In this document: positions 1 through 64,000 of the stretch, piece by piece
How positions within the stretch are numbered: the first letter of the stretch is position 1
Layout of the letters: each line of letters begins with the position of its first letter
Virus record (IMG/VR): IMGVR_UViG_3300032272_000002
Coordinates: 64,001-128,000 of that record
Source: a virus
Reading direction: 5' to 3' (one strand)
Length of the DNA stretch: 64,000 nucleotides
Notes under the pieces: model-generated
Told to the model about the DNA's origin: nothing
Databases searched by the model: none
Seen by the model: only the letters and a program-made list of their open reading frames with translations
Program-made: the position numbers and the translations under genes

Positions 1-14
1 CGTACGTCCAGACT

Positions 15-200
15 ATGTTCGACGAGACCCGCAACAAAGTGGAGGCATTCCACCTTGCGGTGCCGCAAGGCACACGCAAGGACCAGGCTATGTGGATTAC
101 GGGATGCGTGGAGCGTGAGCTTCAAGGGCTCGTCTTCGCAAAACTAGACAACAAAGATATCACGGAGAGTCTATGGCGAGTAGTAATCAATACTCTCTAG
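15..200 (+). CDS. hypothetical protein (may extend 5' beyond the window)
   Basis: ORF at the window edge overlapping the next gene; no recognisable motif. Confidence 0.5.
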   Translation: MFDETRNKVEAFHLAVPQGTRKDQAMWITGCVERELQGLVFAKLDNKDITESLWRVVINTL

Positions 201-541
201 AGGACATTCCGAACTTTAGTGTCACCAGGCTCATTGAGGATGGCGTCCGCAAGGAGGGGTTTCCTGGATCTCTACATTATAAGGTAGAAATCAAGCCAGA
301 TCCCGACCACCCTTGGGTTCAAGACTGGCCTGAGGATCAAGTCTTTGGCTGTACGTATAGCGTAGATGAGTTTACACTCTTTCAATCAGATGATCCCAAA
401 AGGACCAAGCGTGACCTCATGTATCTTCACGTCAAAAATGCGTGGGAAGAGTGGTGGCATTCTCATTGGAGACATAACGGCAAGAGGCTCTCAATCCTTG
501 AGCGTCCTGAATATGCATTTGTCCTTGGAGGGGCACTGTAA
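173..541 (+). CDS. hypothetical protein with C-terminal FxLxGAL tag
   Basis: GGAG SD upstream; ends EYAFVLGGAL*. Confidence 0.8.
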   Translation: MASSNQYSLEDIPNFSVTRLIEDGVRKEGFPGSLHYKVEIKPDPDHPWVQDWPEDQVFGCTYSVDEFTLFQSDDPKRTKRDLMYLHVKNAWEEWWHSHWRHNGKRLSILERPEYAFVLGGAL

Positions 542-542
542 A

Positions 543-941
543 ATGAAAAGAGAAAAGGTATATATCTCCGGTCCAGTATCCGGCATGCCCGAACTGAACC
601 ATCCCGCGTTCCGTCGAGTTGAGAAGATGTTATTTGCTGCCGACTGTGAGGTAGAAAATCCCATCAACAATCAGCGTCCTCTATTCTTTGACTTAAAAGA
701 AGATGCGATGGAGTTGTGGCAATATCAAATGAGAAAGGCCGTCTCTCAGTTGACCTTGTGTGATAGCATCGTCATGCTAAATGGCTGGGAGAAATCCAAG
801 GGGGCGACCATCGAGCTATGGCTGGCCCACATGCTGGGGTTAGTATTGTATAATGAAAACCTTCAGCCGCTAAATATTGCCCCAGAAGAAATTTCCCTGC
901 CAGACTGGCAGGCCGTAAAACGACACCTCGCCAGCATATAA
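543..941 (+). CDS. DUF4406 / nucleoside 2-deoxyribosyltransferase-like protein
   Basis: KVYISGPVSG...NP...CDSIVMLNGWEKSKGATIE pattern; start moved to ATG 543, 1 nt after the upstream stop. Confidence 0.8.
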   Translation: MKREKVYISGPVSGMPELNHPAFRRVEKMLFAADCEVENPINNQRPLFFDLKEDAMELWQYQMRKAVSQLTLCDSIVMLNGWEKSKGATIELWLAHMLGLVLYNENLQPLNIAPEEISLPDWQAVKRHLASI

Positions 942-999
942 GTAGTCTGGTGAAACTGCTAGCATTTTTGAGAATCCATAAATGAACAGAAGAAATGGC

Positions 1000-1028
1000 T
1001 TGACAAACGAAGAATACTTTGATAAGGT
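1000..1028 (+). promoter_or_regulatory. sigma70-type promoter, probably giving a leaderless mRNA
   Basis: TTGACA-N17-TAAGGT with ATG at 1036, 7 nt after the -10 box. Confidence 0.6.
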
Positions 1029-1035
1029 TCAGGGT

Positions 1036-1689
1036 ATGACAGAAGAAAGTTCGACCACTACGAGACCCCCCGGTCTTATTTTCATCTCGCTTTCTGGAAA
1101 GAAGCAGGTGGGAAAGGACACGGCAACCGACATCGCAACACGTCTTTTGCGAGACGTGGGCAAGACGGTAAAGGTGACTGCGTTTGCTGAACCCCTCAAG
1201 CGAATGTGTATTGATGTGCTGGGGCTTGAAGAAGCCTTAGTATATGGCTCGAATGATGATAAGGATACTCTTACACATATTGTGTGGGATACAATGCCTT
1301 TGAATATTAGAGTGAAATACTCTAAGGTTACTCGCGGCCCTCGAAGTGGTGCGATGACCGTGCGAGAAGTTTTACAGGTCGTGGGGACTGACATTTTCCG
1401 CGAGATGTTTTGGGATAACGTGTGGGCCGAGGCCCCGTTCCGCAAGGACTACGCCGATGTTGACGTGGTAATCTTAACAGATTGCCGCTTTCCCAACGAA
1501 AAGGACTGTACAGATGGTAGTGGTGGCGTCACTATTAGATTGGAGAGGGCTACAGGCTTCACCGACAACCATAAAAGTGAGACCGCTCTTGATGGATACA
1601 CTTTTGAATACTTCTATGAGAACAACGGCTCACTAGAAGACCTAGAAATCTTTATTAGAGAAACCCTGGAGGAAATTGAACTACTATGA
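1036..1689 (+). CDS. deoxynucleoside monophosphate kinase (T4 gp1-like)
   Basis: P-loop SGKKQVGKDT, AFAEPLK, REVLQVVGTDIFR, DCRFPNE, HKSE. Confidence 0.9.
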   Translation: MTEESSTTTRPPGLIFISLSGKKQVGKDTATDIATRLLRDVGKTVKVTAFAEPLKRMCIDVLGLEEALVYGSNDDKDTLTHIVWDTMPLNIRVKYSKVTRGPRSGAMTVREVLQVVGTDIFREMFWDNVWAEAPFRKDYADVDVVILTDCRFPNEKDCTDGSGGVTIRLERATGFTDNHKSETALDGYTFEYFYENNGSLEDLEIFIRETLEEIELL

Positions 1690-1853
1690 ATGAACAACAA
1701 CCGAACGTCTATGTCTCGGGAGACGAGGCTCGACTACTAATGCAGCTATTAACTGCTACCCCCTTGATGCAGCTTTACACGAAGCTGAACGTCATCAACA
1801 CCGTGCAGCCCGCACAACAACAACAGCCTACGGAGGCACCAAAAAATGAATAA
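1686..1853 (+). CDS. small hypothetical protein (55 aa, not in the ORF track)
   Basis: ATGA overlap with the kinase stop; MNEQQPNVYVSGDEARLL...PKNE*; fills the gap exactly. Confidence 0.65.
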   Translation: MNEQQPNVYVSGDEARLLMQLLTATPLMQLYTKLNVINTVQPAQQQQPTEAPKNE

Positions 1854-2304
1854 CAGAGATCTTGCCTTCACGCATCGTCCGCTGACTGGTGTCAGTGTTG
1901 GTGCTTACAACGCGAACGGTGTTCTTTATGTCGCTGCCGCATTTACGAACGATGGCACTAGCCGCAATGGCAACTACCACGAGGAGCACAACGATGTCTT
2001 TTCGCGTGCTATCTCCCGTCGTATTATCGCGGGCCGCATTACCTTCTCGCAGAAGATCGCTACCCGCTTTGTCTTCGAAGTAGAGACTGACATGACTGGC
2101 CCAGACTTTATGCGTGCCTTCCGTCAGTCATTCAAGCCTGAGCTTGATGAGACAGATAATGTATTGCATGACGCATTCGTTCAAGGCGGCACCGAGTATC
2201 GTGCTCGCAAGACCGTCAACGATATTTGGGACGTGATTGGAGATCTTGCGAACATCGTCGTTAACGCCCCCGTTGCAGTTGGGACTGAAACCACTGGTAA
2301 CTAA
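1846..2304 (+). CDS. hypothetical protein
   Basis: GGAGG SD; tightly packed ORF. Confidence 0.75.
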   Translation: MNNRDLAFTHRPLTGVSVGAYNANGVLYVAAAFTNDGTSRNGNYHEEHNDVFSRAISRRIIAGRITFSQKIATRFVFEVETDMTGPDFMRAFRQSFKPELDETDNVLHDAFVQGGTEYRARKTVNDIWDVIGDLANIVVNAPVAVGTETTGN

Positions 2305-2906
2305 TGAGAGTATTAGTTTTTGACACCGAGACGGGTGGCGTTGATTCCACTAAGCATTCTCTGTTGACTCTTGGTGCCCTGGCGGGAGACCTTGATACTG
2401 GCGAAGTATTCGAGCAGTTTGAGGTCTTCCATCGTCTTCCGGACGAAGCCGACTATAACATCTCTGATGGAGCCTTCGGGGTCCACGGCATCACTGCCGA
2501 AGATTGTATGGACAAGGGTGTTAAGACAACTGAAATTCAGGAACGCTTTGCGGACCTGTATATGAACCATAATTGCGTCCTGCTTGCAGGGCACAATGTT
2601 GAGTTCGATGTCAGGTTTATGTGCGATCAGATTTATAAGTTCAGTGTAGCTGAGTTTGATAACACGTTTACCTATCGCAAACTAGATAGCATGCCGATTG
2701 TACGCTTGTTCGCAGGCGTAGAGAACATGCAGCAAGGTGCGACTCTAAAACAAACCGTGAAGTCACTGGGAATTGATATGAGTGATGTTAAAGGTGGCGG
2801 CTATCACGCCGCTCTCTATGATGTCATTGCCACGTTCCGAGTGTTATGTAAATTCCGACAAGTTTTATCGTCACCCGAAGTGGTGACACAACTAACAGGA
2901 GGCTAA
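2304..2906 (+). CDS. DEDDh 3'-5' exonuclease (Pol III epsilon-like)
   Basis: VFDTETGG (ExoI), GHNVEFD (ExoII), HAALYD (ExoIII). Confidence 0.9.
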   Translation: MRVLVFDTETGGVDSTKHSLLTLGALAGDLDTGEVFEQFEVFHRLPDEADYNISDGAFGVHGITAEDCMDKGVKTTEIQERFADLYMNHNCVLLAGHNVEFDVRFMCDQIYKFSVAEFDNTFTYRKLDSMPIVRLFAGVENMQQGATLKQTVKSLGIDMSDVKGGGYHAALYDVIATFRVLCKFRQVLSSPEVVTQLTGG

Positions 2907-2907
2907 T

Positions 2908-3075
2908 ATGCGTGCCCGTGATAAGCACCGTCGCTTTCTACGAAAGAATGGTTGGATCGCCGTGGAAGCTCTGAAAGATAATGGAGCTTTCCAGTGGAAG
3001 TGGATTCATACACGCTATAAGCGTGCGTATTCCCGCCAAGCTGCCGTAGAAAGAACACAACGATGGTCTAAATGA
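2908..3075 (+). CDS. small basic hypothetical protein (55 aa, not in the ORF track)
   Basis: AGGAGG SD; MRARDKHRRFLRKNGW...RWSK*; ATGA overlap with the next gene. Confidence 0.65.
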   Translation: MRARDKHRRFLRKNGWIAVEALKDNGAFQWKWIHTRYKRAYSRQAAVERTQRWSK

Positions 3076-3557
3076 ATAAAAGATTTGATACAAGAACCGA
3101 AGAAGAGTTTAAAGCAGAAATTGCCCATAGAACCCTTCTTGAACGTGAGCTATTCCTAGAGTGGCTCAATCTACAAGAGAAAGAGACGGGTGTGCTGCCT
3201 AAGTTTACTGACACAGGGTGTGGTAATCATGGTGAGTTCATCGAGGACAAAAAGGTTTCAACTGCTGCTGACTTTGACGTGGAGGGTATTGGCCTGGTAG
3301 AAGTAAAATTCGCCAAGCCAATGCTCAAGCGTGACTTTCACCTCAAGGTTGGACAAACTAAATCATACATTAAGCAGGGTGCCATGATCCTTATGGTGAT
3401 TGGAGCCGACGAAGACGTACCAAAATTTACATTGATTAACGTTGAAGCTCTCGAAGAGATTGTTGAAACGTGTCCCATTGTAAAGTGGGTAGGCTTCGGC
3501 TTCAAGCCCTCGTATAGAATTGAAATTGGGAAATTCGTATGGCGAGACCTAAAGTAA
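3072..3557 (+). CDS. putative PD-(D/E)xK nuclease
   Basis: ADFDVEGIGLVEVKF resembles a PD...ExK core. Confidence 0.55.
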   Translation: MNKRFDTRTEEEFKAEIAHRTLLERELFLEWLNLQEKETGVLPKFTDTGCGNHGEFIEDKKVSTAADFDVEGIGLVEVKFAKPMLKRDFHLKVGQTKSYIKQGAMILMVIGADEDVPKFTLINVEALEEIVETCPIVKWVGFGFKPSYRIEIGKFVWRDLK

Positions 3558-3805
3558 CCGGCGAACCTCACGACGTGCTGGGCCCATTCGAGGTGCATCA
3601 TAATCCAGAGCAAAACGCATGGATCATTAAGTATAATGAAGCGTCCGATAAATACCTCAATATGTTTGGAAATTTAGCCAACCTGCCTGATCTCTTTGCG
3701 ACTCGTGCAAGTGCTATGAATCTCATCTATGATTTAGTCGCAGGTAATAGGCTTCTAAATACTACTCCCGTAGATGACTCATTCAAACTAAGCGGTGCCC
3801 TATGA
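3539..3805 (+). CDS. hypothetical protein with C-terminal FxLxGAL tag
   Basis: ends VDDSFKLSGAL*. Confidence 0.75.
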   Translation: MARPKVTGEPHDVLGPFEVHHNPEQNAWIIKYNEASDKYLNMFGNLANLPDLFATRASAMNLIYDLVAGNRLLNTTPVDDSFKLSGAL

Positions 3806-4380
3806 AATTTGATATCATTATCCCTACTATCAATCGCATGTCTTTGAATGCAGCAGTAGAGTCTGTGTATGCCCAACGCTATACGGACTGGAGATTGTTT
3901 GTGGTAGGCGATGGTGTGATGCCTGATCTTGAAGGCTACGATAAGGATAGGGTTTGTGTCATGTCTATTGACCAACGTACTGCTGACAGCGGTGCGAGTC
4001 AACGCAATATGGGCATCCGAATTGGTGACAGCCCCTGGATCGCCTACCTAGATGATGATGACGTGTGGTATCCCGACCACCTGAGTACTATCGTTGAGCT
4101 ACACGAGGAGTTTCGTGACGCTGACATGTTTAAAACAGCAGCTCAAGAAATGGTTATGTCTCGGAAAAGTCCTCGACATAAGAAAGAAAAAATGAAGTTG
4201 CGGTGTGTAAATGAGGACGACCCCCTTACTATTACAATAGCACATTCAAGAGACCTGTTCTATAAGACTTCGAAGTGGCAAGCAAAAGATAACCACGACC
4301 ACATCTTATGGAATGAAATGCTGGCAGCAGGCGGCCAGCCAGCTAAAAGCAAAAGTGTAACGGCACTATATCTCAGATGA
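3802..4380 (+). CDS. glycosyltransferase family 2
   Basis: IIIPT..R, SVYAQ, VVGDG, RNMGI, IAYLDDDD. Confidence 0.9.
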   Translation: MKFDIIIPTINRMSLNAAVESVYAQRYTDWRLFVVGDGVMPDLEGYDKDRVCVMSIDQRTADSGASQRNMGIRIGDSPWIAYLDDDDVWYPDHLSTIVELHEEFRDADMFKTAAQEMVMSRKSPRHKKEKMKLRCVNEDDPLTITIAHSRDLFYKTSKWQAKDNHDHILWNEMLAAGGQPAKSKSVTALYLR

Positions 4381-5567
4381 AAATTATCAACCTCTTTAGC
4401 GAGAACTTCAAGCGGATTAAAGCCGTAGAAATTAAGCCAGACGGCAACATCGTTTATATCTCTGGTATGAATGGTGAAGGCAAGACCTCTATCCTCGACG
4501 CCATCTGGGACACTCTGGAGCACAGAGCTACCAAGAAGCGGATCAAGGAGCCTCTCCGGGTCGGAGCGGAGAAAGGTCGCAACGAAATTGACCTTGGTCA
4601 GTACATTATCACTAGGACTTATGGCCCTGAGGGCAAGACTACTCTCAAGGTAGAGACGCCTAGCGGCAGCATCATCAAGTCGCCCCAGCGTTTGCTTGAT
4701 ACTCTCGTCGGAGACTTGAGCTTCGACCCATGGGATTTCATCCGACAAACAGATCAGAAGCAACGCGAAGCGTTGGCTGACCTTCTATATAATCTAACAG
4801 ACGGCAAGTTCGACGTGAGCGAATTCGAACGCCGCCATAATAAAGCTTACGAAGAGAGGACTGCCGAGAACCGAGACAAGAAACGTCTCGACGGTATGAT
4901 CTCTACTCTCCTGCCTCCGACAGATAAAGATCCTACTACAGAAACATCTGTTGCGGAGCTATCTGACAAACTGGACTTGGCTATTGAGAAATCTAAGAAT
5001 GAAATAGAGATTGATACGCTGAGACAACGGGTCGTCGAGTTGGAGGCTCGCAACCAAGAGATTGGTGCCTTGGACCACGAAGACATTCGTCGGCAGCTAG
5101 AAAATATTGAGTCGCAGAATAAGAGGGCCCGCGAAGTTACGCTGTACCACAACACTAAGAAAGACTTGGCCGAAGTGGAGGCGAGGGTGGACGCACTGAA
5201 CGATGAGATGGAATTGGTGAAAATTGAGAAAGCGGAGGCCCTAGAGTCCGCTTCGCTCCCCGTAAAGGGTTTAACTGTCACCGAGGACGGAATTATGCTG
5301 GCGAACTCAACAAATGATTTGGTACCTTTTTGTCAGGCGTCTACCGCACAGCAATTGAGGGTAGCACTCGCCATTGCCATGACTGCCAACCCAGACTTAC
5401 GAGTCATTCGTATCGCGGACGGCTCTCTTTTGGACGATAACAGCCTGCAAATTATCGAAGAAATGGCAGGAGAACAAGACTTTCAGATTTGGATTGAATA
5501 TGCATCGCGAAACGACCAGGATAGGGTGGGCGTCTACATCGAAGACGGATCCATCGTAGAGAATTAG
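4377..5567 (+). CDS. SMC/Rad50(SbcC)-like coiled-coil ATPase
   Basis: ENFKRI, Walker A GMNGEGKT, central coiled coil, C-terminal ASTAQ and IRIADGSLLD. Confidence 0.85.
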   Translation: MKIINLFSENFKRIKAVEIKPDGNIVYISGMNGEGKTSILDAIWDTLEHRATKKRIKEPLRVGAEKGRNEIDLGQYIITRTYGPEGKTTLKVETPSGSIIKSPQRLLDTLVGDLSFDPWDFIRQTDQKQREALADLLYNLTDGKFDVSEFERRHNKAYEERTAENRDKKRLDGMISTLLPPTDKDPTTETSVAELSDKLDLAIEKSKNEIEIDTLRQRVVELEARNQEIGALDHEDIRRQLENIESQNKRAREVTLYHNTKKDLAEVEARVDALNDEMELVKIEKAEALESASLPVKGLTVTEDGIMLANSTNDLVPFCQASTAQQLRVALAIAMTANPDLRVIRIADGSLLDDNSLQIIEEMAGEQDFQIWIEYASRNDQDRVGVYIEDGSIVEN

Positions 5568-5574
5568 TGTATTC
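5564..5574 (+). promoter_or_regulatory. conserved motif TTAGTGTATTC (candidate phage-sigma promoter)
   Basis: the same motif lies upstream of genes at 18152, 21160 and (variant) 63670. Confidence 0.55.
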
Positions 5575-5604
5575 GTTAGTGCGGCATTGCCGTAGGAGAC
5601 TATT

Positions 5605-6009
5605 ATGGCTATTAAACTTAACTGGAACGTCCTGTCTGATGTCAAATCCGACCTCGAAGATACCTGGAAACTGAAGCCAGAGACCAAGGTAACGTTCGTC
5701 CTTCTAATGAAGGACGGCTCCCATCACAAGAAGACTATTAAGTTTTCTGAATTTCTAAAGTTCTTTTGGTTTATTTATGACAGCACTAATTTTCACGTCA
5801 AGGGCCTAGTAGTAACAGATACTACAGGCAAGATCCTTTATCGCCACCGACAAACGACTGGCGAACACGAAGAAATCCCGAACGGTGGCAACGTACACAT
5901 CTTTGATCGTTGGAACAATATGACTGACGGTCAAAAAGATGCCCACCTGAACATCCTACTATCTCAAATTTATGACTACACAGAATCCTCTCGAAACTCT
6001 AACGGTTGA
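5605..6009 (+). CDS. hypothetical protein
   Basis: AGGAG SD; ORF. Confidence 0.75.
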   Translation: MAIKLNWNVLSDVKSDLEDTWKLKPETKVTFVLLMKDGSHHKKTIKFSEFLKFFWFIYDSTNFHVKGLVVTDTTGKILYRHRQTTGEHEEIPNGGNVHIFDRWNNMTDGQKDAHLNILLSQIYDYTESSRNSNG

Positions 6010-6508
6010 CGAATGGGACGCCCTAATTATCAGCATCGTTAAGAGATACTTTTCGATTGCTCGTAGAAGCTCTGGCATCGACATTGATGATTTGAAGCAG
6101 GAAGCATGGCACGCATTGATGCGAGCCTGCAAGAATCATGATCCCGAGAAAGCCGCTAAGTCTGGCGTGAAGTTTAGTACGTATGCCTATGCGTATATCG
6201 ACGGCCAGCTTCGTAGGTATGTCTCCAACAGCTATAAAAATCCTGCCAGCGTAGACATCGACAATGTGACTATTGAAGATGAAGACTATGATCTGGAAGG
6301 AGATTTTGTCAAGGACGAATTGGCTGCCAAGATCTTTGAGCTGGCCGATGGGGCGAAACACTCTGAGCTATTGGTGGAGCACTTTGTCAAGGGTAAAACC
6401 TATCGTCAAATTGCATCTGAGCTTGGGGTCTCTCACAATCTCATTCACTTACGTATTCACAGCGTGCTGAAAAAAGTACAAGAGGATCTGTATGATGATA
6501 ACTATTAA
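5972..6508 (+). CDS. sigma-70 family RNA polymerase sigma factor
   Basis: region 2 DDLKQEA...DPEK..VKFSTYAY; region 4 HTH KTYRQIASELGVS. Confidence 0.9.
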   Translation: MTTQNPLETLTVDEWDALIISIVKRYFSIARRSSGIDIDDLKQEAWHALMRACKNHDPEKAAKSGVKFSTYAYAYIDGQLRRYVSNSYKNPASVDIDNVTIEDEDYDLEGDFVKDELAAKIFELADGAKHSELLVEHFVKGKTYRQIASELGVSHNLIHLRIHSVLKKVQEDLYDDNY

Positions 6509-6698
6509 GATTATCTCGTGTAAACTGTGCGGTGGCCAGTACTACGGCGGCGAACAAGACGTGAAGCTGAAAGCTGGCAACGAACGCAACGCACCAACTG
6601 AGGTATATTTTACCACACTAAAGGTATCCAAGTGTGCCACCTGTCAAACACACGCAGACCGCACTAAGGCGGCTCGCAAAAAGAGACTCCATGATTGA
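6492..6698 (+). CDS. small zinc-ribbon protein
   Basis: CKLC...CATC; basic C-terminus. Confidence 0.65.
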   Translation: MMITIKIISCKLCGGQYYGGEQDVKLKAGNERNAPTEVYFTTLKVSKCATCQTHADRTKAARKKRLHD

Positions 6699-7626
6699 GG
6701 AATACACACACATTGGTCACATGAGACCAGACACAAAATATAACAACGTGTTCCTGGTGCAAAACTCTGCGGTCAAGACAACACGTAAAAGTAGAGAGCC
6801 CTATCTCTCCGTTACCCTGGCCGATGTCACTGGTCGCATTGAGGGTGCTATCTGGAATTGTTCTAATACAGATGTTGTTAAGCCGGGGAGCTATGTGTCT
6901 CTTGAAATTATTACTAAGACATACAAGGACACCCTGCAATTCAACGCCAAAGGTCGTACAGTACAACCCTTCAACGGAACTCCCCAGAATGCAGAGGACT
7001 ATGTGCGTGGACCTGGCGAGGCTGTGCTCGACTACTATGCCGACGAGCTGCGTCAGCATGTTGATAGTATCGACGATCCCGAGTACCGCGACATGCTTCA
7101 CGAACAGGTGGACATCATTGATACACTGAGGAATGCGTCCTTCGGGCAGACTGGCCCGCTTGCTCATCCGGGCGGCCTCTTGATCCACACCGTCCACGTA
7201 ATTCGATTGGCTCGTGCCTCTGTTGAGAAGTGTGGCGATATCGATGGCCTAAAAGTTAACAACTCCCTGGTCATTCTGGGAGGACTGCTTCGCAACATCG
7301 GCTGGGCAACCACAATGACGCTAGAGGGTAACTTCTTTCGTCCCCGCGATGCATTCTTTATGACTGGTGTTTACAAGGCGTCAGCCCGATATGTGGATCA
7401 TCTTATGATGGCGGTCGAAACGGACAAGGGTATTGCATTAAATGAAAGTAAGAAACAATCACTCTCTAATATGTGTGGCCCCATTGAGGACATCCGTACT
7501 CTTGAGGGCAAAGTGGTGGCTTGGGCGGGCGATATGGCTGGCATCATGCACCTTGGCGGCTTTGCCATGAACCTCAAGCAAGATGGTAGCTGGAAGGGTG
7601 ACTTCTTCGTGGGGCACCTATCATGA
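6691..7626 (+). CDS. YhaM/Cbf1-like OB-fold + HD-domain protein (HD motif degenerate)
   Basis: PYLSVTLADVTGRIEGAIW OB fold; AHPGGLLIHT; LLRNIG where LLHDIG is expected. Confidence 0.8.
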   Translation: MIEEYTHIGHMRPDTKYNNVFLVQNSAVKTTRKSREPYLSVTLADVTGRIEGAIWNCSNTDVVKPGSYVSLEIITKTYKDTLQFNAKGRTVQPFNGTPQNAEDYVRGPGEAVLDYYADELRQHVDSIDDPEYRDMLHEQVDIIDTLRNASFGQTGPLAHPGGLLIHTVHVIRLARASVEKCGDIDGLKVNNSLVILGGLLRNIGWATTMTLEGNFFRPRDAFFMTGVYKASARYVDHLMMAVETDKGIALNESKKQSLSNMCGPIEDIRTLEGKVVAWAGDMAGIMHLGGFAMNLKQDGSWKGDFFVGHLS

Positions 7627-7865
7627 ATCCCGATGCAGAACTAATGTATCGCGAACTACACACGGCCTATAACCATGGGCTCATCTCTAAAGAGCAAGCT
7701 GCCTCCATGTGGAAGATGTATAATAAGCCCTTGGAACAGGTAACATATAACTTTCCAGTGAGCAAACCTATCGTGGGCTACTTCAACTTTAATACTGGCG
7801 AATCTATGAGCCAAGAAGAATTCGAACGAGCTGAAAATGAATTTGTTTTACGAGGAGCACTATGA
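7623..7865 (+). CDS. hypothetical protein with C-terminal FxLxGAL tag
   Basis: ends AENEFVLRGAL*; ATGA overlaps at both ends. Confidence 0.75.
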   Translation: MNPDAELMYRELHTAYNHGLISKEQAASMWKMYNKPLEQVTYNFPVSKPIVGYFNFNTGESMSQEEFERAENEFVLRGAL

Positions 7866-8626
7866 GCAGACTAGAACGAGCAAGAATCGCTGGTAAAGTT
7901 AATCGCGATGCTATTGAACATGGCTTCAGCCTAGCTAAGCCTGGCGTAACTCTACGCGAGCTAGACACTGAGCTTGGCAGCTTCATTAAATTTCACGAAG
8001 GTTGCACGCCAGCATTCCTCGGCTATAAAGGCTTCCCGCGTAACGCCTGTATCTCAGTGAATTACGTAGCCGTACACGGTGTTGCAGACGAACACGTCAT
8101 CAAGGAGGGCGACCTCCTAACGATTGATATTGGCACTATCTATGAAGGGATGTATGCCGACGCGGCGAGTACGCGAGTAATCGGTAGTGAGCTAGAGCAC
8201 GAACAAGAGTGGCATCTGTCTGAGTCTGTACAGATCGTCCTGCAAAAACAGTTAGAGGTAGTACGCGACGGCACCTCTCTTCTCGATATTGCACAGGCTG
8301 GACAAGCCGCTGCGGAAGATCTCTGTCTGCACATGGTAGAGGATCTCGGCGGCCACTATATCGGAGAGCAATTACATATGGATCCGTTCATTCCTAACTG
8401 CATCGATTATCGACGCGGCAAGCTGAGTGCGGACCTTCAAAAGAAAAAATATTCCCAACATCTTTTGCGTACTGGGGACATTATTTGTATTGAACCTGTT
8501 ATTACTTACGGAAGTACGGACCTCACTGTTGGTGCAGATGATTGGACGTGCAGTACGGCAGCTCTCTCGGCTCACGCCGAGCATATGATTTTAGTTACTG
8601 AAACCGGATACGAGATTTTATCATGA
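7862..8626 (+). CDS. map: methionine aminopeptidase type I
   Basis: GYKGFP..CISVN...HG, DIG...D, GHYIG..LH, IEP, HAEH. Confidence 0.93.
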   Translation: MSRLERARIAGKVNRDAIEHGFSLAKPGVTLRELDTELGSFIKFHEGCTPAFLGYKGFPRNACISVNYVAVHGVADEHVIKEGDLLTIDIGTIYEGMYADAASTRVIGSELEHEQEWHLSESVQIVLQKQLEVVRDGTSLLDIAQAGQAAAEDLCLHMVEDLGGHYIGEQLHMDPFIPNCIDYRRGKLSADLQKKKYSQHLLRTGDIICIEPVITYGSTDLTVGADDWTCSTAALSAHAEHMILVTETGYEILS

Positions 8627-9186
8627 ATACTATCATTACACACCTAGACAACGACCGTTTCCCGATTCTAGAGGCAGAATCACAGCCAGTTAGTGTACCT
8701 ATTAGTGCCCTCGACCTCGAACATATTGAGAGGATGGACGTTACTTTGAGAGATTTGGAAGACGGTGCGGCAGGACTTGCCGCAGTACAAATTGGATACC
8801 CCAAACGCATCTTCTTGCTTCGTAAGGATGGGGAAAACCGTGTCTTCATCAATCCCACTGTTATTGCACGAAGCAAGGAAACCCGGAAGCGTCCCGAGGC
8901 GTGCCTGTCTCTGCCTGGACTTGTTGTACAGACCACTCGTCCCAAATCTGTGACTCTAAAGTACTTCGATCTAGAAGGTGCTGAGCACACCGAAACCTTT
9001 GCTGGTTTCTGGGCACAGGCTGTTGCTCACGAGATGGATCACCTTAATGGTACCCTTCTAACTCGTCACTTGGAAGCTCAGTATGCCAAGACTGACACTC
9101 GTACCAAGTTCGGTATGAAGATGAATGCCCATCGCACCAAAGCGATTGCCAAGCGTCGTGCAAAGAACAAGCGGTCAAAGAAATGA
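8623..9186 (+). CDS. def: peptide deformylase
   Basis: GLAAVQIG, EACLS, HEMDHLNG; basic C-terminal extension. Confidence 0.95.
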   Translation: MNTIITHLDNDRFPILEAESQPVSVPISALDLEHIERMDVTLRDLEDGAAGLAAVQIGYPKRIFLLRKDGENRVFINPTVIARSKETRKRPEACLSLPGLVVQTTRPKSVTLKYFDLEGAEHTETFAGFWAQAVAHEMDHLNGTLLTRHLEAQYAKTDTRTKFGMKMNAHRTKAIAKRRAKNKRSKK

Positions 9187-9470
9187 CCAATAGCAAGTCC
9201 AAGATCGTGGAGGATCTAAACCTCCATAAATTCCAGCAACAGATTCTTGGTGAATTCAAAGAGTTCACCATGCCTATTGTTAGATCAGGGTTTCCAAGTA
9301 CTCCGTTGAACGAGTTGTATAAAAAACAGATCATGACGGCGAAACCGGCCTCGATCAAATGGAACTTCGTGTACAGCGAAGAGGATAAAAAATGGAATAG
9401 CGTAGATGAACTTCCTCGTGAACAGGTAGAATCTGAGAGCGATGAATTCGTATTGACCGGAGCCTTATAA
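9183..9470 (+). CDS. hypothetical protein with C-terminal FxLxGAL tag
   Basis: ends ESESDEFVLTGAL*. Confidence 0.75.
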   Translation: MTNSKSKIVEDLNLHKFQQQILGEFKEFTMPIVRSGFPSTPLNELYKKQIMTAKPASIKWNFVYSEEDKKWNSVDELPREQVESESDEFVLTGAL

Positions 9471-9500
9471 AAAGTACCTTACCCCCAAGGGGAATTGTGA

Positions 9501-10163
9501 ATGAAACAAGTGTTTAAGCCCGCCAGCCCACGTAAAGGACAGAAGGAATATTATGAATCAATGCACGACAACGAGATCACGTTCTGCGTAGGCAGAGCTG
9601 GTACCGGAAAAACATATCTAGCACTCAGTGCTGCGATTGAAATGCTCTACAAGCAGAGTTCAGGCATTCGACGTATCGTAATTATTCGTCCTTACATTCC
9701 CACCAATATCGGTGAGAAACTGGGGGCTCTGCCCGGCACGCTAAGCGAGAAGGTAGGTCCGTATGTCGAGGGTGTAAAAGATAACCTTCGCGAGATGATT
9801 ACGGAAGAATCTGAGATCATTAATCTAGTAAATAATAAGTTTGAGTTCGCAGTTCTAGGTACATGCCGAGGCAGATCATTTAACAACGCTTTTATCATCG
9901 TTGAAGAGGCTCAGAACGTCCCGCTAGACGGTGGGGCCATGAAAATGCTGCTGACACGTATTGGAAAAAAGTCTAGGATGGTAATTGCTGGCGACCTGGA
10001 CCAGTGTGATATCGCCAGTGATCGATCTGCCCTAACTCATGCCATAAATGTACTTGACGGAATGAAAGATATTGGCATCATTGAGATGAACGATCTTAAT
10101 ATCATTCAGCGTAACCCGTTGATTAAAGAAATTTTAAAGAGGTACGAAGAAGATGGGCAGTAA
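9501..10163 (+). CDS. phoH: PhoH family ATPase
   Basis: GRAGTGKT, LGALPG, RGRSF, EEAQN, LTRIG, GDLDQ. Confidence 0.93.
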   Translation: MKQVFKPASPRKGQKEYYESMHDNEITFCVGRAGTGKTYLALSAAIEMLYKQSSGIRRIVIIRPYIPTNIGEKLGALPGTLSEKVGPYVEGVKDNLREMITEESEIINLVNNKFEFAVLGTCRGRSFNNAFIIVEEAQNVPLDGGAMKMLLTRIGKKSRMVIAGDLDQCDIASDRSALTHAINVLDGMKDIGIIEMNDLNIIQRNPLIKEILKRYEEDGQ

Positions 10164-10689
10164 AACAGTAGTATTTTGTGACCTGTGCAAACAAGAGGCT
10201 GAAGAAGACAATCTATATTCGCTTGTCTTTAAGAAGCCAGGAAAGAAAACAGGGAATAGATACGAACTTTGCTCTGGCTGTGCTGGTAAACTACAGGTGC
10301 AGCTAGTAGGTGAAGGGGAACTTTCTTCCGGATGGGGATTCGGTTCGGGGCCACCGCAAGGACCGGCCACCGACCAGTCTCCACCGGAAGAGACTGCTGC
10401 TGAACGTCGTAAGCGTCTCTCTAAGCCGCTGCCAGAGCCCGATGCCGATGATGCCTTTGTGGCAGAGAAGCAGAAGGAGGCGGCAGCTATCAAAGAGCGT
10501 GCTAGTGGAGGCCCGAAGGTCGAGAGCGGTAAAGCTACCGATGGTAAGTGCCTACATTATAACAAAACATCTGCCGTGATGGGCACGGTAGGTGGTGAAC
10601 CGGGGTTCGTTCGCAAGTGTAAGGACTGTCGCGAAACCTTACCCGTACATACTGCGGAAGAACGTCATTCCATTTCAAGTGGAGAATAA
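10153..10689 (+). CDS. hypothetical zinc-finger protein
   Basis: CDLC...CSGC and C-terminal CLH...CKDC. Confidence 0.7.
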   Translation: MGSKTVVFCDLCKQEAEEDNLYSLVFKKPGKKTGNRYELCSGCAGKLQVQLVGEGELSSGWGFGSGPPQGPATDQSPPEETAAERRKRLSKPLPEPDADDAFVAEKQKEAAAIKERASGGPKVESGKATDGKCLHYNKTSAVMGTVGGEPGFVRKCKDCRETLPVHTAEERHSISSGE

Positions 10690-10693
10690 TCTC

Positions 10694-11224
10694 ATGAGAA
10701 AGCATTTAGGTGTACTTTTGGCCCTGGGTCTTGTGATCCTGCCTGTGACTGGAGTCGCTCTAAGCGGCTGTGTGTCTACTGGTGGTGAGCAAGGTCTAGA
10801 AACTCTCGAAACCATGACCGAAGCCGACTACCAGCGTCTCAAGCTGTATAGTACGCTCGGCGTCAAGATTGCCGCGAACCGTCTGGTTCAAGAGGGCACT
10901 GTGTCTGCTGCTGACCTAACGTTGGCCGCCGACCTTCTTGATTCTATTAAGTCAACCCCCGCTATGGGTGGTGCTGAACTTCTTATCGAAGATCTACTGG
11001 CCGACAGCGGCCTAACCAGCACCGAAGTCGAAGCTCTTCTTCAAATCGTTGTATTTGAGCTACAGGCCCGTGGAGTCTTCGACAACCTTGGCATCGGCGG
11101 TCTCGTGGAACTATCTCCGCGTACCGAAGACTTCATTGATTCCATGATTGACGCCGTGCGTAGTGCCGGAACCGTCAGCCAGGAAGAACTGCAAGAAGCC
11201 CACGCCATGGGCATCAGTGAATGA
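10694..11224 (+). CDS. putative lipoprotein
   Basis: GGAG SD; MRKH + hydrophobic stretch + lipobox LSG|C. Confidence 0.75.
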   Translation: MRKHLGVLLALGLVILPVTGVALSGCVSTGGEQGLETLETMTEADYQRLKLYSTLGVKIAANRLVQEGTVSAADLTLAADLLDSIKSTPAMGGAELLIEDLLADSGLTSTEVEALLQIVVFELQARGVFDNLGIGGLVELSPRTEDFIDSMIDAVRSAGTVSQEELQEAHAMGISE

Positions 11225-11724
11225 TCTGCATTTACCTTAACGGTAACGGCTACTATATTACGGGGGACGGGATAGAGATTGCTCTTTCCTGTTCCCCTAA
11301 TCTTGATGAGCATGGTGAGCCCTTCTACCCAGAGCACTGTCATATCTATGCTGTGTTATCAAGAGCTTTGAACGAACTGAGGGGACAAGAACTGCCTGGC
11401 GAAGTTATGGTATATAATGATAGCCGCGTGGTTGACGAGATGAACGGTGCCGTATCGCCGCTCGACGACCTGGGTGCAGAATTTCGGAATAGAATTCGTC
11501 GGGAGATCATGCCCGACATTGGTGGTACCGTCTTCTTTCGCAAGAAGAATACCCACGCTATCTCCCAACAAGTGGGTGAGGCTAAGCGTACGATGGTACA
11601 GGTGCCAGACAAGAATAGAAAATTAGAGGAGCTAATGCAGCAACACGCAGAGGCTCAACGAACCAAATCGCTACGAGCGTTAGATAAATTAAAGGAGAAT
11701 TGGAATCATGACAAGCGAAACTAA
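11221..11724 (+). CDS. degenerate RNase HI-like protein
   Basis: YAVLSRALNEL...VMVYNDSRVVDEMNG resembles RNase HI; N-terminal IYLNG instead of IYTDG. Confidence 0.5.
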   Translation: MICIYLNGNGYYITGDGIEIALSCSPNLDEHGEPFYPEHCHIYAVLSRALNELRGQELPGEVMVYNDSRVVDEMNGAVSPLDDLGAEFRNRIRREIMPDIGGTVFFRKKNTHAISQQVGEAKRTMVQVPDKNRKLEELMQQHAEAQRTKSLRALDKLKENWNHDKRN

Positions 11725-11953
11725 CAACGGAACTGAGCCGACAGTTGATCGCATCCTGCGAGAGAGGCTGGAAGACTTCAAGGTACCCATTGAGGTACGC
11801 AATGCAATTGCTGAGGAAATCCTGGCACTCATGCAGCGTCCAGAACGCAAGCCATATGGTGCTGCGGTGATGACGCCTGAGGCCAGTTTGGCTGCGGATA
11901 AGGCACGCCAACGCGGTGCTCGTTCAGACGACGCCAAGCCACAGATTATGTAA
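11708..11953 (+). CDS. hypothetical protein
   Basis: last ORF of the + strand block. Confidence 0.65.
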   Translation: MTSETNNGTEPTVDRILRERLEDFKVPIEVRNAIAEEILALMQRPERKPYGAAVMTPEASLAADKARQRGARSDDAKPQIM

Positions 11954-11973
11954 GAGCTATCGCTCTATAAAAT

Positions 11974-12007
11974 AAGGGGCGTGACCATTAGGTCACTCCC
12001 CTTTTTT
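11974..12007. terminator. bidirectional intrinsic terminator between convergent blocks
   Basis: AAGGGGCGTGACC-ATTA-GGTCACTCCCCTT followed by a T run; A-rich on the other side. Confidence 0.85.
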
Positions 12008-12026
12008 CGTATCTATATCAGTAGGG

Positions 12027-12332
12027 CTACTTGCCGTCAGTTCGTCTATCGATTCGCTCGATAGCTTCCTTGATACTGTTTACGCAGCCCGTCAGCTTGC
12101 CGATTACTCCTGTATTTTTTTCGAGTAGATTGATATACTCCTTGATTAAGCCCTCGTATGCCTCAAGCTGCTTGGCTGTCTGTTCGTCATTTTTATCTTC
12201 TACACTTTGAAGTCTCTTACTCTGTCGAATATAGAGAACTAGTAATACAGAAAACATAAGACCCATAACGCCGTACTGCTCTACCAACCCGGTTAGTGCT
12301 CCGGGATCTACCTGTGCTATTAAATTCATCAT
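12027..12332 (-). CDS. putative holin-like membrane protein
   Basis: one TM segment (YGVMGLMFSVLLVLYI) then a coiled coil; at the end of the tail-gene operon. Confidence 0.55.
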   Translation of the reverse strand: MMNLIAQVDPGALTGLVEQYGVMGLMFSVLLVLYIRQSKRLQSVEDKNDEQTAKQLEAYEGLIKEYINLLEKNTGVIGKLTGCVNSIKEAIERIDRRTDGK

Positions 12333-15262
12333 TATGGATTTGATACTTTATTTCTATTAAATTTGCCGAACCTTTTTGGTCCTAGATATTCGATGGTCAT
12401 GACATTACCAAAATTGAATACCTCAACGGTATCAAAGTCTGGCATGGGCGTGGGGCTTACTAAGTACTTCATATACAGGGCTTCGCCCGCCTCAAGGTCG
12501 GTCATCACGAAATTAGACACAGACGAGAAGGCCGCTTCGTCAGAGTTGATAAGATTGAATCCGTTAACGGCTCCAAGAATATTATCTTCTCTGCCAAGAG
12601 TATATCTAATACGCGGCTCAACTTGTACGGCCTGTTTGAGATTACCAGCAGTCTTGTTAACAACTCCAATGTAGGAAATGCGGTAAGCTCCTGCAACATT
12701 AATAACCACACCGCTACCCGCCACTGGTCGCATGAATCCATCCGCAGGGAAAATTGGGAATATATCAAACGTGCTGTCCAGGCGTGCTGGATCCCCCTGT
12801 TCGAACGCTACGCCCGTGGCATTAATATAGTTGCCAATACCAGACGAGATCACCAAGTTGGTAATACCAGAGCCAGTGTTATACATAGGCAGGGCGGGAC
12901 CTAATGAACGAGCGTCAGACTCAGCTTGCGTTGTCGGTGCGGCAACACCGTTTAAGCTTGCTTCGACGGGAGCGGCATGAGCTTGCATCCACAGGGCACC
13001 ACGCTGATTGCCGTTAGTAACCTCGGCAAGCACGCCAGACATTTGAATATGCGGGAATGGATCAGTCTCGCTCACGTATAACGCAAGAGGCTGTACGTCA
13101 GTACCTACAATTTGTACTGGACCATTCTGTGCTACGCTAGTGAAGATATTCGGATTGCCTTCATACGCTTCTTGTAGAGTGCTTGCTCCACCGCCGCCCC
13201 CGCCATTCTCCAGAATCATCTGAAGAATTTGACCAGAGTGGGGGATCGGCCAGTAGCCATCGCCATTCGGCCCGGTTCCAAAGGGGCTAAAGCTCTGCTT
13301 CTGGTGCCACGATTCATATGGACCAAAGCGATACCCAAGGCGACCACTACCATTAGAGGTATTGCTAAAAGCACCTAGCTCAACATCATCTCTAGAGAGA
13401 ACACGTAACTTCTGCGTTTCTTCAAGACTGTTGATAATAAAGTTGCCACCCTGTTGGACCCACTGAGTATCATCAAAAGCCGTAACGAGCATCCGGCCAC
13501 TAGTACCGATAGTAAAGATATCAGCCTGGGTCGCTCCACGCAGATAGCCAATTGAAGTAGTGTGCGAAAGATCACTCTCAACCACCGAGCCAGTAATACC
13601 GGACGACTTGAAGATGATCTGGCCAGGGTACATATCTGTTAATGAATATGTATTTACATTCTCAGGAGATGCAGAGTGGCCGCTTGCAACAATTAGGCCG
13701 CGACCCAACTGGTCAATAGGTGCAAGATCTGGAATTACAGGTAGGCCACCATGCGGTTCATGCACAATAACAGGATTACCTTCGTCGATAGAAATGGTCG
13801 CACCATTCTCATAGGCATCGTCCAATGATGTGTTGCCTGCGGGTGCATTCTCCGCAATCATCTGAATGATTTGACCAGAGTGAGGTAGCGGTTGAGCACC
13901 AGTGCCCTTCGGGCCACCAGTTGTTGCGTAGCTTGGCTTCCAATACCAGGCTTCATGTGGCCCGAACTCATATGTCAGTTGACCACTAGCACCACTACTG
14001 TCGAATGGATTGAATCTAATTTGGCCGCCGCCACGGTTTGGATTAACTCCACCGTTGAATTGAATATCATTACCGCTGATCTCGTTATTAACACTGAAGA
14101 GCGTAGCTCCTCCTTGAGAATTAATAAGGAATACACCACTAGACGATAGGAAGTTGCCAAAGGCTGTGGTTGCAAACGTGATTGATGGGGCTGGGGACGT
14201 TGCTGTGCCCGAAGCCTGCAACGCTAGATATCCGGGTGCTAGAACACCGAATGCAAACGTGCTTGTTAGGTCGGGAGTCGCCGTGTGCCCACTAGCGACG
14301 ACGCCAGGCAACTGTAAGATCTGTCTAATAGACTCAACGCTGCCGCCAACGCCGCCAGCACCAGGAGTAGTTTCCTGGATAACAATAGGGGCGTGCTCTG
14401 TTCTGAAAATGTTATTTGAAAGCAGTGCAGGAGCAGCGTCCAGCTCAACCTCGTTGCCGCCGTCATAGGCTGCCTGTAGCGTATGTGGCGTGCCGCCAGC
14501 ATCAGAAATCATTTGAGAGATCTGACCGGAGTGCGGCAACGGCCAGAAACCATCGCTGAACGGCCCACCGGCAGAATCGTGCGTTAGCTTAGCGTACCAT
14601 GCCTGATGCGGGCCGAAGCGGAATTCAAGCTGACCACTCGCCTGGAAAGGCGATAGATTGATTTGTCCACCAGTACCAACATTAGCAAAACCAGCACGCA
14701 GATTAATGTCACGGTTGCCGGTAGCACTAATGTCCACCGAGGCTGTATGAGCAATATTACCAAAAGAATTGAGAGTGATAGTGCCGCCACCGCCAGGTTG
14801 ATTGGCGGTAAAACTAATATCAGGAGCACCAACATTAACCTGTTGAACAGCCTCCATATCGATCTGTGATTGGGAACTCATTACTAAGTTGCCACTACTT
14901 AGAAGATATAAAAAGCTAGTTTCGGCAGCTAGACCCTGAACAATGCCATGCGGACCAAGACCGGCGAAGCCATCAGTTGCACCACCCAAACGCAATGGGA
15001 AGTTGGCACCACCGTCAACAGAAATCTCGATTGCATCTTGCTTGTTGCCGATAACAGTGCTGGCAATAATAGTACCAGGAGAATTGGCATAACGGATCAC
15101 ACCCGACTGACCATACGCATCGTGCAAAATTCCACTGTTAAAGTGGACGTTCGCATACGGACGAATGTCACCAGTAAAGCCGCCCATACCATTGGACATT
15201 TCTGTACCAAGGCTGGCTGACCCGCTACTGCGGGGCAATAGATCTCCTGTAAATACACCCAT
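12332..15262 (-). CDS. large virion / tail-fibre-like protein with ~217 aa internal repeats
   Basis: G/S/N/T-rich; N-terminal GDLLP..G...LG; three copies of FGP(H/Y)..W...P(L/I)PHSGQI.QMI...L..AY. Confidence 0.7.
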   Translation of the reverse strand: MGVFTGDLLPRSSGSASLGTEMSNGMGGFTGDIRPYANVHFNSGILHDAYGQSGVIRYANSPGTIIASTVIGNKQDAIEISVDGGANFPLRLGGATDGFAGLGPHGIVQGLAAETSFLYLLSSGNLVMSSQSQIDMEAVQQVNVGAPDISFTANQPGGGGTITLNSFGNIAHTASVDISATGNRDINLRAGFANVGTGGQINLSPFQASGQLEFRFGPHQAWYAKLTHDSAGGPFSDGFWPLPHSGQISQMISDAGGTPHTLQAAYDGGNEVELDAAPALLSNNIFRTEHAPIVIQETTPGAGGVGGSVESIRQILQLPGVVASGHTATPDLTSTFAFGVLAPGYLALQASGTATSPAPSITFATTAFGNFLSSSGVFLINSQGGATLFSVNNEISGNDIQFNGGVNPNRGGGQIRFNPFDSSGASGQLTYEFGPHEAWYWKPSYATTGGPKGTGAQPLPHSGQIIQMIAENAPAGNTSLDDAYENGATISIDEGNPVIVHEPHGGLPVIPDLAPIDQLGRGLIVASGHSASPENVNTYSLTDMYPGQIIFKSSGITGSVVESDLSHTTSIGYLRGATQADIFTIGTSGRMLVTAFDDTQWVQQGGNFIINSLEETQKLRVLSRDDVELGAFSNTSNGSGRLGYRFGPYESWHQKQSFSPFGTGPNGDGYWPIPHSGQILQMILENGGGGGGASTLQEAYEGNPNIFTSVAQNGPVQIVGTDVQPLALYVSETDPFPHIQMSGVLAEVTNGNQRGALWMQAHAAPVEASLNGVAAPTTQAESDARSLGPALPMYNTGSGITNLVISSGIGNYINATGVAFEQGDPARLDSTFDIFPIFPADGFMRPVAGSGVVINVAGAYRISYIGVVNKTAGNLKQAVQVEPRIRYTLGREDNILGAVNGFNLINSDEAAFSSVSNFVMTDLEAGEALYMKYLVSPTPMPDFDTVEVFNFGNVMTIEYLGPKRFGKFNRNKVSNP

Positions 15263-15912
15263 TATAAAATTCCGCTAGCTTGCAAAAGCTTAAGGACAAT
15301 ATCTCTTACTTGATTTTCGTCTGGCATTAGATTGTAATCTAGAGAATCGCTATGGCGAACATACCAACCCTCTTCTTGACCAAGGCCAAGTCTATACTCG
15401 GTGAGACCACTACCATTGAATGGATTCAATTGGATAGTGCCACCTTTGTTTTCAATTGTCAGATCACCAACGGGAGCACTCTGCAATAGCTGCACAACAC
15501 CGTCGCCCGCAATCACAAACGCCCCACTGGCGGCGATCACTGCAAACGGAATTCCGAATGGGCCGTTGGCCGCCGTCAGAATCATGTTCGCTGGCGTACC
15601 AGAACCTTGCAATGTAATGATACCTGGACCCATGGTCGTGTGTGAGAACGAACCGAACACGTCGGGAGTAGGCGAATAGCCACTCGCGACGATGCTGGCA
15701 TCAAGAAATGCTTGTTCTAAAGAGTGACCAGCCGCACTGCCCGCACCAGGAGTCGTCTGTCCAATCACTACCGGCTCATGACCGAAAGTAAATTGAAGCG
15801 TCTGTAAACTAGACGGCACCGGCCCTGTATTTTGCTCAATAAAGTTGCCCATATTGTAAGCAAAATTTAAATCTCTCTTAGCGTCCATTTCCCCTATCCT
15901 TCTCTTTTTCAT
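15262..15912 (-). CDS. virion protein homologous to one repeat unit of the 976 aa protein
   Basis: HEPVVIGQTTPGAG..VASGYSPTPD versus HAPIVIQETTPGAG..VASGHTATPD. Confidence 0.7.
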   Translation of the reverse strand: MKKRRIGEMDAKRDLNFAYNMGNFIEQNTGPVPSSLQTLQFTFGHEPVVIGQTTPGAGSAAGHSLEQAFLDASIVASGYSPTPDVFGSFSHTTMGPGIITLQGSGTPANMILTAANGPFGIPFAVIAASGAFVIAGDGVVQLLQSAPVGDLTIENKGGTIQLNPFNGSGLTEYRLGLGQEEGWYVRHSDSLDYNLMPDENQVRDIVLKLLQASGIL

Positions 15913-15915
15913 AAT

Positions 15916-16713
15916 TTAACAGCCTAGGATTACAACTCTACCACCCTGGGCTACATTAAATCGTATCGTTACGTTGTTCGCGTCGGTGATTTCAACTTCA
16001 TCAGGTAAAATCTCTACCCGAGGTGAGCTGTCATCTAATACCATTACACTAACATCGCTCGTGCCGAGCGAGTGAGTAGCAACCCATGAAGTGGCTGCAA
16101 CGAAGGTCTCAGAGTAACACCTGGCTAGGCTAGAGATTTCTACGTCGGCCCCAATCGTCATGGTTTGGCCAACAATGTCTACGATAATGCCAGAGGCACC
16201 AACCACGTTGATGACACCCTGTGCCTCAGTACCATTGAAGTCGGTCAGAGCATTAACAACACGCCCGTTGAAGCCCTGTGTGGGGAAGTCCCATAGCCCT
16301 GAAAGGGCTAAGGTATTCACAGACCACGATAGCGGCGATGCACCAGCGTTATCTTCAATCAGAAGGAAGCCACTCACCGGGAAGGCGAAGTCAACCGCAC
16401 CCGTTAGGTTCGCCCCACCGACCACGCCGACAGATGTTACGCCGCCTGCCGTTGCAGTGGTCGTGATACAATCGAAGGTCAAGCCGCCGTCAGTCGATAC
16501 TTCAAAGCAATCAAGCTGTTGGTTGAATCGCAGCACACCGGACTGACCGTGTAGTGGGTCGTGGAATACACCACTGACTTGATGGATGTGACCAAAGGGT
16601 CTAATCGCACCCGGAGTTGCGTCGAATGCACCCAGGTTCGGGCCTCCATCGACGCCAAGATGTGCTCTACCGGAGACACTCGGTACTAAATCGCCATTGA
16701 TAGGAAATCCCAT
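15916..16713 (-). CDS. tail-fibre-associated virion protein
   Basis: N-terminus paralogous to the 976 aa protein (GDLVP, IRPF..H..SG..HD...GQSGV.R); C-terminal THSLGTSDV domain shared with 19647-20189. Confidence 0.7.
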   Translation of the reverse strand: MGFPINGDLVPSVSGRAHLGVDGGPNLGAFDATPGAIRPFGHIHQVSGVFHDPLHGQSGVLRFNQQLDCFEVSTDGGLTFDCITTTATAGGVTSVGVVGGANLTGAVDFAFPVSGFLLIEDNAGASPLSWSVNTLALSGLWDFPTQGFNGRVVNALTDFNGTEAQGVINVVGASGIIVDIVGQTMTIGADVEISSLARCYSETFVAATSWVATHSLGTSDVSVMVLDDSSPRVEILPDEVEITDANNVTIRFNVAQGGRVVILGC

Positions 16714-17447
16714 TATGCTAACCTCTTAATTGTTACACTGCTGCCATTAGGAATAAACTGTGGGCCTTCTTGAAAACTCATTCCAGTAGAGTTCTGACCA
16801 ACAAGACATTGAAGACGAGTGCCCGCCACTACGTCTGGTAAAATAACGGTGATATATGCTGTATCCTCACCGGCTGTATCGATTCTATGATAAGAATATG
16901 CTCGGGAGCCAGCAACCTCAGTGAAGCTTCCAGTATCCGTCGCCGTTTCAATCCATGATCTAAAGGTAATACGAGTGCCACCGCCCAGAGCTGGAACGTG
17001 ATCCCCGCTCATACGATAAGTTACTTCGTATGTTCCTGGATGCCAAATACTTACAAAGTTGCCATTTGGAGACGAAGTATCGATAGTAAAATGATCTGCA
17101 CTACTAACAGATCGAATAACACTTAAGTCTAACACGTCGGGGTTGGTAATATTACCAATCGCTTCAGAAGACGTATTATAAATATCGATGTATACTGCTG
17201 GCGTTACAACTTGGGCACCACTCTGTGAGGGGATAAGCTCTAACAGCTCATGATCCTGGTGACTATTATAGGATAGAATACCAGATTGTGCCGGGGCACC
17301 AGAGTCATGAAGCTCCGCTCGTCTCAGGTGGACATCCAATAGGGGCACGGTTGGAGACGGGAAGTCAAGACTGTTGCGGCCAACCGCAATGTCCACTCCA
17401 CTGTCGGGGATGATGTCCCCTCTCCAAATCTCTTGAATGCTTCCCAT
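16713..17447 (-). CDS. virion fibre protein with C1q/BclA-like head (paralog A)
   Basis: N-terminal ~55 aa nearly identical to the neighbouring gene; PGTYEVTY jelly-roll-like C-terminus. Confidence 0.65.
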   Translation of the reverse strand: MGSIQEIWRGDIIPDSGVDIAVGRNSLDFPSPTVPLLDVHLRRAELHDSGAPAQSGILSYNSHQDHELLELIPSQSGAQVVTPAVYIDIYNTSSEAIGNITNPDVLDLSVIRSVSSADHFTIDTSSPNGNFVSIWHPGTYEVTYRMSGDHVPALGGGTRITFRSWIETATDTGSFTEVAGSRAYSYHRIDTAGEDTAYITVILPDVVAGTRLQCLVGQNSTGMSFQEGPQFIPNGSSVTIKRLA

Positions 17448-18145
17448 TATGCTAGTTTTTTAATTGTAAGACGCGAACCATCTGCGACCGTCACACAGTC
17501 CGCACCGGCAATACGAAGGGCTCTGACTCGGAAGATGGTGCCGACCGCCACATCCTCAAGAATGCATTTGGCATTGGCAGTATCTTCTCCCGCCGCACTA
17601 AGTCTGTTATATGTAAAGGCTCGGCACCCCGTCACTTCACTGAACGATGAACCGCCATCGGTTGATTGCTGCAAAACCGTGCGACAACTTGAACGGGTGG
17701 TTGCGTTCACCGCATCAATCGTCACTCCATATTCGATTTCATACACGCCAGGCATATTGATTTGCACGGCGTCAGCCACAACGCCATCATGCACAAAGAC
17801 ATTCGGATGAGTGTTGACTCGCTCGGTATCAATAGTCACCGTGGCAAGCGTCGTGGTAACCGTGGTGCCGCCAGTGGCGTCATACCCGTCCCAGAGGACA
17901 GCGGTCACAATGGGTTGGGCTCCACTCTGACTGGGAATTAATTCTAATCTATTCTCTGAAGAGTTAAATGAGACAACACCCGACTGGGTGGGGGCACCAG
18001 TGTCATGAAATTCAGCTCTACGGAGATGTACGTCCAGGAGGGGGACCGTGGGGGACGGAAAATCGAGGCTGTTACGACCGACCGATACATCCACGCCGCT
18101 TTCGGGGATGATGTCGCCTCTCCAGATTTCTTGAATGCTTCCCAT
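17447..18145 (-). CDS. virion fibre protein with C1q/BclA-like head (paralog B)
   Basis: MGSIQEIWRGDIIP.SGVD..VGRNSLDFPSPTVPLLDVHLRRAE shared; PGVYEIEY. Confidence 0.65.
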   Translation of the reverse strand: MGSIQEIWRGDIIPESGVDVSVGRNSLDFPSPTVPLLDVHLRRAEFHDTGAPTQSGVVSFNSSENRLELIPSQSGAQPIVTAVLWDGYDATGGTTVTTTLATVTIDTERVNTHPNVFVHDGVVADAVQINMPGVYEIEYGVTIDAVNATTRSSCRTVLQQSTDGGSSFSEVTGCRAFTYNRLSAAGEDTANAKCILEDVAVGTIFRVRALRIAGADCVTVADGSRLTIKKLA

Positions 18146-18148
18146 TGT

Positions 18149-18162
18149 TATGAATACACTAA
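18149..18162 (-). promoter_or_regulatory. conserved motif TTAGTGTATTCATA (candidate late promoter)
   Basis: identical 14-mer at 21157-21170; ends 3 nt before ATG 18145. Confidence 0.6.
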
Positions 18163-18163
18163 G

Positions 18164-19312
18164 TTAGAAAATCTCTCGCCAGATCATTCCGCCCGTGGCA
18201 TTAGCACTACTGCCGCTGGTACGTCTGGCAGCAATAGTAGCTACGTCTCCTCGTGCCATCTGCAATCCCATGTTTACGATGTCGAATGTATCACTAGAAT
18301 TCGGTCGCACGAAACCGCTAATCACCTGTAGCCCACCCGTGAGTGCCGTGGCTGAGGTATCAATTTCCATCACCGAAGTATCTGTATCAAAGTCTGCAAA
18401 GGATGCACCAGTCAAAGTAGCACCAAACAAGAATACAAACTCAACAGCTTGGTTGCCGTCATTGTTACCATAGGCACGCAACAAATCAACAAGCACCTGA
18501 TTTTGTCTATTCTGAAAAACCTCTTTGACTCGGTATGAAATGAGCGGAACTAATGTCGTTCCAATATCGGCTGTAGCACCGCTAGCAGACACAATACCCC
18601 TATCAATCTCTCTACCTTCTTTGAACCCGGCAATAGAATGCACGCTAACTGACAAATCACTGCTATTGCCAGTGTTGAGAGCCTGAACAGTAAGTGGTAG
18701 ATGAGGATTGAGCGTAGATGGATTTAGTTGTGCATTGGAGAACTCAAACCTATGCACGTTCACGGTATCTCCCGTTACGCCATCTTCAATACCAAAGTCA
18801 ACGTGACCAAACCCCATTTGCAACCTAATGCAATACATGTTACCCAATGATGGATCAAGCGTTGGGTACTTATTCAAATTCCATTCTGACTGTGGAACAA
18901 AGTCGTCAGCCGCAACACAGCGATGCACTACGCCAAATTGTACCCCGCTATAGCCAAAGAAAAATCCACATAGATTATCACCAAGTCCAACAAGTTGTTG
19001 TGACTCGGGTACACCACTAGTAAAAATGGCGGCAGACTGAACGTGCAATCCCTGACCCGGTGTATAGTAAATAGCTCCACGACTCTTAAGAACGCCACTG
19101 GCCTGGGTTGACGCCGACGTAGACACAACAGCCATGCCGCTTGCGTGAACGATTCCGCCACCGCCGCCGCTTTCGTCTCGAATGAGACGACTGTTGATAT
19201 TGTAAGGAAAATCAAGATGAGCAACAGGAGTGAGTTCCGAGTTACGGATTTCACCAAACGCCGACTCTCTCTTTTTCAGCGGGTCAAATTCAGGATATTG
19301 ATTGATAGACAT
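18164..19312 (-). CDS. putative virion structural protein
   Basis: beta-rich; SAFGE, YTPGQG, GFFFGY, QSEWN motifs of the kind seen in phage tail-associated proteins; operon context. Confidence 0.6.
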   Translation of the reverse strand: MSINQYPEFDPLKKRESAFGEIRNSELTPVAHLDFPYNINSRLIRDESGGGGGIVHASGMAVVSTSASTQASGVLKSRGAIYYTPGQGLHVQSAAIFTSGVPESQQLVGLGDNLCGFFFGYSGVQFGVVHRCVAADDFVPQSEWNLNKYPTLDPSLGNMYCIRLQMGFGHVDFGIEDGVTGDTVNVHRFEFSNAQLNPSTLNPHLPLTVQALNTGNSSDLSVSVHSIAGFKEGREIDRGIVSASGATADIGTTLVPLISYRVKEVFQNRQNQVLVDLLRAYGNNDGNQAVEFVFLFGATLTGASFADFDTDTSVMEIDTSATALTGGLQVISGFVRPNSSDTFDIVNMGLQMARGDVATIAARRTSGSSANATGGMIWREIF

Positions 19313-19647
19313 TAGCTGACCTCCGCTCCAAACGCCGTGAATGTCAAAGCACTTGCCGTGCCGGTACGCACGGCTAGATTCCCTGCCGAATTATTCAATG
19401 CCATAAACGTATCAAGCTCCAGCGTTGTGCTGCCATTAATAGTTACGTCCCAGAAAATCGCTGTCGATTCATCGTAGGTTGTGCCATCATCATCAGCAAA
19501 GATTCTGAATGTCACTGGTGAAGATGTAGTGTTGCAAATCCAAATTGACTTGACGATGGCTGTCACGCCCGCCCCCGGCGAATACAATGACGCAGCCGTA
19601 GTGTTCGCTGGTCTTAACTGTCCTAATTGTTGTTCTTGTAATGTCAT
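19312..19647 (-). CDS. small virion beta-sandwich protein
   Basis: LYSP..GVTAIVKSIWICN pattern; structural operon. Confidence 0.6.
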   Translation of the reverse strand: MTLQEQQLGQLRPANTTAASLYSPGAGVTAIVKSIWICNTTSSPVTFRIFADDDGTTYDESTAIFWDVTINGSTTLELDTFMALNNSAGNLAVRTGTASALTFTAFGAEVS

Positions 19648-20189
19648 TAGCTCACCAGTAATGCGTATCGTCTACATTCTTCGAAGTTTGTATTCGTCCC
19701 ACCGCATCCAGCAATTACAACACGACCTGTTTGTGGTGTATTGAACTGTAAACTGATGCTGTTAATATCAATGACGTTAATAACATCTGGGATCATAACA
19801 TTGTCGCCCGCGTCAAAAACGCTAACCACTACGTCCGATGTGCCTAGGCTGTGTGTAATGGTTGTAGACGTGACGCTCGTGAATGAGTCAGCGAAACAAC
19901 TGCTACTGCCCGACACGCCAGAGAGGGCCGCACCGTCAACAACAAAGTTGCCACCAACCTGTTGAACATCAATACCATTGACACCAACCACACCGGACTG
20001 CGAAATGCTGCCAGTAAAGCCAATATTAATTTGGTTGGGAGCTACGGGTGCAACAACAATGCCGCTGGTCCCCACCAACGTTACGGAAGGGCCAGTTTGT
20101 CCGTTGAGATCTGTAATGCCAGAAGCACTGCCGCCACCACCGCCAGTGCCAAGTCCGCCAACCGATACGATGCCTCCAACGTTAACCAT
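19647..20189 (-). CDS. virion protein (Gly-rich, THSLGT domain)
   Basis: LNGQTG.V and THSLGTSDV; paralogous to the C-terminus of 15916-16713. Confidence 0.65.
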   Translation of the reverse strand: MVNVGGIVSVGGLGTGGGGGSASGITDLNGQTGPSVTLVGTSGIVVAPVAPNQINIGFTGSISQSGVVGVNGIDVQQVGGNFVVDGAALSGVSGSSSCFADSFTSVTSTTITHSLGTSDVVVSVFDAGDNVMIPDVINVIDINSISLQFNTPQTGRVVIAGCGGTNTNFEECRRYALLVS

Positions 20190-20632
20190 TAGGCAAGCTC
20201 CATCAGTCTGATATCAGACGTACCGGCAGAAATCAACCAAATACGCATGTTGGGATTACCAACCATGTCGATGGCAATCTTTTCTGAGCTGGCCAGTGGG
20301 AATCCATTGCCCGCCGTAACTGCGGATGTAAATCCCATATAAACTACGCTAGTGCCATCGTTATGAATTACCAATGCCCTGCGAAATTCCAGAGGGCTTG
20401 GTAGAATTTCGACAGCACTCGTACTAACGGTGACCTGAGTAGTACGCCCACCAATACCCACCGAAAAATCAGATGGGTTTAGGATTGCTACCGAGTCAGC
20501 ACGGCGATTACGTAGAGAGTCTCTGGCATTAGGGACCGGAAAGGTTCCTTCTCCAAAGTCATAGAGCGGACTGTTCGGCTGCATGTTAGCAACCGTGCCG
20601 CTTCCAGCTACCGTATTAATCTCATGGTTCAT
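20189..20632 (-). CDS. small virion protein (paralog of 20660-21097)
   Basis: AAGGAGG SD; RRALVIHNDG..VYMG....TAGNGF. Confidence 0.65.
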   Translation of the reverse strand: MNHEINTVAGSGTVANMQPNSPLYDFGEGTFPVPNARDSLRNRRADSVAILNPSDFSVGIGGRTTQVTVSTSAVEILPSPLEFRRALVIHNDGTSVVYMGFTSAVTAGNGFPLASSEKIAIDMVGNPNMRIWLISAGTSDIRLMELA

Positions 20633-20659
20633 AGGAAACCTCCTTAGGGAAGGTCCCTA

Positions 20660-21097
20660 TTAGTACACAATGATCTTTAATGTAGTAGTAGCGGACGCAG
20701 ACCGTGCCCAAATTTGGTTGTTATGCAGCAGGGGCAGCTCAAGTGGGGGCAGGGCTGAGCTGGCAGGGATGGTGAATCCATCAGCAACAGTTGCAGCGGC
20801 TTCCGTGGGGGCAATATAAGCATCCTGTCCACCATCATTCTGGATGACAACTCGCCTGATGCGTGGTAGATCAGTGATTTCCGGAGCAATAACTTGCACT
20901 GGAGCAACACCAATAACAACGCCAGAGGCGGCCCAAGCATCAACCGCCAGAATATCCTCTGGGTTGATAACTACTACGTTTGTGCCGAGACGTTCGCCTC
21001 GGCCCTCGGCTTCCTGACCACGCTGGGCAGGTGTGAGAATTCGTGTCGTGAAAGGTAGCGTTCCGCTACCGACAGCAGCATTTGACTGTACAGCCAT
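20660..21097 (-). CDS. small virion protein (paralog of 20189-20632)
   Basis: AGGAGG SD; RRVVIQNDG..AYIA...TVADGF. Confidence 0.65.
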   Translation of the reverse strand: MAVQSNAAVGSGTLPFTTRILTPAQRGQEAEGRGERLGTNVVVINPEDILAVDAWAASGVVIGVAPVQVIAPEITDLPRIRRVVIQNDGGQDAYIAPTEAAATVADGFTIPASSALPPLELPLLHNNQIWARSASATTTLKIIVY

Positions 21098-21156
21098 TAC
21101 ATAACCTCCTAAGTTTAAAGGACTTGCGGAGCCACCCGCTACAAAACTTGGCTATG

Positions 21157-21170
21157 TATGAATACACTAA
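21157..21170 (-). promoter_or_regulatory. conserved motif TTAGTGTATTCATA (candidate late promoter)
   Basis: directly after a terminator and upstream of the virion operon. Confidence 0.6.
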
Positions 21171-21202
21171 AGGGGCGGCTCCTCTTACGAAGAACCGCCC
21201 CT
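21168..21202 (-). terminator. intrinsic terminator hairpin
   Basis: AGGGGCGGTTCTTC-GTAA-GAGGAGCCGCCCCT-TT on the minus strand (GNRA loop, short U tract). Confidence 0.75.
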
Positions 21203-21224
21203 AGGCTATTTGAGTGTTTATATT

Positions 21225-22067
21225 TTAGTTATCTTCAAAAAGAGAACCAGATACCCAATCATGAGTGCCTGTAGCTAGTCGAGTTAGTCCACCAGACAAA
21301 ACCGCACGAGTTCCTGTAAGGTCAATATCGTTTGATTCGCCACCCACAATAACTGCATCATTACCAACGGGTCTATTATCAAATCCACCCACAACCACAG
21401 TACGTAATCCAGCCGACTTATTATTTAGCCCACCTACTGCCGTTGAATATAATCCAGACGCAAAATTATCCTTACCGCCCACAACTACACCATGAGTACT
21501 GATTAGAGATTGATTATTGAGACCGCCCACTACAACAGAATAATCTCCACCACCATGATTTAATTGTCCTCCAACAACAACAGAATATTCTTGGGCGGCT
21601 TGATTGCCTGCACCGCCTACAACAACGGACCAGTCATTATTTGAAAAATTATCAAATCCACCCAAGACAGATGAATATGGTAGGGCAATATCATTACTAG
21701 AGCCGCCAACAAGTCCGCCATAAGATTGGAATGCGTTTTCAGTTCCAAACACAATGTTATGAGAGCCAGTACGTACATTCGTACCACTTTCCTCATTGTA
21801 GCCAATAATCAAATTACCGAGACCATTCGTTGTAGCAGTTGATCCAGTTGTATTGACAACCTGCAAGTTACTCTTGACACGCAGGGCCTCCACCGTGCCA
21901 CCCTGACCATCTGGAATCTGTACGACCGCGAGTAAATTGAGTACGTCTTTTTGGCCCTGCGTTAAGCAGCAAAACTGTTGTACTTGAGGGGCGGGTGCTG
22001 CCATAGCAGACAGGCCAATAAGGCCCAGCGTCAGCAAGGCACCAGCAATAAGGGATTTCATATTCAT
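21225..22067 (-). CDS. secreted GG-x-x-N repeat (YadA/Hep_Hag head-like) protein
   Basis: signal peptide MNMKSLIAGALLTLGLIGLSAMA; ~14 aa repeats SVVVGG..N.A. Confidence 0.7.
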   Translation of the reverse strand: MNMKSLIAGALLTLGLIGLSAMAAPAPQVQQFCCLTQGQKDVLNLLAVVQIPDGQGGTVEALRVKSNLQVVNTTGSTATTNGLGNLIIGYNEESGTNVRTGSHNIVFGTENAFQSYGGLVGGSSNDIALPYSSVLGGFDNFSNNDWSVVVGGAGNQAAQEYSVVVGGQLNHGGGDYSVVVGGLNNQSLISTHGVVVGGKDNFASGLYSTAVGGLNNKSAGLRTVVVGGFDNRPVGNDAVIVGGESNDIDLTGTRAVLSGGLTRLATGTHDWVSGSLFEDN

Positions 22068-22068
22068 A

Positions 22069-22713
22069 TTAATTATTTTCAAAGAGTGAACCGGAAACCC
22101 AATCGTGGGCTCCGAAAGCTTGGCGGGTTGAACCACCAGAAAGAACAGACCAAGTGCCATTAGCAACATTCGACTGTCCACCAACGCTAACGGAATCATT
22201 TCCACTAGCAGAATTGTTTTGCCCACCAACAGCTACAGACCATAGACCAGTGGTAACATTTTGACGACCACCCACAACAACGCTGTTGGTAGAGCCAGGG
22301 ACATTTAGTTCTCCTCCGAGAACAGAAGAGATAGGAAATACCGTCGAGTTATTCGTGCCGAAAAGGACGGTGCCGTAGCTGGTATAACTAAGGCGGTTGC
22401 CCGCGATAAGATTATGCGAGCCGGTGCGTACATCACCCTGAGTGGCACCGAGATCATTGTAGCCGACGATGATGTTGCCGAGCCCATTGACCGGGCCGAT
22501 GGTGTCGCCAGAGCCATCAACCACTTGAAGGTTGCTTGTGACTCGGATAGCTTCCACAGTGCCGCCGATGCCGTCGCTCAATTGAACAAGCTCGAAGCGA
22601 GCGAGGATGGCCTGTTGGGCCGGGGTAAGAACGGCGAGCTGGGTCTGTTGAGCCATAGATAGACTCAGGAGAATGCCGCAAGTTGCCAGCACTCCCAAGA
22701 AGAATTTTTTCAT
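22069..22713 (-). CDS. secreted GG-x-x-N repeat protein (paralog of the neighbouring gene)
   Basis: signal peptide MKKFFLGVLATCGILLSLSMA; shared NGLGN.I.GYN, RTGSHN, HDWVSGSLFE. Confidence 0.7.
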   Translation of the reverse strand: MKKFFLGVLATCGILLSLSMAQQTQLAVLTPAQQAILARFELVQLSDGIGGTVEAIRVTSNLQVVDGSGDTIGPVNGLGNIIVGYNDLGATQGDVRTGSHNLIAGNRLSYTSYGTVLFGTNNSTVFPISSVLGGELNVPGSTNSVVVGGRQNVTTGLWSVAVGGQNNSASGNDSVSVGGQSNVANGTWSVLSGGSTRQAFGAHDWVSGSLFENN

Positions 22714-22716
22714 TGT

Positions 22717-23346
22717 TTAGTATCCAAACGCTTTCAGTGACAAATCAAACTGACCAGTCTCCTTGACTAGTCTCAACATTTCCTGTGCAATTACCCTAAT
22801 CTCCACCTGTGCGTGTTCGCTATTGCGGAGACCCTGGAAATGCATAAAGGAACGAAAATTAAAGCTGACATCAGCCGTAATTTGGTTAGCATAAGGGAGA
22901 TAGAAGCGGGCCGACTCCTTCGCACGCTTACGGGTGAAGCCGTGATCCTTCACGAGACGTTCGAGCATCTCGTGATACTTCTCATACTGTTGCTCCATAT
23001 CCTGGAGAAAGATTAGACGCTCCTCAAGAGGCCAGTCTTGGGGAATGTAGATTTTATCCTCTTTCAATTCCTTGTAGCGGGCAGACTCAGCATTCACACT
23101 GACGCCAATCCTATGCTTGATGATATGGATATGACTAGCAATATCTGTGGTCACCAGGAAATGCAGATCACTCTTCTCAAATGGCGTATGATGTCCAGCC
23201 TCGGCCAGTGTCGTCAGCATCTTGTTAATCCGCCCACGCTTCTCATCGCTAAGCTCACGACTGGTGGAGGTCCAAGCTGACAGGGCGTGAGACTCGTCGC
23301 CGCCATAGGTTCCAATCAATTCTACTGTGTTATCGTTTGCACTCAT
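22717..23346 (-). CDS. thyX: FAD-dependent thymidylate synthase
   Basis: GHHTPFE, KHRIGVSVNAESARY, KESARF, HAQVEIR; start moved to ATG 23346. Confidence 0.93.
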   Translation of the reverse strand: MSANDNTVELIGTYGGDESHALSAWTSTSRELSDEKRGRINKMLTTLAEAGHHTPFEKSDLHFLVTTDIASHIHIIKHRIGVSVNAESARYKELKEDKIYIPQDWPLEERLIFLQDMEQQYEKYHEMLERLVKDHGFTRKRAKESARFYLPYANQITADVSFNFRSFMHFQGLRNSEHAQVEIRVIAQEMLRLVKETGQFDLSLKAFGY

Positions 23347-23656
23347 ATGTTTTAGACTTAAAGTCGTTCTCGTGGGTGTGGACAAACTTCCACTGTGGAC
23401 GGGACGTGTATTCCCTATTTCTGGTTTTACAATAGGGGCACACGATGTTATATTCTGGCTCATCACCTGATGTCCAATAGTCACCGCCTACTCACCCGTA
23501 GGGTGACACATAGTATTTCATAACAATGAGATCCAGATTGCTGATCCTCTTGCCACGGTTACACTTATTGCAACGCCAAATTCGCTTGCCCCGCAGGTCT
23601 TGCTTCTTAGCTTTCAGCTCCTCGATCTGAGCTTCTATCTTCTTCTCGGAAGTCAT
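23330..23656 (-). CDS. zinc-ribbon protein with in-frame TGA at codon 55 (candidate selenoprotein, otherwise a pseudogene)
   Basis: reading through TGA 23492-23494 gives 108 aa: ...CNKC...YYVSPYG-(TGA)-VGGDYW...CPYC...YECKR*; fills the gap to thyX. Confidence 0.6.
23451..23479 (-). promoter_or_regulatory. SECIS-like hairpin downstream of the in-frame UGA
   Basis: TATTGGACATC-AGGT-GATGAGCCAGAATA; apical loop starts 23 nt after UGA with G at its second position. Confidence 0.45.
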
Positions 23657-23777
23657 GGATGATCTCGAAGTTGTTGTCATAGACAACGGTCTTTTGTAGT
23701 TGTGCGGAGGCAATGGCCCACTCTTCTTTGATGTGGGCTACCTTACCAGGAATGGATACAGCGGGCGTGTAAAACAT
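23607..23777 (-). CDS. small hypothetical protein (56 aa, not in the ORF track)
   Basis: TAATG overlap with the upstream stop; MFYTPAVSIPGKVAHIKEEW... Confidence 0.5.
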   Translation of the reverse strand: MFYTPAVSIPGKVAHIKEEWAIASAQLQKTVVYDNNFEIIHDFREEDRSSDRGAES

Positions 23778-24103
23778 TAGGGAGTTACTAGTGTTGGTGT
23801 GATGATGCCGCTTTGAACAGGGCGGATAGCTTCCACGATGGCGTCGATTACGTCTTGAGCGGCGTAGGTCTTGGCGACCACGATCTCCATACTGTAGCGA
23901 CCGACCGGCTGGTAAAAGTCCATACCCTCTACGCTACAAACAGCTTCGAGCATCTTTTGTGCTGTAGAAACACCCGCCGTCACTTCAGATTGCAAGGGGG
24001 CAATCGGCTTCTTAGCCGTGAAGATAAAGCGGTTGTCTACGTCGTTCCCGTCGTCGTCCTTGGCGAACTCGACATGATAATCTTTAATAGGTTGTGCAGT
24101 CAT
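23777..24103 (-). CDS. hypothetical protein
   Basis: ORF; TTGACA lies ~30 nt upstream. Confidence 0.7.
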   Translation of the reverse strand: MTAQPIKDYHVEFAKDDDGNDVDNRFIFTAKKPIAPLQSEVTAGVSTAQKMLEAVCSVEGMDFYQPVGRYSMEIVVAKTYAAQDVIDAIVEAIRPVQSGIITPTLVTP

Positions 24104-24138
24104 ACAAGCATACTGACATGCTAGGCAAGACTGTCAAC

Positions 24139-26175
24139 TCATAAAGTGCAGCTATCTCCATCACATCCACGCGGAGCGTTTTGCTCGACGTGGATATCCT
24201 CAAAGCTGATCGGACGAATGTCTCTAGACATCTCCTTATACTGCTCTTCGGTGATAGCCTCATAGGGGGCTTGAGCATAACCATGGTCATCTAATGGTAA
24301 GAAAGAAATACCTTTTAGTTGATCTTCGAACATCTCAAGCGTGTGCTGGACATCCTGTTGCTCGTCCTTCTCGAAAGTAACTGTGATAGAAACTTGGTTG
24401 TCTGCCCACTCACGCTGATACGCGACGGCGTTTGAAACCTGCTCCCAAATAGACACGTCTCTCTTGCCGCGTACGAAGAATGGCTCATACACAGGAAACT
24501 CTACAACCATCGTGCTCTCCTCTTGGCCCAGTGCTGGCTCTACCTTGTGTCCAGCGGCCTGAGCGGCTCTCCAGAGTTCTGAGTGGAGGCCCACGCGGAT
24601 ACGTCTGATGTAGTATTCCGAGTGAGGATAGTGAATGCCGGGCGGCTCGCCGGGCAACAGGCTAACAGTACCGCTGGGCTTCACGCTCGTCTTTTTGATG
24701 GAGCGTGGCACGCCAAGCCAATTACTGTATTGAACATCCAATCCGTTGATAAATTCATAGCCTTTATCACACCAACGAAGTACTTCACGACGACCGTGAC
24801 GATTGAATGCCTTGATAATGCCACTCTGGCTTAAGCCGATACGTCGGTTCTTACACATTACAGCATTTGTCTCGGGCCAATGCGTAGGAACCAGAGTGAC
24901 AGTTTTGGCATAGAGATACGCAATCTTAAGCGTCTCTAAATACTCATCGAGACTTTCGTGCCTTGCGGGGAAAGTCTCAACTAGAGTACATAATTCATAG
25001 TTGTGGAGGGTTTGCTCTAGGCAGGGATTACCGCCAACGGCGTCCTTGTCGCCCCACGTAGGAGCGTCCTTCATACGACCGTAGGCACGGGCGTTATCCA
25101 TCCACATGTACCCAGGCTCACCATTTACTGACGTTTGGCGAGCATGCCATGAGTAGTCCATCCCGACCTTGGCGAAGATGGAGTTGTTGGAGGCCCAACG
25201 ATGACTCATTAGCTTTTCTTTATCTTGCTTTAATAGAGAGAACTCTTCATCAGTGTGCTCCCCAAATACAATTTCAGCCGACCGTCTCACGTTTCCCGCT
25301 ACGACGCATCGGCCAATAAGGTTACCGATATCTACAATATCAGATGAACTAAGTGTTTGTCCAATTTTAGCCTGTAAAATGCTTTCAATATCAATAAGCA
25401 TCGCCTTCAACGGCTCGGGACCACTAGACGTGCCGCCAAAACCCTTGATAGGAAGACCAGCCTTGCGGACTTCTGAGAAGTCAAACGTTGGCTTAGCCTG
25501 ATCGAGTGTGGTATAGGCATCAATAACTAAGCGGAGAGCTTCGACCCAGCCCTCTCTTGTATCCGGCACCACGAATGTAGACTCGTTCGCCTGCGGCTCC
25601 ACGACGGTTAGCTTGCCAGCTCCGCGAACATCAAAACCAACGCCCACACCCACCATAGACATATCCATAATAAAAGCCGCCCACTTAGACGGCTCTTCGG
25701 CAATTTGCTCTGTGGACACAAAGGCACAATTGTTGAGTGCGGCCCCACCCCTAGTGGAAACGTAGTCCGTGCCCATCGCCCAGAGACCACGCCCCGGTGG
25801 CAAGAACTTAAAGTCCCACATCAATTGATACATACGCTTGGCGGTACGCTGTGCCTTACGCTCGTCCCAGGGAAGATGGTTTCGCGTGCAGTGATTCTTT
25901 TGAATAGAGAAAGTACCCTCTACAATACGCCGCACGGTTTCCGCATACTCCTCAGTGCGTACCTCTTGGCTGCCGCAATCCGTGCAGAACCAATCAAAGT
26001 CATCCTGGTTTTTATGATAGTCTAGTTTATAAGAATGACAGTCGTTGCACAAGCTACGAGCGTATGTTCTTTTAAATGTAAAATAGCCAACAGGACCCCA
26101 TTCAGGTTGTTTGTTTTTGAACTTGCTAAGAAATGTATCGGATAGGTCGAATGAATGATGGGCAATGTTAAACAC
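24139..26175 (-). CDS. nrdJ: class II (B12-dependent) ribonucleotide reductase, monomeric RTPR type
   Basis: PPGRGLW, NNCAF, GNVRRSA, GGNPCLEQ, KPSGTVS, C-terminal CDGDSC. Confidence 0.95.
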   Translation of the reverse strand: MFNIAHHSFDLSDTFLSKFKNKQPEWGPVGYFTFKRTYARSLCNDCHSYKLDYHKNQDDFDWFCTDCGSQEVRTEEYAETVRRIVEGTFSIQKNHCTRNHLPWDERKAQRTAKRMYQLMWDFKFLPPGRGLWAMGTDYVSTRGGAALNNCAFVSTEQIAEEPSKWAAFIMDMSMVGVGVGFDVRGAGKLTVVEPQANESTFVVPDTREGWVEALRLVIDAYTTLDQAKPTFDFSEVRKAGLPIKGFGGTSSGPEPLKAMLIDIESILQAKIGQTLSSSDIVDIGNLIGRCVVAGNVRRSAEIVFGEHTDEEFSLLKQDKEKLMSHRWASNNSIFAKVGMDYSWHARQTSVNGEPGYMWMDNARAYGRMKDAPTWGDKDAVGGNPCLEQTLHNYELCTLVETFPARHESLDEYLETLKIAYLYAKTVTLVPTHWPETNAVMCKNRRIGLSQSGIIKAFNRHGRREVLRWCDKGYEFINGLDVQYSNWLGVPRSIKKTSVKPSGTVSLLPGEPPGIHYPHSEYYIRRIRVGLHSELWRAAQAAGHKVEPALGQEESTMVVEFPVYEPFFVRGKRDVSIWEQVSNAVAYQREWADNQVSITVTFEKDEQQDVQHTLEMFEDQLKGISFLPLDDHGYAQAPYEAITEEQYKEMSRDIRPISFEDIHVEQNAPRGCDGDSCTL

Positions 26176-26178
26176 AGA

Positions 26179-27414
26179 TTATCTCCTCTTCGGGTCGAAT
26201 AGGGCGGCACCAGGAAGCAATGACTCACCCTTCAAAATTTTATCTCGTACAATCATACCAGCCGTGAAGGCGTGTGATACACCGTAGCCGTTGAAACCAG
26301 CAGCGATAAACTCATTTTCCCTGCCGGGAAGTTCTCCTACGAGGGGCATTCGATCCTCTGTGAGACACATAATGCCAGACCATACGTGAGTAAACTTGGC
26401 ATCAATAAATGGTAAGTGATTTTGGAGGAACTCTTTCTGACGCTTAAAAACAGTTTGACTGATTTCGCCGTCATAAATAATACCCTCCTGCTGTCCCCTA
26501 ACGTTCTGTCTTTGTCCTCCAAAAAGGAGGCGACCGCCGTGAGTGCGGAAATAGTCAGAGCCGTTATTACAGGATACACTCATGGTTGGCAACGCTTCGA
26601 TAGCAGACTTAGGCAGGATGTCAGTGGCCACCATCTGGCCTCTGCACGGCGTAAACTTATCCTTCAGTTCTGGCAACAAACCAGACGAGTACGCATTCAT
26701 ACAGTACACTACTTTCTTAGCGTTGATGACTCCCTTGTGTCGAATCGAAACACTCAAACTCCCATCGTCATTTCGGTCAACACTTTCCACACAGGAGTTC
26801 GTAAGCACGCGGGCTCCACTGGTCTCCAGTAGGTCGCGAGTGCCGTTGACAATTTTGTATGGATTTACAGTGGCCTCACAGGGGAGATAGATGCCGCCCA
26901 GGAATCCCTTAGAAGGAAGAAGGGACCGAACCTCAGCCTCAGTCAAGTCGATGCACTTTACGCCAGTTTCTTTTGCAAGATCATTAATAAATGCCGACTC
27001 TCGCCTAAGTAATTCTAACTCCTCAGGGGTCGTCGCCAGTCGGAGGCCACCACCCTGTACGAGATCAGTGTCAAACTTGGTGCGTGTCAGGGCCGAAGTA
27101 AATTTACGAATATTAAGGGCAGAGAATCTTAAGTACTCTTCCGCCGCCCCTTCACCCAGTCTCTCGGCAAGCTCAACGAATAACTCATGCCCTCTAAGCA
27201 TAAGCTGTCCACTAGCTCTACCTGAGGCGTGATATCCTACTGTCGCTTCCTCTAAAAGATAAGCATTAGTAACACCACCCCTTACGAGGTGGAACAATGT
27301 GGAGATACCGGCGATACCGCCACCGATTACTAGAACGTCTACATTCTTAACAAACCCAACCCCGTTGTGGCACTTGGTTGGGCAAGTCTCGAACCAGTAA
27401 TTGCTGTGTTTCAT
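26179..27414 (-). CDS. FAD-dependent oxidoreductase (DAO/PuuB family)
   Basis: DVLVIGGGIAG, ASGRASG, RGQM, WSG, GFNGYG. Confidence 0.9.
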   Translation of the reverse strand: MKHSNYWFETCPTKCHNGVGFVKNVDVLVIGGGIAGISTLFHLVRGGVTNAYLLEEATVGYHASGRASGQLMLRGHELFVELAERLGEGAAEEYLRFSALNIRKFTSALTRTKFDTDLVQGGGLRLATTPEELELLRRESAFINDLAKETGVKCIDLTEAEVRSLLPSKGFLGGIYLPCEATVNPYKIVNGTRDLLETSGARVLTNSCVESVDRNDDGSLSVSIRHKGVINAKKVVYCMNAYSSGLLPELKDKFTPCRGQMVATDILPKSAIEALPTMSVSCNNGSDYFRTHGGRLLFGGQRQNVRGQQEGIIYDGEISQTVFKRQKEFLQNHLPFIDAKFTHVWSGIMCLTEDRMPLVGELPGRENEFIAAGFNGYGVSHAFTAGMIVRDKILKGESLLPGAALFDPKRR

Positions 27415-27741
27415 TTAGAGCATTTCCTCTAGAGAGGGACCGTCCTCCTCGATCTTACCTTCCTGCATGGCACGGAGAACTTTTTTGAGATCTGCTGGTG
27501 ATGGCTCGAAGTGCTGAACCTTGTTGCGATCAATACAAGGGATACAAATATCTGCAAATAGATCAATCGTACCACCCGCGTATGTATCATACGTTTTCTT
27601 TTCTAGCGACACCGTGTGGTCGTGCGGGCGAGTCATACGCTGCTTATCACACTGTGGACAGCGAAAGACACGTTTGCCGCCGAACTGTTCTAGCTGTCTT
27701 TGTCGTTTCGCCTCGCGTGCTTCTCTGGTTTTCTTGCTCAT
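27415..27741 (-). CDS. hypothetical zinc-ribbon protein
   Basis: CPQC...CIPC. Confidence 0.7.
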   Translation of the reverse strand: MSKKTREAREAKRQRQLEQFGGKRVFRCPQCDKQRMTRPHDHTVSLEKKTYDTYAGGTIDLFADICIPCIDRNKVQHFEPSPADLKKVLRAMQEGKIEEDGPSLEEML

Positions 27742-28193
27742 CCTGTGCTTCCAAATCCTGCTTCGCCCCTGTTCGACTTGAGAATCTTGGTCGTGTTCTC
27801 AAACGATAGAGGGCCAACATCTTTAATTGTAATGGGGATACGTTTCACAAGCTCAGCTTGTACAATCTTGTCGCCTCTCTTAATATCAAAAGACTTTCGC
27901 TTTCCATCGACCGGCAGCCATCTAACAACCGCCTTAAGAGGACCATGATAATCTTCGTCAATAATACCAGCACCAATGATGATACCTTTAGTGGCAAGGC
28001 CGGAACGCTCACGGAACTCTAGGCCGTAACCCTCGGGTAACACCAGTTTTACGCCTAGATCAATCAGTTTGGTTTCACCTGGATAAATTTCGACATCCTC
28101 GGCGGCATACAGATCCATGCACTGGGCACGGTCTGTCGCCTGCGTCGGAAGCTTTACCCCTTTGTCCGTGCGGAGTACTTGAATCTCAGGCAC
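27738..28193 (-). CDS. dut: trimeric dUTPase
   Basis: MDLYA, RSGLA, GIIDEDYHG, GDKIVQ, RGEAGFGSTG; start moved to GTG 28193. Confidence 0.93.
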   Translation of the reverse strand: MPEIQVLRTDKGVKLPTQATDRAQCMDLYAAEDVEIYPGETKLIDLGVKLVLPEGYGLEFRERSGLATKGIIIGAGIIDEDYHGPLKAVVRWLPVDGKRKSFDIKRGDKIVQAELVKRIPITIKDVGPLSFENTTKILKSNRGEAGFGSTG

Positions 28194-28503
28194 CAAGATC
28201 CTCCTCGCGGCCTTCGTCCTTATTCCAGCGGACCCACGTCTTCGGGAAGAGCGTCTTGCCATTGTCGTGCTGGCCGAACGGTAGTTTGGCGTAGCACGAG
28301 CTGCAACGCAGCTCGAAATACTTATGAGCCTTGCCTTTTTTGTCCTCCTGCACACGAACACTATACCTCAGATCCTCGCTTTTGCAACCTCCACATTGAG
28401 AAATCGCGAAAACTTCCTGATATTCGGCCAGCGTCTCGAACAGTTCTTTTTGCCCCTCGGCCTCGACGGTTACGTTACCAGATGTTACAGTTACTTTAGC
28501 CAT
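28186..28503 (-). CDS. hypothetical zinc-ribbon protein
   Basis: CGGC...CSSC.A.L.FGQ. Confidence 0.75.
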   Translation of the reverse strand: MAKVTVTSGNVTVEAEGQKELFETLAEYQEVFAISQCGGCKSEDLRYSVRVQEDKKGKAHKYFELRCSSCYAKLPFGQHDNGKTLFPKTWVRWNKDEGREEDLGA

Positions 28504-29153
28504 TATTTATCTGCCTCCTTAGCAGCTAGGAGTTCCTCCTTACGGGCGGAACGCTTAGATTTTTTCTTGGGTGGTAGGGCATTCAAGTAAGACATGGCCG
28601 CACTACCTTCGGCGGTCGTGAATTGTTTCAACTCGAAAATTGAGTTGGCACGGGTCTTGTCTTCTACCACCCTGTTAATGATATCTACCTTTTCAACGCC
28701 ACGCTCATCGCAGAGACGCTCGATTGCGGCAACAATGCTGGACTCCACCGGCTTGTCCGGTGAGGCGTCGAGACTTGTCTCGGCAAAGCCGATCTCCTCT
28801 GCGGAAAGCATGCGAATTCCGAGTGCTTTCCGCAGGCTACGTGCTTCGGCACGAGACTCTGCAACAGCCGTGGGGAAGTTAACGAATGGCTCAGTACAGT
28901 TAGCAGGGCCACAATCAGCAGCACCATCCCACTCAGTACCGTCATCAAAAACAGTGGTATAAATACACTGAACCAGCTTGGGAGATGGCGTCATGATCTG
29001 ACACTTACTCTTAATGATACCGGCTTCCTCCCCCAGTCGTTGTAGCCCCCTGAGTAAAACAACTTGCATCGTCTTACCCTTGTCTTTTCGGTCTGCTACC
29101 TCGTCAGGCTGTAGTTCTTTTTCCCAGTCTGTGTCTTTACGTGTTTTACTCAT
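28503..29153 (-). CDS. putative single-strand annealing protein (Rad52/Sak-like)
   Basis: AVAESRAEARSLRKALGI...AEE resembles the Rad52-superfamily helix motif. Confidence 0.55.
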   Translation of the reverse strand: MSKTRKDTDWEKELQPDEVADRKDKGKTMQVVLLRGLQRLGEEAGIIKSKCQIMTPSPKLVQCIYTTVFDDGTEWDGAADCGPANCTEPFVNFPTAVAESRAEARSLRKALGIRMLSAEEIGFAETSLDASPDKPVESSIVAAIERLCDERGVEKVDIINRVVEDKTRANSIFELKQFTTAEGSAAMSYLNALPPKKKSKRSARKEELLAAKEADK

Positions 29154-29884
29154 GATTGAATAGTCTTAGATTTTCCTTTAAAGGATTTGATTTCGTCATA
29201 CACACGCTGGCATCTTGCTCTTGAAAGTGAATTAGAAATCTGCTCCACAATAAGGACTCTGTATTTGACGGCGTTGAGGTCTCCTGCGAGACGCTCGTAT
29301 CGTGCATTAAGTTTTTCTTGAGCCTCGGGTCCGTATACGGAGACGGGCGGCACCAGCTCGATTACCACCCGTTCCTTCTGGAGTATAATGTCAGAAACAT
29401 GCCCTGGTGTCAAGCTACTACTGGAAGTTACTTCGTGTCCATGCTCGGTTAAAAACTCAGCTAGAAGCGTGCCGAATTTGGACAAGCTACCCGCCTTGGG
29501 ACGGGGTGCATCTCGAAGCTGTGACATTTTAGCACGGCGGCCTTTTCCAGTGGCCTGTTTCCACTCGGCACGCCGTAAATTAGCCAACTTCTCCTTTTGT
29601 TTCTCGCCATCATTCGAGTCCCAATATTCCCTTGAAGAAGTAGAGATCTTATTCTTCACATCGTCAGAATGTGTGCTACCAAGTCGTTGGTGGCCAGACT
29701 TTTCAATATGAAGTTTTTGAGCCTCACTCCGTGAGCGACGTTTGACGCCAAGCTTACGCATATGATAATATAACGTAGACTTGGCCATCTTTAGATGGTC
29801 AGCCATCTCACCAACTGACATTTTGTCTGCCAGTTGTTCAAGGTATTCCTTACTAAACTGCATTACTTCCGTAGTGTGTCCCAA
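29150..29884 (-). CDS. HTH/NUMOD3-like DNA-binding protein with degenerate Vsr/DUF559-like C-terminus
   Basis: HTH MSVGEMADHLKMAKSTLYYHM; HSDDVKNKIS; SDIIL..RVVIEL. Confidence 0.55.
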   Translation of the reverse strand: MGHTTEVMQFSKEYLEQLADKMSVGEMADHLKMAKSTLYYHMRKLGVKRRSRSEAQKLHIEKSGHQRLGSTHSDDVKNKISTSSREYWDSNDGEKQKEKLANLRRAEWKQATGKGRRAKMSQLRDAPRPKAGSLSKFGTLLAEFLTEHGHEVTSSSSLTPGHVSDIILQKERVVIELVPPVSVYGPEAQEKLNARYERLAGDLNAVKYRVLIVEQISNSLSRARCQRVYDEIKSFKGKSKTIQS

Positions 29885-30471
29885 TTTAACCTTACTCCGA
29901 GACGTTCAGCTTCGGACTTCAGTTCGCGGGCACTGGCGTTGTACTTTTGAATACAAAAATTAATACCACGGTTCACGAGGTCATTCTTATATGAAGAAAT
30001 GATATCGGCATCAAAGGAGTCGCGGCCATCTAGCTCTAGACGCCAATCCATAATGGTGGTACGTTGGGCGACCGACTCTTCCTGTTGTTTGTCGAACAGG
30101 CGTTGGCGATCCGCATCTTCTTGACGAACCATGTCGCCGTCAAGATCCGCACGATTGGCTGCACGCTTAGCTGCGGCGGCCTCCCTCTTCTTATTTTCTA
30201 ATTCCTCCAGGCGTCGTTGTGCGACAGCCTCAGCTTCCCGCTGCTTCTGAATGTTCTCACGAATACGTGCTTGGACGGACTCCTCTGTCTCGGTGGCTAA
30301 TCGCCTCAGAGCACGACGAGCGTCGTCAGGGTTTTCTACTCCTAATTGTTCTTTCAGAGCGTCTACCTCACGGGGAGATAGGTTCAGCTCACGCTGGAAG
30401 TACACGGGTGAGCGTACCTCTGATACGAGTTGAAAAAATCTTTCCTTCTGTCTTAATGTTAGTTCTTCCAT
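29863..30471 (-). CDS. hypothetical coiled-coil protein
   Basis: GGAGG SD; charged helical sequence. Confidence 0.75.
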   Translation of the reverse strand: MEELTLRQKERFFQLVSEVRSPVYFQRELNLSPREVDALKEQLGVENPDDARRALRRLATETEESVQARIRENIQKQREAEAVAQRRLEELENKKREAAAAKRAANRADLDGDMVRQEDADRQRLFDKQQEESVAQRTTIMDWRLELDGRDSFDADIISSYKNDLVNRGINFCIQKYNASARELKSEAERLGVRLNWDTLRK

Positions 30472-30479
30472 ATTTCCTC

Positions 30480-31565
30480 CTAGCCGACAAATTCGTCAGC
30501 CTTTCTAAAAAAGGCGGGATCGGGTGACTGTAAGTGATGGTCATATCGACACATCTTATCGACTAATTCGTCGAATTGACACTCCGGTTTCCAGCCTAAT
30601 AGGTCTTCGGCCTTACGTGGATCACCCAGTAATACGTCAATGTCTTTTGGACGCATAAATGCGGGGTTGATCTCAAGTACTTCATTGGGGTCTAGCTCAA
30701 ACCAACGGCATGCCGCCTCGTAAAATTTACGAACGGAATGAGTATTACCAGTAGCAATTACGAAGTCGTCTGGCTCGTCGGTTTGCAACATTAAGTGCAT
30801 AGCCTTTACGTAATCACCAGAGAATCCCCAGTCTCGACAAGCATCCATATTGCCAAGCTGAATCTTGTCTTGCAGGCCCCACTTAATACGTGCAAGTTGG
30901 CTCGTAATCTTTCGCGTGACGAAATTTTCGCCACGCAAAGGGCTTTCGTGGTTGAACAGGATGCCAGTCACGGCGAACATATCAAATGAACGACGATAGC
31001 ATGATGTCATATTAAAACCAAACACCTTCGCTACCGCATAGGGTGACTCAGGTGCCATGGTTGAGGTCTCACTAAGCTTTACCGTGCCTTGTTCTGGTTG
31101 AACCCCCATGCCGCGATAACCGACACCAGGAACATAGGCCCTTTCGTTGCCCGTGGGGAGCGAGTTGCCAAACTGCTCACTGCTACCAGCCTGGTAGAAC
31201 TTACAGTCTGGCTTAGTCTGGCGAATAGCCTCAAGGCAGTTCAGCACGCCAAGTCCGGTAATGTCGGCAGTAGATACTGGATATTCCCACGATAATGCTA
31301 CGTGCGACTGTGCCGCCAGATGATAAAATTCATCTGGTTGAAATTTAGAGACCACCGCCTGGATGCTGGGAAGGTCAGTAATGTCTCCGTGTACTAGATG
31401 TAGGTTGGGACTGCCTTTTAGGGTACGCAGTCTAATATCACTAGGTGTAGATGTCCTACGAATAATACCGACGACACGATACCCTAGATCGAGAAGGTGT
31501 CTCGTTAAATAAAAGCCATCCTGGCCAGTGATTCCAGTGATGACTGCTGTCTTGCTATTTTCCAT
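30480..31565 (-). CDS. gmd: GDP-mannose 4,6-dehydratase
   Basis: ITGITGQDG, LAAQSHV, SSE, SPYAVAK, FNHESPLRG..FVTRKI, RDWG. Confidence 0.96.
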   Translation of the reverse strand: MENSKTAVITGITGQDGFYLTRHLLDLGYRVVGIIRRTSTPSDIRLRTLKGSPNLHLVHGDITDLPSIQAVVSKFQPDEFYHLAAQSHVALSWEYPVSTADITGLGVLNCLEAIRQTKPDCKFYQAGSSEQFGNSLPTGNERAYVPGVGYRGMGVQPEQGTVKLSETSTMAPESPYAVAKVFGFNMTSCYRRSFDMFAVTGILFNHESPLRGENFVTRKITSQLARIKWGLQDKIQLGNMDACRDWGFSGDYVKAMHLMLQTDEPDDFVIATGNTHSVRKFYEAACRWFELDPNEVLEINPAFMRPKDIDVLLGDPRKAEDLLGWKPECQFDELVDKMCRYDHHLQSPDPAFFRKADEFVG

Positions 31566-32484
31566 GTGCTCTATACCACTCAATTGTTTTACTCAAACCC
31601 TCTTCGAGAGAGACTCGCGGTTCCCACCGCAATACATTACTTGCACGAGTGATATCGAGGCTGCGTCTAGGTTGTCCATCAGGGTTCCGATTGTCAAATA
31701 AGATCTCAGCATCATATCCTCCTACCTTCTTTACTAACTCCGCAAGATCGCGGATACTTATTTCTTGTCCCGTACCAATATTGATAGGCTCTGGCCCTGT
31801 GTTCTTATTAAGAGAGATAGAAATAGCTCTTGCAAGGTCGCTCGCATGGAGGAACTCGCGGGACGCTTTGCCGCTGCCCCACAAATTCACACACGTAGGC
31901 GACGGGACACCGTTCGGTGATTGGTCTGGATTCTCAAACTTCGCAATCAGTGCTGGAATGACATGACTACTATACAGGTCAAAATGGTCAAACTCTCCGT
32001 ACATGTTAGCAGGGAGTAGGTTAGTGACCTCAAGCCCGTACTGCACATGATAAGCTCTTGCCATTTCCATAATGGTTTTCTTGGCGATTCCGTATGGTGC
32101 ATTGGTTTCCTCCGGGTAACCTGACCAAAGGTCAGACTCTACGAACGGAACGTTCGTGAATTTAGGATAGGCACATACTGTGCCCAGATTGACAACCTTA
32201 TTGATACGTGCAAAACGAGCAATTTCAAGCACGTTGACGCCCATCTGCAAATTCTCATAGATGAATTTACCTGGATTGTCTTTATTGATGCCGATGCCGC
32301 CGCAGGTTGCGGCAAGATGAACTATAGCGTCCACGTTTGAACGCAGAACAAACTCGGCTGCCCGTGAGCCATTAAGTAAATTCAGCTCTTTAGAGGTGGG
32401 CGTAACCAGCTCGTGCTCATCCTGTAGTTCTGGCACTACGTGTTGACCAACAAAGCCGTGTGCTCCGGTAATTAATACTCTCAT
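31555..32484 (-). CDS. fcl: GDP-L-fucose synthase
   Basis: GAHGFVG, HLAA..GGIG.N, CAYPK, YGIAK, SHVIPALI, REFLH, DGQPRR. Confidence 0.95.
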   Translation of the reverse strand: MRVLITGAHGFVGQHVVPELQDEHELVTPTSKELNLLNGSRAAEFVLRSNVDAIVHLAATCGGIGINKDNPGKFIYENLQMGVNVLEIARFARINKVVNLGTVCAYPKFTNVPFVESDLWSGYPEETNAPYGIAKKTIMEMARAYHVQYGLEVTNLLPANMYGEFDHFDLYSSHVIPALIAKFENPDQSPNGVPSPTCVNLWGSGKASREFLHASDLARAISISLNKNTGPEPINIGTGQEISIRDLAELVKKVGGYDAEILFDNRNPDGQPRRSLDITRASNVLRWEPRVSLEEGLSKTIEWYRAHGK

Positions 32485-32936
32485 TTATTATATCTATCTA
32501 CATAGTCCGTGCAAATTGCTACGGCTTTAGTTAAGTCCCACTCGGGATGCAATTCCGGCAGGACGGCAATACCTCTTTGCTCGGGAATAGGCTTGCCTGG
32601 ATACACCCACGCAAAACCATTGCTCGTCAAAGTCATGTCGTCCTCTTGATGCCAGAAGAATACGGTTGGTGCATCACCCAGGAACGCTTGAAGGGCACTA
32701 ATTGCCTCAACGTTCTTACAGTGGATCCAGAGGCCCCTTTTACTCAGCCACCCCATATCTACGAGGTGTAATGGCTCATCATGACCCAAGAAGAACTCGC
32801 CATCAATAAACCACAAATCGATTTCTACGTGACAACCCCTCTCAAGAGCCGCTTCGACGTATTTCGGGCTGTTTTCCTCATTTGGGTTGGGGCCGTAGAT
32901 ATTTCCACGGTGAGAGATTAAAAGCTTATCGCTCAT
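32481..32936 (-). CDS. glycerophosphodiester phosphodiesterase-like protein
   Basis: ISHRGN, EIDLW, LGHD, WIHCKN, ICTD. Confidence 0.75.
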   Translation of the reverse strand: MSDKLLISHRGNIYGPNPNEENSPKYVEAALERGCHVEIDLWFIDGEFFLGHDEPLHLVDMGWLSKRGLWIHCKNVEAISALQAFLGDAPTVFFWHQEDDMTLTSNGFAWVYPGKPIPEQRGIAVLPELHPEWDLTKAVAICTDYVDRYNK

Positions 32937-33672
32937 AGCCTAGCAGTTCCGTTAGGTTGCTCGTTTTGTCATAGTAATAGTCGAGCACCGAGTCGGGCAT
33001 CTCTCGCCAGGTCCCAGTCTTGCCAGTACGGAAGTGCGAGTCTTTCTGTTCTTCGCCCTTCACTCTACCGCCAGATAGTTTCTCAAATGAAAACGTCTCC
33101 GACAGTATCTCAAAATCTTGATACGGCACGGAGACATCAATCCACTCGAAGAGATCTAGGAGATTAGTAGTCCAATCTTCAGTAAAAAAAAGTTCACTAT
33201 TGTAAAATTTGATACGCTCATCATCGCAGTCTTCCATCCAGCTACGCATCGCGTCAAATTTGCCCAGACGATCACCCAGCTCATCAATCGTCCACATCAA
33301 GCCGTCCTCAAAACTCAGTGAGGCAATCTTCTCACGGTTGGGATGACCACCGATATGGTTCTTGCCCCAGGACCAGTACGTGGAGACGATGATCTCCCTG
33401 GGGTCCTTATAGAAGTAGAATCCTTTATAGTCTTCTGTCTTCTGGTGTTGTAGAAAGCTCTTGTAATCACAATAGATATTAGATACGATGGCCGGGTGCG
33501 GCATCCGAACTAAGGTCTGCTTGGTGTAGTTCTCATATACCTGCCGCTTGAGGTCCGTCTCGTAATGGTAGACGGGGAGCGGATGGTTACGGAGGAACGC
33601 CGGGTGTCGGAAGAGATCCCGAAACCAAGTGCTCGCCGCCTTGTGAACCGTGCAGTGATAAATACTATGCAT
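32926..33672 (-). CDS. PAPS-dependent sulfotransferase
   Basis: 5'-PSB HKAASTW, 3'-PB KDPREIIVS, C-terminal HFRTGKTGTW. Confidence 0.85.
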   Translation of the reverse strand: MHSIYHCTVHKAASTWFRDLFRHPAFLRNHPLPVYHYETDLKRQVYENYTKQTLVRMPHPAIVSNIYCDYKSFLQHQKTEDYKGFYFYKDPREIIVSTYWSWGKNHIGGHPNREKIASLSFEDGLMWTIDELGDRLGKFDAMRSWMEDCDDERIKFYNSELFFTEDWTTNLLDLFEWIDVSVPYQDFEILSETFSFEKLSGGRVKGEEQKDSHFRTGKTGTWREMPDSVLDYYYDKTSNLTELLGYER

Positions 33673-34369
33673 TGTAGATGTAGCCGAGATTATAGCCGCC
33701 GCGTTGGCTGCCAGGAATATAGCGGCACTGCGGAGGTACCGTCCATGATTTACCGAAAGTTTCTACCAGGAAATTCTCTACATTCTCGGAGAAGCAGTGA
33801 ACGTCATGGAAGAAGACGGCATATCTGTCGTCGAGGAAAGGAAGAATGGAATTGACATCTGCGATGATCGCCTCGTCATAGTGGAGGGCGTCGATAAAAA
33901 CAAAGTCCAATTTCTCTTGTCCAAAGACTCCAGTAATCGCACCAGCAGTGTCGTCTGGACTCCAGCCGACCACTGGTATAATAATGTCATCCAAATCAAA
34001 TGCGTCAATCAAAAACTGCATAGATTTGTACCCATCTGCGTCTTTATAGGTAGCTTTTTTAGATCGGTAGGCAGCACAGTCGTTGTATTGCTCTTCGATA
34101 TAAGCATCCATCGTGACCATCTTGCCGCCCGTCTCTTTCAAGCCTAAGCCGAAAGCTGTAGCGGAGATTCCGAACGCCGTAGCGATCTCATACCCTCTCT
34201 TTAAATTATGTTCAATGACAAAATTCTTGATGAAGGTGAACTCGTCGTTCTTAATCGACAAGGGCATATTGTGGTTAGACATACGCAGGCTACCGTTTTC
34301 TGGCAGATATTTAATCTCTGCATCATCAGCGATAGCACGAGCATGAATGTCTCGCAAGTAATTATCCAT
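33665..34369 (-). CDS. class I SAM-dependent methyltransferase (Methyltransf_24-like)
   Basis: EIATAFGISA, DFVFIDALH.Y, FHD. Confidence 0.85.
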   Translation of the reverse strand: MDNYLRDIHARAIADDAEIKYLPENGSLRMSNHNMPLSIKNDEFTFIKNFVIEHNLKRGYEIATAFGISATAFGLGLKETGGKMVTMDAYIEEQYNDCAAYRSKKATYKDADGYKSMQFLIDAFDLDDIIIPVVGWSPDDTAGAITGVFGQEKLDFVFIDALHYDEAIIADVNSILPFLDDRYAVFFHDVHCFSENVENFLVETFGKSWTVPPQCRYIPGSQRGGYNLGYIYNA

Positions 34370-35072
34370 GGGTCAAAAATACCTCTAGATCTTCTGGGGT
34401 TCCTAGTCCCAACATACGATCAACAAAGAAAGGCAACACGATGTCACCTTGTTCAATCATTTCATTAAAGACGGGAGCAATATAGAACTCACCGTTCGTA
34501 CGAATGTCTTTCGCAATCATCGCTTCCGCCGCTCTGACAAAACGTAGCCCACTACGAAAATAATACAGGCCACATGTAGCAACATTAGAAATAGGCCGTT
34601 TCTCAGCCACTTCAACAACTTCAAGCTTCTCGTCCAGCCGAGCAAAACTCCACTTAGGATGACAAGCATTGAAAGAAAAAATAATACCGTCAACGTCTCC
34701 ATGGCGTCTCATCACCTCGAAGTTGCGTTTGTCATACTGCACAAACTGGTCAGAATTAGCAATAATCAATGGCTGATGGTCGCCAATGATGTCCTTGGCA
34801 AGCAATGCTGTACACGCCGCCCCTTCGGTCAGCTCTTCTACCGGCACAACTGTTGCACGACCGTTGGTCATGTGTTGTAGCGTATCTAATAGCTCATACT
34901 TTTGTAGGTGCTCTGTTCGACACAGAAACACATACTCATCACACTCGGGCAGCGTATCAATCACCACCTGAATCATAGGCTTTCCTTTAACGTCAATAAG
35001 AGGCTTAGGGAAGGTGTATCCCTTCTCCGCAAACCTACTACCTTCACCGGCCATCGGAATCAATGCTCGCAT
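34362..35072 (-). CDS. sugar-phosphate nucleotidyltransferase
   Basis: IPMAGEGSRF...PKPLI, TEGAA.T, AEKRPIS, GEFYIAP, LGTPEDL. Confidence 0.9.
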   Translation of the reverse strand: MRALIPMAGEGSRFAEKGYTFPKPLIDVKGKPMIQVVIDTLPECDEYVFLCRTEHLQKYELLDTLQHMTNGRATVVPVEELTEGAACTALLAKDIIGDHQPLIIANSDQFVQYDKRNFEVMRRHGDVDGIIFSFNACHPKWSFARLDEKLEVVEVAEKRPISNVATCGLYYFRSGLRFVRAAEAMIAKDIRTNGEFYIAPVFNEMIEQGDIVLPFFVDRMLGLGTPEDLEVFLTHG

Positions 35073-35682
35073 GTTTCAATACCTCCGCAATATTTTTCCA
35101 CGTCACTTCGTGTGGCCCTTGAACGTGCCAGATGTGGGCTCCGGTAGCTTGTGCCGCCTCTAGCCCCTTGCTTGAATCTTCTACAATTACTGTGTGCTCT
35201 GGCAAGAGGCCGAACTCACTCATTCCCTTCCAATACCCCTCAGGGTGAGGCTTGGGACAATGTACGTCCTCATTACTGATTACACACTCCATGGCTCCCC
35301 ATAAGTCAGTGGCGGTTAAGAGCTGCTCAGCATTAGATCTAGTTGAATTAGTAACGCAACCAATGCGATAGCCGTCAGCCCTCAATACGTCTAGCATGAG
35401 ACGCTTCTTGCGGTCTCTTTTAATCGTATCTTCAATGAGTACCCTAGTAAGCATTTGCTTTTTATCAGAGATAGCATCAACATCTGCCTCGCTGATGTCG
35501 CCCCTGCTGACTAGCATCGATAACTTCTTGCGTGTTGGTAGTCCGTTCAGTTGAATATCATGAAAGTCGTCCGTGATAGTAAAGCCGCCAATTTCTTTGA
35601 CCGCCTGAAGGAATGCCTGTTTGTGTAGTTCAACAGCGTCCACCAAAACGCCATCAAGATCGAAAAGAATAAGCTTAATCAT
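35044..35682 (-). CDS. HAD-family phosphatase
   Basis: FDLDGVLVD, VTNS, KPHPEGY, VEDS; start moved to ATG 35682. Confidence 0.9.
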   Translation of the reverse strand: MIKLILFDLDGVLVDAVELHKQAFLQAVKEIGGFTITDDFHDIQLNGLPTRKKLSMLVSRGDISEADVDAISDKKQMLTRVLIEDTIKRDRKKRLMLDVLRADGYRIGCVTNSTRSNAEQLLTATDLWGAMECVISNEDVHCPKPHPEGYWKGMSEFGLLPEHTVIVEDSSKGLEAAQATGAHIWHVQGPHEVTWKNIAEVLKHASIDSDGR

Positions 35683-36392
35683 AACTGCGGCAACCTCTCC
35701 CAAGGTGCGGGGTCTTTCTGCTTGAGGAATTTCACAGACGAATTGGCATTCATCTTGAAGACCTCTGGTCCATACTTGGCATAGGCGAGGCGAGACCACT
35801 GTACGTCTTCTCCCTGTCCCCATACTCTGTTTTCATCCAGCGGAATCTCAAGCATGACTGACTTTTTGGCACAGAAATATGCACCAGAATAGTACTGCCA
35901 ACGTTCGTGTCCCGTTGTGCCATAACGCATCAACATGCCGGGTGGGTGTTCCTTAGGTGGCTCCTCTTTGTCAATCGGCGGCTTCATCCAGGCGTCATTA
36001 TAGATAACGCACCAATCACGGAACCTGCTGCCGTTCGCATTCTGAACGCACGTCATACAGGTCAGCCACTCTTCTCCAAACTCTTCGAATCCAGCCAGCC
36101 ACCCAGGCTGTAGAGCCACATAGTCATGCAGATAACAAATATTGTCATGGTCTGCATACCCAGTGATTAGATTCTTCTTGCGTGTAATCCACCCATCTTT
36201 TTTCTTTTCATCAAAAGGAACATGGAATACATTACCTACGACGTTGACTAATGCTTCGTGGTCTTCGCCCTCTTTTTCGCCGCCAACTACGATAATTTGG
36301 TGTTCGGGCACTTCCTCAACAATAGAGCGAATCACTTCGAGCAAGCGAGCCTGTTCTGTCCCTGTAGTGATAATACCGAACGTCCACTTCAT
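35679..36392 (-). CDS. GT-A fold glycosyltransferase-like protein
   Basis: FGIIT, WITRKKN, LHDY, GEDV.WS. Confidence 0.7.
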   Translation of the reverse strand: MKWTFGIITTGTEQARLLEVIRSIVEEVPEHQIIVVGGEKEGEDHEALVNVVGNVFHVPFDEKKKDGWITRKKNLITGYADHDNICYLHDYVALQPGWLAGFEEFGEEWLTCMTCVQNANGSRFRDWCVIYNDAWMKPPIDKEEPPKEHPPGMLMRYGTTGHERWQYYSGAYFCAKKSVMLEIPLDENRVWGQGEDVQWSRLAYAKYGPEVFKMNANSSVKFLKQKDPAPWERLPQL

Positions 36393-36664
36393 AATGCACC
36401 GTCTAAATTAAACGACTCGATGCCGCTATTATTTGGTTCTTGATAGAACTTGGCATGCCACTCGCCAATGATGTCAAATTGATATCTGTCCAAGAATCTA
36501 AGCATAGAGGTTGTGTCTTTGCGGCCAGAGATTTCCCCGAAGTCCATATGGAACCTCATCCATAGGTTGCCAACCTTCCAAAGACTAAACTGCCTGTGCA
36601 TATTACCCCTGGGTCGTCTAGCTCTTACAATGATTCCATTCTTCAGATCTTTATCAGTAATCAT
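36389..36664 (-). CDS. hypothetical protein with C-terminal FxLxGAL tag
   Basis: ends GIESFNLDGAL*; ATGA overlaps at both ends. Confidence 0.75.
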   Translation of the reverse strand: MITDKDLKNGIIVRARRPRGNMHRQFSLWKVGNLWMRFHMDFGEISGRKDTTSMLRFLDRYQFDIIGEWHAKFYQEPNNSGIESFNLDGAL

Positions 36665-37311
36665 TTTTGTAGGCGTACGATCAAGTCGTGATGTGCCGCT
36701 CCTGGTGTGGGAATAATCTCACTTGTCATGCGAACACCAAGCTCTGCGAAGAAAACCTGTAGCTTTTGCCAACTGTAAGAATTCCAGAAGTGTGTAACCT
36801 CGGGATGTCCTTCAACGTTCGAGCTTCGCTCTTCGATGATGTCTTCTGCTCCGTTGTGGGGGTGTAGAAAGAACACAATAATCAGCTCGGTCTTGGCAAC
36901 CTCAAGTGCCTGTCTGATAGTCTCCTGGTATTCTCCAGCGTGAATGTGCTCTAGTAGGTGGCGTATCAACACCACGTCAAAAGAGTCGCTCTCGAACTTC
37001 TCAGTCAATTCCTGACAGAAGCCTTGCTCCATTCGTGCTTCGGGATATTTCTCGGCAGCAATATCCACGAACTGCTGGGTAAGATCAAAGCCGGTGTACT
37101 GATGCTCAACGTTCATGGCCTTCCAGCACTCGTGGTTGACAGCGGTGCCACAGGCCACATCAAGTACCCTGGGATTCTCATAGGAGGCTAAAATTTGCCC
37201 CAAACGCTGGCGACCAAAGTTGTCAATGCCCGTGCGGTGATTACGTAGGAAATTCGCCGCATGTTCTGCGGTGAAAAAGTCATGGTCGTTGCTGTGTGTC
37301 TTATAGCTCAT
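36661..37311 (-). CDS. class I SAM-dependent methyltransferase
   Basis: VLDVACGT, YTGFD, SFDVV..RHLLEH. Confidence 0.88.
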   Translation of the reverse strand: MSYKTHSNDHDFFTAEHAANFLRNHRTGIDNFGRQRLGQILASYENPRVLDVACGTAVNHECWKAMNVEHQYTGFDLTQQFVDIAAEKYPEARMEQGFCQELTEKFESDSFDVVLIRHLLEHIHAGEYQETIRQALEVAKTELIIVFFLHPHNGAEDIIEERSSNVEGHPEVTHFWNSYSWQKLQVFFAELGVRMTSEIIPTPGAAHHDLIVRLQK

Positions 37312-38294
37312 AGTAGCCCAAGCTCTCCAAAAATATGTTGGAAACGATGTTCCCATTGGTGCTCTTTGAGCATGCGTTCGCGGCCCGCCTTCGCAATAGC
37401 CTCACGCTCATCTTCGTGTTCAAGATAGTATCTACTCTTCTCAATAATCTCTTCCGCACTTCTGACAACGACGATCTCTTTGTCTGGTACAAAGTAGGAC
37501 TCTAGGTCGTCAGCAGGAGTTGTCAGTTGAAACTGCCCAGTCTGTGGGATTTCAAAGTGACGCCCCTTGATCTGAGGCATGGTGCCATAGTGCCAGGGGT
37601 TAGCAATGTTCAGGCAAATCTTAGAGCTATTAAAAACATCTACCACACGCTGGAAGTGCGTCAAGTAACCTTGCCAGTTGTCGTAGCCATCCCAGTAATT
37701 ACCAAAGAGGTCAATGTCTAGACCGGCTGCCATAATGGCATCAATAACTTCAGCACGCACAAACTTCATGCCTTCGGCTGTTTGGTGTTGGCCGTGTTTT
37801 TGACCAATAAAGCTGAGATCGTGTACCTTCTCTGTGCCAGGCACATGCTGGTAGAACGGCGACCCCGCCCATTGAGACTTGATAGCATTCATGCCGCATT
37901 TTTCATACCATGGTAGCGTAGCCGAGTGCGTAGTCACAAAATGAGAGACGCGATCCTTGCGTTGCTTGATCCAGTTCCCAAAACGCCAGCTCGTATCACA
38001 GTCCCACTGAATGACAGGTATGTCTTTCTTAAGTGCAAACTTAGCCACTGGCTCGGGAAGGTCTAATGACTCATTAAATGCAACATGAAAGACTGCATCG
38101 ATATTTCCATCGATAATAAACTCTAGACCAGACTGATGAGTATTCTGACAGGCATCAGGATATAGGAAGCTAGCTTCGAAAAGTCCTTTATCCACACAGT
38201 TATGAAAACCAGCCTCTAGGTTGTGATGCTCGTAAGAGAACCCTTCCTCTTCTTTGCCGTAATTATACAGTAATCCTACGTATAGTACTCTCAT
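37308..38294 (-). CDS. CgeB-like GT-B glycosyltransferase
   Basis: DLSFIG, SKICLN, KGRHFEI, KEHQWEHR. Confidence 0.85.
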   Translation of the reverse strand: MRVLYVGLLYNYGKEEEGFSYEHHNLEAGFHNCVDKGLFEASFLYPDACQNTHQSGLEFIIDGNIDAVFHVAFNESLDLPEPVAKFALKKDIPVIQWDCDTSWRFGNWIKQRKDRVSHFVTTHSATLPWYEKCGMNAIKSQWAGSPFYQHVPGTEKVHDLSFIGQKHGQHQTAEGMKFVRAEVIDAIMAAGLDIDLFGNYWDGYDNWQGYLTHFQRVVDVFNSSKICLNIANPWHYGTMPQIKGRHFEIPQTGQFQLTTPADDLESYFVPDKEIVVVRSAEEIIEKSRYYLEHEDEREAIAKAGRERMLKEHQWEHRFQHIFGELGLL

Positions 38295-38956
38295 CGTGGT
38301 ACGCTCGTGTTAGCTGTCCAGACATATAATCTCTCTGGAATATTATGGAAAGTAAAACCACCCTGCATGAGCTTCATCCAGGTTGCCCAATCTTCTTTGC
38401 CCAGCATGTCCTGGCTGGTTACGTAACCGCCAACGTGAGTTAATGCAGAGCGACGAATCATAAGGCTGCCGTGACACATGATGTTCTCATGCGAAAGACG
38501 CTCTTGAATTTGTGCGTGCCTCTCATACTGGCCAGGCTTGAAGCAAGACGGCTCCATATGTGTGCCGATTCGATCCCACGCCAGCGTGCCACACACGTCC
38601 ACGTCAGGATTGTTCATTAAAAACTGACGCTGAAACTCCATCTTACACGGCATGTATTCGTCATCAGCGTCTAGGAATGCTACCCAGTCCCCCGTGCAAT
38701 GTTGCAGCCCGAAGTTCTTAGCCTTAGCCAAGCCCTCTTTTTTAGGCCGCTCCCAGTATGTAATAGACAAGCTCTCCAGAAAATCAGTTATCACTAACTC
38801 GGTATGCTCCCAGCACTCGTCTAGCACAATGATGGTTTCAAAGTCGCCAAACGATTGATTGGCCAGAGACGCCAAGGCACCGTGTAGGAGATCGTCATGT
38901 AGTTCATCTTGACTGTGAACACAGATCAAGACACTAATCTTATCATTACGCTTCAT
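38291..38956 (-). CDS. glycosyltransferase family 2
   Basis: ISVLI, GLAKAKNFGL, AFLDADD, EDW. Confidence 0.9.
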   Translation of the reverse strand: MKRNDKISVLICVHSQDELHDDLLHGALASLANQSFGDFETIIVLDECWEHTELVITDFLESLSITYWERPKKEGLAKAKNFGLQHCTGDWVAFLDADDEYMPCKMEFQRQFLMNNPDVDVCGTLAWDRIGTHMEPSCFKPGQYERHAQIQERLSHENIMCHGSLMIRRSALTHVGGYVTSQDMLGKEDWATWMKLMQGGFTFHNIPERLYVWTANTSVPR

Positions 38957-39830
38957 GAGGAAATAATGTTTGGAGGATCGTCTCGCAACGACTCTCATAA
39001 GTATGATGACCTAAAATCAGATTTTGTCCAAGTGCTCTTTGACTTTCTTCTAATGTTTTAATATCTTCACTACCTTGAATGATATCATCTATCGTGCGAT
39101 AAGGAATATGATTACAGACATGCATCAGGCCCGCCTGCATATTAATCTCTAAGTCTCTCGCCTCGGTCATCACAATAGCACCAGCAGCCTGAGCCTCCCA
39201 GTAACGCATGTTCAATAGGCCAGCACCCTGATCGGGATTTTGATTAATCACAACCTTAGCCTTAGCTAACGCATCGATATACTGTTCGCGGAATAAACCA
39301 CTAATAAGTTCTAATCTAATTCCTTTCTTAGAAAGAGATTTGGAAAGGGATACGCGATCTGGGCGAGAGGTTCCTGGTAGAACAAAGTCATACTCTTTTT
39401 CCACGCCGTGACGTACGTGAAGCTCGGCATCTACAGCATAAGGTAGATAGGTGCTATTGGGAAACTTGTCTAGGTCCAGTGGGTTGGCGATGAATTGGTG
39501 CTCGAACTGGAAGAAGTTGTTAAAGCCCGTTAAATGATCCTGGTAATAAGATGTATCAAATAACCAGCACGCAGTTTTGCGAGCCTTCACCACCTTGAAG
39601 CCGCCGTATGCCGGATCGGCATCGTTGCACTCCATGTAGAGAGCCAGGTCATACTCGTGCTCACGCACAGAAGCCGTGGGATCTACCTGTTCCATCCAGG
39701 TATCCGTCTGGTAGTAATTACCATAAGGAGTCACGTCGTGGCCCAAGTTGCGAAACGCTTTGACTACGAGGTCCCCCGTGGCCCACTCGGGGCTTTGGGG
39801 GATACCTCTATATGCTACTAGTATTTTCAT
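38946..39830 (-). CDS. CgeB-like GT-B glycosyltransferase
   Basis: LPYAVD, AKVVIN, LNMRYWEA, HTYESR. Confidence 0.8.
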   Translation of the reverse strand: MKILVAYRGIPQSPEWATGDLVVKAFRNLGHDVTPYGNYYQTDTWMEQVDPTASVREHEYDLALYMECNDADPAYGGFKVVKARKTACWLFDTSYYQDHLTGFNNFFQFEHQFIANPLDLDKFPNSTYLPYAVDAELHVRHGVEKEYDFVLPGTSRPDRVSLSKSLSKKGIRLELISGLFREQYIDALAKAKVVINQNPDQGAGLLNMRYWEAQAAGAIVMTEARDLEINMQAGLMHVCNHIPYRTIDDIIQGSEDIKTLEESQRALGQNLILGHHTYESRCETILQTLFPHEA

Positions 39831-41305
39831 TTTCTGCGTCTAAATCTAATGCTACGCACAACACGCTTGATGCGAGTAGCAACCCAGGTTACGATAGTGG
39901 GCTTGTCGCCTGGAATCATAGCCAGCAAGGCTTGCATCTTGATGCCGTCCTCGTCTTGATATTCAGATGCTCCCCACGAACCGAAGTTATTGCGTTGGTC
40001 GCTGATATCATTAAAGTGATGGAAGATAGCAACACCACGATTGGATAGCTCTTGCAGATATGTATCGTACAAATCACGCATGCGAGAATCAAACTGTGCA
40101 TTCCACGCGGCCACATTCCAGGTTTGCTTAGGAATAATGCCTTGCCCGCCCTCGTAAGTTACTAGGGTCATGCCGTTCTCGGTCGCGAGCGTCTTCTGGG
40201 CAGACACGTTGCCTAAGATGAAAGGCAGTGCATCTTCGGTGTCGTCTAGAATTTGACTAGTTGTAGTGGTAGAGTCATAATTCCTAGAGACAGGGCGGCG
40301 AGGAGCGAAGTAGGGGGCAATAGCCAGCTCTTCACCCTCTAGACCAGTCGCCAAAAGCTTCTCGGTATAGCCGGGGTTATTGCTGTGAGTACCAATCACT
40401 TTGATAAGACGATCAGTCTGTCCTTCGAATACTTCATCCCAAATAGCCCAGTTACGTTCGTGTTCTTCTTTGGCTACTTGATATGTGCTGATACCACGAT
40501 TTACGGCCTCTTGCTGTACCCAATTGTAAACAATAAACTGACTATTCCAAAACTCATTAGACCACTCTAGGCGAATCTTACGCTCAGGGTCTAGCGTGTC
40601 TCGGACGATGGTGGCGAACAGTCTCACGTATTCTTCATCGAATAGATGGTACATAGAAAACCAGGGATCTACCTTGGCTCTATTACTAAGCTGAACCATA
40701 AATTCAATAGCCACACCGTCGCTGCCCTGCGGTAACGCCTTGCCCGTGCCTGTGCCATATTGCCTAATGCTTTGAGGAGTGTGTCGCCCCTCCACGGTAG
40801 GAGTTGACGTGCTATTGTTTACGCCCTGCCAGTCCATGAAACGCACATGTCCAAAACGCTTAACGTGATCTATGAACGGCTGTTGAAACGAGCCGCGAAA
40901 TAGTTCACTCAGGGGTGAGATATGAATGTTACCAATAGGATTAGAGACATCAGAGTTTTCAATAACAACTCCTAAGGAGCCCATAGTGGGATCTACCTCT
41001 AGTAGAATCAAGCCAGGGTTGCTAGAGACAACGGTGGCCGCTCGCGAGAAGCTCAAGTCACCCTGTCCAGTATAGGATACAAAATATGACCCGCCAGGAT
41101 AATGGCCGTTAGAGTTTACGAACATGCTCGTTGTTACCGCATCGTCCGTGATCTGTGAGAAGTCTGGGTAGCCATCGGGGAGCAACGGTACTGGGGCGTT
41201 GCGATCACCTACAAATTGCCAATCGCGAGACATCTGAAATACGTTTGAAAAGGCCCAAGCACGCGAAAAATATACGGGTGCAGCCAGATTGATTCCGATC
41301 TTCAT
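39827..41305 (-). CDS. glycoside-hydrolase-like ('cellulose-binding protein' type) TIM-barrel protein
   Basis: GINL, RFMDW, DPW, EWSNEFWN, IAPYF, YEGGQ, GSWG; highly basic C-terminal tail. Confidence 0.65.
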   Translation of the reverse strand: MKIGINLAAPVYFSRAWAFSNVFQMSRDWQFVGDRNAPVPLLPDGYPDFSQITDDAVTTSMFVNSNGHYPGGSYFVSYTGQGDLSFSRAATVVSSNPGLILLEVDPTMGSLGVVIENSDVSNPIGNIHISPLSELFRGSFQQPFIDHVKRFGHVRFMDWQGVNNSTSTPTVEGRHTPQSIRQYGTGTGKALPQGSDGVAIEFMVQLSNRAKVDPWFSMYHLFDEEYVRLFATIVRDTLDPERKIRLEWSNEFWNSQFIVYNWVQQEAVNRGISTYQVAKEEHERNWAIWDEVFEGQTDRLIKVIGTHSNNPGYTEKLLATGLEGEELAIAPYFAPRRPVSRNYDSTTTTSQILDDTEDALPFILGNVSAQKTLATENGMTLVTYEGGQGIIPKQTWNVAAWNAQFDSRMRDLYDTYLQELSNRGVAIFHHFNDISDQRNNFGSWGASEYQDEDGIKMQALLAMIPGDKPTIVTWVATRIKRVVRSIRFRRRK

Positions 41306-41312
41306 TAATAGT

Positions 41313-42374
41313 TTACTTTCCTGCACCGTGCGGGGTGCCTTCGTAACGACCAGCAGCCGTTACCTCAACCCACTCGGCCCGCTGACGAATCTGCTCGATG
41401 CTATTGGCACCACAGTATGTCATACCAGACCGAATGCCGCCCATGATGTCGCTCAATACGTTGGCGACTGGGCCTTTACATTTGATTTTAATTTCTACAC
41501 CTTCAGCGGTCTTCCAATCTGTCAGACCGCCCAAGAAATCATCAGCAGCTTCTTTGCTGGCCATACCACGGAACACTTTATAATTAGTGCGGATTGCATT
41601 AGCGGGCCACGGATCCGTATTCACCTCTTCAATCACTTCTCCCGGCGTCTCGTTTGTTCCAGCCAACATGCCGCCCAACATGATCGCATCTGCCCCAGCG
41701 GCAAACGCTTTAACCGCATCACCAGGAGTTTTGATACCACCATCTGCAATCAAGAACACGTTCGCCTTACGACACTCGCGAATCGCAGTGAATTGCGGTA
41801 CACCAAAGCCAGTCTTAATACGTGTGGAGCACACGCTACCAGGACCCACGCCAACCTTGATAGCATCAGCTCCCTTATCGGCGAGGTATTCAGCACCAGT
41901 AGCATGACACACGTTACCGCCGATGATGAATACCGAGCTGTCAAACTCTTTCATCGCCGTAATCATATGCCCCACCGGCTTACTGTGGCCGTGAGCCACA
42001 TCCACGCAGAAATACCTGGCACCCACTTCGTAAAGTGCATGAAAACGATCAAGCCCTTCATTGACACCAAGTGATACCACGGCTTCTTGACGCATCGGAC
42101 GCTCGTTAGGAATAACGCGGTGAGGAGCCACGGCCTCCTCATACATAGTTACATTATCTTCAATAGAACAAAAGCGATGCAGAAAGCCCAGGCCACCCCT
42201 TGCTCGCATCGTGCGGGACATGATGGAGCCTGTCACCGTGTCCATATTAGCTGAAAAAATTGGAGCAGCCAACGTAAGGTCTCCAAACTGAACACTAGTG
42301 TTCACGTCTTTGCGGCTCGCAATATTATTGTATCGCGGGACTAGCTGGATATCGTCGAAGGATAGGGCTTTCAT
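41313..42374 (-). CDS. guaC: IMPDH/GMP reductase family enzyme (GMP reductase-like, no CBS domains)
   Basis: SANMDTV, DVAHG, GVGPGSVCSTR, ADGG, FRGMAS, AEG; lacks the IMPDH flap RY dyad. Confidence 0.75.
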   Translation of the reverse strand: MKALSFDDIQLVPRYNNIASRKDVNTSVQFGDLTLAAPIFSANMDTVTGSIMSRTMRARGGLGFLHRFCSIEDNVTMYEEAVAPHRVIPNERPMRQEAVVSLGVNEGLDRFHALYEVGARYFCVDVAHGHSKPVGHMITAMKEFDSSVFIIGGNVCHATGAEYLADKGADAIKVGVGPGSVCSTRIKTGFGVPQFTAIRECRKANVFLIADGGIKTPGDAVKAFAAGADAIMLGGMLAGTNETPGEVIEEVNTDPWPANAIRTNYKVFRGMASKEAADDFLGGLTDWKTAEGVEIKIKCKGPVANVLSDIMGGIRSGMTYCGANSIEQIRQRAEWVEVTAAGRYEGTPHGAGK

Positions 42375-43069
42375 TTGCGTCTCATCAAATACTCAGCCAA
42401 CGGCTGAATGTGGTCTTGCGGCGTACTGCCGTCTGCTTCGAATACTTGGCCAACAAAATTGCAGCCATCCCGCTCGGTAGGGAACGGAAGCCTGTGTGAT
42501 TCAAGTGCAAAAAACTCATCGTGGACCATCGCGTCGTCAACGACGCGAGGATATACTACTGCTTTGAGAAAATCTTGATCTGTCTGCCAACGATCTTCCT
42601 GATTCCAAGCAGACATAAGGTCTCTAAAAATAGGCAGACAATCTTTCTTCATGCCCCACATACCACCAAGGATCTGAGTCCCGTGATAAGGGTGGTCACG
42701 CATAATATGAAAGCCTTTATCGCTATCGAGCCATTCTTGAACGGCTAGTGCTTCCCGCTCACTAAGGCGTGAATCGGTATCACGCAGAATCACGGCATCA
42801 AACTTGTTCTGACACACTGGCAAGAAACGCCAAAACATTCCACGCCAATCTCCGCGAGCTTCCATTGAGATAATACGAGACAACTCATTTACCTCTCGGA
42901 TCTGTTGCAAGTACGGCTCTAGTACGGGAGTTTCTTCACAGTGACCAGAGACGTGAAACCAACACTCCCAGTCAGGATAAAACTCTTTAGCAAGACGAGC
43001 GTTCTCAACCGCCCCCTGCAAGTATTTGGGATCATCGCCCCAGAAGCTAAAGCTAATTATCTTCTTCAT
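42371..43069 (-). CDS. putative GT-A glycosyltransferase
   Basis: ISFSFWG..PKY, MFWRFL, DxD motif RDTDSR, MRDHPYH, DQDFL; glycan-island context. Confidence 0.6.
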   Translation of the reverse strand: MKKIISFSFWGDDPKYLQGAVENARLAKEFYPDWECWFHVSGHCEETPVLEPYLQQIREVNELSRIISMEARGDWRGMFWRFLPVCQNKFDAVILRDTDSRLSEREALAVQEWLDSDKGFHIMRDHPYHGTQILGGMWGMKKDCLPIFRDLMSAWNQEDRWQTDQDFLKAVVYPRVVDDAMVHDEFFALESHRLPFPTERDGCNFVGQVFEADGSTPQDHIQPLAEYLMRRK

Positions 43070-44171
43070 CTAAAATCCACTGATACATACTGCCTAATTT
43101 ACTAGCAATACAAGAAGCTTCAAAATCACGCATGGCACGGCGGCGGGCCTCGCGGCCAAAGTGCTCTCGTACATTGGCGTGTTCTACTAACTGACCTAGC
43201 ACCTTAGCGTAACCATCAGTATCGCCCACGGGGACACAGAAGCCGCCCGACTCGATGATCTCTGCTTGACCATTGTAGGTGCCAGAGTAATGTGAGACAA
43301 TAGGAAGGCCGTGCATCATGGCCTCTTGAATATTACAGGGACAACACTCGCCATCGCTACGGGCGTGAGCATAGATGTCCAGGCCCATGTAGAATTCGGA
43401 CAGCTCGTCGTCCTCAATGATGGGGCCCAGGAAGTGGACATTATCTAATCTCAAATTCTTGGCCATCTGACGCCAGTTGTCACAAGGGTTAACTACAAGG
43501 TAAAATGCCTTGTCCGAATCAACCTTCTTGAGAGCCTGGAGGGCGATAGGATCAAAGTTGTCAGCTCTACCTACGCGGCCCATAATCACAGCATCATTAG
43601 GCATACCGAAACGACGCAATAGCTTCTCTCTACATGCTAAACGATTCTCTGGTGTCATATCTAGCACTGGTAATTCAATAGGATTAAAGAGGACGGGGCC
43701 TTCTTGGTTGCCAGCCTTGAGTGCTGAGTTCTTGATAAATTCAGAAATATAGATATTCAAATCAATCTGGCTGGGATTGGTTGCGTCGTTAAAGCCAAAG
43801 ATGTTGGTCTCTACCCACTTCGCTCGCGGACAGATACTACGTACCGCTGGCCATTCCGCAAACCCGCTACGATGAACGTGAATGATGTCTGGATCAATAT
43901 CTTCTAATACTTGATCTAGGTTGTGGGCTTCAGGCAGATAGGGTGCGACCTTACCTGAGCGACCTGGCACCCACTTGTAAGGAATAACGTGATCCTCTCC
44001 TAGCCAACCCTGGACAATCTCTAGACGCTCGTTCTTGTCGCATTCTCTATAAACGATATATACGTCAAACCTATCGTCTTGGGCGAGGTACTTACACATG
44101 AGCTGGGCCGTTCTGTCTGTGCCAGCAAAGCCCACGCTTTTACTATGATGTACAATTTTGATCTTATCCAC
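43053..44171 (-). CDS. glycosyltransferase family 4 (GT-B)
   Basis: GRVGR, DIYAHARSDGE...EAMMHGLP. Confidence 0.88.
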   Translation of the reverse strand: MDKIKIVHHSKSVGFAGTDRTAQLMCKYLAQDDRFDVYIVYRECDKNERLEIVQGWLGEDHVIPYKWVPGRSGKVAPYLPEAHNLDQVLEDIDPDIIHVHRSGFAEWPAVRSICPRAKWVETNIFGFNDATNPSQIDLNIYISEFIKNSALKAGNQEGPVLFNPIELPVLDMTPENRLACREKLLRRFGMPNDAVIMGRVGRADNFDPIALQALKKVDSDKAFYLVVNPCDNWRQMAKNLRLDNVHFLGPIIEDDELSEFYMGLDIYAHARSDGECCPCNIQEAMMHGLPIVSHYSGTYNGQAEIIESGGFCVPVGDTDGYAKVLGQLVEHANVREHFGREARRRAMRDFEASCIASKLGSMYQWILDEEDN

Positions 44172-45246
44172 TTACTACCTCTCGATAAATGCTCTCTAAT
44201 TTTTTAACGCAAGCAGAGACGTGGTATTGCTCTTTGGCCTTACGCACACCCTCTACCCCCATACTGACACGGAGAGCTGGGTCGTCAATGAGTTTCTTGA
44301 GTGCTTCTGCGTATTCGCTTACGTCGTTCTCGACAATAAAACCTGTCTTGTCATGGTCTACTAATTGAGTCTGTGACTGAAAAACTCCCATGCCGGGAAA
44401 GCTCGGCGTAGCCCAATGTGTCACGACTGGTTTAGCATGAATCATGGCCTCAGCAATGTTAACCCCAAACGTCTCTCCGTCCGCTCGTGCGTGTGCATAG
44501 ATATCTACCGTATTGTAGAATTGACTAAGTACTGACGCAGTAGTGGTCGGGGAAATAGTGTGAAAAGGGATATCATACTTAGCAAGGTCATCGATCATGT
44601 TGGACGGCGGGGCCACCACTAAGAAATGAATCGGGTACCCCTGCATTCTGAGTAGATGAGCAGCACGCACGCTGACCGAATTATAGATACCATTGTCGGG
44701 GCGGCCACAACGACCAAGAACAATGGCGTCATCAGGAATGTCTAGTCCAAGCATCACTTGAGATGCGGGATCCTCCACGGGGTTATTCACAAAGTCAAAG
44801 CGTCTGGCGGGCATGTTATGTCCGACACCGTTTAATTGAGATAGAGAATAATTCATTAGCCACTCGCTCATATATAGCGTGCGGTCAATCCTGGGGTTAG
44901 GGTCGATGTGCCCGAACACATTTGTCTCTACAAAGTGCGGGACCTGAACGTGGAGACCGGGCTCGGGAAACTGCTCGAAGCCGCTGCGGTAGACATGCAG
45001 AATATCAAATCCATTCTGGTAAATAACGTCCTGTAGATCGGCACTGCTCTGTAGGGGGAACAGGCTGCCGCGACACACTTTGGACGCCATAACGAACTCG
45101 TCGAGCCGCGTCATGTCTGCGTCGGCCTTATACGCTACGCCAACCTCGAACTGGGTAGAGGAAGAGTGCTCAAAGAATAGCTGAGCAGTCTTAGTCGTAC
45201 CGCCAAGATCTAGGTTGTCTAGGTAGTGTAGTACCTTGATTTTCAT
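44164..45246 (-). CDS. glycosyltransferase family 4 (paralog of the neighbouring gene)
   Basis: LGGT, HVYRSG, VETNVFG, GETFGVNIAEAM. Confidence 0.88.
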   Translation of the reverse strand: MKIKVLHYLDNLDLGGTTKTAQLFFEHSSSTQFEVGVAYKADADMTRLDEFVMASKVCRGSLFPLQSSADLQDVIYQNGFDILHVYRSGFEQFPEPGLHVQVPHFVETNVFGHIDPNPRIDRTLYMSEWLMNYSLSQLNGVGHNMPARRFDFVNNPVEDPASQVMLGLDIPDDAIVLGRCGRPDNGIYNSVSVRAAHLLRMQGYPIHFLVVAPPSNMIDDLAKYDIPFHTISPTTTASVLSQFYNTVDIYAHARADGETFGVNIAEAMIHAKPVVTHWATPSFPGMGVFQSQTQLVDHDKTGFIVENDVSEYAEALKKLIDDPALRVSMGVEGVRKAKEQYHVSACVKKLESIYREVVSG

Positions 45247-46076
45247 TTCCATTTCTTTCCTGTGTGCATATGTGCTACCCACTCATCCTTAGATGGCCTC
45301 TCATCAAACTCTTTGAACTCTTTAGCATGCTTAAGATGATTCAGGAAATTGTGAGGATAAAACTCTGAGATGGACGAGTAGGTCTCCCAGTTGTTGGCCC
45401 ACTTATTGCTGTTCTCGATGGAATCAGGACGCTGCACATAGATCGTTAAGATCTCCTGCACTGATAAGCCCTCGTACCCCTGGTTCATAAAGTAAAGCCA
45501 GAGCCAGTAGTCAAATGCGGAACGATACTCGGCTGCACGCACATGCATCAGCTCCCAGTTGAGTGAGTCGCGGAACTCTTGGTCGTTACGCCACACCACC
45601 TGTGGGCCGCCCCAGCACTCACGAGTCATTACCTCGTAATCCCAGGCGGGCTTGATGCCACCGGCCACGGTCTTACCGGACTCGTCCACAACGTGGATGC
45701 CACCGTAGGCAAAACCCAGCTTACCGAGAAGCTCAACATTCCGCTGCTCGAACTGTTCGCTCATAACCTCTGTGAAGCGAGGATAGTGTAAGTCGTCTGT
45801 ATTGCTATTACATACTAAGGGTGCGGACGCCGCCTTCCACGCACGCAGCCAAGATTCACCATACCACTCACGTTCGTTGTGATATATGTACTTGACACGC
45901 TCGTCGGCTGCTTCCCACTTACGGGCGATCATGTCGTCCGTGCCTGGTGAGTTAGGGTTAACGATTATGATCTCAAAATTGGGATCAGTCTGACCCTCTA
46001 GTAAATTGGTCATATGACGATCAAGGAAATGACCGGAATCATATGTAGAAACTAGGTAAGAAATTTTAGGGTTCAT
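45243..46076 (-). CDS. glycosyltransferase family 2
   Basis: ISYLVSTY, FEIIIV, NSNTDD, DY.LWL. Confidence 0.8.
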   Translation of the reverse strand: MNPKISYLVSTYDSGHFLDRHMTNLLEGQTDPNFEIIIVNPNSPGTDDMIARKWEAADERVKYIYHNEREWYGESWLRAWKAASAPLVCNSNTDDLHYPRFTEVMSEQFEQRNVELLGKLGFAYGGIHVVDESGKTVAGGIKPAWDYEVMTRECWGGPQVVWRNDQEFRDSLNWELMHVRAAEYRSAFDYWLWLYFMNQGYEGLSVQEILTIYVQRPDSIENSNKWANNWETYSSISEFYPHNFLNHLKHAKEFKEFDERPSKDEWVAHMHTGKKWK

Positions 46077-47092
46077 ACTTCTACGCCGTTATGATAAGTA
46101 TTCATAAACGGCTGTGACTGCTTCGTCATGCAGAGATAGATATTGCCATAGTCCTGCTCTGCTAGCACTTGCTTGTAGAACGGATCTTCTGACCATAGCT
46201 CCTCATTGGGATAGTGGGTTGACGGCACATTTGCAATCGGGTGACCACTCATGATTTCAGGATGCTCTCCATCAAAGAATAGCAGCGGCTCAGTCTTGGC
46301 GAACCAGTCCTTGATCTTCTGATCGAACTTGGCATTAGCCCCACCGTGAGCTGCTAGCTCTTTGGTGTAGTATTCCTGCTTACGCTTCATGACTTCATCC
46401 ATATTCATACGGGCATAGCCATAGTGGTAGATGAACATGGGGACACGCATCATGCCACGACGTGATTGATAGTGTGGCGAGAAGTAAGTACAGTGACCTG
46501 TCTCGTCGGTTACGACGGGGTGACTATTATACTTCATATTGCGACCACGCTTGAAGATGCGTTGATGCTGCGGCTGCCACTCAGGGCCAGGCACGGCAAC
46601 GTGCTTGAAGTCGCGATAGAAGTGCAGGAACGTCGGCACGAACTCGCAGATATGCGGGTGCAACTCAATAGCTTCCCTCAGCCTGCGAATATCAGCAGGC
46701 TGATAGAATTCGTCCGCATCATTGATGATTAGCCAGTCACCGGGGAATGACATATCAATGAACGTTTGCTTGATCTCTTCCAAGTTCTTCCAGGGCTTCT
46801 TGATCTGGAGAAAGACAACCTTCTTGTCGGGGTCGTGGTTCTCTTTGAAGTCCTTGATAATATCCACGGTCTTATCTGTCGAGTGGCCATCCTCTGTCGA
46901 GTTCGGTCGGTTCTCCACGGCACCCTCGATTACGATGATACGATCTACCTCGTCATAGATGGAGCGTAGCACAAGCGGGGCGAACTCCTCCTCGTTGTGC
47001 ATCTGAATACACTGGACAAGACGGGCGGGATTATTGACACGCTCAGCGATGGAGGCCATCTGCGGTACATAGATAGGCTGTTGTTGGTTCAT
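46073..47092 (-). CDS. glycosyltransferase family 2-like
   Basis: HNEE, STDKT, DADEF, HYGY. Confidence 0.8.
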   Translation of the reverse strand: MNQQQPIYVPQMASIAERVNNPARLVQCIQMHNEEEFAPLVLRSIYDEVDRIIVIEGAVENRPNSTEDGHSTDKTVDIIKDFKENHDPDKKVVFLQIKKPWKNLEEIKQTFIDMSFPGDWLIINDADEFYQPADIRRLREAIELHPHICEFVPTFLHFYRDFKHVAVPGPEWQPQHQRIFKRGRNMKYNSHPVVTDETGHCTYFSPHYQSRRGMMRVPMFIYHYGYARMNMDEVMKRKQEYYTKELAAHGGANAKFDQKIKDWFAKTEPLLFFDGEHPEIMSGHPIANVPSTHYPNEELWSEDPFYKQVLAEQDYGNIYLCMTKQSQPFMNTYHNGVEV

Positions 47093-47499
47093 AGTGCTCC
47101 TCCTAAATCGAAGCTATTTGTTACGGGTTCTGGCTCAGGAATTTCTGGCTTAATATATGTACTAAGGGTCTTAACATCATCGGGAACGGTGTCGGTATAA
47201 CACGTAATGTCAAGACTAATATCATGGTCTACCGAAATGAGAACAGGTTGCATCTGACCAATAACTTGTTGCGTAACGTGATTCATAGAACAATGAATAT
47301 CTAGCTTGGTGATCTGCATTCCATTGTTTGATAAGTACTCAATGATTCGATCCTTATCTAGCTCGGCGTTATCAAGACCGTGAGCTTGAATGTCTGAAGT
47401 CGGACATTGGTCTACTGCCATACTAACGCTCTCGCTAGTTATGGCATAACCAAGATTGTTTAGTAACACGTCAACAGTCTCCGGTAAAAGATTACTCAC
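47089..47499 (-). CDS. hypothetical protein with C-terminal FxLxGAL tag
   Basis: ends PEPVTNSFDLGGAL*. Confidence 0.75.
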   Translation of the reverse strand: MSNLLPETVDVLLNNLGYAITSESVSMAVDQCPTSDIQAHGLDNAELDKDRIIEYLSNNGMQITKLDIHCSMNHVTQQVIGQMQPVLISVDHDISLDITCYTDTVPDDVKTLSTYIKPEIPEPEPVTNSFDLGGAL

Positions 47500-47882
47500 A
47501 GTGCTCCACCGATTTCAAAGTCGTCATCCTCTTCTTCTACTTCGATAGAAGGCAGATCAATTCCGTGTCCGATTAACTTCCAGACACCGCCCTCAAACCG
47601 TTCAATCGTATTGGCTTCTTCATTGAATCGAAGAGCACCCTCGAATTCAAGACCATCAATCTGAATAATACCAGGAGTATTGATAGTGATACCAGTAGAT
47701 GCTGGAAAAACAAATGGCGGCTGATTCAAAGGGTCAGGCGGGGGCCACTGAAAGCTATTAGGATCACCGCCAGTATTGTCTACGTATCTCCACTCAGGAT
47801 TAACTCCCGTGCCGTCATGAAACGGCACGTCTTGCGGGTCTCCCGCTGAAAAACTCACGCTATTAGAATAGCTTACACTCAT
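47496..47882 (-). CDS. hypothetical protein with C-terminal FxIxGAL tag
   Basis: ends EEEDDDFEIGGAL*; contains GALRFN...E.FEGGVW, a short virion-fibre-like motif. Confidence 0.75.
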   Translation of the reverse strand: MSVSYSNSVSFSAGDPQDVPFHDGTGVNPEWRYVDNTGGDPNSFQWPPPDPLNQPPFVFPASTGITINTPGIIQIDGLEFEGALRFNEEANTIERFEGGVWKLIGHGIDLPSIEVEEEDDDFEIGGAL

Positions 47883-48001
47883 AATGCTCCCCTTAAAGTA
47901 AAGACTTCTTCTTCTTCTGGAAGTTCCTCCATCAAGTCTTCAAAGCAACACTTGTTAAGTAACTTAGAAAACTCTAGCATAGATTCAGACGCCTGCTCCA
48001 T
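47879..48001 (-). CDS. small hypothetical protein with C-terminal FxLxGAL tag
   Basis: ends PEEEEVFTLRGAL*; start at ATG 48001 (40 aa) or ATG 48097 (72 aa, long overlap). Confidence 0.65.
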   Translation of the reverse strand: MEQASESMLEFSKLLNKCCFEDLMEELPEEEEVFTLRGAL

Positions 48002-49280
48002 CGTCAAACCCAGTTTGCGTAGATTCTGGCTCAGCTCCAATATGTACTGGTGTGTCTGCTGCTGGCTGTTCTTGGGTGAAGATAATTGGTTCTCCATTAC
48101 TATACTGCTCCAAAATTTTCTCTAACTGAGGGGTAATCTTATCATGAGTATCCTCATAATGGAAAGATGCTACCGCCTTGCGGCCATTCTCCTGCCGTTG
48201 CAGGACAGCATTCCACTCCTCTTGTTCCTCTGCCGTCAGAGTATTCTGCATGGCTTTCCTGCGAAGCGTGTGGTATTTACGCATCAAGAAGGCCATCTGA
48301 ACGGGGGACGGTTCGAAGCACTGCTCAACGCCAGTGAACAAACCGGGGTCAGGATGATGCATGTCGAAGAAGAACGACTCAGAGCCACCATAGACCAAGG
48401 CGTGCTCGGGTCTCACAAAACCCTCAAGTCCGCTGCTCATATTCGAGATCAAAACGTTGCCGTGACCTAGTGCGTCGAAAGGAGGAATACCCCAGCCCTC
48501 AGCACGAGACGAGCAAACGTATGCATGGCCACGATTATGTAGTCCATGAATCTCATCATCCGTCATGATGTCAACAATCGGCAGAACAGGCGGCAGCTTA
48601 GGTGCGGGGATACGACAGCCCTGCTTAATCTGTGCGATATAATTCTTGATCGTTGCCATGTCCTGAGAACGATCTTGCATATTGATGTAAGTCTTAAGCA
48701 CAAGCAAGACATCATCAGGAGCATCAGCAAAGGCAGCAAAGTAAGCTTTCAATAAAGCGTCTACTCCCTTCTTCGCTGACAATTGACAGATAGAATAGAA
48801 AACAGTGCGGTCTCCAGCGTTCTCTAATTTGAAGGGCGGGTACTGCTTATCATACACTGCGAAATCGCAGGGCGGTGGAATCACTAGGATCGGCTTGGTG
48901 ACACCCGAACGCATTAGGGCTTCGGCGTTGTGGCGACAGGGCACAAGTAGGAAGTCAAACTCATTGGCCTTCTGTGCCCAGGTCATTTGTAGGCGATCAC
49001 TCTCAAAGAACGTATAAAGTCCATTACAAATACCCGGAATAGGTACAGCTTCGACATTACACGTAGTCATCTGGATTGCCATGTCAACATCTTGCAAATC
49101 CTTTTTTAGTAAAGTGTCCAGCCACGGTTCGGGTACGAATGCGGTGTCTGCCCTGTCGTACTTGATGGGGCGAGCAGTCAATTCTATAGACTTTGAGGCG
49201 TGGAGGGCTCTTAAAAAGTTGCGTGAAGCGTGTGCAAAGCCGCTAAAGTCCAATAAAGGACCCGTAAATAGTAATTTCAT
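47985..49280 (-). CDS. glycosyltransferase family 4
   Basis: SGFAHASR, KKGVDALL.AY, SRAEGWGIP. Confidence 0.88.
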   Translation of the reverse strand: MKLLFTGPLLDFSGFAHASRNFLRALHASKSIELTARPIKYDRADTAFVPEPWLDTLLKKDLQDVDMAIQMTTCNVEAVPIPGICNGLYTFFESDRLQMTWAQKANEFDFLLVPCRHNAEALMRSGVTKPILVIPPPCDFAVYDKQYPPFKLENAGDRTVFYSICQLSAKKGVDALLKAYFAAFADAPDDVLLVLKTYINMQDRSQDMATIKNYIAQIKQGCRIPAPKLPPVLPIVDIMTDDEIHGLHNRGHAYVCSSRAEGWGIPPFDALGHGNVLISNMSSGLEGFVRPEHALVYGGSESFFFDMHHPDPGLFTGVEQCFEPSPVQMAFLMRKYHTLRRKAMQNTLTAEEQEEWNAVLQRQENGRKAVASFHYEDTHDKITPQLEKILEQYSNGEPIIFTQEQPAADTPVHIGAEPESTQTGFDDGAGV

Positions 49281-51103
49281 TATACCCACTCCTGATTTGT
49301 TGCTGCCTGCGGGGCGGAAGGCTGTTGTCCAGCGATTGCCGCACGAACATCTTGGCGGCGACGATCCGAATCGGCTTGCTGATTACCGATAGCAATAAAC
49401 TGTTGTAATAGATTGTCGCGAGAGGTGCCACCGGCCAAGTGTTGTAACCACATCTTGGCACCAGCGGGATCAATCGCCGGATACTCTAGAACGTCTGTGT
49501 ACAACCAGTCAACAAACTGTTCGTCAGTAAGACCATCGGGGACGGGCTTAGAGTCAACGGTGGGGGCCGTCACAATGGGGCTATCCCATGTGTTTTCACG
49601 ATCCAGCGGCTTAATTTGATCTAGGACAAACTCCCACTGTTTCCATAGCTCGTTCCAGTCGTAATTATCCTCCACACACTTACGGGCTTCGCCACTAAGC
49701 TTTTGACGTAGGGCTGTATCGGTCACCCATTCGTGCAGCTTGTCAGCAAGCTGATCGATGTTGGGCAACGCTCTCTTGCACGAGGTCTCGGGCTCGTAGT
49801 AATAACGGTCCACCTCAATCGAGCCGCCGCCCTTGTGGCAGCCATACTCCTCTGCTGAAATACCGCTCTCCTTTAAGTGAGAGTATTCTGCGGGGAACCT
49901 GCCCTTCTCTGCCATGGCCGTGTAATCCACAACAAGCGTGGGAACACCACAAGCCTTGGCTTCTTGGATGGGCATGCCATCACCTTCGCAGATGGAGCAC
50001 TGCACGTAGATGTCCATAGCATTATACAGGCTGGCCAGTTCTTCTCGGGTATATCCCAAAGAGGTGTTCGGAGGCGAGCACTCTTGAGCACCACAATGAG
50101 GGCAGGGAAGCTTGATGCGACCGCCCTCTAGGGGACGATTCCAAAGATGGATAGCAAATGTGATAGACGTTTCGCCACAGGCTCCACACTTCATGGACTG
50201 TAAAACATCTCCACGAATACCCTTGCGTGCATTCTCCATCCACTCATAAGAATCCAGACGCATGACGTGTCGCGGATAATCAAACGAATGTGCGTTGTCG
50301 GGCCACGACGAATGAATCATCAACACAGCCTTGTCCACCGCATCATCACCCTTATACTTAATCTTCATGCGAGAGAACGCATCAATTAGATCAGGATAAA
50401 GTTTACGACTCTGGTTACGCATAACCGTACCGATCACCACATTCTCAGACGTGAGATTGAAGTGTGCCTTGGCGTCTGCCTTGACGATAGGCTTGAACGT
50501 CGCAAGGTCTACACCAGGCCGCATCGGCTTGGGTAGAATCTTCATCTTGGGACGCACGCCTTGCTGGGTAGGGATTTGACTGGTCTGACGACGCAGCGTA
50601 TGAATGCCATAATCAGAATAACAGAGAACTACGTTCGCGTTTTCATAGGTTTGAACCCACTCCTCTTGCTGAGGCTCAGCGTCCACAGTGGGCATGACTA
50701 CCCACTTAAACCAATCGCGGAACACGCTTCTCTCCTGAAACTCAAGCATCCACCAGTCGCGAATATCTACCACGATATCAGGCTGGAAGTCAGCACAGGC
50801 TCCCTCGAATTTCCACTCACCAAACTGGTTGGTGTTCTGACCCCGCGTACGAGGATGAGGATTGGGCTGAGAAAAAACCTGTTGTTCTTCTGGGGTAGTC
50901 GGCATAGTGCCATAGAACTTCCAGCGACCATCAATAAACTCCGCTACGCGGGGATCATCTTGGCGAGCATATGAACCAAGCTCTGCAATTTCATACTTGC
51001 CAGTCTCTACTAGACGTGGTAATAGTTCTCGGTAGTAAGTAGAAAAACCAGTATGTAAAAAACTGGCTTCTCCTACGAATAGGATTCTCTTTTTTCTTTC
51101 CAT
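49280..51103 (-). CDS. GT4 glycosyltransferase with Zn-ribbon insertion and C-terminal DUF4214-like domain
   Basis: TGFS, RNQSRK, CGAC..CPHC, EGDGMP..EA; FVDWLYTDVL...D.AG..W...L..G.SR. Confidence 0.85.
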   Translation of the reverse strand: MERKKRILFVGEASFLHTGFSTYYRELLPRLVETGKYEIAELGSYARQDDPRVAEFIDGRWKFYGTMPTTPEEQQVFSQPNPHPRTRGQNTNQFGEWKFEGACADFQPDIVVDIRDWWMLEFQERSVFRDWFKWVVMPTVDAEPQQEEWVQTYENANVVLCYSDYGIHTLRRQTSQIPTQQGVRPKMKILPKPMRPGVDLATFKPIVKADAKAHFNLTSENVVIGTVMRNQSRKLYPDLIDAFSRMKIKYKGDDAVDKAVLMIHSSWPDNAHSFDYPRHVMRLDSYEWMENARKGIRGDVLQSMKCGACGETSITFAIHLWNRPLEGGRIKLPCPHCGAQECSPPNTSLGYTREELASLYNAMDIYVQCSICEGDGMPIQEAKACGVPTLVVDYTAMAEKGRFPAEYSHLKESGISAEEYGCHKGGGSIEVDRYYYEPETSCKRALPNIDQLADKLHEWVTDTALRQKLSGEARKCVEDNYDWNELWKQWEFVLDQIKPLDRENTWDSPIVTAPTVDSKPVPDGLTDEQFVDWLYTDVLEYPAIDPAGAKMWLQHLAGGTSRDNLLQQFIAIGNQQADSDRRRQDVRAAIAGQQPSAPQAATNQEWV

Positions 51104-51105
51104 GG

Positions 51106-51765
51106 TCAGACGATATTCTGGATAGCAATTCTAATACGCGATTTCAAACTAGACTCTAAATTATAGAACTTCTTAACCGAAATATCCATTTCGTCAGCCA
51201 TCTCTTTGGCCGACTTATCGCCCAAAATACGTTCACGTAAAATCCGGCTGTCAGTGTCATTTTGCACAACGGATTCTAGGAACTGTTCGATGTATAGCGA
51301 CTCCGGAATTTCTTCTGGTTCAACTTCCATAGACACAGCATGACGGCGAGTGTACGCAAGCCTCAAATCATATACCTTGTTCTCCGTCCAGGCACGCCCA
51401 GGGTATCTTTCATTGAGGATGGCAGCAATCTCGACATCCGTCTTACCAGCCTCTACAAACTTATTAATTTTAGCTCCCATTTCTGTCACACGATGGTCAA
51501 CCGTGAACACGCCTAGGAAGCGGGCGGCTTCATTATAGATGTCTTGTCTTACACAACTACAAACATAAGATTTGATATTACGTCCACAGGTGGGGTCATA
51601 GGTACGGAGTGCTCGAAGCACTGCGAGTTGCCCGACTTGGAATAAATCATCTACACAGATCGATGGCGAAGAGGTTACGGCAGTGTATGCGACCTTGCGA
51701 ATAAAGCCAGCGTAACCTTCTAGTGCCCGTAATAGTTCCTCGTCATTCAGTGTCATAGTCATGGG
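51106..51765 (-). CDS. sigma-70 family sigma factor (second copy)
   Basis: DDLFQVG...YDP..G...SY; C-terminal HTH KSAKEMADEMDIS. Confidence 0.85.
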   Translation of the reverse strand, partial: PMTMTLNDEELLRALEGYAGFIRKVAYTAVTSSPSICVDDLFQVGQLAVLRALRTYDPTCGRNIKSYVCSCVRQDIYNEAARFLGVFTVDHRVTEMGAKINKFVEAGKTDVEIAAILNERYPGRAWTENKVYDLRLAYTRRHAVSMEVEPEEIPESLYIEQFLESVVQNDTDSRILRERILGDKSAKEMADEMDISVKKFYNLESSLKSRIRIAIQNIV

Positions 51766-52126
51766 GTCGATCCATAATCTTAATGAACCCATCTGCTGAT
51801 TGGGTCACTAGAATAATCTCACGTTGTTCACTTTCGTCAACCCCTGCTTCTCTATTTATTTCATTATCTAGAGATCCCAAGACATTAATTAAGCGGCCAC
51901 GTAGGCCACCCTCATCTTGACAGCGGGCAATGTAGTGAGCAAAGGAGCCTAGAGCAACTACCTTACGAAAGATGGATCGTACTTCGATGTCTTTCGATTT
52001 GCGATAGCCGATGTTGCAGGCGATAGTAAAGATAGCACGAGATGTGCGGTCAGCGTCTTCTAGGTTATAAAACTTAGCATCGCCAGTGGCACGGCCCATG
52101 AGTTGCACACGGGCGTAATCATACAT
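51743..52126 (-). CDS. single-stranded DNA-binding protein-like OB fold
   Basis: VQLMGRATGDA, FTIACN, G.LI.V.GSL. Confidence 0.7.
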   Translation of the reverse strand: MYDYARVQLMGRATGDAKFYNLEDADRTSRAIFTIACNIGYRKSKDIEVRSIFRKVVALGSFAHYIARCQDEGGLRGRLINVLGSLDNEINREAGVDESEQREIILVTQSADGFIKIMDRPHDYDTE

Positions 52127-52316
52127 CGGTCTTTTCTCTCCGAAACCACATCGAAGGCAATTGAATGGGCATCATGGCTTCCCAGCCATCCTCGCCACGC
52201 TTGTTCATTTTCTCTTTGATAACTTCTTCGACCTTAAATTGTTCGGTCAGCCCCATCTCTAGGGCGGCGACCTGTTCTTCGTTAAAAATTGACTCGTAAT
52301 CGTATTCGTATTTCAT
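52119..52316 (-). CDS. DUF4177-like small protein
   Basis: MKYEY...MNKRGEDGWE...FRRE. Confidence 0.6.
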   Translation of the reverse strand: MKYEYDYESIFNEEQVAALEMGLTEQFKVEEVIKEKMNKRGEDGWEAMMPIQLPSMWFRREKTDV

Positions 52317-55300
52317 GATAAACGTTCTACCTTGTCAGCGATGTAAGACCCACGATTGTTGATCTTGCCATACACCTTTATCACATTCCCCTCTTCTAAC
52401 AGAGCTTCACAACGCTTGAAAGTCTGGGGGAATACTACAATACCATCTAAGGAATAAGTCTTGTCTCTGCCGGTCACAAAGGCCATTGGTTCGCCCTTAG
52501 TCTTGGTGAGGATGACTCGTACGCTGTCTAGACAGACTGCAATTTCGAATGCTGTATCGGGCTCGCCACTCTTGATGAGATCCACGCACTTGTCGGGGGC
52601 ACGGAACACGTCGGCCTCAGAGCCGCTCAGAGAAACTCCCAGATAGAACTTCTCCCACACAATGTTCTGCATGGCACTATCGAACAGGTTCACCCCGTCG
52701 TGCTCCTGGAGAGCATCACGCAATTTCCTGCGTCGGGCGATATCGGGCGGCCTCTTCAGTTCGTAGTGCTCTTTGATGGCCTCGCACTTCTTTTCATCAG
52801 AAAGACCACGCACAACCCGAATCCATTCAGAGCTAGTCAGCCCCTCTTTCTCAGCCAGTTCAAAGACTGTTACTTTTTCTTTTGGAGTGAGGAAGCTGAA
52901 CAGCCTATAGCGGGCGAGCATTCTCACGCGGTGTTCCCCGAGATCGCCAAACGCACCAGACTTAATTAAGGCATCTACTACTGTTGTGCTGACACCAGGC
53001 TTCACGTCGATACTGGCAGCCAGGAAGCCGTCAAAGTCAGTCACGTTCTTGGCGAGCGAGATAGCTCTACGTGCTGCGGCATCTCCCACACCCTTGAGGG
53101 CTGTAAGCCCGAACGCGATATGGGTATCATCAGTAATAGCAAAGTCAATAATATCTGCTGCGGAATTACCCGGCTGTTGTACTAACGGCGGTGTCACTTC
53201 GATACCGAAGAGCTTAGCGTCGTACATCAATGCACTCATACGCTCGAATTTGTCGGGCGAGTCTTTCGCGTGGCGAAGTTTGGCACAGATGAACTCCAGT
53301 GTGTAGTTGGCCTTGAGGTAAGCGGTTTCGTAGGCAAGTAGGGCGTAGCCCACGCCGTGCGATTTGTTGAAACCGTAGCCCGCGAACTTGTCAACGTAGC
53401 CCCAGATCTTGGCCGCTGTCGATGCGGCGATGCCATTCTTGACACAGCCATCAGAAAAGACGGCTTTCCACTTAGCCATTTCTTCGGGCTTCTTCTTGCC
53501 CATAGCCTTACGAACCTTGTCCGCATCGACGAGCGAAAGACCGGCGAGCTGCTTACAGATCTCAATAACCTGCTCTTGATACAAGAGGGCCGACTTGGTT
53601 TTGCTCATGATAGGCTTAAGAGCAGAGTGAATGTAGACCGGCTTGTCTTCTCCAAACTTCACACCTTTGTACTTGGTGTGCATATCCGACTCCATGGGGC
53701 CAGGACGAATAATGGACACAAGGTCAGATAGCTCCTCGATACTTTCGGGTTCGATGTTCTTCGACCAGATTCTACCGAGTTGCTTTTCGATTTGAAATAC
53801 ACCAATAGTAAAACCCTGGCCGAGCATGGCAAATGTCGCACCGTCAGTCAGTGGCATAGTGTCACGGGAGATATCTAAGCCTCTACGCTTGTTGACCAAC
53901 TTACGGGTCACGTCGATGTCGTCGAGTGTGCTGAGGCCGAGGATGTCAAGCTTTAGTAGGTGAAGAGTGTCAACCGTATCCATATCCCAACCGAAGATTA
54001 GGGCACCATCTTTTGAGCGTGCGAGTGGATACGGACTAGATTCAAACGGAGTATCAGAGATGACAACCGCAGCGGCGTGAATACCCGTGGTCTTGTAGCA
54101 GCCCTCAAGGTCGCTAGCAATCTTGAACCATGCGGGGTACTTCTGCTCATACTTACGCAGCTCTGGCGACAGGGCCAATGCCTCTTCTAGAGTCGGATCT
54201 GTGTGATCGTCATTCTTGCCGGGCACACATGCCGTGATCTTGTTTGCCTCTTCGAAGTCCATATCATATGTACGGAACACTTCCTTGAGGACAGCCTTAG
54301 CTTTGAGACTATTGTAGTTGACAATCTGTGCAACATTACTGCGACCGAAACGATCACGAATATACTCAAGCACTTCCTGGCGACGTGATCGCGGAACGTC
54401 AGTATCAATGTCGGGCAGACCGCCACGCCCCTTGTTTAAGAATCGTTCCCAAATCAAGCCATACTCTAGCGGATCAATATTAGTAATGCCAAGAACATAA
54501 CTTACCAGACTGCCGCCAACACTACCTCGGCCATAGCCCATCAAGATGTCATTCTTATGGCAATAGTTGATAACGTCATGGACGATCAAAAAGTAATCAG
54601 CAAACCCCATGTCCTCAATATCAGCCAACTCGCGGTCAAGACGGTCTCTGTATTCTTTTGCCACGGAGGCCGCTTCGGCAACATTGAACTTGCTAAAAAG
54701 ACCACCATATGCAAGCTCACGAAGATGCCCCATAGAAGTCTTACCGTCTGGTACAAATGCATACTTAGGAAGCCTATGCTTCTTAAGATCAATATTAACG
54801 TTACAGCGGGAAGCTACCTCAAGAGCCGCATCAAGTTCAGTGGAAAGGAGGTTTTCTGATTCTAGGAGGTCTTCGCGGCTCTTGAGGTAGTACTCTTCTT
54901 CGTCAAAGCTGGTCTTCGTTAGTCTGTTATACCTATTATTTTCCATTGAAAGCAAGGTACGATGAGACTCTGCGTCAGGAGCATTAACGTAGTGAACATT
55001 GTTGGTGGCCACAGTAGTTAGGTCATACTTAGTGGCGATAGCACGTAGCTTATTGTTTACATCTTCCTGCACAGGATCGTCTGTGTCCTGCACCTCTAGG
55101 AAGAAGTGGTCCTTGTCAAAGATTTTAAGGAAGCGACGAATTAACGCCTCGGCACGGAACGGTGCCGCCTTGCCCATGACTTCCCCATGTTCATCGGTAC
55201 GGTCAAACAAAAGAGACGGAATAATACCATCGCGAGTATTGCCCGTTAGCACAATCACGCCCTCGTTATACTTCTCTAATAGTTCGAAGTCAATACGTGG

Positions 55301-55648
55301 GTTGTAGAAGAAGTGCTCTGGATCATTCGATAGCGAGATCAGTCTAGTAATATTCTGCCAGCCAATATCATTCTCAGCCAGTAACACGATATGATTGAAC
55401 TGACGTGCCTTCTGTACACGCAGCTCAGCAGCATCTTCACAGAAGAATAAAGTCGCACCAAGAATTGGCTTAACGCCCTCGTCCATCGCTGTACGATAGA
55501 AACTAATGGCGTCATAAACGTTGCCATAGTCTGTCAGAGCGACTGCGGGTTGTCCTAGTTCTTTGGCACGTTTGACCAAAGCTTTCGTGTCAGCCGAGGC
55601 GTATAGCATCGACGCCTTCGAGTGAACGTTAAGATGTGCGAATGTCAT
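52313..55648 (-). CDS. dnaE: DNA polymerase III alpha subunit
   Basis: PHP domain, GRGS.GGSLV.Y, ERFLN, PDIDTD, HAAAVV, KLDILGL, GFNKSH, C-terminal OB fold. Confidence 0.97.
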   Translation of the reverse strand: MTFAHLNVHSKASMLYASADTKALVKRAKELGQPAVALTDYGNVYDAISFYRTAMDEGVKPILGATLFFCEDAAELRVQKARQFNHIVLLAENDIGWQNITRLISLSNDPEHFFYNPRIDFELLEKYNEGVIVLTGNTRDGIIPSLLFDRTDEHGEVMGKAAPFRAEALIRRFLKIFDKDHFFLEVQDTDDPVQEDVNNKLRAIATKYDLTTVATNNVHYVNAPDAESHRTLLSMENNRYNRLTKTSFDEEEYYLKSREDLLESENLLSTELDAALEVASRCNVNIDLKKHRLPKYAFVPDGKTSMGHLRELAYGGLFSKFNVAEAASVAKEYRDRLDRELADIEDMGFADYFLIVHDVINYCHKNDILMGYGRGSVGGSLVSYVLGITNIDPLEYGLIWERFLNKGRGGLPDIDTDVPRSRRQEVLEYIRDRFGRSNVAQIVNYNSLKAKAVLKEVFRTYDMDFEEANKITACVPGKNDDHTDPTLEEALALSPELRKYEQKYPAWFKIASDLEGCYKTTGIHAAAVVISDTPFESSPYPLARSKDGALIFGWDMDTVDTLHLLKLDILGLSTLDDIDVTRKLVNKRRGLDISRDTMPLTDGATFAMLGQGFTIGVFQIEKQLGRIWSKNIEPESIEELSDLVSIIRPGPMESDMHTKYKGVKFGEDKPVYIHSALKPIMSKTKSALLYQEQVIEICKQLAGLSLVDADKVRKAMGKKKPEEMAKWKAVFSDGCVKNGIAASTAAKIWGYVDKFAGYGFNKSHGVGYALLAYETAYLKANYTLEFICAKLRHAKDSPDKFERMSALMYDAKLFGIEVTPPLVQQPGNSAADIIDFAITDDTHIAFGLTALKGVGDAAARRAISLAKNVTDFDGFLAASIDVKPGVSTTVVDALIKSGAFGDLGEHRVRMLARYRLFSFLTPKEKVTVFELAEKEGLTSSEWIRVVRGLSDEKKCEAIKEHYELKRPPDIARRRKLRDALQEHDGVNLFDSAMQNIVWEKFYLGVSLSGSEADVFRAPDKCVDLIKSGEPDTAFEIAVCLDSVRVILTKTKGEPMAFVTGRDKTYSLDGIVVFPQTFKRCEALLEEGNVIKVYGKINNRGSYIADKVERLS

Positions 55649-56274
55649 TATTCTTTTGGCTTGCCGGGAAGACGATCTTTGGAGATATTGCGTGTGCGTT
55701 GCATTTTCTTGAGACGTGCCTTGTTGCGTTTCTCGAACTCAGTAGCCTTGTATTCGCCGGGAGCATTGGCATCGCCAGTCACAGGATCGGCCACGCCATA
55801 CTTACGCCAAACATCCTCTACACGAACCTTCGTTTTAAAGTTCGAGAACTCTGCATAAGATAGAGAGGCATCATCACAAGCTTTTAGTTTGCAGCCACAA
55901 CGCTTCCCGTTCTCCTTAGTATGTTGACACGAGATGACCTTCTGGTCAATCAATTCCGGCAATTCGTCGATGCTGCCCTCAACATTCTCACGATCATCGT
56001 AAGAAGGCCCCCATGAAACACCTAGGCGTCGAGCAGATCTACCAAACGTACCCACCATAGTTAAATGACCATGGCGACACTGATAAGACTTCTGATCGAA
56101 AATTTTATCCGCTTCGTTATAAACTGTCGTGAGCTGCTTATTCTCTGGACTACAGTCTGGACAAACCTTTTTGAGTTTACTACATTGCTCAATGAACTTA
56201 CTAACTTTACTGGGAGGGATATTCAGTTCTACCGTATGTCCGTGATCCCAGCATCTCATAACTAATTTACTCAT
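55648..56274 (-). CDS. Cys/His-rich hypothetical protein
   Basis: CWDHGH, CPDC, CRHGH, CQH..CGC. Confidence 0.7.
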   Translation of the reverse strand: MSKLVMRCWDHGHTVELNIPPSKVSKFIEQCSKLKKVCPDCSPENKQLTTVYNEADKIFDQKSYQCRHGHLTMVGTFGRSARRLGVSWGPSYDDRENVEGSIDELPELIDQKVISCQHTKENGKRCGCKLKACDDASLSYAEFSNFKTKVRVEDVWRKYGVADPVTGDANAPGEYKATEFEKRNKARLKKMQRTRNISKDRLPGKPKE

Positions 56275-56884
56275 CGTCTTCGTATGCTCCTGAGCGTTCA
56301 ACCCAAAGATAATCTACAACACCGAACTCAATAGCCTGTTCGGCGGTGTAATAAATGTTACCTTCTTTTTTAGCCTGGCCTCTCCAGAAAGCAACAGTTT
56401 TGCTAGAGTGTTTTGCTAGCAGTCTATACCAACGTTCCTCGATCTCGCGATGATGAGCGATCTCAGTTTCCAGATGCCCAAGGCGATTCGGCCCCTCGCC
56501 CTCTGCGTAGTCACTAGATTGGTGAAACATAAATGCAGTATTGGGACAAGCATAACGCTTCCCCGCCGTGCCTACTGCCACTAGAAGCGGGGCAGCACTC
56601 TGACATTTACCTACAGCTACAGTAACAATAGGACAAGTGACCGTGTTGATAACGTCATATAGACCAAACATTTCATACATCTCACCGCCATATGAGCTGA
56701 TGAATAGTTCAATGGGCTTCTTATGATCGTCAGATTGGAAATAGTAAATACCCTTAATAACGTTGGCGATATTGATTTCGTTAATTTCATTCAGGAACAG
56801 GCGGCGATTCACGCGGTCAATACCATATTCCATCATGACCTCAAGGTCATCGTGGGTCATCTTTTCTTCTGGTTCATCACTCAT
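56267..56884 (-). CDS. clpP: ClpP-like serine protease
   Basis: PIELFISSYGG, catalytic Ser in CQSAA, His in FMFHQ, AEQAIEFGVVD. Confidence 0.88.
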   Translation of the reverse strand: MSDEPEEKMTHDDLEVMMEYGIDRVNRRLFLNEINEINIANVIKGIYYFQSDDHKKPIELFISSYGGEMYEMFGLYDVINTVTCPIVTVAVGKCQSAAPLLVAVGTAGKRYACPNTAFMFHQSSDYAEGEGPNRLGHLETEIAHHREIEERWYRLLAKHSSKTVAFWRGQAKKEGNIYYTAEQAIEFGVVDYLWVERSGAYEDDE

Positions 56885-57849
56885 GGGTTAGGCTTAAAGG
56901 CTTTTTGCCACTTAGATGCACAGACTCCGGTGTCACATAGCGAGCGGCATTTCCATGCCCACCGTTTCTCGAAATCACTATTGTCCTGGACAATTCGAGT
57001 GATCCAATCTGTGCTCTCGATCTCATTAATCTTATCACAAACGTACGCCTCGGTCTCAGCGTCCTCTTCTGCCGTGAAGGCTAGGGTGATGGGACTCTTG
57101 GTAAAGTAGTCGAACGTCAATAGAACGTTCTTGTACTTATATCCTTTGTTATTGATATCTTCGATGAATTCCTTACGGGCGGCGAGCGAGTACATCTTAA
57201 TCTGAATGTCTTCTCGACACTCTTCGTATGTCTGTGTCCACTTGCCAGTCTTGTAATCATAAATCCTAATGGTGTCCTCATCCTCTTCGATGACGAGATC
57301 CATAATGCCAATCATGGGCACGTCCGTACCGACGACAGGTAGTCGATACGCATACTCAGCTCCAGCGATTCTGCCCTGGTCATCGCGTAAAATCTTATCC
57401 CAGGCGTCTGCATAATTGTCAATGACGGTTTCCAACATAGTGATAGAACTGTCAAATAACATTCTCGCACAACCAGACAGGTTGTCAAGCGGCTCCTTGG
57501 AAATAATACAATCATTTTCACCCTTGTAGCAACACGAGTCGCATTGGGGCTTCTGATTGTGGAATTCCTGTGGCTTAGCCCATCTAAGTGGTGACTCCAT
57601 GATGGTTGGTTTGCCGTAACGATCAAACGTCTCCAGCGTGCCAGCATAGCCGCGATACAAACGATCCATCCAGTCTGGATCTGCACCGTTAGACTTAAAC
57701 TCTAAGATGTCATGGAGGAGAGAACCGTGTGCCGCACCCCAGTTGGACTTAAGCTCTACCTCTGGCGAATGATATGTAAGCCAGTACTTGAACTTACACA
57801 TGTCAAAGGTCTTAATGCGACTAGGTGAAATTGATTTTAATTTTAGCAT
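56881..57849 (-). CDS. PD-(D/E)xK RecB/Cas4-like exonuclease
   Basis: ISPSRI..F.MC, G...H, GIMDL, DYKTG, QIKMY, C-terminal C...C...C. Confidence 0.88.
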   Translation of the reverse strand: MLKLKSISPSRIKTFDMCKFKYWLTYHSPEVELKSNWGAAHGSLLHDILEFKSNGADPDWMDRLYRGYAGTLETFDRYGKPTIMESPLRWAKPQEFHNQKPQCDSCCYKGENDCIISKEPLDNLSGCARMLFDSSITMLETVIDNYADAWDKILRDDQGRIAGAEYAYRLPVVGTDVPMIGIMDLVIEEDEDTIRIYDYKTGKWTQTYEECREDIQIKMYSLAARKEFIEDINNKGYKYKNVLLTFDYFTKSPITLAFTAEEDAETEAYVCDKINEIESTDWITRIVQDNSDFEKRWAWKCRSLCDTGVCASKWQKAFKPNP

Positions 57850-58907
57850 GACTGAGAAAGGGGATGAAAAGTATCCCTGATCTCTTCTCCTTCCATGTCA
57901 CCTGGGTCAACCCCAAGGGGAAGCTCAACACGATGCAGTCGGAATAGATCACCAACTACTTTGTGAATTCGCTCCCAGGCGACTTCGCTTGATGTGGGTT
58001 TGTTAGGTTGTTTTCTAGGGTCATTGTCGTAAGCAACGTACAGGTCCGATACACCATGCTGAATCAGCAGGGATCGATGAGCGGGACCAAACGCAGTGCT
58101 TAGGGATGCAACCCAATTATAAATGCCATACATATCCAGCTTGAAGCCGTCAAGCGGACCTTCAACCAGAATCATGCGACCATGAGGACGCAAGAACGTC
58201 TTGGCATTATTGAGATTAAATAAGATAGAGCCCGTAAATAACGAGTCATCTTCCTTTGGCAGTCTGTCGAAGTAACGACCATGCAGCCATTTGTTATAGT
58301 CTAAGTCACGCTCCGCAAACCACTCCGGATCCCTGACAGTTCTCCCAGTAAAGCCCACGAGAAAGTTGTCTTGGTCTCTTACTGGAATAACTACTCTATC
58401 GTGCATATAGCTACCAACGCGGTTCCAAGACCCAACATTGAATTTGTCCAATACTTCTGGGCTGTATCCACGGTTCAATAGGTACTGTGGGTGCTTCTTC
58501 AAGAAGCGTAAACGGGTTTCATCAAGGGGCTCATGAACATGAATGGCACCAGGCTTGCGGCGAACCGGGGACGGAAGATTGTCCACGTCAATATCGTCGC
58601 CTAAGACTTTTGCAAGCCAGCGAACAGCACTTGGAAAATCACACTCAAGAACACTGCGAACCAGACCAAAGATGTCGTTACCAAATTGATCTTGACAGTG
58701 GTGAGTCCAGCACATCCAATAACCAATGTCCATACGCCAGCTAAAAGCCGTGGCGTTATCACCGTCGCCACCGTGCTGCTTACACGGACATAGTGCCTGA
58801 ATAAGATTGCCTCGATCATTATATGTAACGCCCAACTTGTCTAACACCAGAGTAATCTGGCGATTTGCATTGAGGCGTAACTGATCTTTATTAGTCGTCG
58901 TCGTCAT
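57843..58907 (-). CDS. DnaG-like primase
   Basis: N-terminal Zn domain CPC..H...CWTHHC; GFTGR; TOPRIM LVEGPLD and YDND. Confidence 0.9.
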   Translation of the reverse strand: MTTTTNKDQLRLNANRQITLVLDKLGVTYNDRGNLIQALCPCKQHGGDGDNATAFSWRMDIGYWMCWTHHCQDQFGNDIFGLVRSVLECDFPSAVRWLAKVLGDDIDVDNLPSPVRRKPGAIHVHEPLDETRLRFLKKHPQYLLNRGYSPEVLDKFNVGSWNRVGSYMHDRVVIPVRDQDNFLVGFTGRTVRDPEWFAERDLDYNKWLHGRYFDRLPKEDDSLFTGSILFNLNNAKTFLRPHGRMILVEGPLDGFKLDMYGIYNWVASLSTAFGPAHRSLLIQHGVSDLYVAYDNDPRKQPNKPTSSEVAWERIHKVVGDLFRLHRVELPLGVDPGDMEGEEIRDTFHPLSQSC

Positions 58908-60372
58908 TCTTTTTATACTTTGCTTTACGCTGTTGTTCTTGGCGACGATTACGCTCTTCATCAAAGTCTACCGCACCAATACCTAGTTCAGTAAACTTAC
59001 CGCACGATAGGTCGGCGTTGAAGTTGATGTATCCATTCGTAGTGCCCTTGCCATATCGAGCAGCAAATACATTCACGAGGTGTGTGCCATTGGCATCCAT
59101 GGAACGCTCCTCTTCACTCTTGCACTTTAGATATGTGATAGAGGTAACGTTCTCGCTGATTCTCTTGCCCCCAGCAACACAACCGATGCCGCTATCGATC
59201 TGCTGGTTGGTTTGTCCGAATGCGATGATGGGGATGTTATACTTGGTAGCAAGGTCGTGCAACGCCGCCACGTTCAGGCCGTGGGCCTGCCATTCAGCCA
59301 CGCCACCCTTGATCTCATCTCTACTTGCCAGCTTCAGATAATCATAAACAACTAAGCACTGAGGCATCTTGCTGTTGCGATCAGGCTTAACTCTCGTAAG
59401 AAGCCAGCGACGGACGTGAGGGATAACCTCTTGAACCGACATGCCAGAGATAGACACGTACTCGATAGGTAGATTTTCTACTACCTGCCAAAAGTGATCG
59501 TCCCTCATGCGATTACTATAAAGAGTAATTCGATCCAGTTCATCTTGATCTGTGATCCCCTCTTTGCGTAGCTGGTCATTGGTCATCTTCCAATAGCCAG
59601 TTTCAATGATATCATAAGGAACTTCGGCAAGCTGTGCTACGGCTCGAATCATTTGATCCTGCTTATTCAGCTCGCTATCTAGAATGAGCACGGGTAGGTT
59701 GAGCTTATGTGCGGCGATCAAGCCAGCCCTCAGGCCGAACTGACTCTTGCCAGACTTGGTAGTACCCACGAAGAAGGAGACAGAGCCATTACGGAATTGA
59801 CCAATGCGACTCTGTAATACAGGGAAGCCCAGGTCCAATCCAACGTGTCCAGGGTCATCAGCAATTGACTCCACCTTAGCACGGGCATCCTCCAGCAAGT
59901 ACTTGATAGAGTGCTCACCCTTGTCGAGCATACTGACGCGACCAACAACAAGGTCTTCTACCTTGCCAATCATCTTCGATAGCGGATCAGATGTGTTTCT
60001 AAGATATTGTCTTACATCTTCTGTAGCCTGGATGTAGTCAGACATGAGCGACTGGCGTTTGACTTCAATGAAGTGTTCTGCAAGCTCGTGCTCGTTGACT
60101 TGTTCCTGGAAAAGCTCATCTAGCCAATCACCGTTACGTACTTGGGCAAGGTAGTTAGGATAGCCTAGGCTCTTGGCGGAAGACACCAGCTTAGCTTTAC
60201 TGATATTCTGAGCACCCTGGTTAATCATCAAATGATGAAGTGCCAACCATGTCATCTGAGCACCGTCAGACGAAAAGTGATCCTCATCTAAATACTGACA
60301 GTATTCAAAAAAGGAATCGGGATGTCGCAACATCCCTGCCAGCAGAAGTTTTTCAGCAGCATTATTCGACAT
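58891..60372 (-). CDS. dnaB: DnaB-like replicative helicase
   Basis: Walker A GTTKSGKS, DSE, VYDYLKL, Q.N, RYG. Confidence 0.88.
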   Translation of the reverse strand: MSNNAAEKLLLAGMLRHPDSFFEYCQYLDEDHFSSDGAQMTWLALHHLMINQGAQNISKAKLVSSAKSLGYPNYLAQVRNGDWLDELFQEQVNEHELAEHFIEVKRQSLMSDYIQATEDVRQYLRNTSDPLSKMIGKVEDLVVGRVSMLDKGEHSIKYLLEDARAKVESIADDPGHVGLDLGFPVLQSRIGQFRNGSVSFFVGTTKSGKSQFGLRAGLIAAHKLNLPVLILDSELNKQDQMIRAVAQLAEVPYDIIETGYWKMTNDQLRKEGITDQDELDRITLYSNRMRDDHFWQVVENLPIEYVSISGMSVQEVIPHVRRWLLTRVKPDRNSKMPQCLVVYDYLKLASRDEIKGGVAEWQAHGLNVAALHDLATKYNIPIIAFGQTNQQIDSGIGCVAGGKRISENVTSITYLKCKSEEERSMDANGTHLVNVFAARYGKGTTNGYINFNADLSCGKFTELGIGAVDFDEERNRRQEQQRKAKYKKNDDDD

Positions 60373-60781
60373 CGCGAGTCTCCTGAATAAGCTCCATAAG
60401 TTCAGTCGATGATAAGTTACTGTCTCGTACTTCGATTAATGTAATGTCGTTCAATTCGCACCATTCGCGTTTTTTGCTGTCTCGAATAAGTTGACGCTCA
60501 AAGCCGTCTTTGTCGCCATGAAAATGTTCAACGTACTTGTCGTGCTGTATGCCCTGAAACTCAAAAGCTAATCCATGCTGTGGCATATAAAAGTCTAAAG
60601 ACAACCTGCTATCTGGGATGGGAAATTCTTCCAAGAGGGTTGCGGGGCCATACAGTTGTTTGATTTGTCTACCAAGATTGAACTGACCAAACGACCTAGA
60701 CTTGTCTCTAGATCTCACAGGATACCGTGAAGGCACAATATCCATACGCACCTCGCGGTTACTCAGGGTCAGAAATTTCAT
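60362..60781 (-). CDS. Vsr/DUF559-like endonuclease
   Basis: EEFPI, LDFY, AFEFQGIQH, RD..K..WC..N.I.LIEV. Confidence 0.8.
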   Translation of the reverse strand: MKFLTLSNREVRMDIVPSRYPVRSRDKSRSFGQFNLGRQIKQLYGPATLLEEFPIPDSRLSLDFYMPQHGLAFEFQGIQHDKYVEHFHGDKDGFERQLIRDSKKREWCELNDITLIEVRDSNLSSTELMELIQETRDVE

Positions 60782-61937
60782 CTAAGAAGTTGTCCACGGC
60801 ATGGTGGCCGGGATTTAGTGTTTTTTCGTACATGTCTGCCAGCTTAAGTAATAGTCGCTGATCTAAGATCAGCCTCCTGGCTGCATCGTACTGCTTCATA
60901 GCAATGGTGACAGGTTCGCCTTTCTCGTCAACCGCAAACTCGCCAGTATCGATATCGACAGTCGGCAGTAAAACTTGCTTACCGCCCCGGCCACCAAATC
61001 TTAAGACGCCAAGACCAAGACAGCGAGATACTAGTTCACGCTCACGGAAAATTCCATTCTTGAGAAGAATATGGAACTCACCTTCGTTACCGTCAGGAGC
61101 CAGCTTGTTTTTGACAATCTTATATCTGATAATGACACCAACCTTTTCGCCATCAGTGTCTTTGATTACATCATCTTTACGCGGCTTGTTGAGCTGAATA
61201 CGTTGTGAAGCATAGTACTTCATTGCCAGTCCACCAGGCGTATCATTCGGGTCGCCGTACATCGTAATCTTCTGACGAATTTGATTGACAAAAATGAGAG
61301 CCACCTTGTTGTCCTCGGCGTCTGCCACGAGCTTACGCATGGCATCAGACATGAGCTTCGCCAGGTTACCAACCTTTGCCGTGCCAATCTCTCCAGACAA
61401 TACGGCCTCGGGTTGGGCGGCATCAATCGAGTCAAGAGCTGCTACACCATTCGGAACCATCTGTGCAAACCGACGCATAGCCTCAAGCCCTTGTTCGCCA
61501 GTGCGAGCATTCACAATCCAGAGAGGACATGCGGAATGAGGCTCAGGCTTACCCGCTGCTTTGGCTTTCATATTCTCAACCGCCTCTTCCAAGAATGGAC
61601 GAAGAGGGCGGACAGTACGCATCAAAGAAAGGTTAAGGTTCTTTTCCATATTAACATATAGACAAGTCTTGCCTCTGATTAATGCTTGACCAATAATCTC
61701 CAGAATCAAAGTGGTCTTGCAGGTTCCTTCTGCTCCAAATACTTCTGTGATACGCCCCTCCGCAAAGGGAGTGACGAGATCATAGTCGAGATTATAGGAA
61801 CCGCAGTAATTAGGTAGGGGATCTTCGATGTCACCCGCCGACATCACCCGCACTCCATCCTGTTCCATCTCCTGCTTGAAGAACTTAAAATCTGCCACTA
61901 CCGGCTCATCATCTGTCTTTTTCTTACGCTTGGCCAT
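60759..61937 (-). CDS. recA: RecA/UvsX-like recombinase
   Basis: GRITEVFG..KTT, LDSI, FVNQIR, PGG.A.KYYAS.R, KNKLAP. Confidence 0.92.
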   Translation of the reverse strand: MAKRKKKTDDEPVVADFKFFKQEMEQDGVRVMSAGDIEDPLPNYCGSYNLDYDLVTPFAEGRITEVFGAEGTCKTTLILEIIGQALIRGKTCLYVNMEKNLNLSLMRTVRPLRPFLEEAVENMKAKAAGKPEPHSACPLWIVNARTGEQGLEAMRRFAQMVPNGVAALDSIDAAQPEAVLSGEIGTAKVGNLAKLMSDAMRKLVADAEDNKVALIFVNQIRQKITMYGDPNDTPGGLAMKYYASQRIQLNKPRKDDVIKDTDGEKVGVIIRYKIVKNKLAPDGNEGEFHILLKNGIFRERELVSRCLGLGVLRFGGRGGKQVLLPTVDIDTGEFAVDEKGEPVTIAMKQYDAARRLILDQRLLLKLADMYEKTLNPGHHAVDNFLDEISDPE

Positions 61938-62364
61938 TTTCTAACTCCTTCAAAAAATCTACTAGGCTCTTGGGTTTCTGTGTCTTGTACCCAGCTACAT
62001 CGACACCAGTGGTTTGCAATGATTTACGACGCTCGTCATACATCCTGACCAAATCATCAAGGTCGTGGCGACGTAGGAGCTTCTTCGCCACGACCGCCAT
62101 CTTCCCGAACTCCATCCCTCGGATGGTCACGGGGCGGCATTTATAAATATAAAATGCCAATTGGTCGGCATCAATCTCAAAGTCCCGCATCAGCTTCTTG
62201 ATACACGCCACCATCTGGCCCCACTCTCGCCCCGTAGCTTTTCCCTTCCAGGGATGATCTCCTAGCTGTAGGTTCTTATTTAGCCAGATGAGTTCAGTGA
62301 GCATATTTGCAGCGTCATGCAGAACTCCCGAGGAAGTGATAGAAGGATATAACATCTCATCCAT
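61924..62364 (-). CDS. hypothetical protein
   Basis: GGAG SD before ATG 62364. Confidence 0.7.
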   Translation of the reverse strand: MDEMLYPSITSSGVLHDAANMLTELIWLNKNLQLGDHPWKGKATGREWGQMVACIKKLMRDFEIDADQLAFYIYKCRPVTIRGMEFGKMAVVAKKLLRRHDLDDLVRMYDERRKSLQTTGVDVAGYKTQKPKSLVDFLKELENGQA

Positions 62365-62803
62365 TGTGTTCGTCTCCCTTGTTAATGATGGCGGCCTGGT
62401 CCTCAGGATCGAACTCGCGGACTTCCTGGTTGATGTTCCCATTGTCGTCAACCCAGATGATGGTTACTTCTTCGTCTTTAATAAAACCAATGCCTCGCCA
62501 AAAGGTTTCACCTATTGCACCGCCGAACCACGCTCCCATCTTAGAACTCTGCCAGTAACCATCGATCTGTACTCGGCCATCGTCTGCCTTATAAGCGAGG
62601 AGCTTGACGAACTTGCCGTAGGCTTCTAATCGTAGATTGGTGATCTGTAAATTATGAATCTCTACATAATCCTGCAATCTTCGCCAGGCTGGCTTGAGCT
62701 TGGGGGTCTTGTCTTCGAATACTGTGCTGCCATCGGACAAAGAGGCGATCCAGCGGTTGCCCTTAAGGACGTGTGGGTGTCTTGAATTAAATGCTAAAGT
62801 CAT
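62357..62803 (-). CDS. hypothetical protein
   Basis: W.ASLSDG...E......AW.RL..Y pattern; first gene of the replication operon. Confidence 0.75.
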   Translation of the reverse strand: MTLAFNSRHPHVLKGNRWIASLSDGSTVFEDKTPKLKPAWRRLQDYVEIHNLQITNLRLEAYGKFVKLLAYKADDGRVQIDGYWQSSKMGAWFGGAIGETFWRGIGFIKDEEVTIIWVDDNGNINQEVREFDPEDQAAIINKGDEHNG

Positions 62804-62857
62804 GGCGTTCTACAGTGTGACGGTAGAATGGTGTCATGACAGGGCCTCGTGTCAAAC

Positions 62858-62893
62858 AAAAAGGGCGACATTCTTTGACAGAACATCGCCCCT
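62858..62893 (-). terminator. intrinsic terminator
   Basis: GGGCGATGTTCT-GTCAA-AGAATGTCGCCC-TTTTTGTTT on the minus strand. Confidence 0.85.
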
Positions 62894-62912
62894 TATTTTC
62901 TAATAAATCGGC

Positions 62913-63587
62913 TTACAGGAACTCAAGCTGGAGATAGTAGGCAAAGTTAATCTTACGCCCCGCCGCACCAGGAGTAGCACTGAGGATTAAGTGATAATCG
63001 TGTACGTGTGCTTCGGCAGCTTGGTCATCCAGTGCTAACTCGGCACCGCCGCTTGAAATTTCTGACCACGCAGTATTGCCAGTAAAGTTTTCAGTGTCCG
63101 CAAGCTGAGCGGCCTGTACTGTAATGCCTGTCGCAAGATCCGACACATCGAGCACGTTGTTGTTGGCGTCCAGATTAATAGCACGTAATACAGCCTGCTG
63201 GGTAATAACCGCAGTGCCATTGGGCTCTGTGAATCGTGCAAGTAGTGTGCCAGACTCAGAAGGAATGTTTTCTAGACCAGCAGAAAACGCAACGCCAGAT
63301 ACCTCTGCTAGAGCGGCACCCGTGAACTTTACGTTAATAAACGTCCCTAGGTCAGTGCCAAGCTCATCGGTACGGTGACTACGGTCTTGATATTGACCAA
63401 CAATTACTGGACTACTGGGAGCACCATTTGCACCGAAGAACCCAAGGCGGTTCGGCGTACCAGCGGCGGCGGCACTGTGAAGGTTTACGATCTCAAGAAC
63501 CGGAGTAGCACGGCCTCGGCCATATAGGGAGGCAATCGTGTCACCAACGGCTCCAGAGCCCGAGAAGAATCTAATTCCACTAACCAT
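62913..63587 (-). CDS. putative virion structural protein
   Basis: A/G/T-rich and SG-rich; has its own conserved upstream motif and terminator. Confidence 0.6.
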   Translation of the reverse strand: MVSGIRFFSGSGAVGDTIASLYGRGRATPVLEIVNLHSAAAAGTPNRLGFFGANGAPSSPVIVGQYQDRSHRTDELGTDLGTFINVKFTGAALAEVSGVAFSAGLENIPSESGTLLARFTEPNGTAVITQQAVLRAINLDANNNVLDVSDLATGITVQAAQLADTENFTGNTAWSEISSGGAELALDDQAAEAHVHDYHLILSATPGAAGRKINFAYYLQLEFL

Positions 63588-63669
63588 TATATTTTATTCC
63601 TTTTGAAGGAGGAGCTATCCGAGGAATACTACTCAATTCTAGCTATGGCTGAAATACCAACGCTCTAAA

Positions 63670-63680
63670 AAGTACACTAA
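63670..63680 (-). promoter_or_regulatory. motif variant TTAGTGTACTT
   Basis: variant of TTAGTGTATTC upstream of 62913-63587. Confidence 0.45.
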
Positions 63681-64000
63681 TCAATATCGTGGAGGATACC
63701 CTCCCATGGGAATTCCTCAGGGACACCACCGAATGGAATAGAGGGGGCAGAATGATTTCTGAATCTAGTGCCCTCTACAGCCTCCCAGAAGCTACCTCTC
63801 TCGATAATGCGGAAGAGCCACATGTCATCATCGGCTTGAAAGAACATCCATACACCATCTCTAACATGAGTCGAACCAGTCACTTCAAAGATTTGATGAA
63901 TAATAACCCTGGACGGTGCGATCTGTAGGAACTTTTCTAGACGTGTTGGTTTCGCAGAGTCATGGGTGAATTCACCAGCTTCGTCAGCAGGAGCAGATGG
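63677..64000 (-). CDS. hypothetical protein, 5'-truncated by the window edge
   Basis: the frame stays open from 64000 (PSAPADEAGEF...) to TAG 63677. Confidence 0.65.
   Translation of the reverse strand, partial: PSAPADEAGEFTHDSAKPTRLEKFLQIAPSRVIIHQIFEVTGSTHVRDGVWMFFQADDDMWLFRIIERGSFWEAVEGTRFRNHSAPSIPFGGVPEEFPWEGILHDID

Follow-up and report, generated by a model that had tools for sequence, protein, structure and literature searches.

A seven-residue peptide, F-x-[LI]-x-G-A-L, was found at the C-terminal ends of 33 ORFs of the genome of an uncultured phage (67-286 aa from the longest start, tag or close variant), where it is a selected, terminal and portable label that is conserved in its clade and replaced in sister lineages. 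A single reader that serves many client proteins is the best explanation that we infer (probability about 0.75-0.8).

Occurrence of the tag

The DNA analyzed (the window, 64,000 nucleotides) comprises bases 64,001-128,000 of a 169,742-base IMG/VR phage contig (~170-kb genome), designated G000. A sequence-only reading had listed eight ORFs of the window ending F-x-[LI]-x-G-A-L-stop, and all eight were recovered with these ends (window positions):

173..541, plus strand, tagged accessory ORF of 122 aa, no ATGA overlap
3539..3805, plus strand, tagged ORF of 88 aa, ATGA overlap with the next gene
7623..7865, plus strand, tagged ORF of 80 aa, ATGA overlap with the next gene
9183..9470, plus strand, tagged ORF of 95 aa, next gene not overlapped
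36389..36664, minus strand, tagged ORF of 91 aa; its syntenic homologue in the sister phage G001 has K-G-R-R-W-I instead (z 7.5)
47089..47499, minus strand, tagged ORF of 136 aa; its syntenic G001 homologue has K-G-R-R-W-I (z 9.2)
47496..47882, minus strand, tagged ORF of 128 aa, ending in E-I-G-G-A-L
47879..48097, minus strand, tagged ORF of 72 aa from the first ATG, ending in T-L-R-G-A-L

The product of 47496..47882 also has a weak feature likeness to tail-fibre trimer repeats (score 0.88), which is a lead only.

The 33 ORFs were identified in a six-frame scan of the whole genome, together with one further near-miss ORF. They span 4 to 112 kb of the genome, in every case with the local coding strand, are distributed over many transcription units and make up ~13% of genes (~1/8), nearly all of them small. 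Tagged genes were concentrated among accessory genes (29/135, versus 1/118 core genes; p 5e-8). For 253 called genes, 0.004 strict matches and 0.13 GAL ends were expected by chance; internal strict matches in the genome numbered 0 versus 0.7 expected. End-anchored similarity pairs numbered 424 in the tagged genome and 1-25 in 19 relatives.

Homologue searches yielded 31 more tags in seven related contigs from other samples (L389, L390 and L439-L443; 35-46% GC, all GCGC-free). In the pooled 64 tags (33 + 31), for which G and the terminal L were selection criteria, F(-7) was present in 56/64, L/I/V(-5) in 64/64, A(-2) in 58/64 and Gly at -4 in 27/64. The invariance of F(-7) claimed from the first eight ORFs holds for those eight but falls to 29/33 genome-wide, and that of G(-3) and L(-1) is partly preset by the selection pattern of the genome scan. 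The 13 residues upstream of the tag were enriched in acidic residues (0.28 versus 0.17 in other small genes).

The protein bodies had been described as unrelated; they show no mutual BLAST similarity below E 0.09, but a profile later joined two of them. None of the 33 proteins has a membrane segment, and all are soluble. Pfam and PHROGs searches with the 33 proteins returned a weak ParB-like match (for the 286-aa protein) and two single Pfam matches near E 0.001. No published description of these tails was found in paper searches.

Selection on the peptide

Codon sharing among the tags equals the genome background at four positions (same-codon chance, tags/background: F 0.53/0.50; E 0.47/0.50; L(-5) 0.17/0.17; G(-4) 0.31/0.31), so that selection acts on the peptide and not on a DNA repeat, as had been proposed. 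Bias at positions -2 and -1 is mild and as expected from the double duty of the gene end in Shine-Dalgarno (SD) and ATGA signals; the F(-7)/L(-5) signal survives modelling of this overlap bias. Of the TTN codons at -7, 29/29 are TTY (p 2e-5). The DNA flanking the tags is 26-31% alike, and the tag is conserved across genomes of 35-48% GC. GGC is nearly absent at -3 because of genome-wide avoidance of GCGC (0 seen versus 469 expected), which is also absent from the close family. The exact consensus DNA pattern had two matches in viral contigs; the one examined, in an RNA virus, was out of frame and due to chance.

Conservation and modularity

Close orthologues keep the tail terminal, as the sequence-only reading had predicted for a genuine tag. 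In eight orthologue pairs with bodies 27-68% identical, positions -7, -3 and -1 were identical in 8/8, versus 1-5/8 just upstream; the orthologue of 36389..36664 in L439, for example, is 38% identical and retains F-x-L-x-G-A-L. The bodies are under moderate purifying selection, judging from second-position differences of 0.17-0.43 versus ~0.6 at four-fold sites. More distant homologues lack the tail. One tagged body family has 1528 homologues, and among the best 150 of these the tail is at the end in 11 and absent in 139. An untagged homologue of another tagged body (P0123) stops where the linker of the tagged protein starts, and genome positions 47128-47355, in place after rIIA, encode the 60 N-terminal residues of rIIB capped by the tag. 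Since the tail is terminal in orthologues and missing from distant homologues, the tag is an appended module.

Replacement of the tag in sister phages

The F-x-L-x-G-A-L pattern occurred in 0/37 other IMG/VR records. In the sister phage G001 (terminase 73% identical), 11 small ORFs instead carry K-G-[RKQ]-R-W-I at 2-11 residues from the stop (p about 1e-16). In G002, which branches next to the sisters G000 and G001, 12 proteins carry W-A-x-x-L-L, usually N-terminally, compared with 0-1 in every other genome; the gene at the slot of window 47089-47499 is one with this N-terminal tag. A homologue search with window 47089-47499 itself matched only the query. All three tags occur on one body family, one per lineage: in the family with 1528 homologues, the G001 member (E 4e-8) has K-G-Q-R-W-I and the G002 member (E 1.5e-5) has R-W-A-S-R-L-L, and the family is missing from the other 17 family records. 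De novo scans of these 17 records, several of which are fragments, gave no genuine tag.

Apparent tags in five relatives were rejected: those of G016 lie in antisense frames of repeat genes, those of G007 and G018 are unrelated matches, those of G020 come from a DNA cassette repeat, and those of G025 belong to paralogues with SSB-like ends. The K-G-N-R-W-I of window gene 62357-62803 resembles the G001 tag; it belongs to a conserved core and was judged a coincidence.

Judged from these gene comparisons, the tag behaves like a lineage-specific address label, with which related phages mark the same proteins differently. What is new here, and was absent from the sequence-only reading, is the three-way swap on homologous bodies.

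A candidate reader

In the proposed mechanism, the last seven residues would act as a docking label that can be carried from protein to protein, and one partner, requiring F(-7), L/I(-5), a Gly turn and the terminal Leu, would read it after translation. Many fast-turnover accessory proteins would have acquired this label, usually by way of an acidic linker. Its reader would be the phage's own MoxR AAA+ ATPase with an HExxH-metallopeptidase/VWA partner; this identity is a guess, and the pair is put forward as the best, although tentative, candidate. It lies outside the window and had no place in the sequence-only reading:

genome 31877-34899, pair of a MoxR ATPase with DUF2201 (HExxH peptidase plus VWA), 29 kb ahead of the window

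At this locus a MoxR-clade AAA+ fold adjoins a gene with HExxH and VWA/MIDAS. In 20 family records, this pair gave the best gene-profile match to the tags, being present only in G000, G001, G002 and G027. All three tagged phages (G000, G001 and G002) have the pair, and a tag was present in 0/8 of the records that are without it and are 80% or more complete. Six tagged genes lie at most 3 kb upstream of the pair in the tagged genome, and the pair adjoins tagged genes in L389, L390 and L442. The close kinship of the tagged phages means that this co-occurrence may amount to about one evolutionary event.

The phage MoxR ATPase folds like NorQ/CbbQ and has an extra helical C-terminal domain, for which an Atlas search returned no match; the MoxR of G027 is shorter and largely without this domain. 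In the partner, which shows a VWA fold, the HExxH and MIDAS motifs are both intact. Partners of this type end in Glu in 54/61 cases, most as [FYH]-x-L-x-[DEN]-[FY]-E (background 0.6%), which puts an aromatic residue at -7 and Leu at -5, in register with the tag. Wherever a phage has both the pair and a tag, this end of the partner is changed or lengthened. The F/Y-x-L of the partner is predicted to be the last beta-strand of the VWA domain, so the register match may be a structural coincidence. In NorD, the last two residues are required for NorQ binding (PMC13036017), and peptide capture by VWA has been proposed (PMC7159879). The neighbours of the pair are a metallophosphoesterase and a membrane protein, and the latter, which follows the VWA gene, is missing from G002.

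Several observations weigh against the candidate. G027 encodes the pair, yet no tag was detected in it; the complete family member G035 likewise encodes the pair and is without F-x-L-x-G-A-L. No end-anchored tag was found within 10 kb of 78 other phage MoxR loci, and the tag cluster of G001 is 22 kb from its pair. It is also hard to picture how one conserved machine could serve a C-terminal strand that is acidic, a near-terminal motif that is basic and a helix at the N terminus. Complex prediction with two MoxR chains (residues 19-503) and a 30-residue tag alignment gave a score of 0.00, which counts neither for nor against the candidate.

Alternative explanations

A host protein may read the tail, either as a degron for a protease or adaptor (ClpX, Lon, Tsp or FtsH type) or as a docking or decoy motif with which the phage proteins would ride on a host hub or defence protein or saturate it; this is rather unlikely but has to be taken seriously. 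Different hosts would explain different tags, and three unlike tags need no single reader. The acidic linker, aromatic-x-Leu, small residues and free hydrophobic end resemble ssrA-type and PDZ-type ligands. The tag is found even on the truncated rIIB, whose body would seem to matter little, and dispersal over many transcription units fits as well. However, purifying selection acts on the tagged bodies, most of the phage family is tagless, and no bacterial protein family ends in the consensus: 185,579 genomes gave 22 scattered matches amounting to about one real gene. Mimicry of a host C-terminus was rejected on the same search. Even with a host reader, replacement of the label genome-wide across dispersed genes needs explaining.

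An unlikely explanation is a virion-loading signal like the capsid targeting sequence of T4, read by the scaffold or core and not by the capsid wall, by which the tagged proteins would be packaged and injected. T4 internal proteins are diverse small defence proteins with only the targeting sequence in common (PMC3012670), and here many tagged genes sit in variable and tRNA regions, no tagged protein has a membrane segment, and a 605-aa head-module protein that is a candidate scaffold is more variable (40-57%). Against this, the T4 signal is N-terminal and group-wide, whereas most relatives with the same head genes have no tag here, and the motif is on no head-module protein. The major capsid protein is 92%/90% identical between phages with chemically unlike tags, 81-87% identical in tagless phages and 81-92% identical across the family regardless of tag. 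This near-constancy also weakens loading at the capsid wall, as in encapsulins, which had been the leading idea of the sequence-only reading.

It is quite improbable that the tag is a cis-acting signal, in the nascent peptide or at the junction, that adjusts termination and the coupling of translation with the next gene. Overlap with the next start is more frequent in tags (21/33) than in untagged genes (71/223), as are SD-like cores (20/33 versus 43/223), and the G001 motif often contains the start codon of the next gene. However, 12/33 tags have no ATGA/GTGA or stop-ATG overlap, some tags precede tRNAs or gaps, orthologues retain the tail without overlap, and the other two motifs lie away from the gene end (G001) or mostly at the N terminus (G002).

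The suggestion that the phage ClpP (window 56267-56884) reads the tag, as a degron or for docking, lost ground and is now very improbable. The protein belongs to the ClpP family, keeps the catalytic Ser and His positions and is unusually diverged between the sisters G000 and G001 (41%), but it is a core gene that is also present in tagless relatives, and ClpP normally reads no degrons without an ATPase. Other explanations of the reader share a still slighter part of the odds. A DNA-level cassette repeat, which truly makes the shared ends in the relative G020, is refuted for this tag by the codon, TTY, flank and GC results above, there being no nucleotide identity beyond what the peptide requires, and chance is as negligible.

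Implications

If the proposed mechanism is true, a large share of the small 'dark' genes of phages would be one regulated set defined by a label, not by a fold, with a handle on them through mutating seven residues and finding the partner. The MoxR/peptidase-VWA pair, which is widespread in phages, would be given clients, and a short orthogonal tag-reader pair would be on offer. The three-way swap on homologous bodies lends itself directly to a specificity experiment. It is possible, although somewhat doubtful, that large phages run their own tag-reader systems, in which the MoxR/peptidase-VWA pair reads short labels on dozens of accessory proteins; from one lineage to another the bodies would persist, with wholesale replacement of the label and of the specificity of its reader. 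The pair itself occurs widely without tags.

Comparison with known systems

The capsid targeting sequence (CTS) of T-even internal proteins is N-terminal and cleaved. The likeness lies in many diverse small accessory proteins with only a short terminal signal in common (IPI and kin; PMC3012670). The phage tag differs in that it is strictly C-terminal in its clade, with no N-terminal signal removed by a head protease, and in that it is on 33 genes and is swapped between sisters with near-identical capsid proteins; for the CTS, a role in packaging has been demonstrated.

NorQ-NorD and CbbQ-CbbO are MoxR AAA+/VWA pairs of the kind encoded by the phage, and NorQD has a free hydrophobic C-terminus that docks on its ring (PMC13036017). 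There, however, the docking end is that of the VWA partner itself, and a tagged client set is not described. Group 2.2 jumbo phages have a MoxR plus metallopeptidase-vWA pair that was proposed to aid virion assembly (PMC7824862). The ternary systems of FxSxx-COOH, RxD or acidic precursors with a zincin and vWA-MoxR are alike in that their variable small proteins end in a conserved peptide and are encoded near a metallopeptidase and a MoxR-vWA pair (PMC7159879). They are bacterial, with one precursor per locus and with VMAP, AP-ATPase/TPR effector and radical SAM genes, whereas the phage has dozens of dispersed genes, and the phage consensus has L/I(-5) and a G-A-L end in place of FxSxx, RxD or a poly-acidic motif. 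The tag also lacks the C-terminal Gly-Gly of ubiquitin-like modifiers, with Gly at -4 in fewer than half of the tags, and thus belongs to none of the CTS, FxSxx-COOH and ubiquitin-like classes.

C-terminal degrons and docking tails (ssrA, PDZ ligands, the SSB C-terminus, HbYX and T4 clamp-binding tails) have a short free-C-terminus motif after an acidic linker, as does the phage tag; its sequence is not known to match any of them. By analogy, the closest functional likeness of the tag would be to the T4 capsid targeting sequence or to C-terminal docking tails.

rII genes and the MoxR/VWA pair

Phage under study (G000), 45221-47355, and relatives: rIIA/rIIB region
G000, 35257-35862 (= L002:17257-17862): membrane protein gene, downstream of the peptidase-VWA gene
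G002, 83289-84005 (L027): VWA-like protein, 238 aa, with an N-terminal W-A-x-x-L-L tag

Judged from gene content, mutual exclusion between rII and the MoxR/VWA pair, the candidate reader of the C-terminal tag, is nearly complete. Full rIIA/rIIB was absent from G001 (sister phage), G002 (adjacent branch) and G027 (a family record with the pair), and the G000 rIIB was a tagged stump. Full rIIA/rIIB was present in MoxR-less genomes (n = 10). The membrane protein gene was common only to the F-x-L-x-G-A-L clade and G001. The G001 orthologue of the VWA-like protein (E 2e-61) was without the W-A-x-x-L-L tag.

In-frame stops and open frames

G000, 39252-39563 (= L003:3252-3563): Pth2-like gene with an early stop
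Window, 23330-23713, - strand: gene with an in-frame TGA at 23492-23494
G016 (family record), 104-13294 and 134215-151790: paralogous repeat gene arrays

Codon 3 of the Pth2-like gene was a stop in each of the five phages inspected (G000, G001, G002, G007 and the tagged contig L389), being TAG in G000 and L389; because the stop is conserved, programmed readthrough is probable. A tRNA with a CUA anticodon lay near the G000 gene. Opposite the window TGA in the alignment, the G002 orthologue, which is intact, had a codon for Cys. Beyond the TGA the frame stayed open to a second CxxC; this TGA would be either a selenocysteine codon or a recent nonsense change. The antisense frames of the G016 repeat genes were also long and open.

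GCGC avoidance

GCGC was essentially missing family-wide (G000-G028, L389, L390, L439-L443), in genomes spanning 33-59% GC, with 0 occurrences in G000 against 469 expected. Its absence amounts to avoidance of an HhaI-type restriction site throughout the family, and is a host clue.

Shared and shifting protein ends

L442 (tagged contig), 5359-16226: near-miss tails beside strict tags
G020 (family record), 9566-10945 (L239): DNA cassette junctions at gene ends
G025 (family record), 90417-94504 (L283): small proteins ending L-P-F

The L442 near-miss tails (G-H-L, G-Y-L, G-A-L-V and G-A-I-N), which adjoined strict tags, are possibly tags in gain or loss. Five small G020 genes were closed by almost the same DNA cassette junction, so that their products end in L-E-K/N-E, and such a cassette could be a DNA-level origin route for shared tails. 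Three small G025 proteins ended in L-P-F, preceded in two by an acidic stretch; these ends resemble the SSB C-terminus.

Follow-up and report, generated by a model that had tools for sequence, protein, structure and literature searches.

A UGA codon in the middle of a small gene of an uncultured phage is probably decoded as selenocysteine (Sec) by the SelB/SECIS machinery of the host, and the gene would then encode a phage selenoprotein of 108 amino acids. The gene lies in the window, i.e. the whole stretch of 64,000 nucleotides that was analysed (positions 64,001 to 128,000 of the IMG/VR record IMGVR_UViG_3300032272_000002; coordinates in the record itself carry the prefix C1, and the phage is called G000). 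The sequence-only reading of this DNA had claimed a TGA at 23492-23494 with 53 open codons behind it, and this was borne out, with the addition of the strand, which had been left unstated and is the minus one. The read-through frame runs from an ATG at 23656 to a TAA at 23332-23330, and termination at codon 55 yields a product of 54 aa; on the plus strand of 23330-23656 no sensible coding was found. The CNKC motif before the UGA and the CPYC motif after it are, as claimed, both present in frame (Table 1).

Table 1. Features of the read-through gene and its surroundings (positions in the window)
Feature	Positions	Strand	Remarks
Read-through gene, 108 codons, phage zinc-ribbon family	23330..23656	minus	N-terminal helix, CxxC, long hairpin, CxxC
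In-frame TGA, codon 55	23492..23494 (record C1:87494)	minus	aligned to near-invariant Cys
First CxxC, C29-C32, probable zinc ligands	23561..23572	minus	149/150 conserved
Second CxxC, C73-C76	23429..23440	minus	C73 149/150, C76 138/150; made only with UGA read-through
Family signature Y-x-x-P-x-G/S-(C/U)-x-G-G-D-Y-W, residues 49-61	23474..23512	minus	
Candidate bSECIS: upper stem with apical loop AGGU (23468-23465)	23461..23472	minus	ensemble probability 0.84
Full stem-loop of the candidate SECIS, both stems with the internal loops	23438..23491	minus	-15.0 kcal/mol
Alternative hairpin, UGA in loop	23480..23507	minus	competes with SECIS lower stem
thyX	22717..23346	minus	Pfam Thy1 E 2.9e-37; ATG overlaps last 17 nt of read-through frame
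56-aa ORF upstream, overlapping gene start	23607..23777	minus	conserved in G006, a relative
Upstream ribonucleotide reductase (class II-like)	24139..26175	minus	TGA as its normal stop

The read-through product has 409 relatives at E<=0.001 (counted as 50%-identity representatives), and among the best 150 of these 409 column 55 is occupied by Cys in 148 and by His in one, and is absent from one; Trp, named earlier as a residue that would argue against selenocysteine, is seen in none of them. The homologue motif P.GC.GGDYW, with Cys at this site, had been put forward in the sequence-only reading and proved correct in the family alignment. Nor do the homologues end at this codon, which had also been regarded as adverse, barring a single one (P0035) that itself has a TGA with an open frame beyond it. 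The cysteine of this column is the fifth one, standing between the two CxxC pairs, and it is not a CxxC ligand. In the AlphaFold2 model of the read-through product (pLDDT 96.5, pTM 0.82) an N-terminal helix is followed by strands, and position 55 is placed in the loop linking strand 42-50 to strand 60-62, from which we infer that the residue is exposed at the tip of a hairpin. According to this model the four cysteines of the CxxC pairs are most likely ligands of a structural zinc, and the Cys or Sec at position 55 would most likely be either an exposed nucleophile or a metal ligand offered to a partner, as the model and the conservation together suggest. Of two relatives, P0156 and P0073, one is without the entire hairpin-tip motif and the other carries His where the Cys would be, which shows that a scaffold lacking the reactive residue can exist.

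P0035, a protein of 57 aa, is the sole C-terminally truncated relative among the best 150 of the 409, and it ends exactly at column 55. Its DNA, found in two Logan assemblies (loci L011 and L012), has a TGA at this place, then T-G-G-D-Y-Y, a second CxxC and an open frame up to 126 aa. The two loci come from two runs and are identical over the gene; the protein is 47% identical to the G000 read-through product, the contig has 35% GC, and the next gene on it stops at TGA. UGA at codon 55 is therefore found in one further phage beyond G000. Both could be explained by recent nonsense mutations (TGY to TGA) in an accessory gene that the phage can dispense with, the second copy having arisen independently, the hairpin being incidental and the product a dead fragment of 54 aa. 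One base change suffices for this in each phage, but two transversions would be needed at the same one of some 60-80 stop routes in phages whose proteins are only 47% identical, and the codon struck is just the conserved non-ligand Cys of the family. Other internal stops are rare, with one in 82 non-redundant Cys copies, and since 61-78 single-base routes lead to a stop in each gene, the chance that a second random truncation falls on codon 55 can be roughly estimated as 0.03. The only other internal stop seen in the family is a TAA upstream of the motif in a Cys-type member (L099:1496-1498, approximate positions). In the tree both UGA copies are in the same region of the family and are never sisters in 200 bootstrap trees, as independent mutations would have it; on the other side the test of a common origin gave p-AU 0.37, so that the tree neither shows nor rejects a single origin of the UGA.

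The hairpin CATC-AGGT-GATG, which the sequence-only reading had pointed out, is present, with its loop 23 nt after the UGA and a G as the second loop base, and its stem is continued by a lower stem beginning right after the UGA. The bSECIS model allows a loop of 3-9 nt and an upper stem of 4-16 bp with a G in the first two loop positions, and sets as further limits a spacing of 16-37 nt and an energy <= -7.5 kcal/mol (PMC13188914). In our own implementation of the rules in Fig 2 of that paper, the G000 hairpin agrees with all four constraints (AGGU, spacing 23, 4-bp upper stem, -15.0 kcal/mol). A strict version of the test was passed by 13/82 Cys homologues, by 20% of the synonymous shuffles and by 7/46 ordinary TGA stops of G000, and the folding z was about 0 against shuffles in windows of 31-75 nt after the UGA. 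Since about 15-20% of the controls pass and the folding is not exceptional, the hairpin alone is not beyond chance, and we valued it at about 5:1. The copy in L011 fails the model: its best candidate reaches -6.0 kcal/mol with an ensemble probability of 0, the favoured hairpin has a loop without G, and a GU found at the same offset as in G000 stands in a different pairing register. The two UGA copies thus do not have a model-fitting SECIS in common (G000 yes, L011 no; n=2), and the SECIS argument, in which the hairpin does fit the model, is weaker than had been implied, with some 15% of the controls fitting as well and the second copy failing. That the hairpin is common in controls and absent in L011 speaks for the nonsense explanation. 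It should be emphasized, though, that some selenoprotein genes also misfit the bSECIS model (review, PMC13188914), hence the failure of L011 lowers the case for Sec and does not kill it. The other structure that had been claimed, a hairpin with the UGA in its loop, also exists (-14.6 kcal/mol, z -1.26) and is probably incidental. No Rfam match was found around the gene.

UGA is clearly the minority state in the family. A codon-unbiased scan of IMG/VR yielded 23 family members with TGY in 23/23 and UGA in 0/23, a rarity that favours nonsense mutation. Two truncated-protein searches returned no third UGA copy, and queries with an alignment of the N-terminal half retrieved nothing beyond the two truncated copies already known and a member without the hairpin motif; all these searches, the pattern scans included, have little power for copies that are truncated or divergent. 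The matches to a TGA-form DNA pattern in GTDB (11) and in IMG/VR (14) were all due to chance.

The idea that close relatives should tell a selenoprotein gene from a simple nonsense pseudogene had a divided outcome: the closest syntenic relative, L013, has TGT at codon 55 and three related phages are without the gene, and against this stands the second phage with the same TGA and an intact frame. In L013 the gene adjoins thyX in the same gene order, has the same last five residues as the read-through product and overlaps thyX by 13 nt. Its identity to the G000 protein is 24/54 before codon 55 and 28/53 after it, so in comparison with this Cys orthologue the two halves of the protein are equally conserved. 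A nonsense mutation, if it is recent, would be expected to leave the downstream frame intact too. In the three phages without the gene the neighbouring FAD oxidoreductase is 54-58% identical, and in two of them the reductase could be matched (69-73% identical); the absence from all three makes the gene an accessory one, which speaks for the nonsense explanation. Taking both sides together, we consider two unrelated nonsense mutations unlikely.

Genes for selA, selB and selD and for tRNA-Sec are not present in the phage record (83% complete), thus Sec insertion would have to use those of the host; a release-factor gene was not found in the record either. A tRNA-like match at C1:51897-51982 was considered as tRNA-Sec and rejected, since it is a tRNA-Ser with TGA anticodon and an odd D-arm, missed by default ARAGORN. 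The UGA might also be read through purposefully with another residue, either Cys, by a SECIS-dependent host tRNA-ReC (SelC*) or by the phage tRNA-Cys(GCA), or Trp, by a leaky phage tRNA-Trp. For the first of these there is a precedent, tRNA-ReC reading UGA as Cys before a SECIS (PMC13582414), and a route free of SECIS would also explain L011. The phage tRNA-Cys(GCA) (C1:48917-48990) has in its anticodon stem two U-U mismatches side by side, the sole such case among the 28 phage tRNAs; with 74 nt and a short arm it is not SelC-like. The same odd tRNA is conserved in G006, a related phage without the gene, so it is probably a trait of the lineage, and four related genomes showed no further TGA/Cys pair. 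Similarly, tRNA-Trp(CCA) (C1:45001-45074) has a U11-A24 pair of the Hirsh-suppressor type, yet A24-type variants of tRNA-Trp are common in bacteria (PMC13092985), and Trp never occurs at column 55, neither in the best 150 relatives nor in the 23 IMG/VR members. Outside the window the phage has a CUA-anticodon (amber) tRNA at C1:38560-38633, of which further examples are found in G006 and G009, and a candidate Pth2-like gene (C1:39252 onward) with a TAG at codon 3; by this pair the phage appears to use read-through elsewhere. On the whole, insertion of Cys or Trp at codon 55 seems distinctly improbable to us.

TGA is a normal stop elsewhere, as had been claimed: it ends 72/253 crudely called G000 genes, most commonly in the context TGA-A (23/46). 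Among the approximately 140 called genes that G000 has in common with its relatives, C1:87494 is the only clean internal stop, and no other Sec candidate was found in the genome. Being alone among the compared genes, the internal stop speaks against both a genome-wide recoding and a noisy assembly, and it also means that there is no second Sec gene among them; equally, it adds to the evidence against nonsense decay. Genome-wide reassignment of UGA (codes 4 and 25) was rejected on the stop usage just given, on the lack of any other TGA/sense pair and on the lack of a UCA-anticodon tRNA in G000. A sequencing or assembly error for TGT/TGC is very improbable, as the same TGA was found in another phage in two runs, no other internal stop turned up in the compared genes, and two long contigs carry a record of this same 54-aa product, one of the contigs being an ENA assembly of 169,752 bp, though these two assemblies are probably from one sample.

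Host-encoded Sec insertion, as proposed in the sequence-only reading (by SelABC), is consequently the most likely explanation without being established: the Cys column, the second TGA copy and the model-fitting hairpin speak for it, the looseness of the hairpin test and the rarity of the UGA against it. In a host with selA/B/C/D, SelB would bind the in-frame hairpin (with the G of the AGGU loop, 23 nt downstream) and would bring Sec-tRNA to the UGA, by which the zinc-ribbon protein could be made in full, its Gly-rich hairpin loop bearing a selenol; if Sec were not inserted, RF2 would terminate and leave the 54-aa fragment with half a zinc site. We are inclined, by a little more than an even chance, to go further and regard the exposed cysteine of the zinc-ribbon hairpin as a working residue which at least two lineages have swapped to selenocysteine via host SelB, their expression of the protein being tied to a Sec-competent host and to selenium. 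In weighing Sec we took an uncertain prior (random Cys-to-TGA changes versus real phage Sec genes), the value of the hairpin given above and about 4:1 for a second copy without a SECIS; the likelihoods worded here for the several explanations are judgements and not computed posteriors. With only two UGA copies the case counts as supporting evidence.

The closest known systems are the bacterial genes with a SECIS inside the open reading frame, of which fdhF of E. coli is the prototype. The G000 gene is like them in having UGA at a conserved Cys column with homology on both sides, and its stem-loop is like theirs in the G within the first two loop positions, in a spacing of 16-37 nt and in an energy < -7.5 kcal/mol. 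In fdhF the loop is about 6 nt closer to the UGA than the AGGU loop of G000. The gene differs from them in being phage-borne, with no sel genes nearby and with a family that is not among the profiles searched, and furthermore in that the second UGA copy has no model-fitting SECIS; partly because of this failure we filed the gene as a candidate and not as a member of the bacterial SelB/SECIS genes. NF041197 (CxxC_Se_CxxC, OS_HP3) is alike by its family name, being small with two CxxC and a Sec/Cys, which is an analogy of architecture only: its motif is RxU versus G-U-x-G-G-D-Y-W here. Membership in it was rejected, since the G000 protein gave no match and the second copy scored 16.4 bits against a cut-off of 40, by the CxxC knuckle only.

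Among viruses, glutathione-peroxidase selenoproteins are known from the poxviruses molluscum contagiosum and fowlpox, with the fowlpox SECIS in the coding region (PMC8310308). They are similar to the present case in being virus-encoded and in relying on host Sec machinery, which in G000 is a proposal, whereas they belong to eukaryotic viruses and are host-derived enzymes with a eukaryotic SECIS, and here a phage family with a bacterial-type SECIS is concerned. The phages with genome-wide stop reassignment (codes 4, 15, 25) likewise have a stop codon inside real phage genes, but in G000 only one such site is concerned, many genes end in TGA and long genes are without internal TGA. A phrase search of the searchable literature for a phage-encoded selenoprotein found 0 papers, and the 2026 review of the prokaryotic selenoproteome makes no mention of phage or virus (PMC13188914).

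If the Sec assignment is true, a new family would be added to the selenoproteome, and phages would be able to use the Sec decoding of their host in genes of their own. Such genes would be truncated by gene callers, and both copies are recorded as fragments of 54-57 aa. Additionally, the host of the phage should be a Sec user, and the exchange of Cys and Sec would point to residue 55 as the functional site in a family of 400 clusters without known function.

In Pfam, PHROGs and NCBIfam the protein matched no family above the cut-off, the gene had no match in GenBank phages, and a word-indexed protein search with the read-through sequence gave no matches; an atlas search with two homologues, P0003 and P0072, returned only unnamed viral clusters, all under 0.9. 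The fold searches were weak (best PDB Z 3.1; no Foldseek match at E<=0.001; best viral model TM 0.54, E 0.008), which indicates neither a new fold nor the absence of a known one. Many contigs of uncultured phages, the longest of 529 kb, carry the family, and over 85 loci no neighbouring gene is conserved. One locus, L002, was rejected as a relative because it rests on a chance CPYCK match.

The source record is linear, has 169,742 bp and is by estimate about 83% complete. Its 28 tRNAs (ARAGORN), together with genes for DnaE, DnaB, a RecA-like protein and primase and with sugar-nucleotide genes, indicate a genome of the large tailed-phage type. The ribonucleotide reductase gene and two small ORFs stand upstream of the read-through gene, and thyX downstream. 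A DAO-family FAD oxidoreductase gene (26179-27414, minus strand) adjoins the reductase and has 52-58% identity in all related phages examined, and two small CxxC genes (27415-27741 and 28186-28503, minus strand) are conserved in the phage group at 46-71% identity, with ordinary Cys codons here. Downstream of thyX, at 21225-22713 on the minus strand, there is a tandem pair of paralogous genes whose products have repeated V-V-x-G-G units and an N-terminus predicted to be signal-like, and a C-terminal tag of the F-x-L-x-G-A-L type ends 23 of the called G000 genes.
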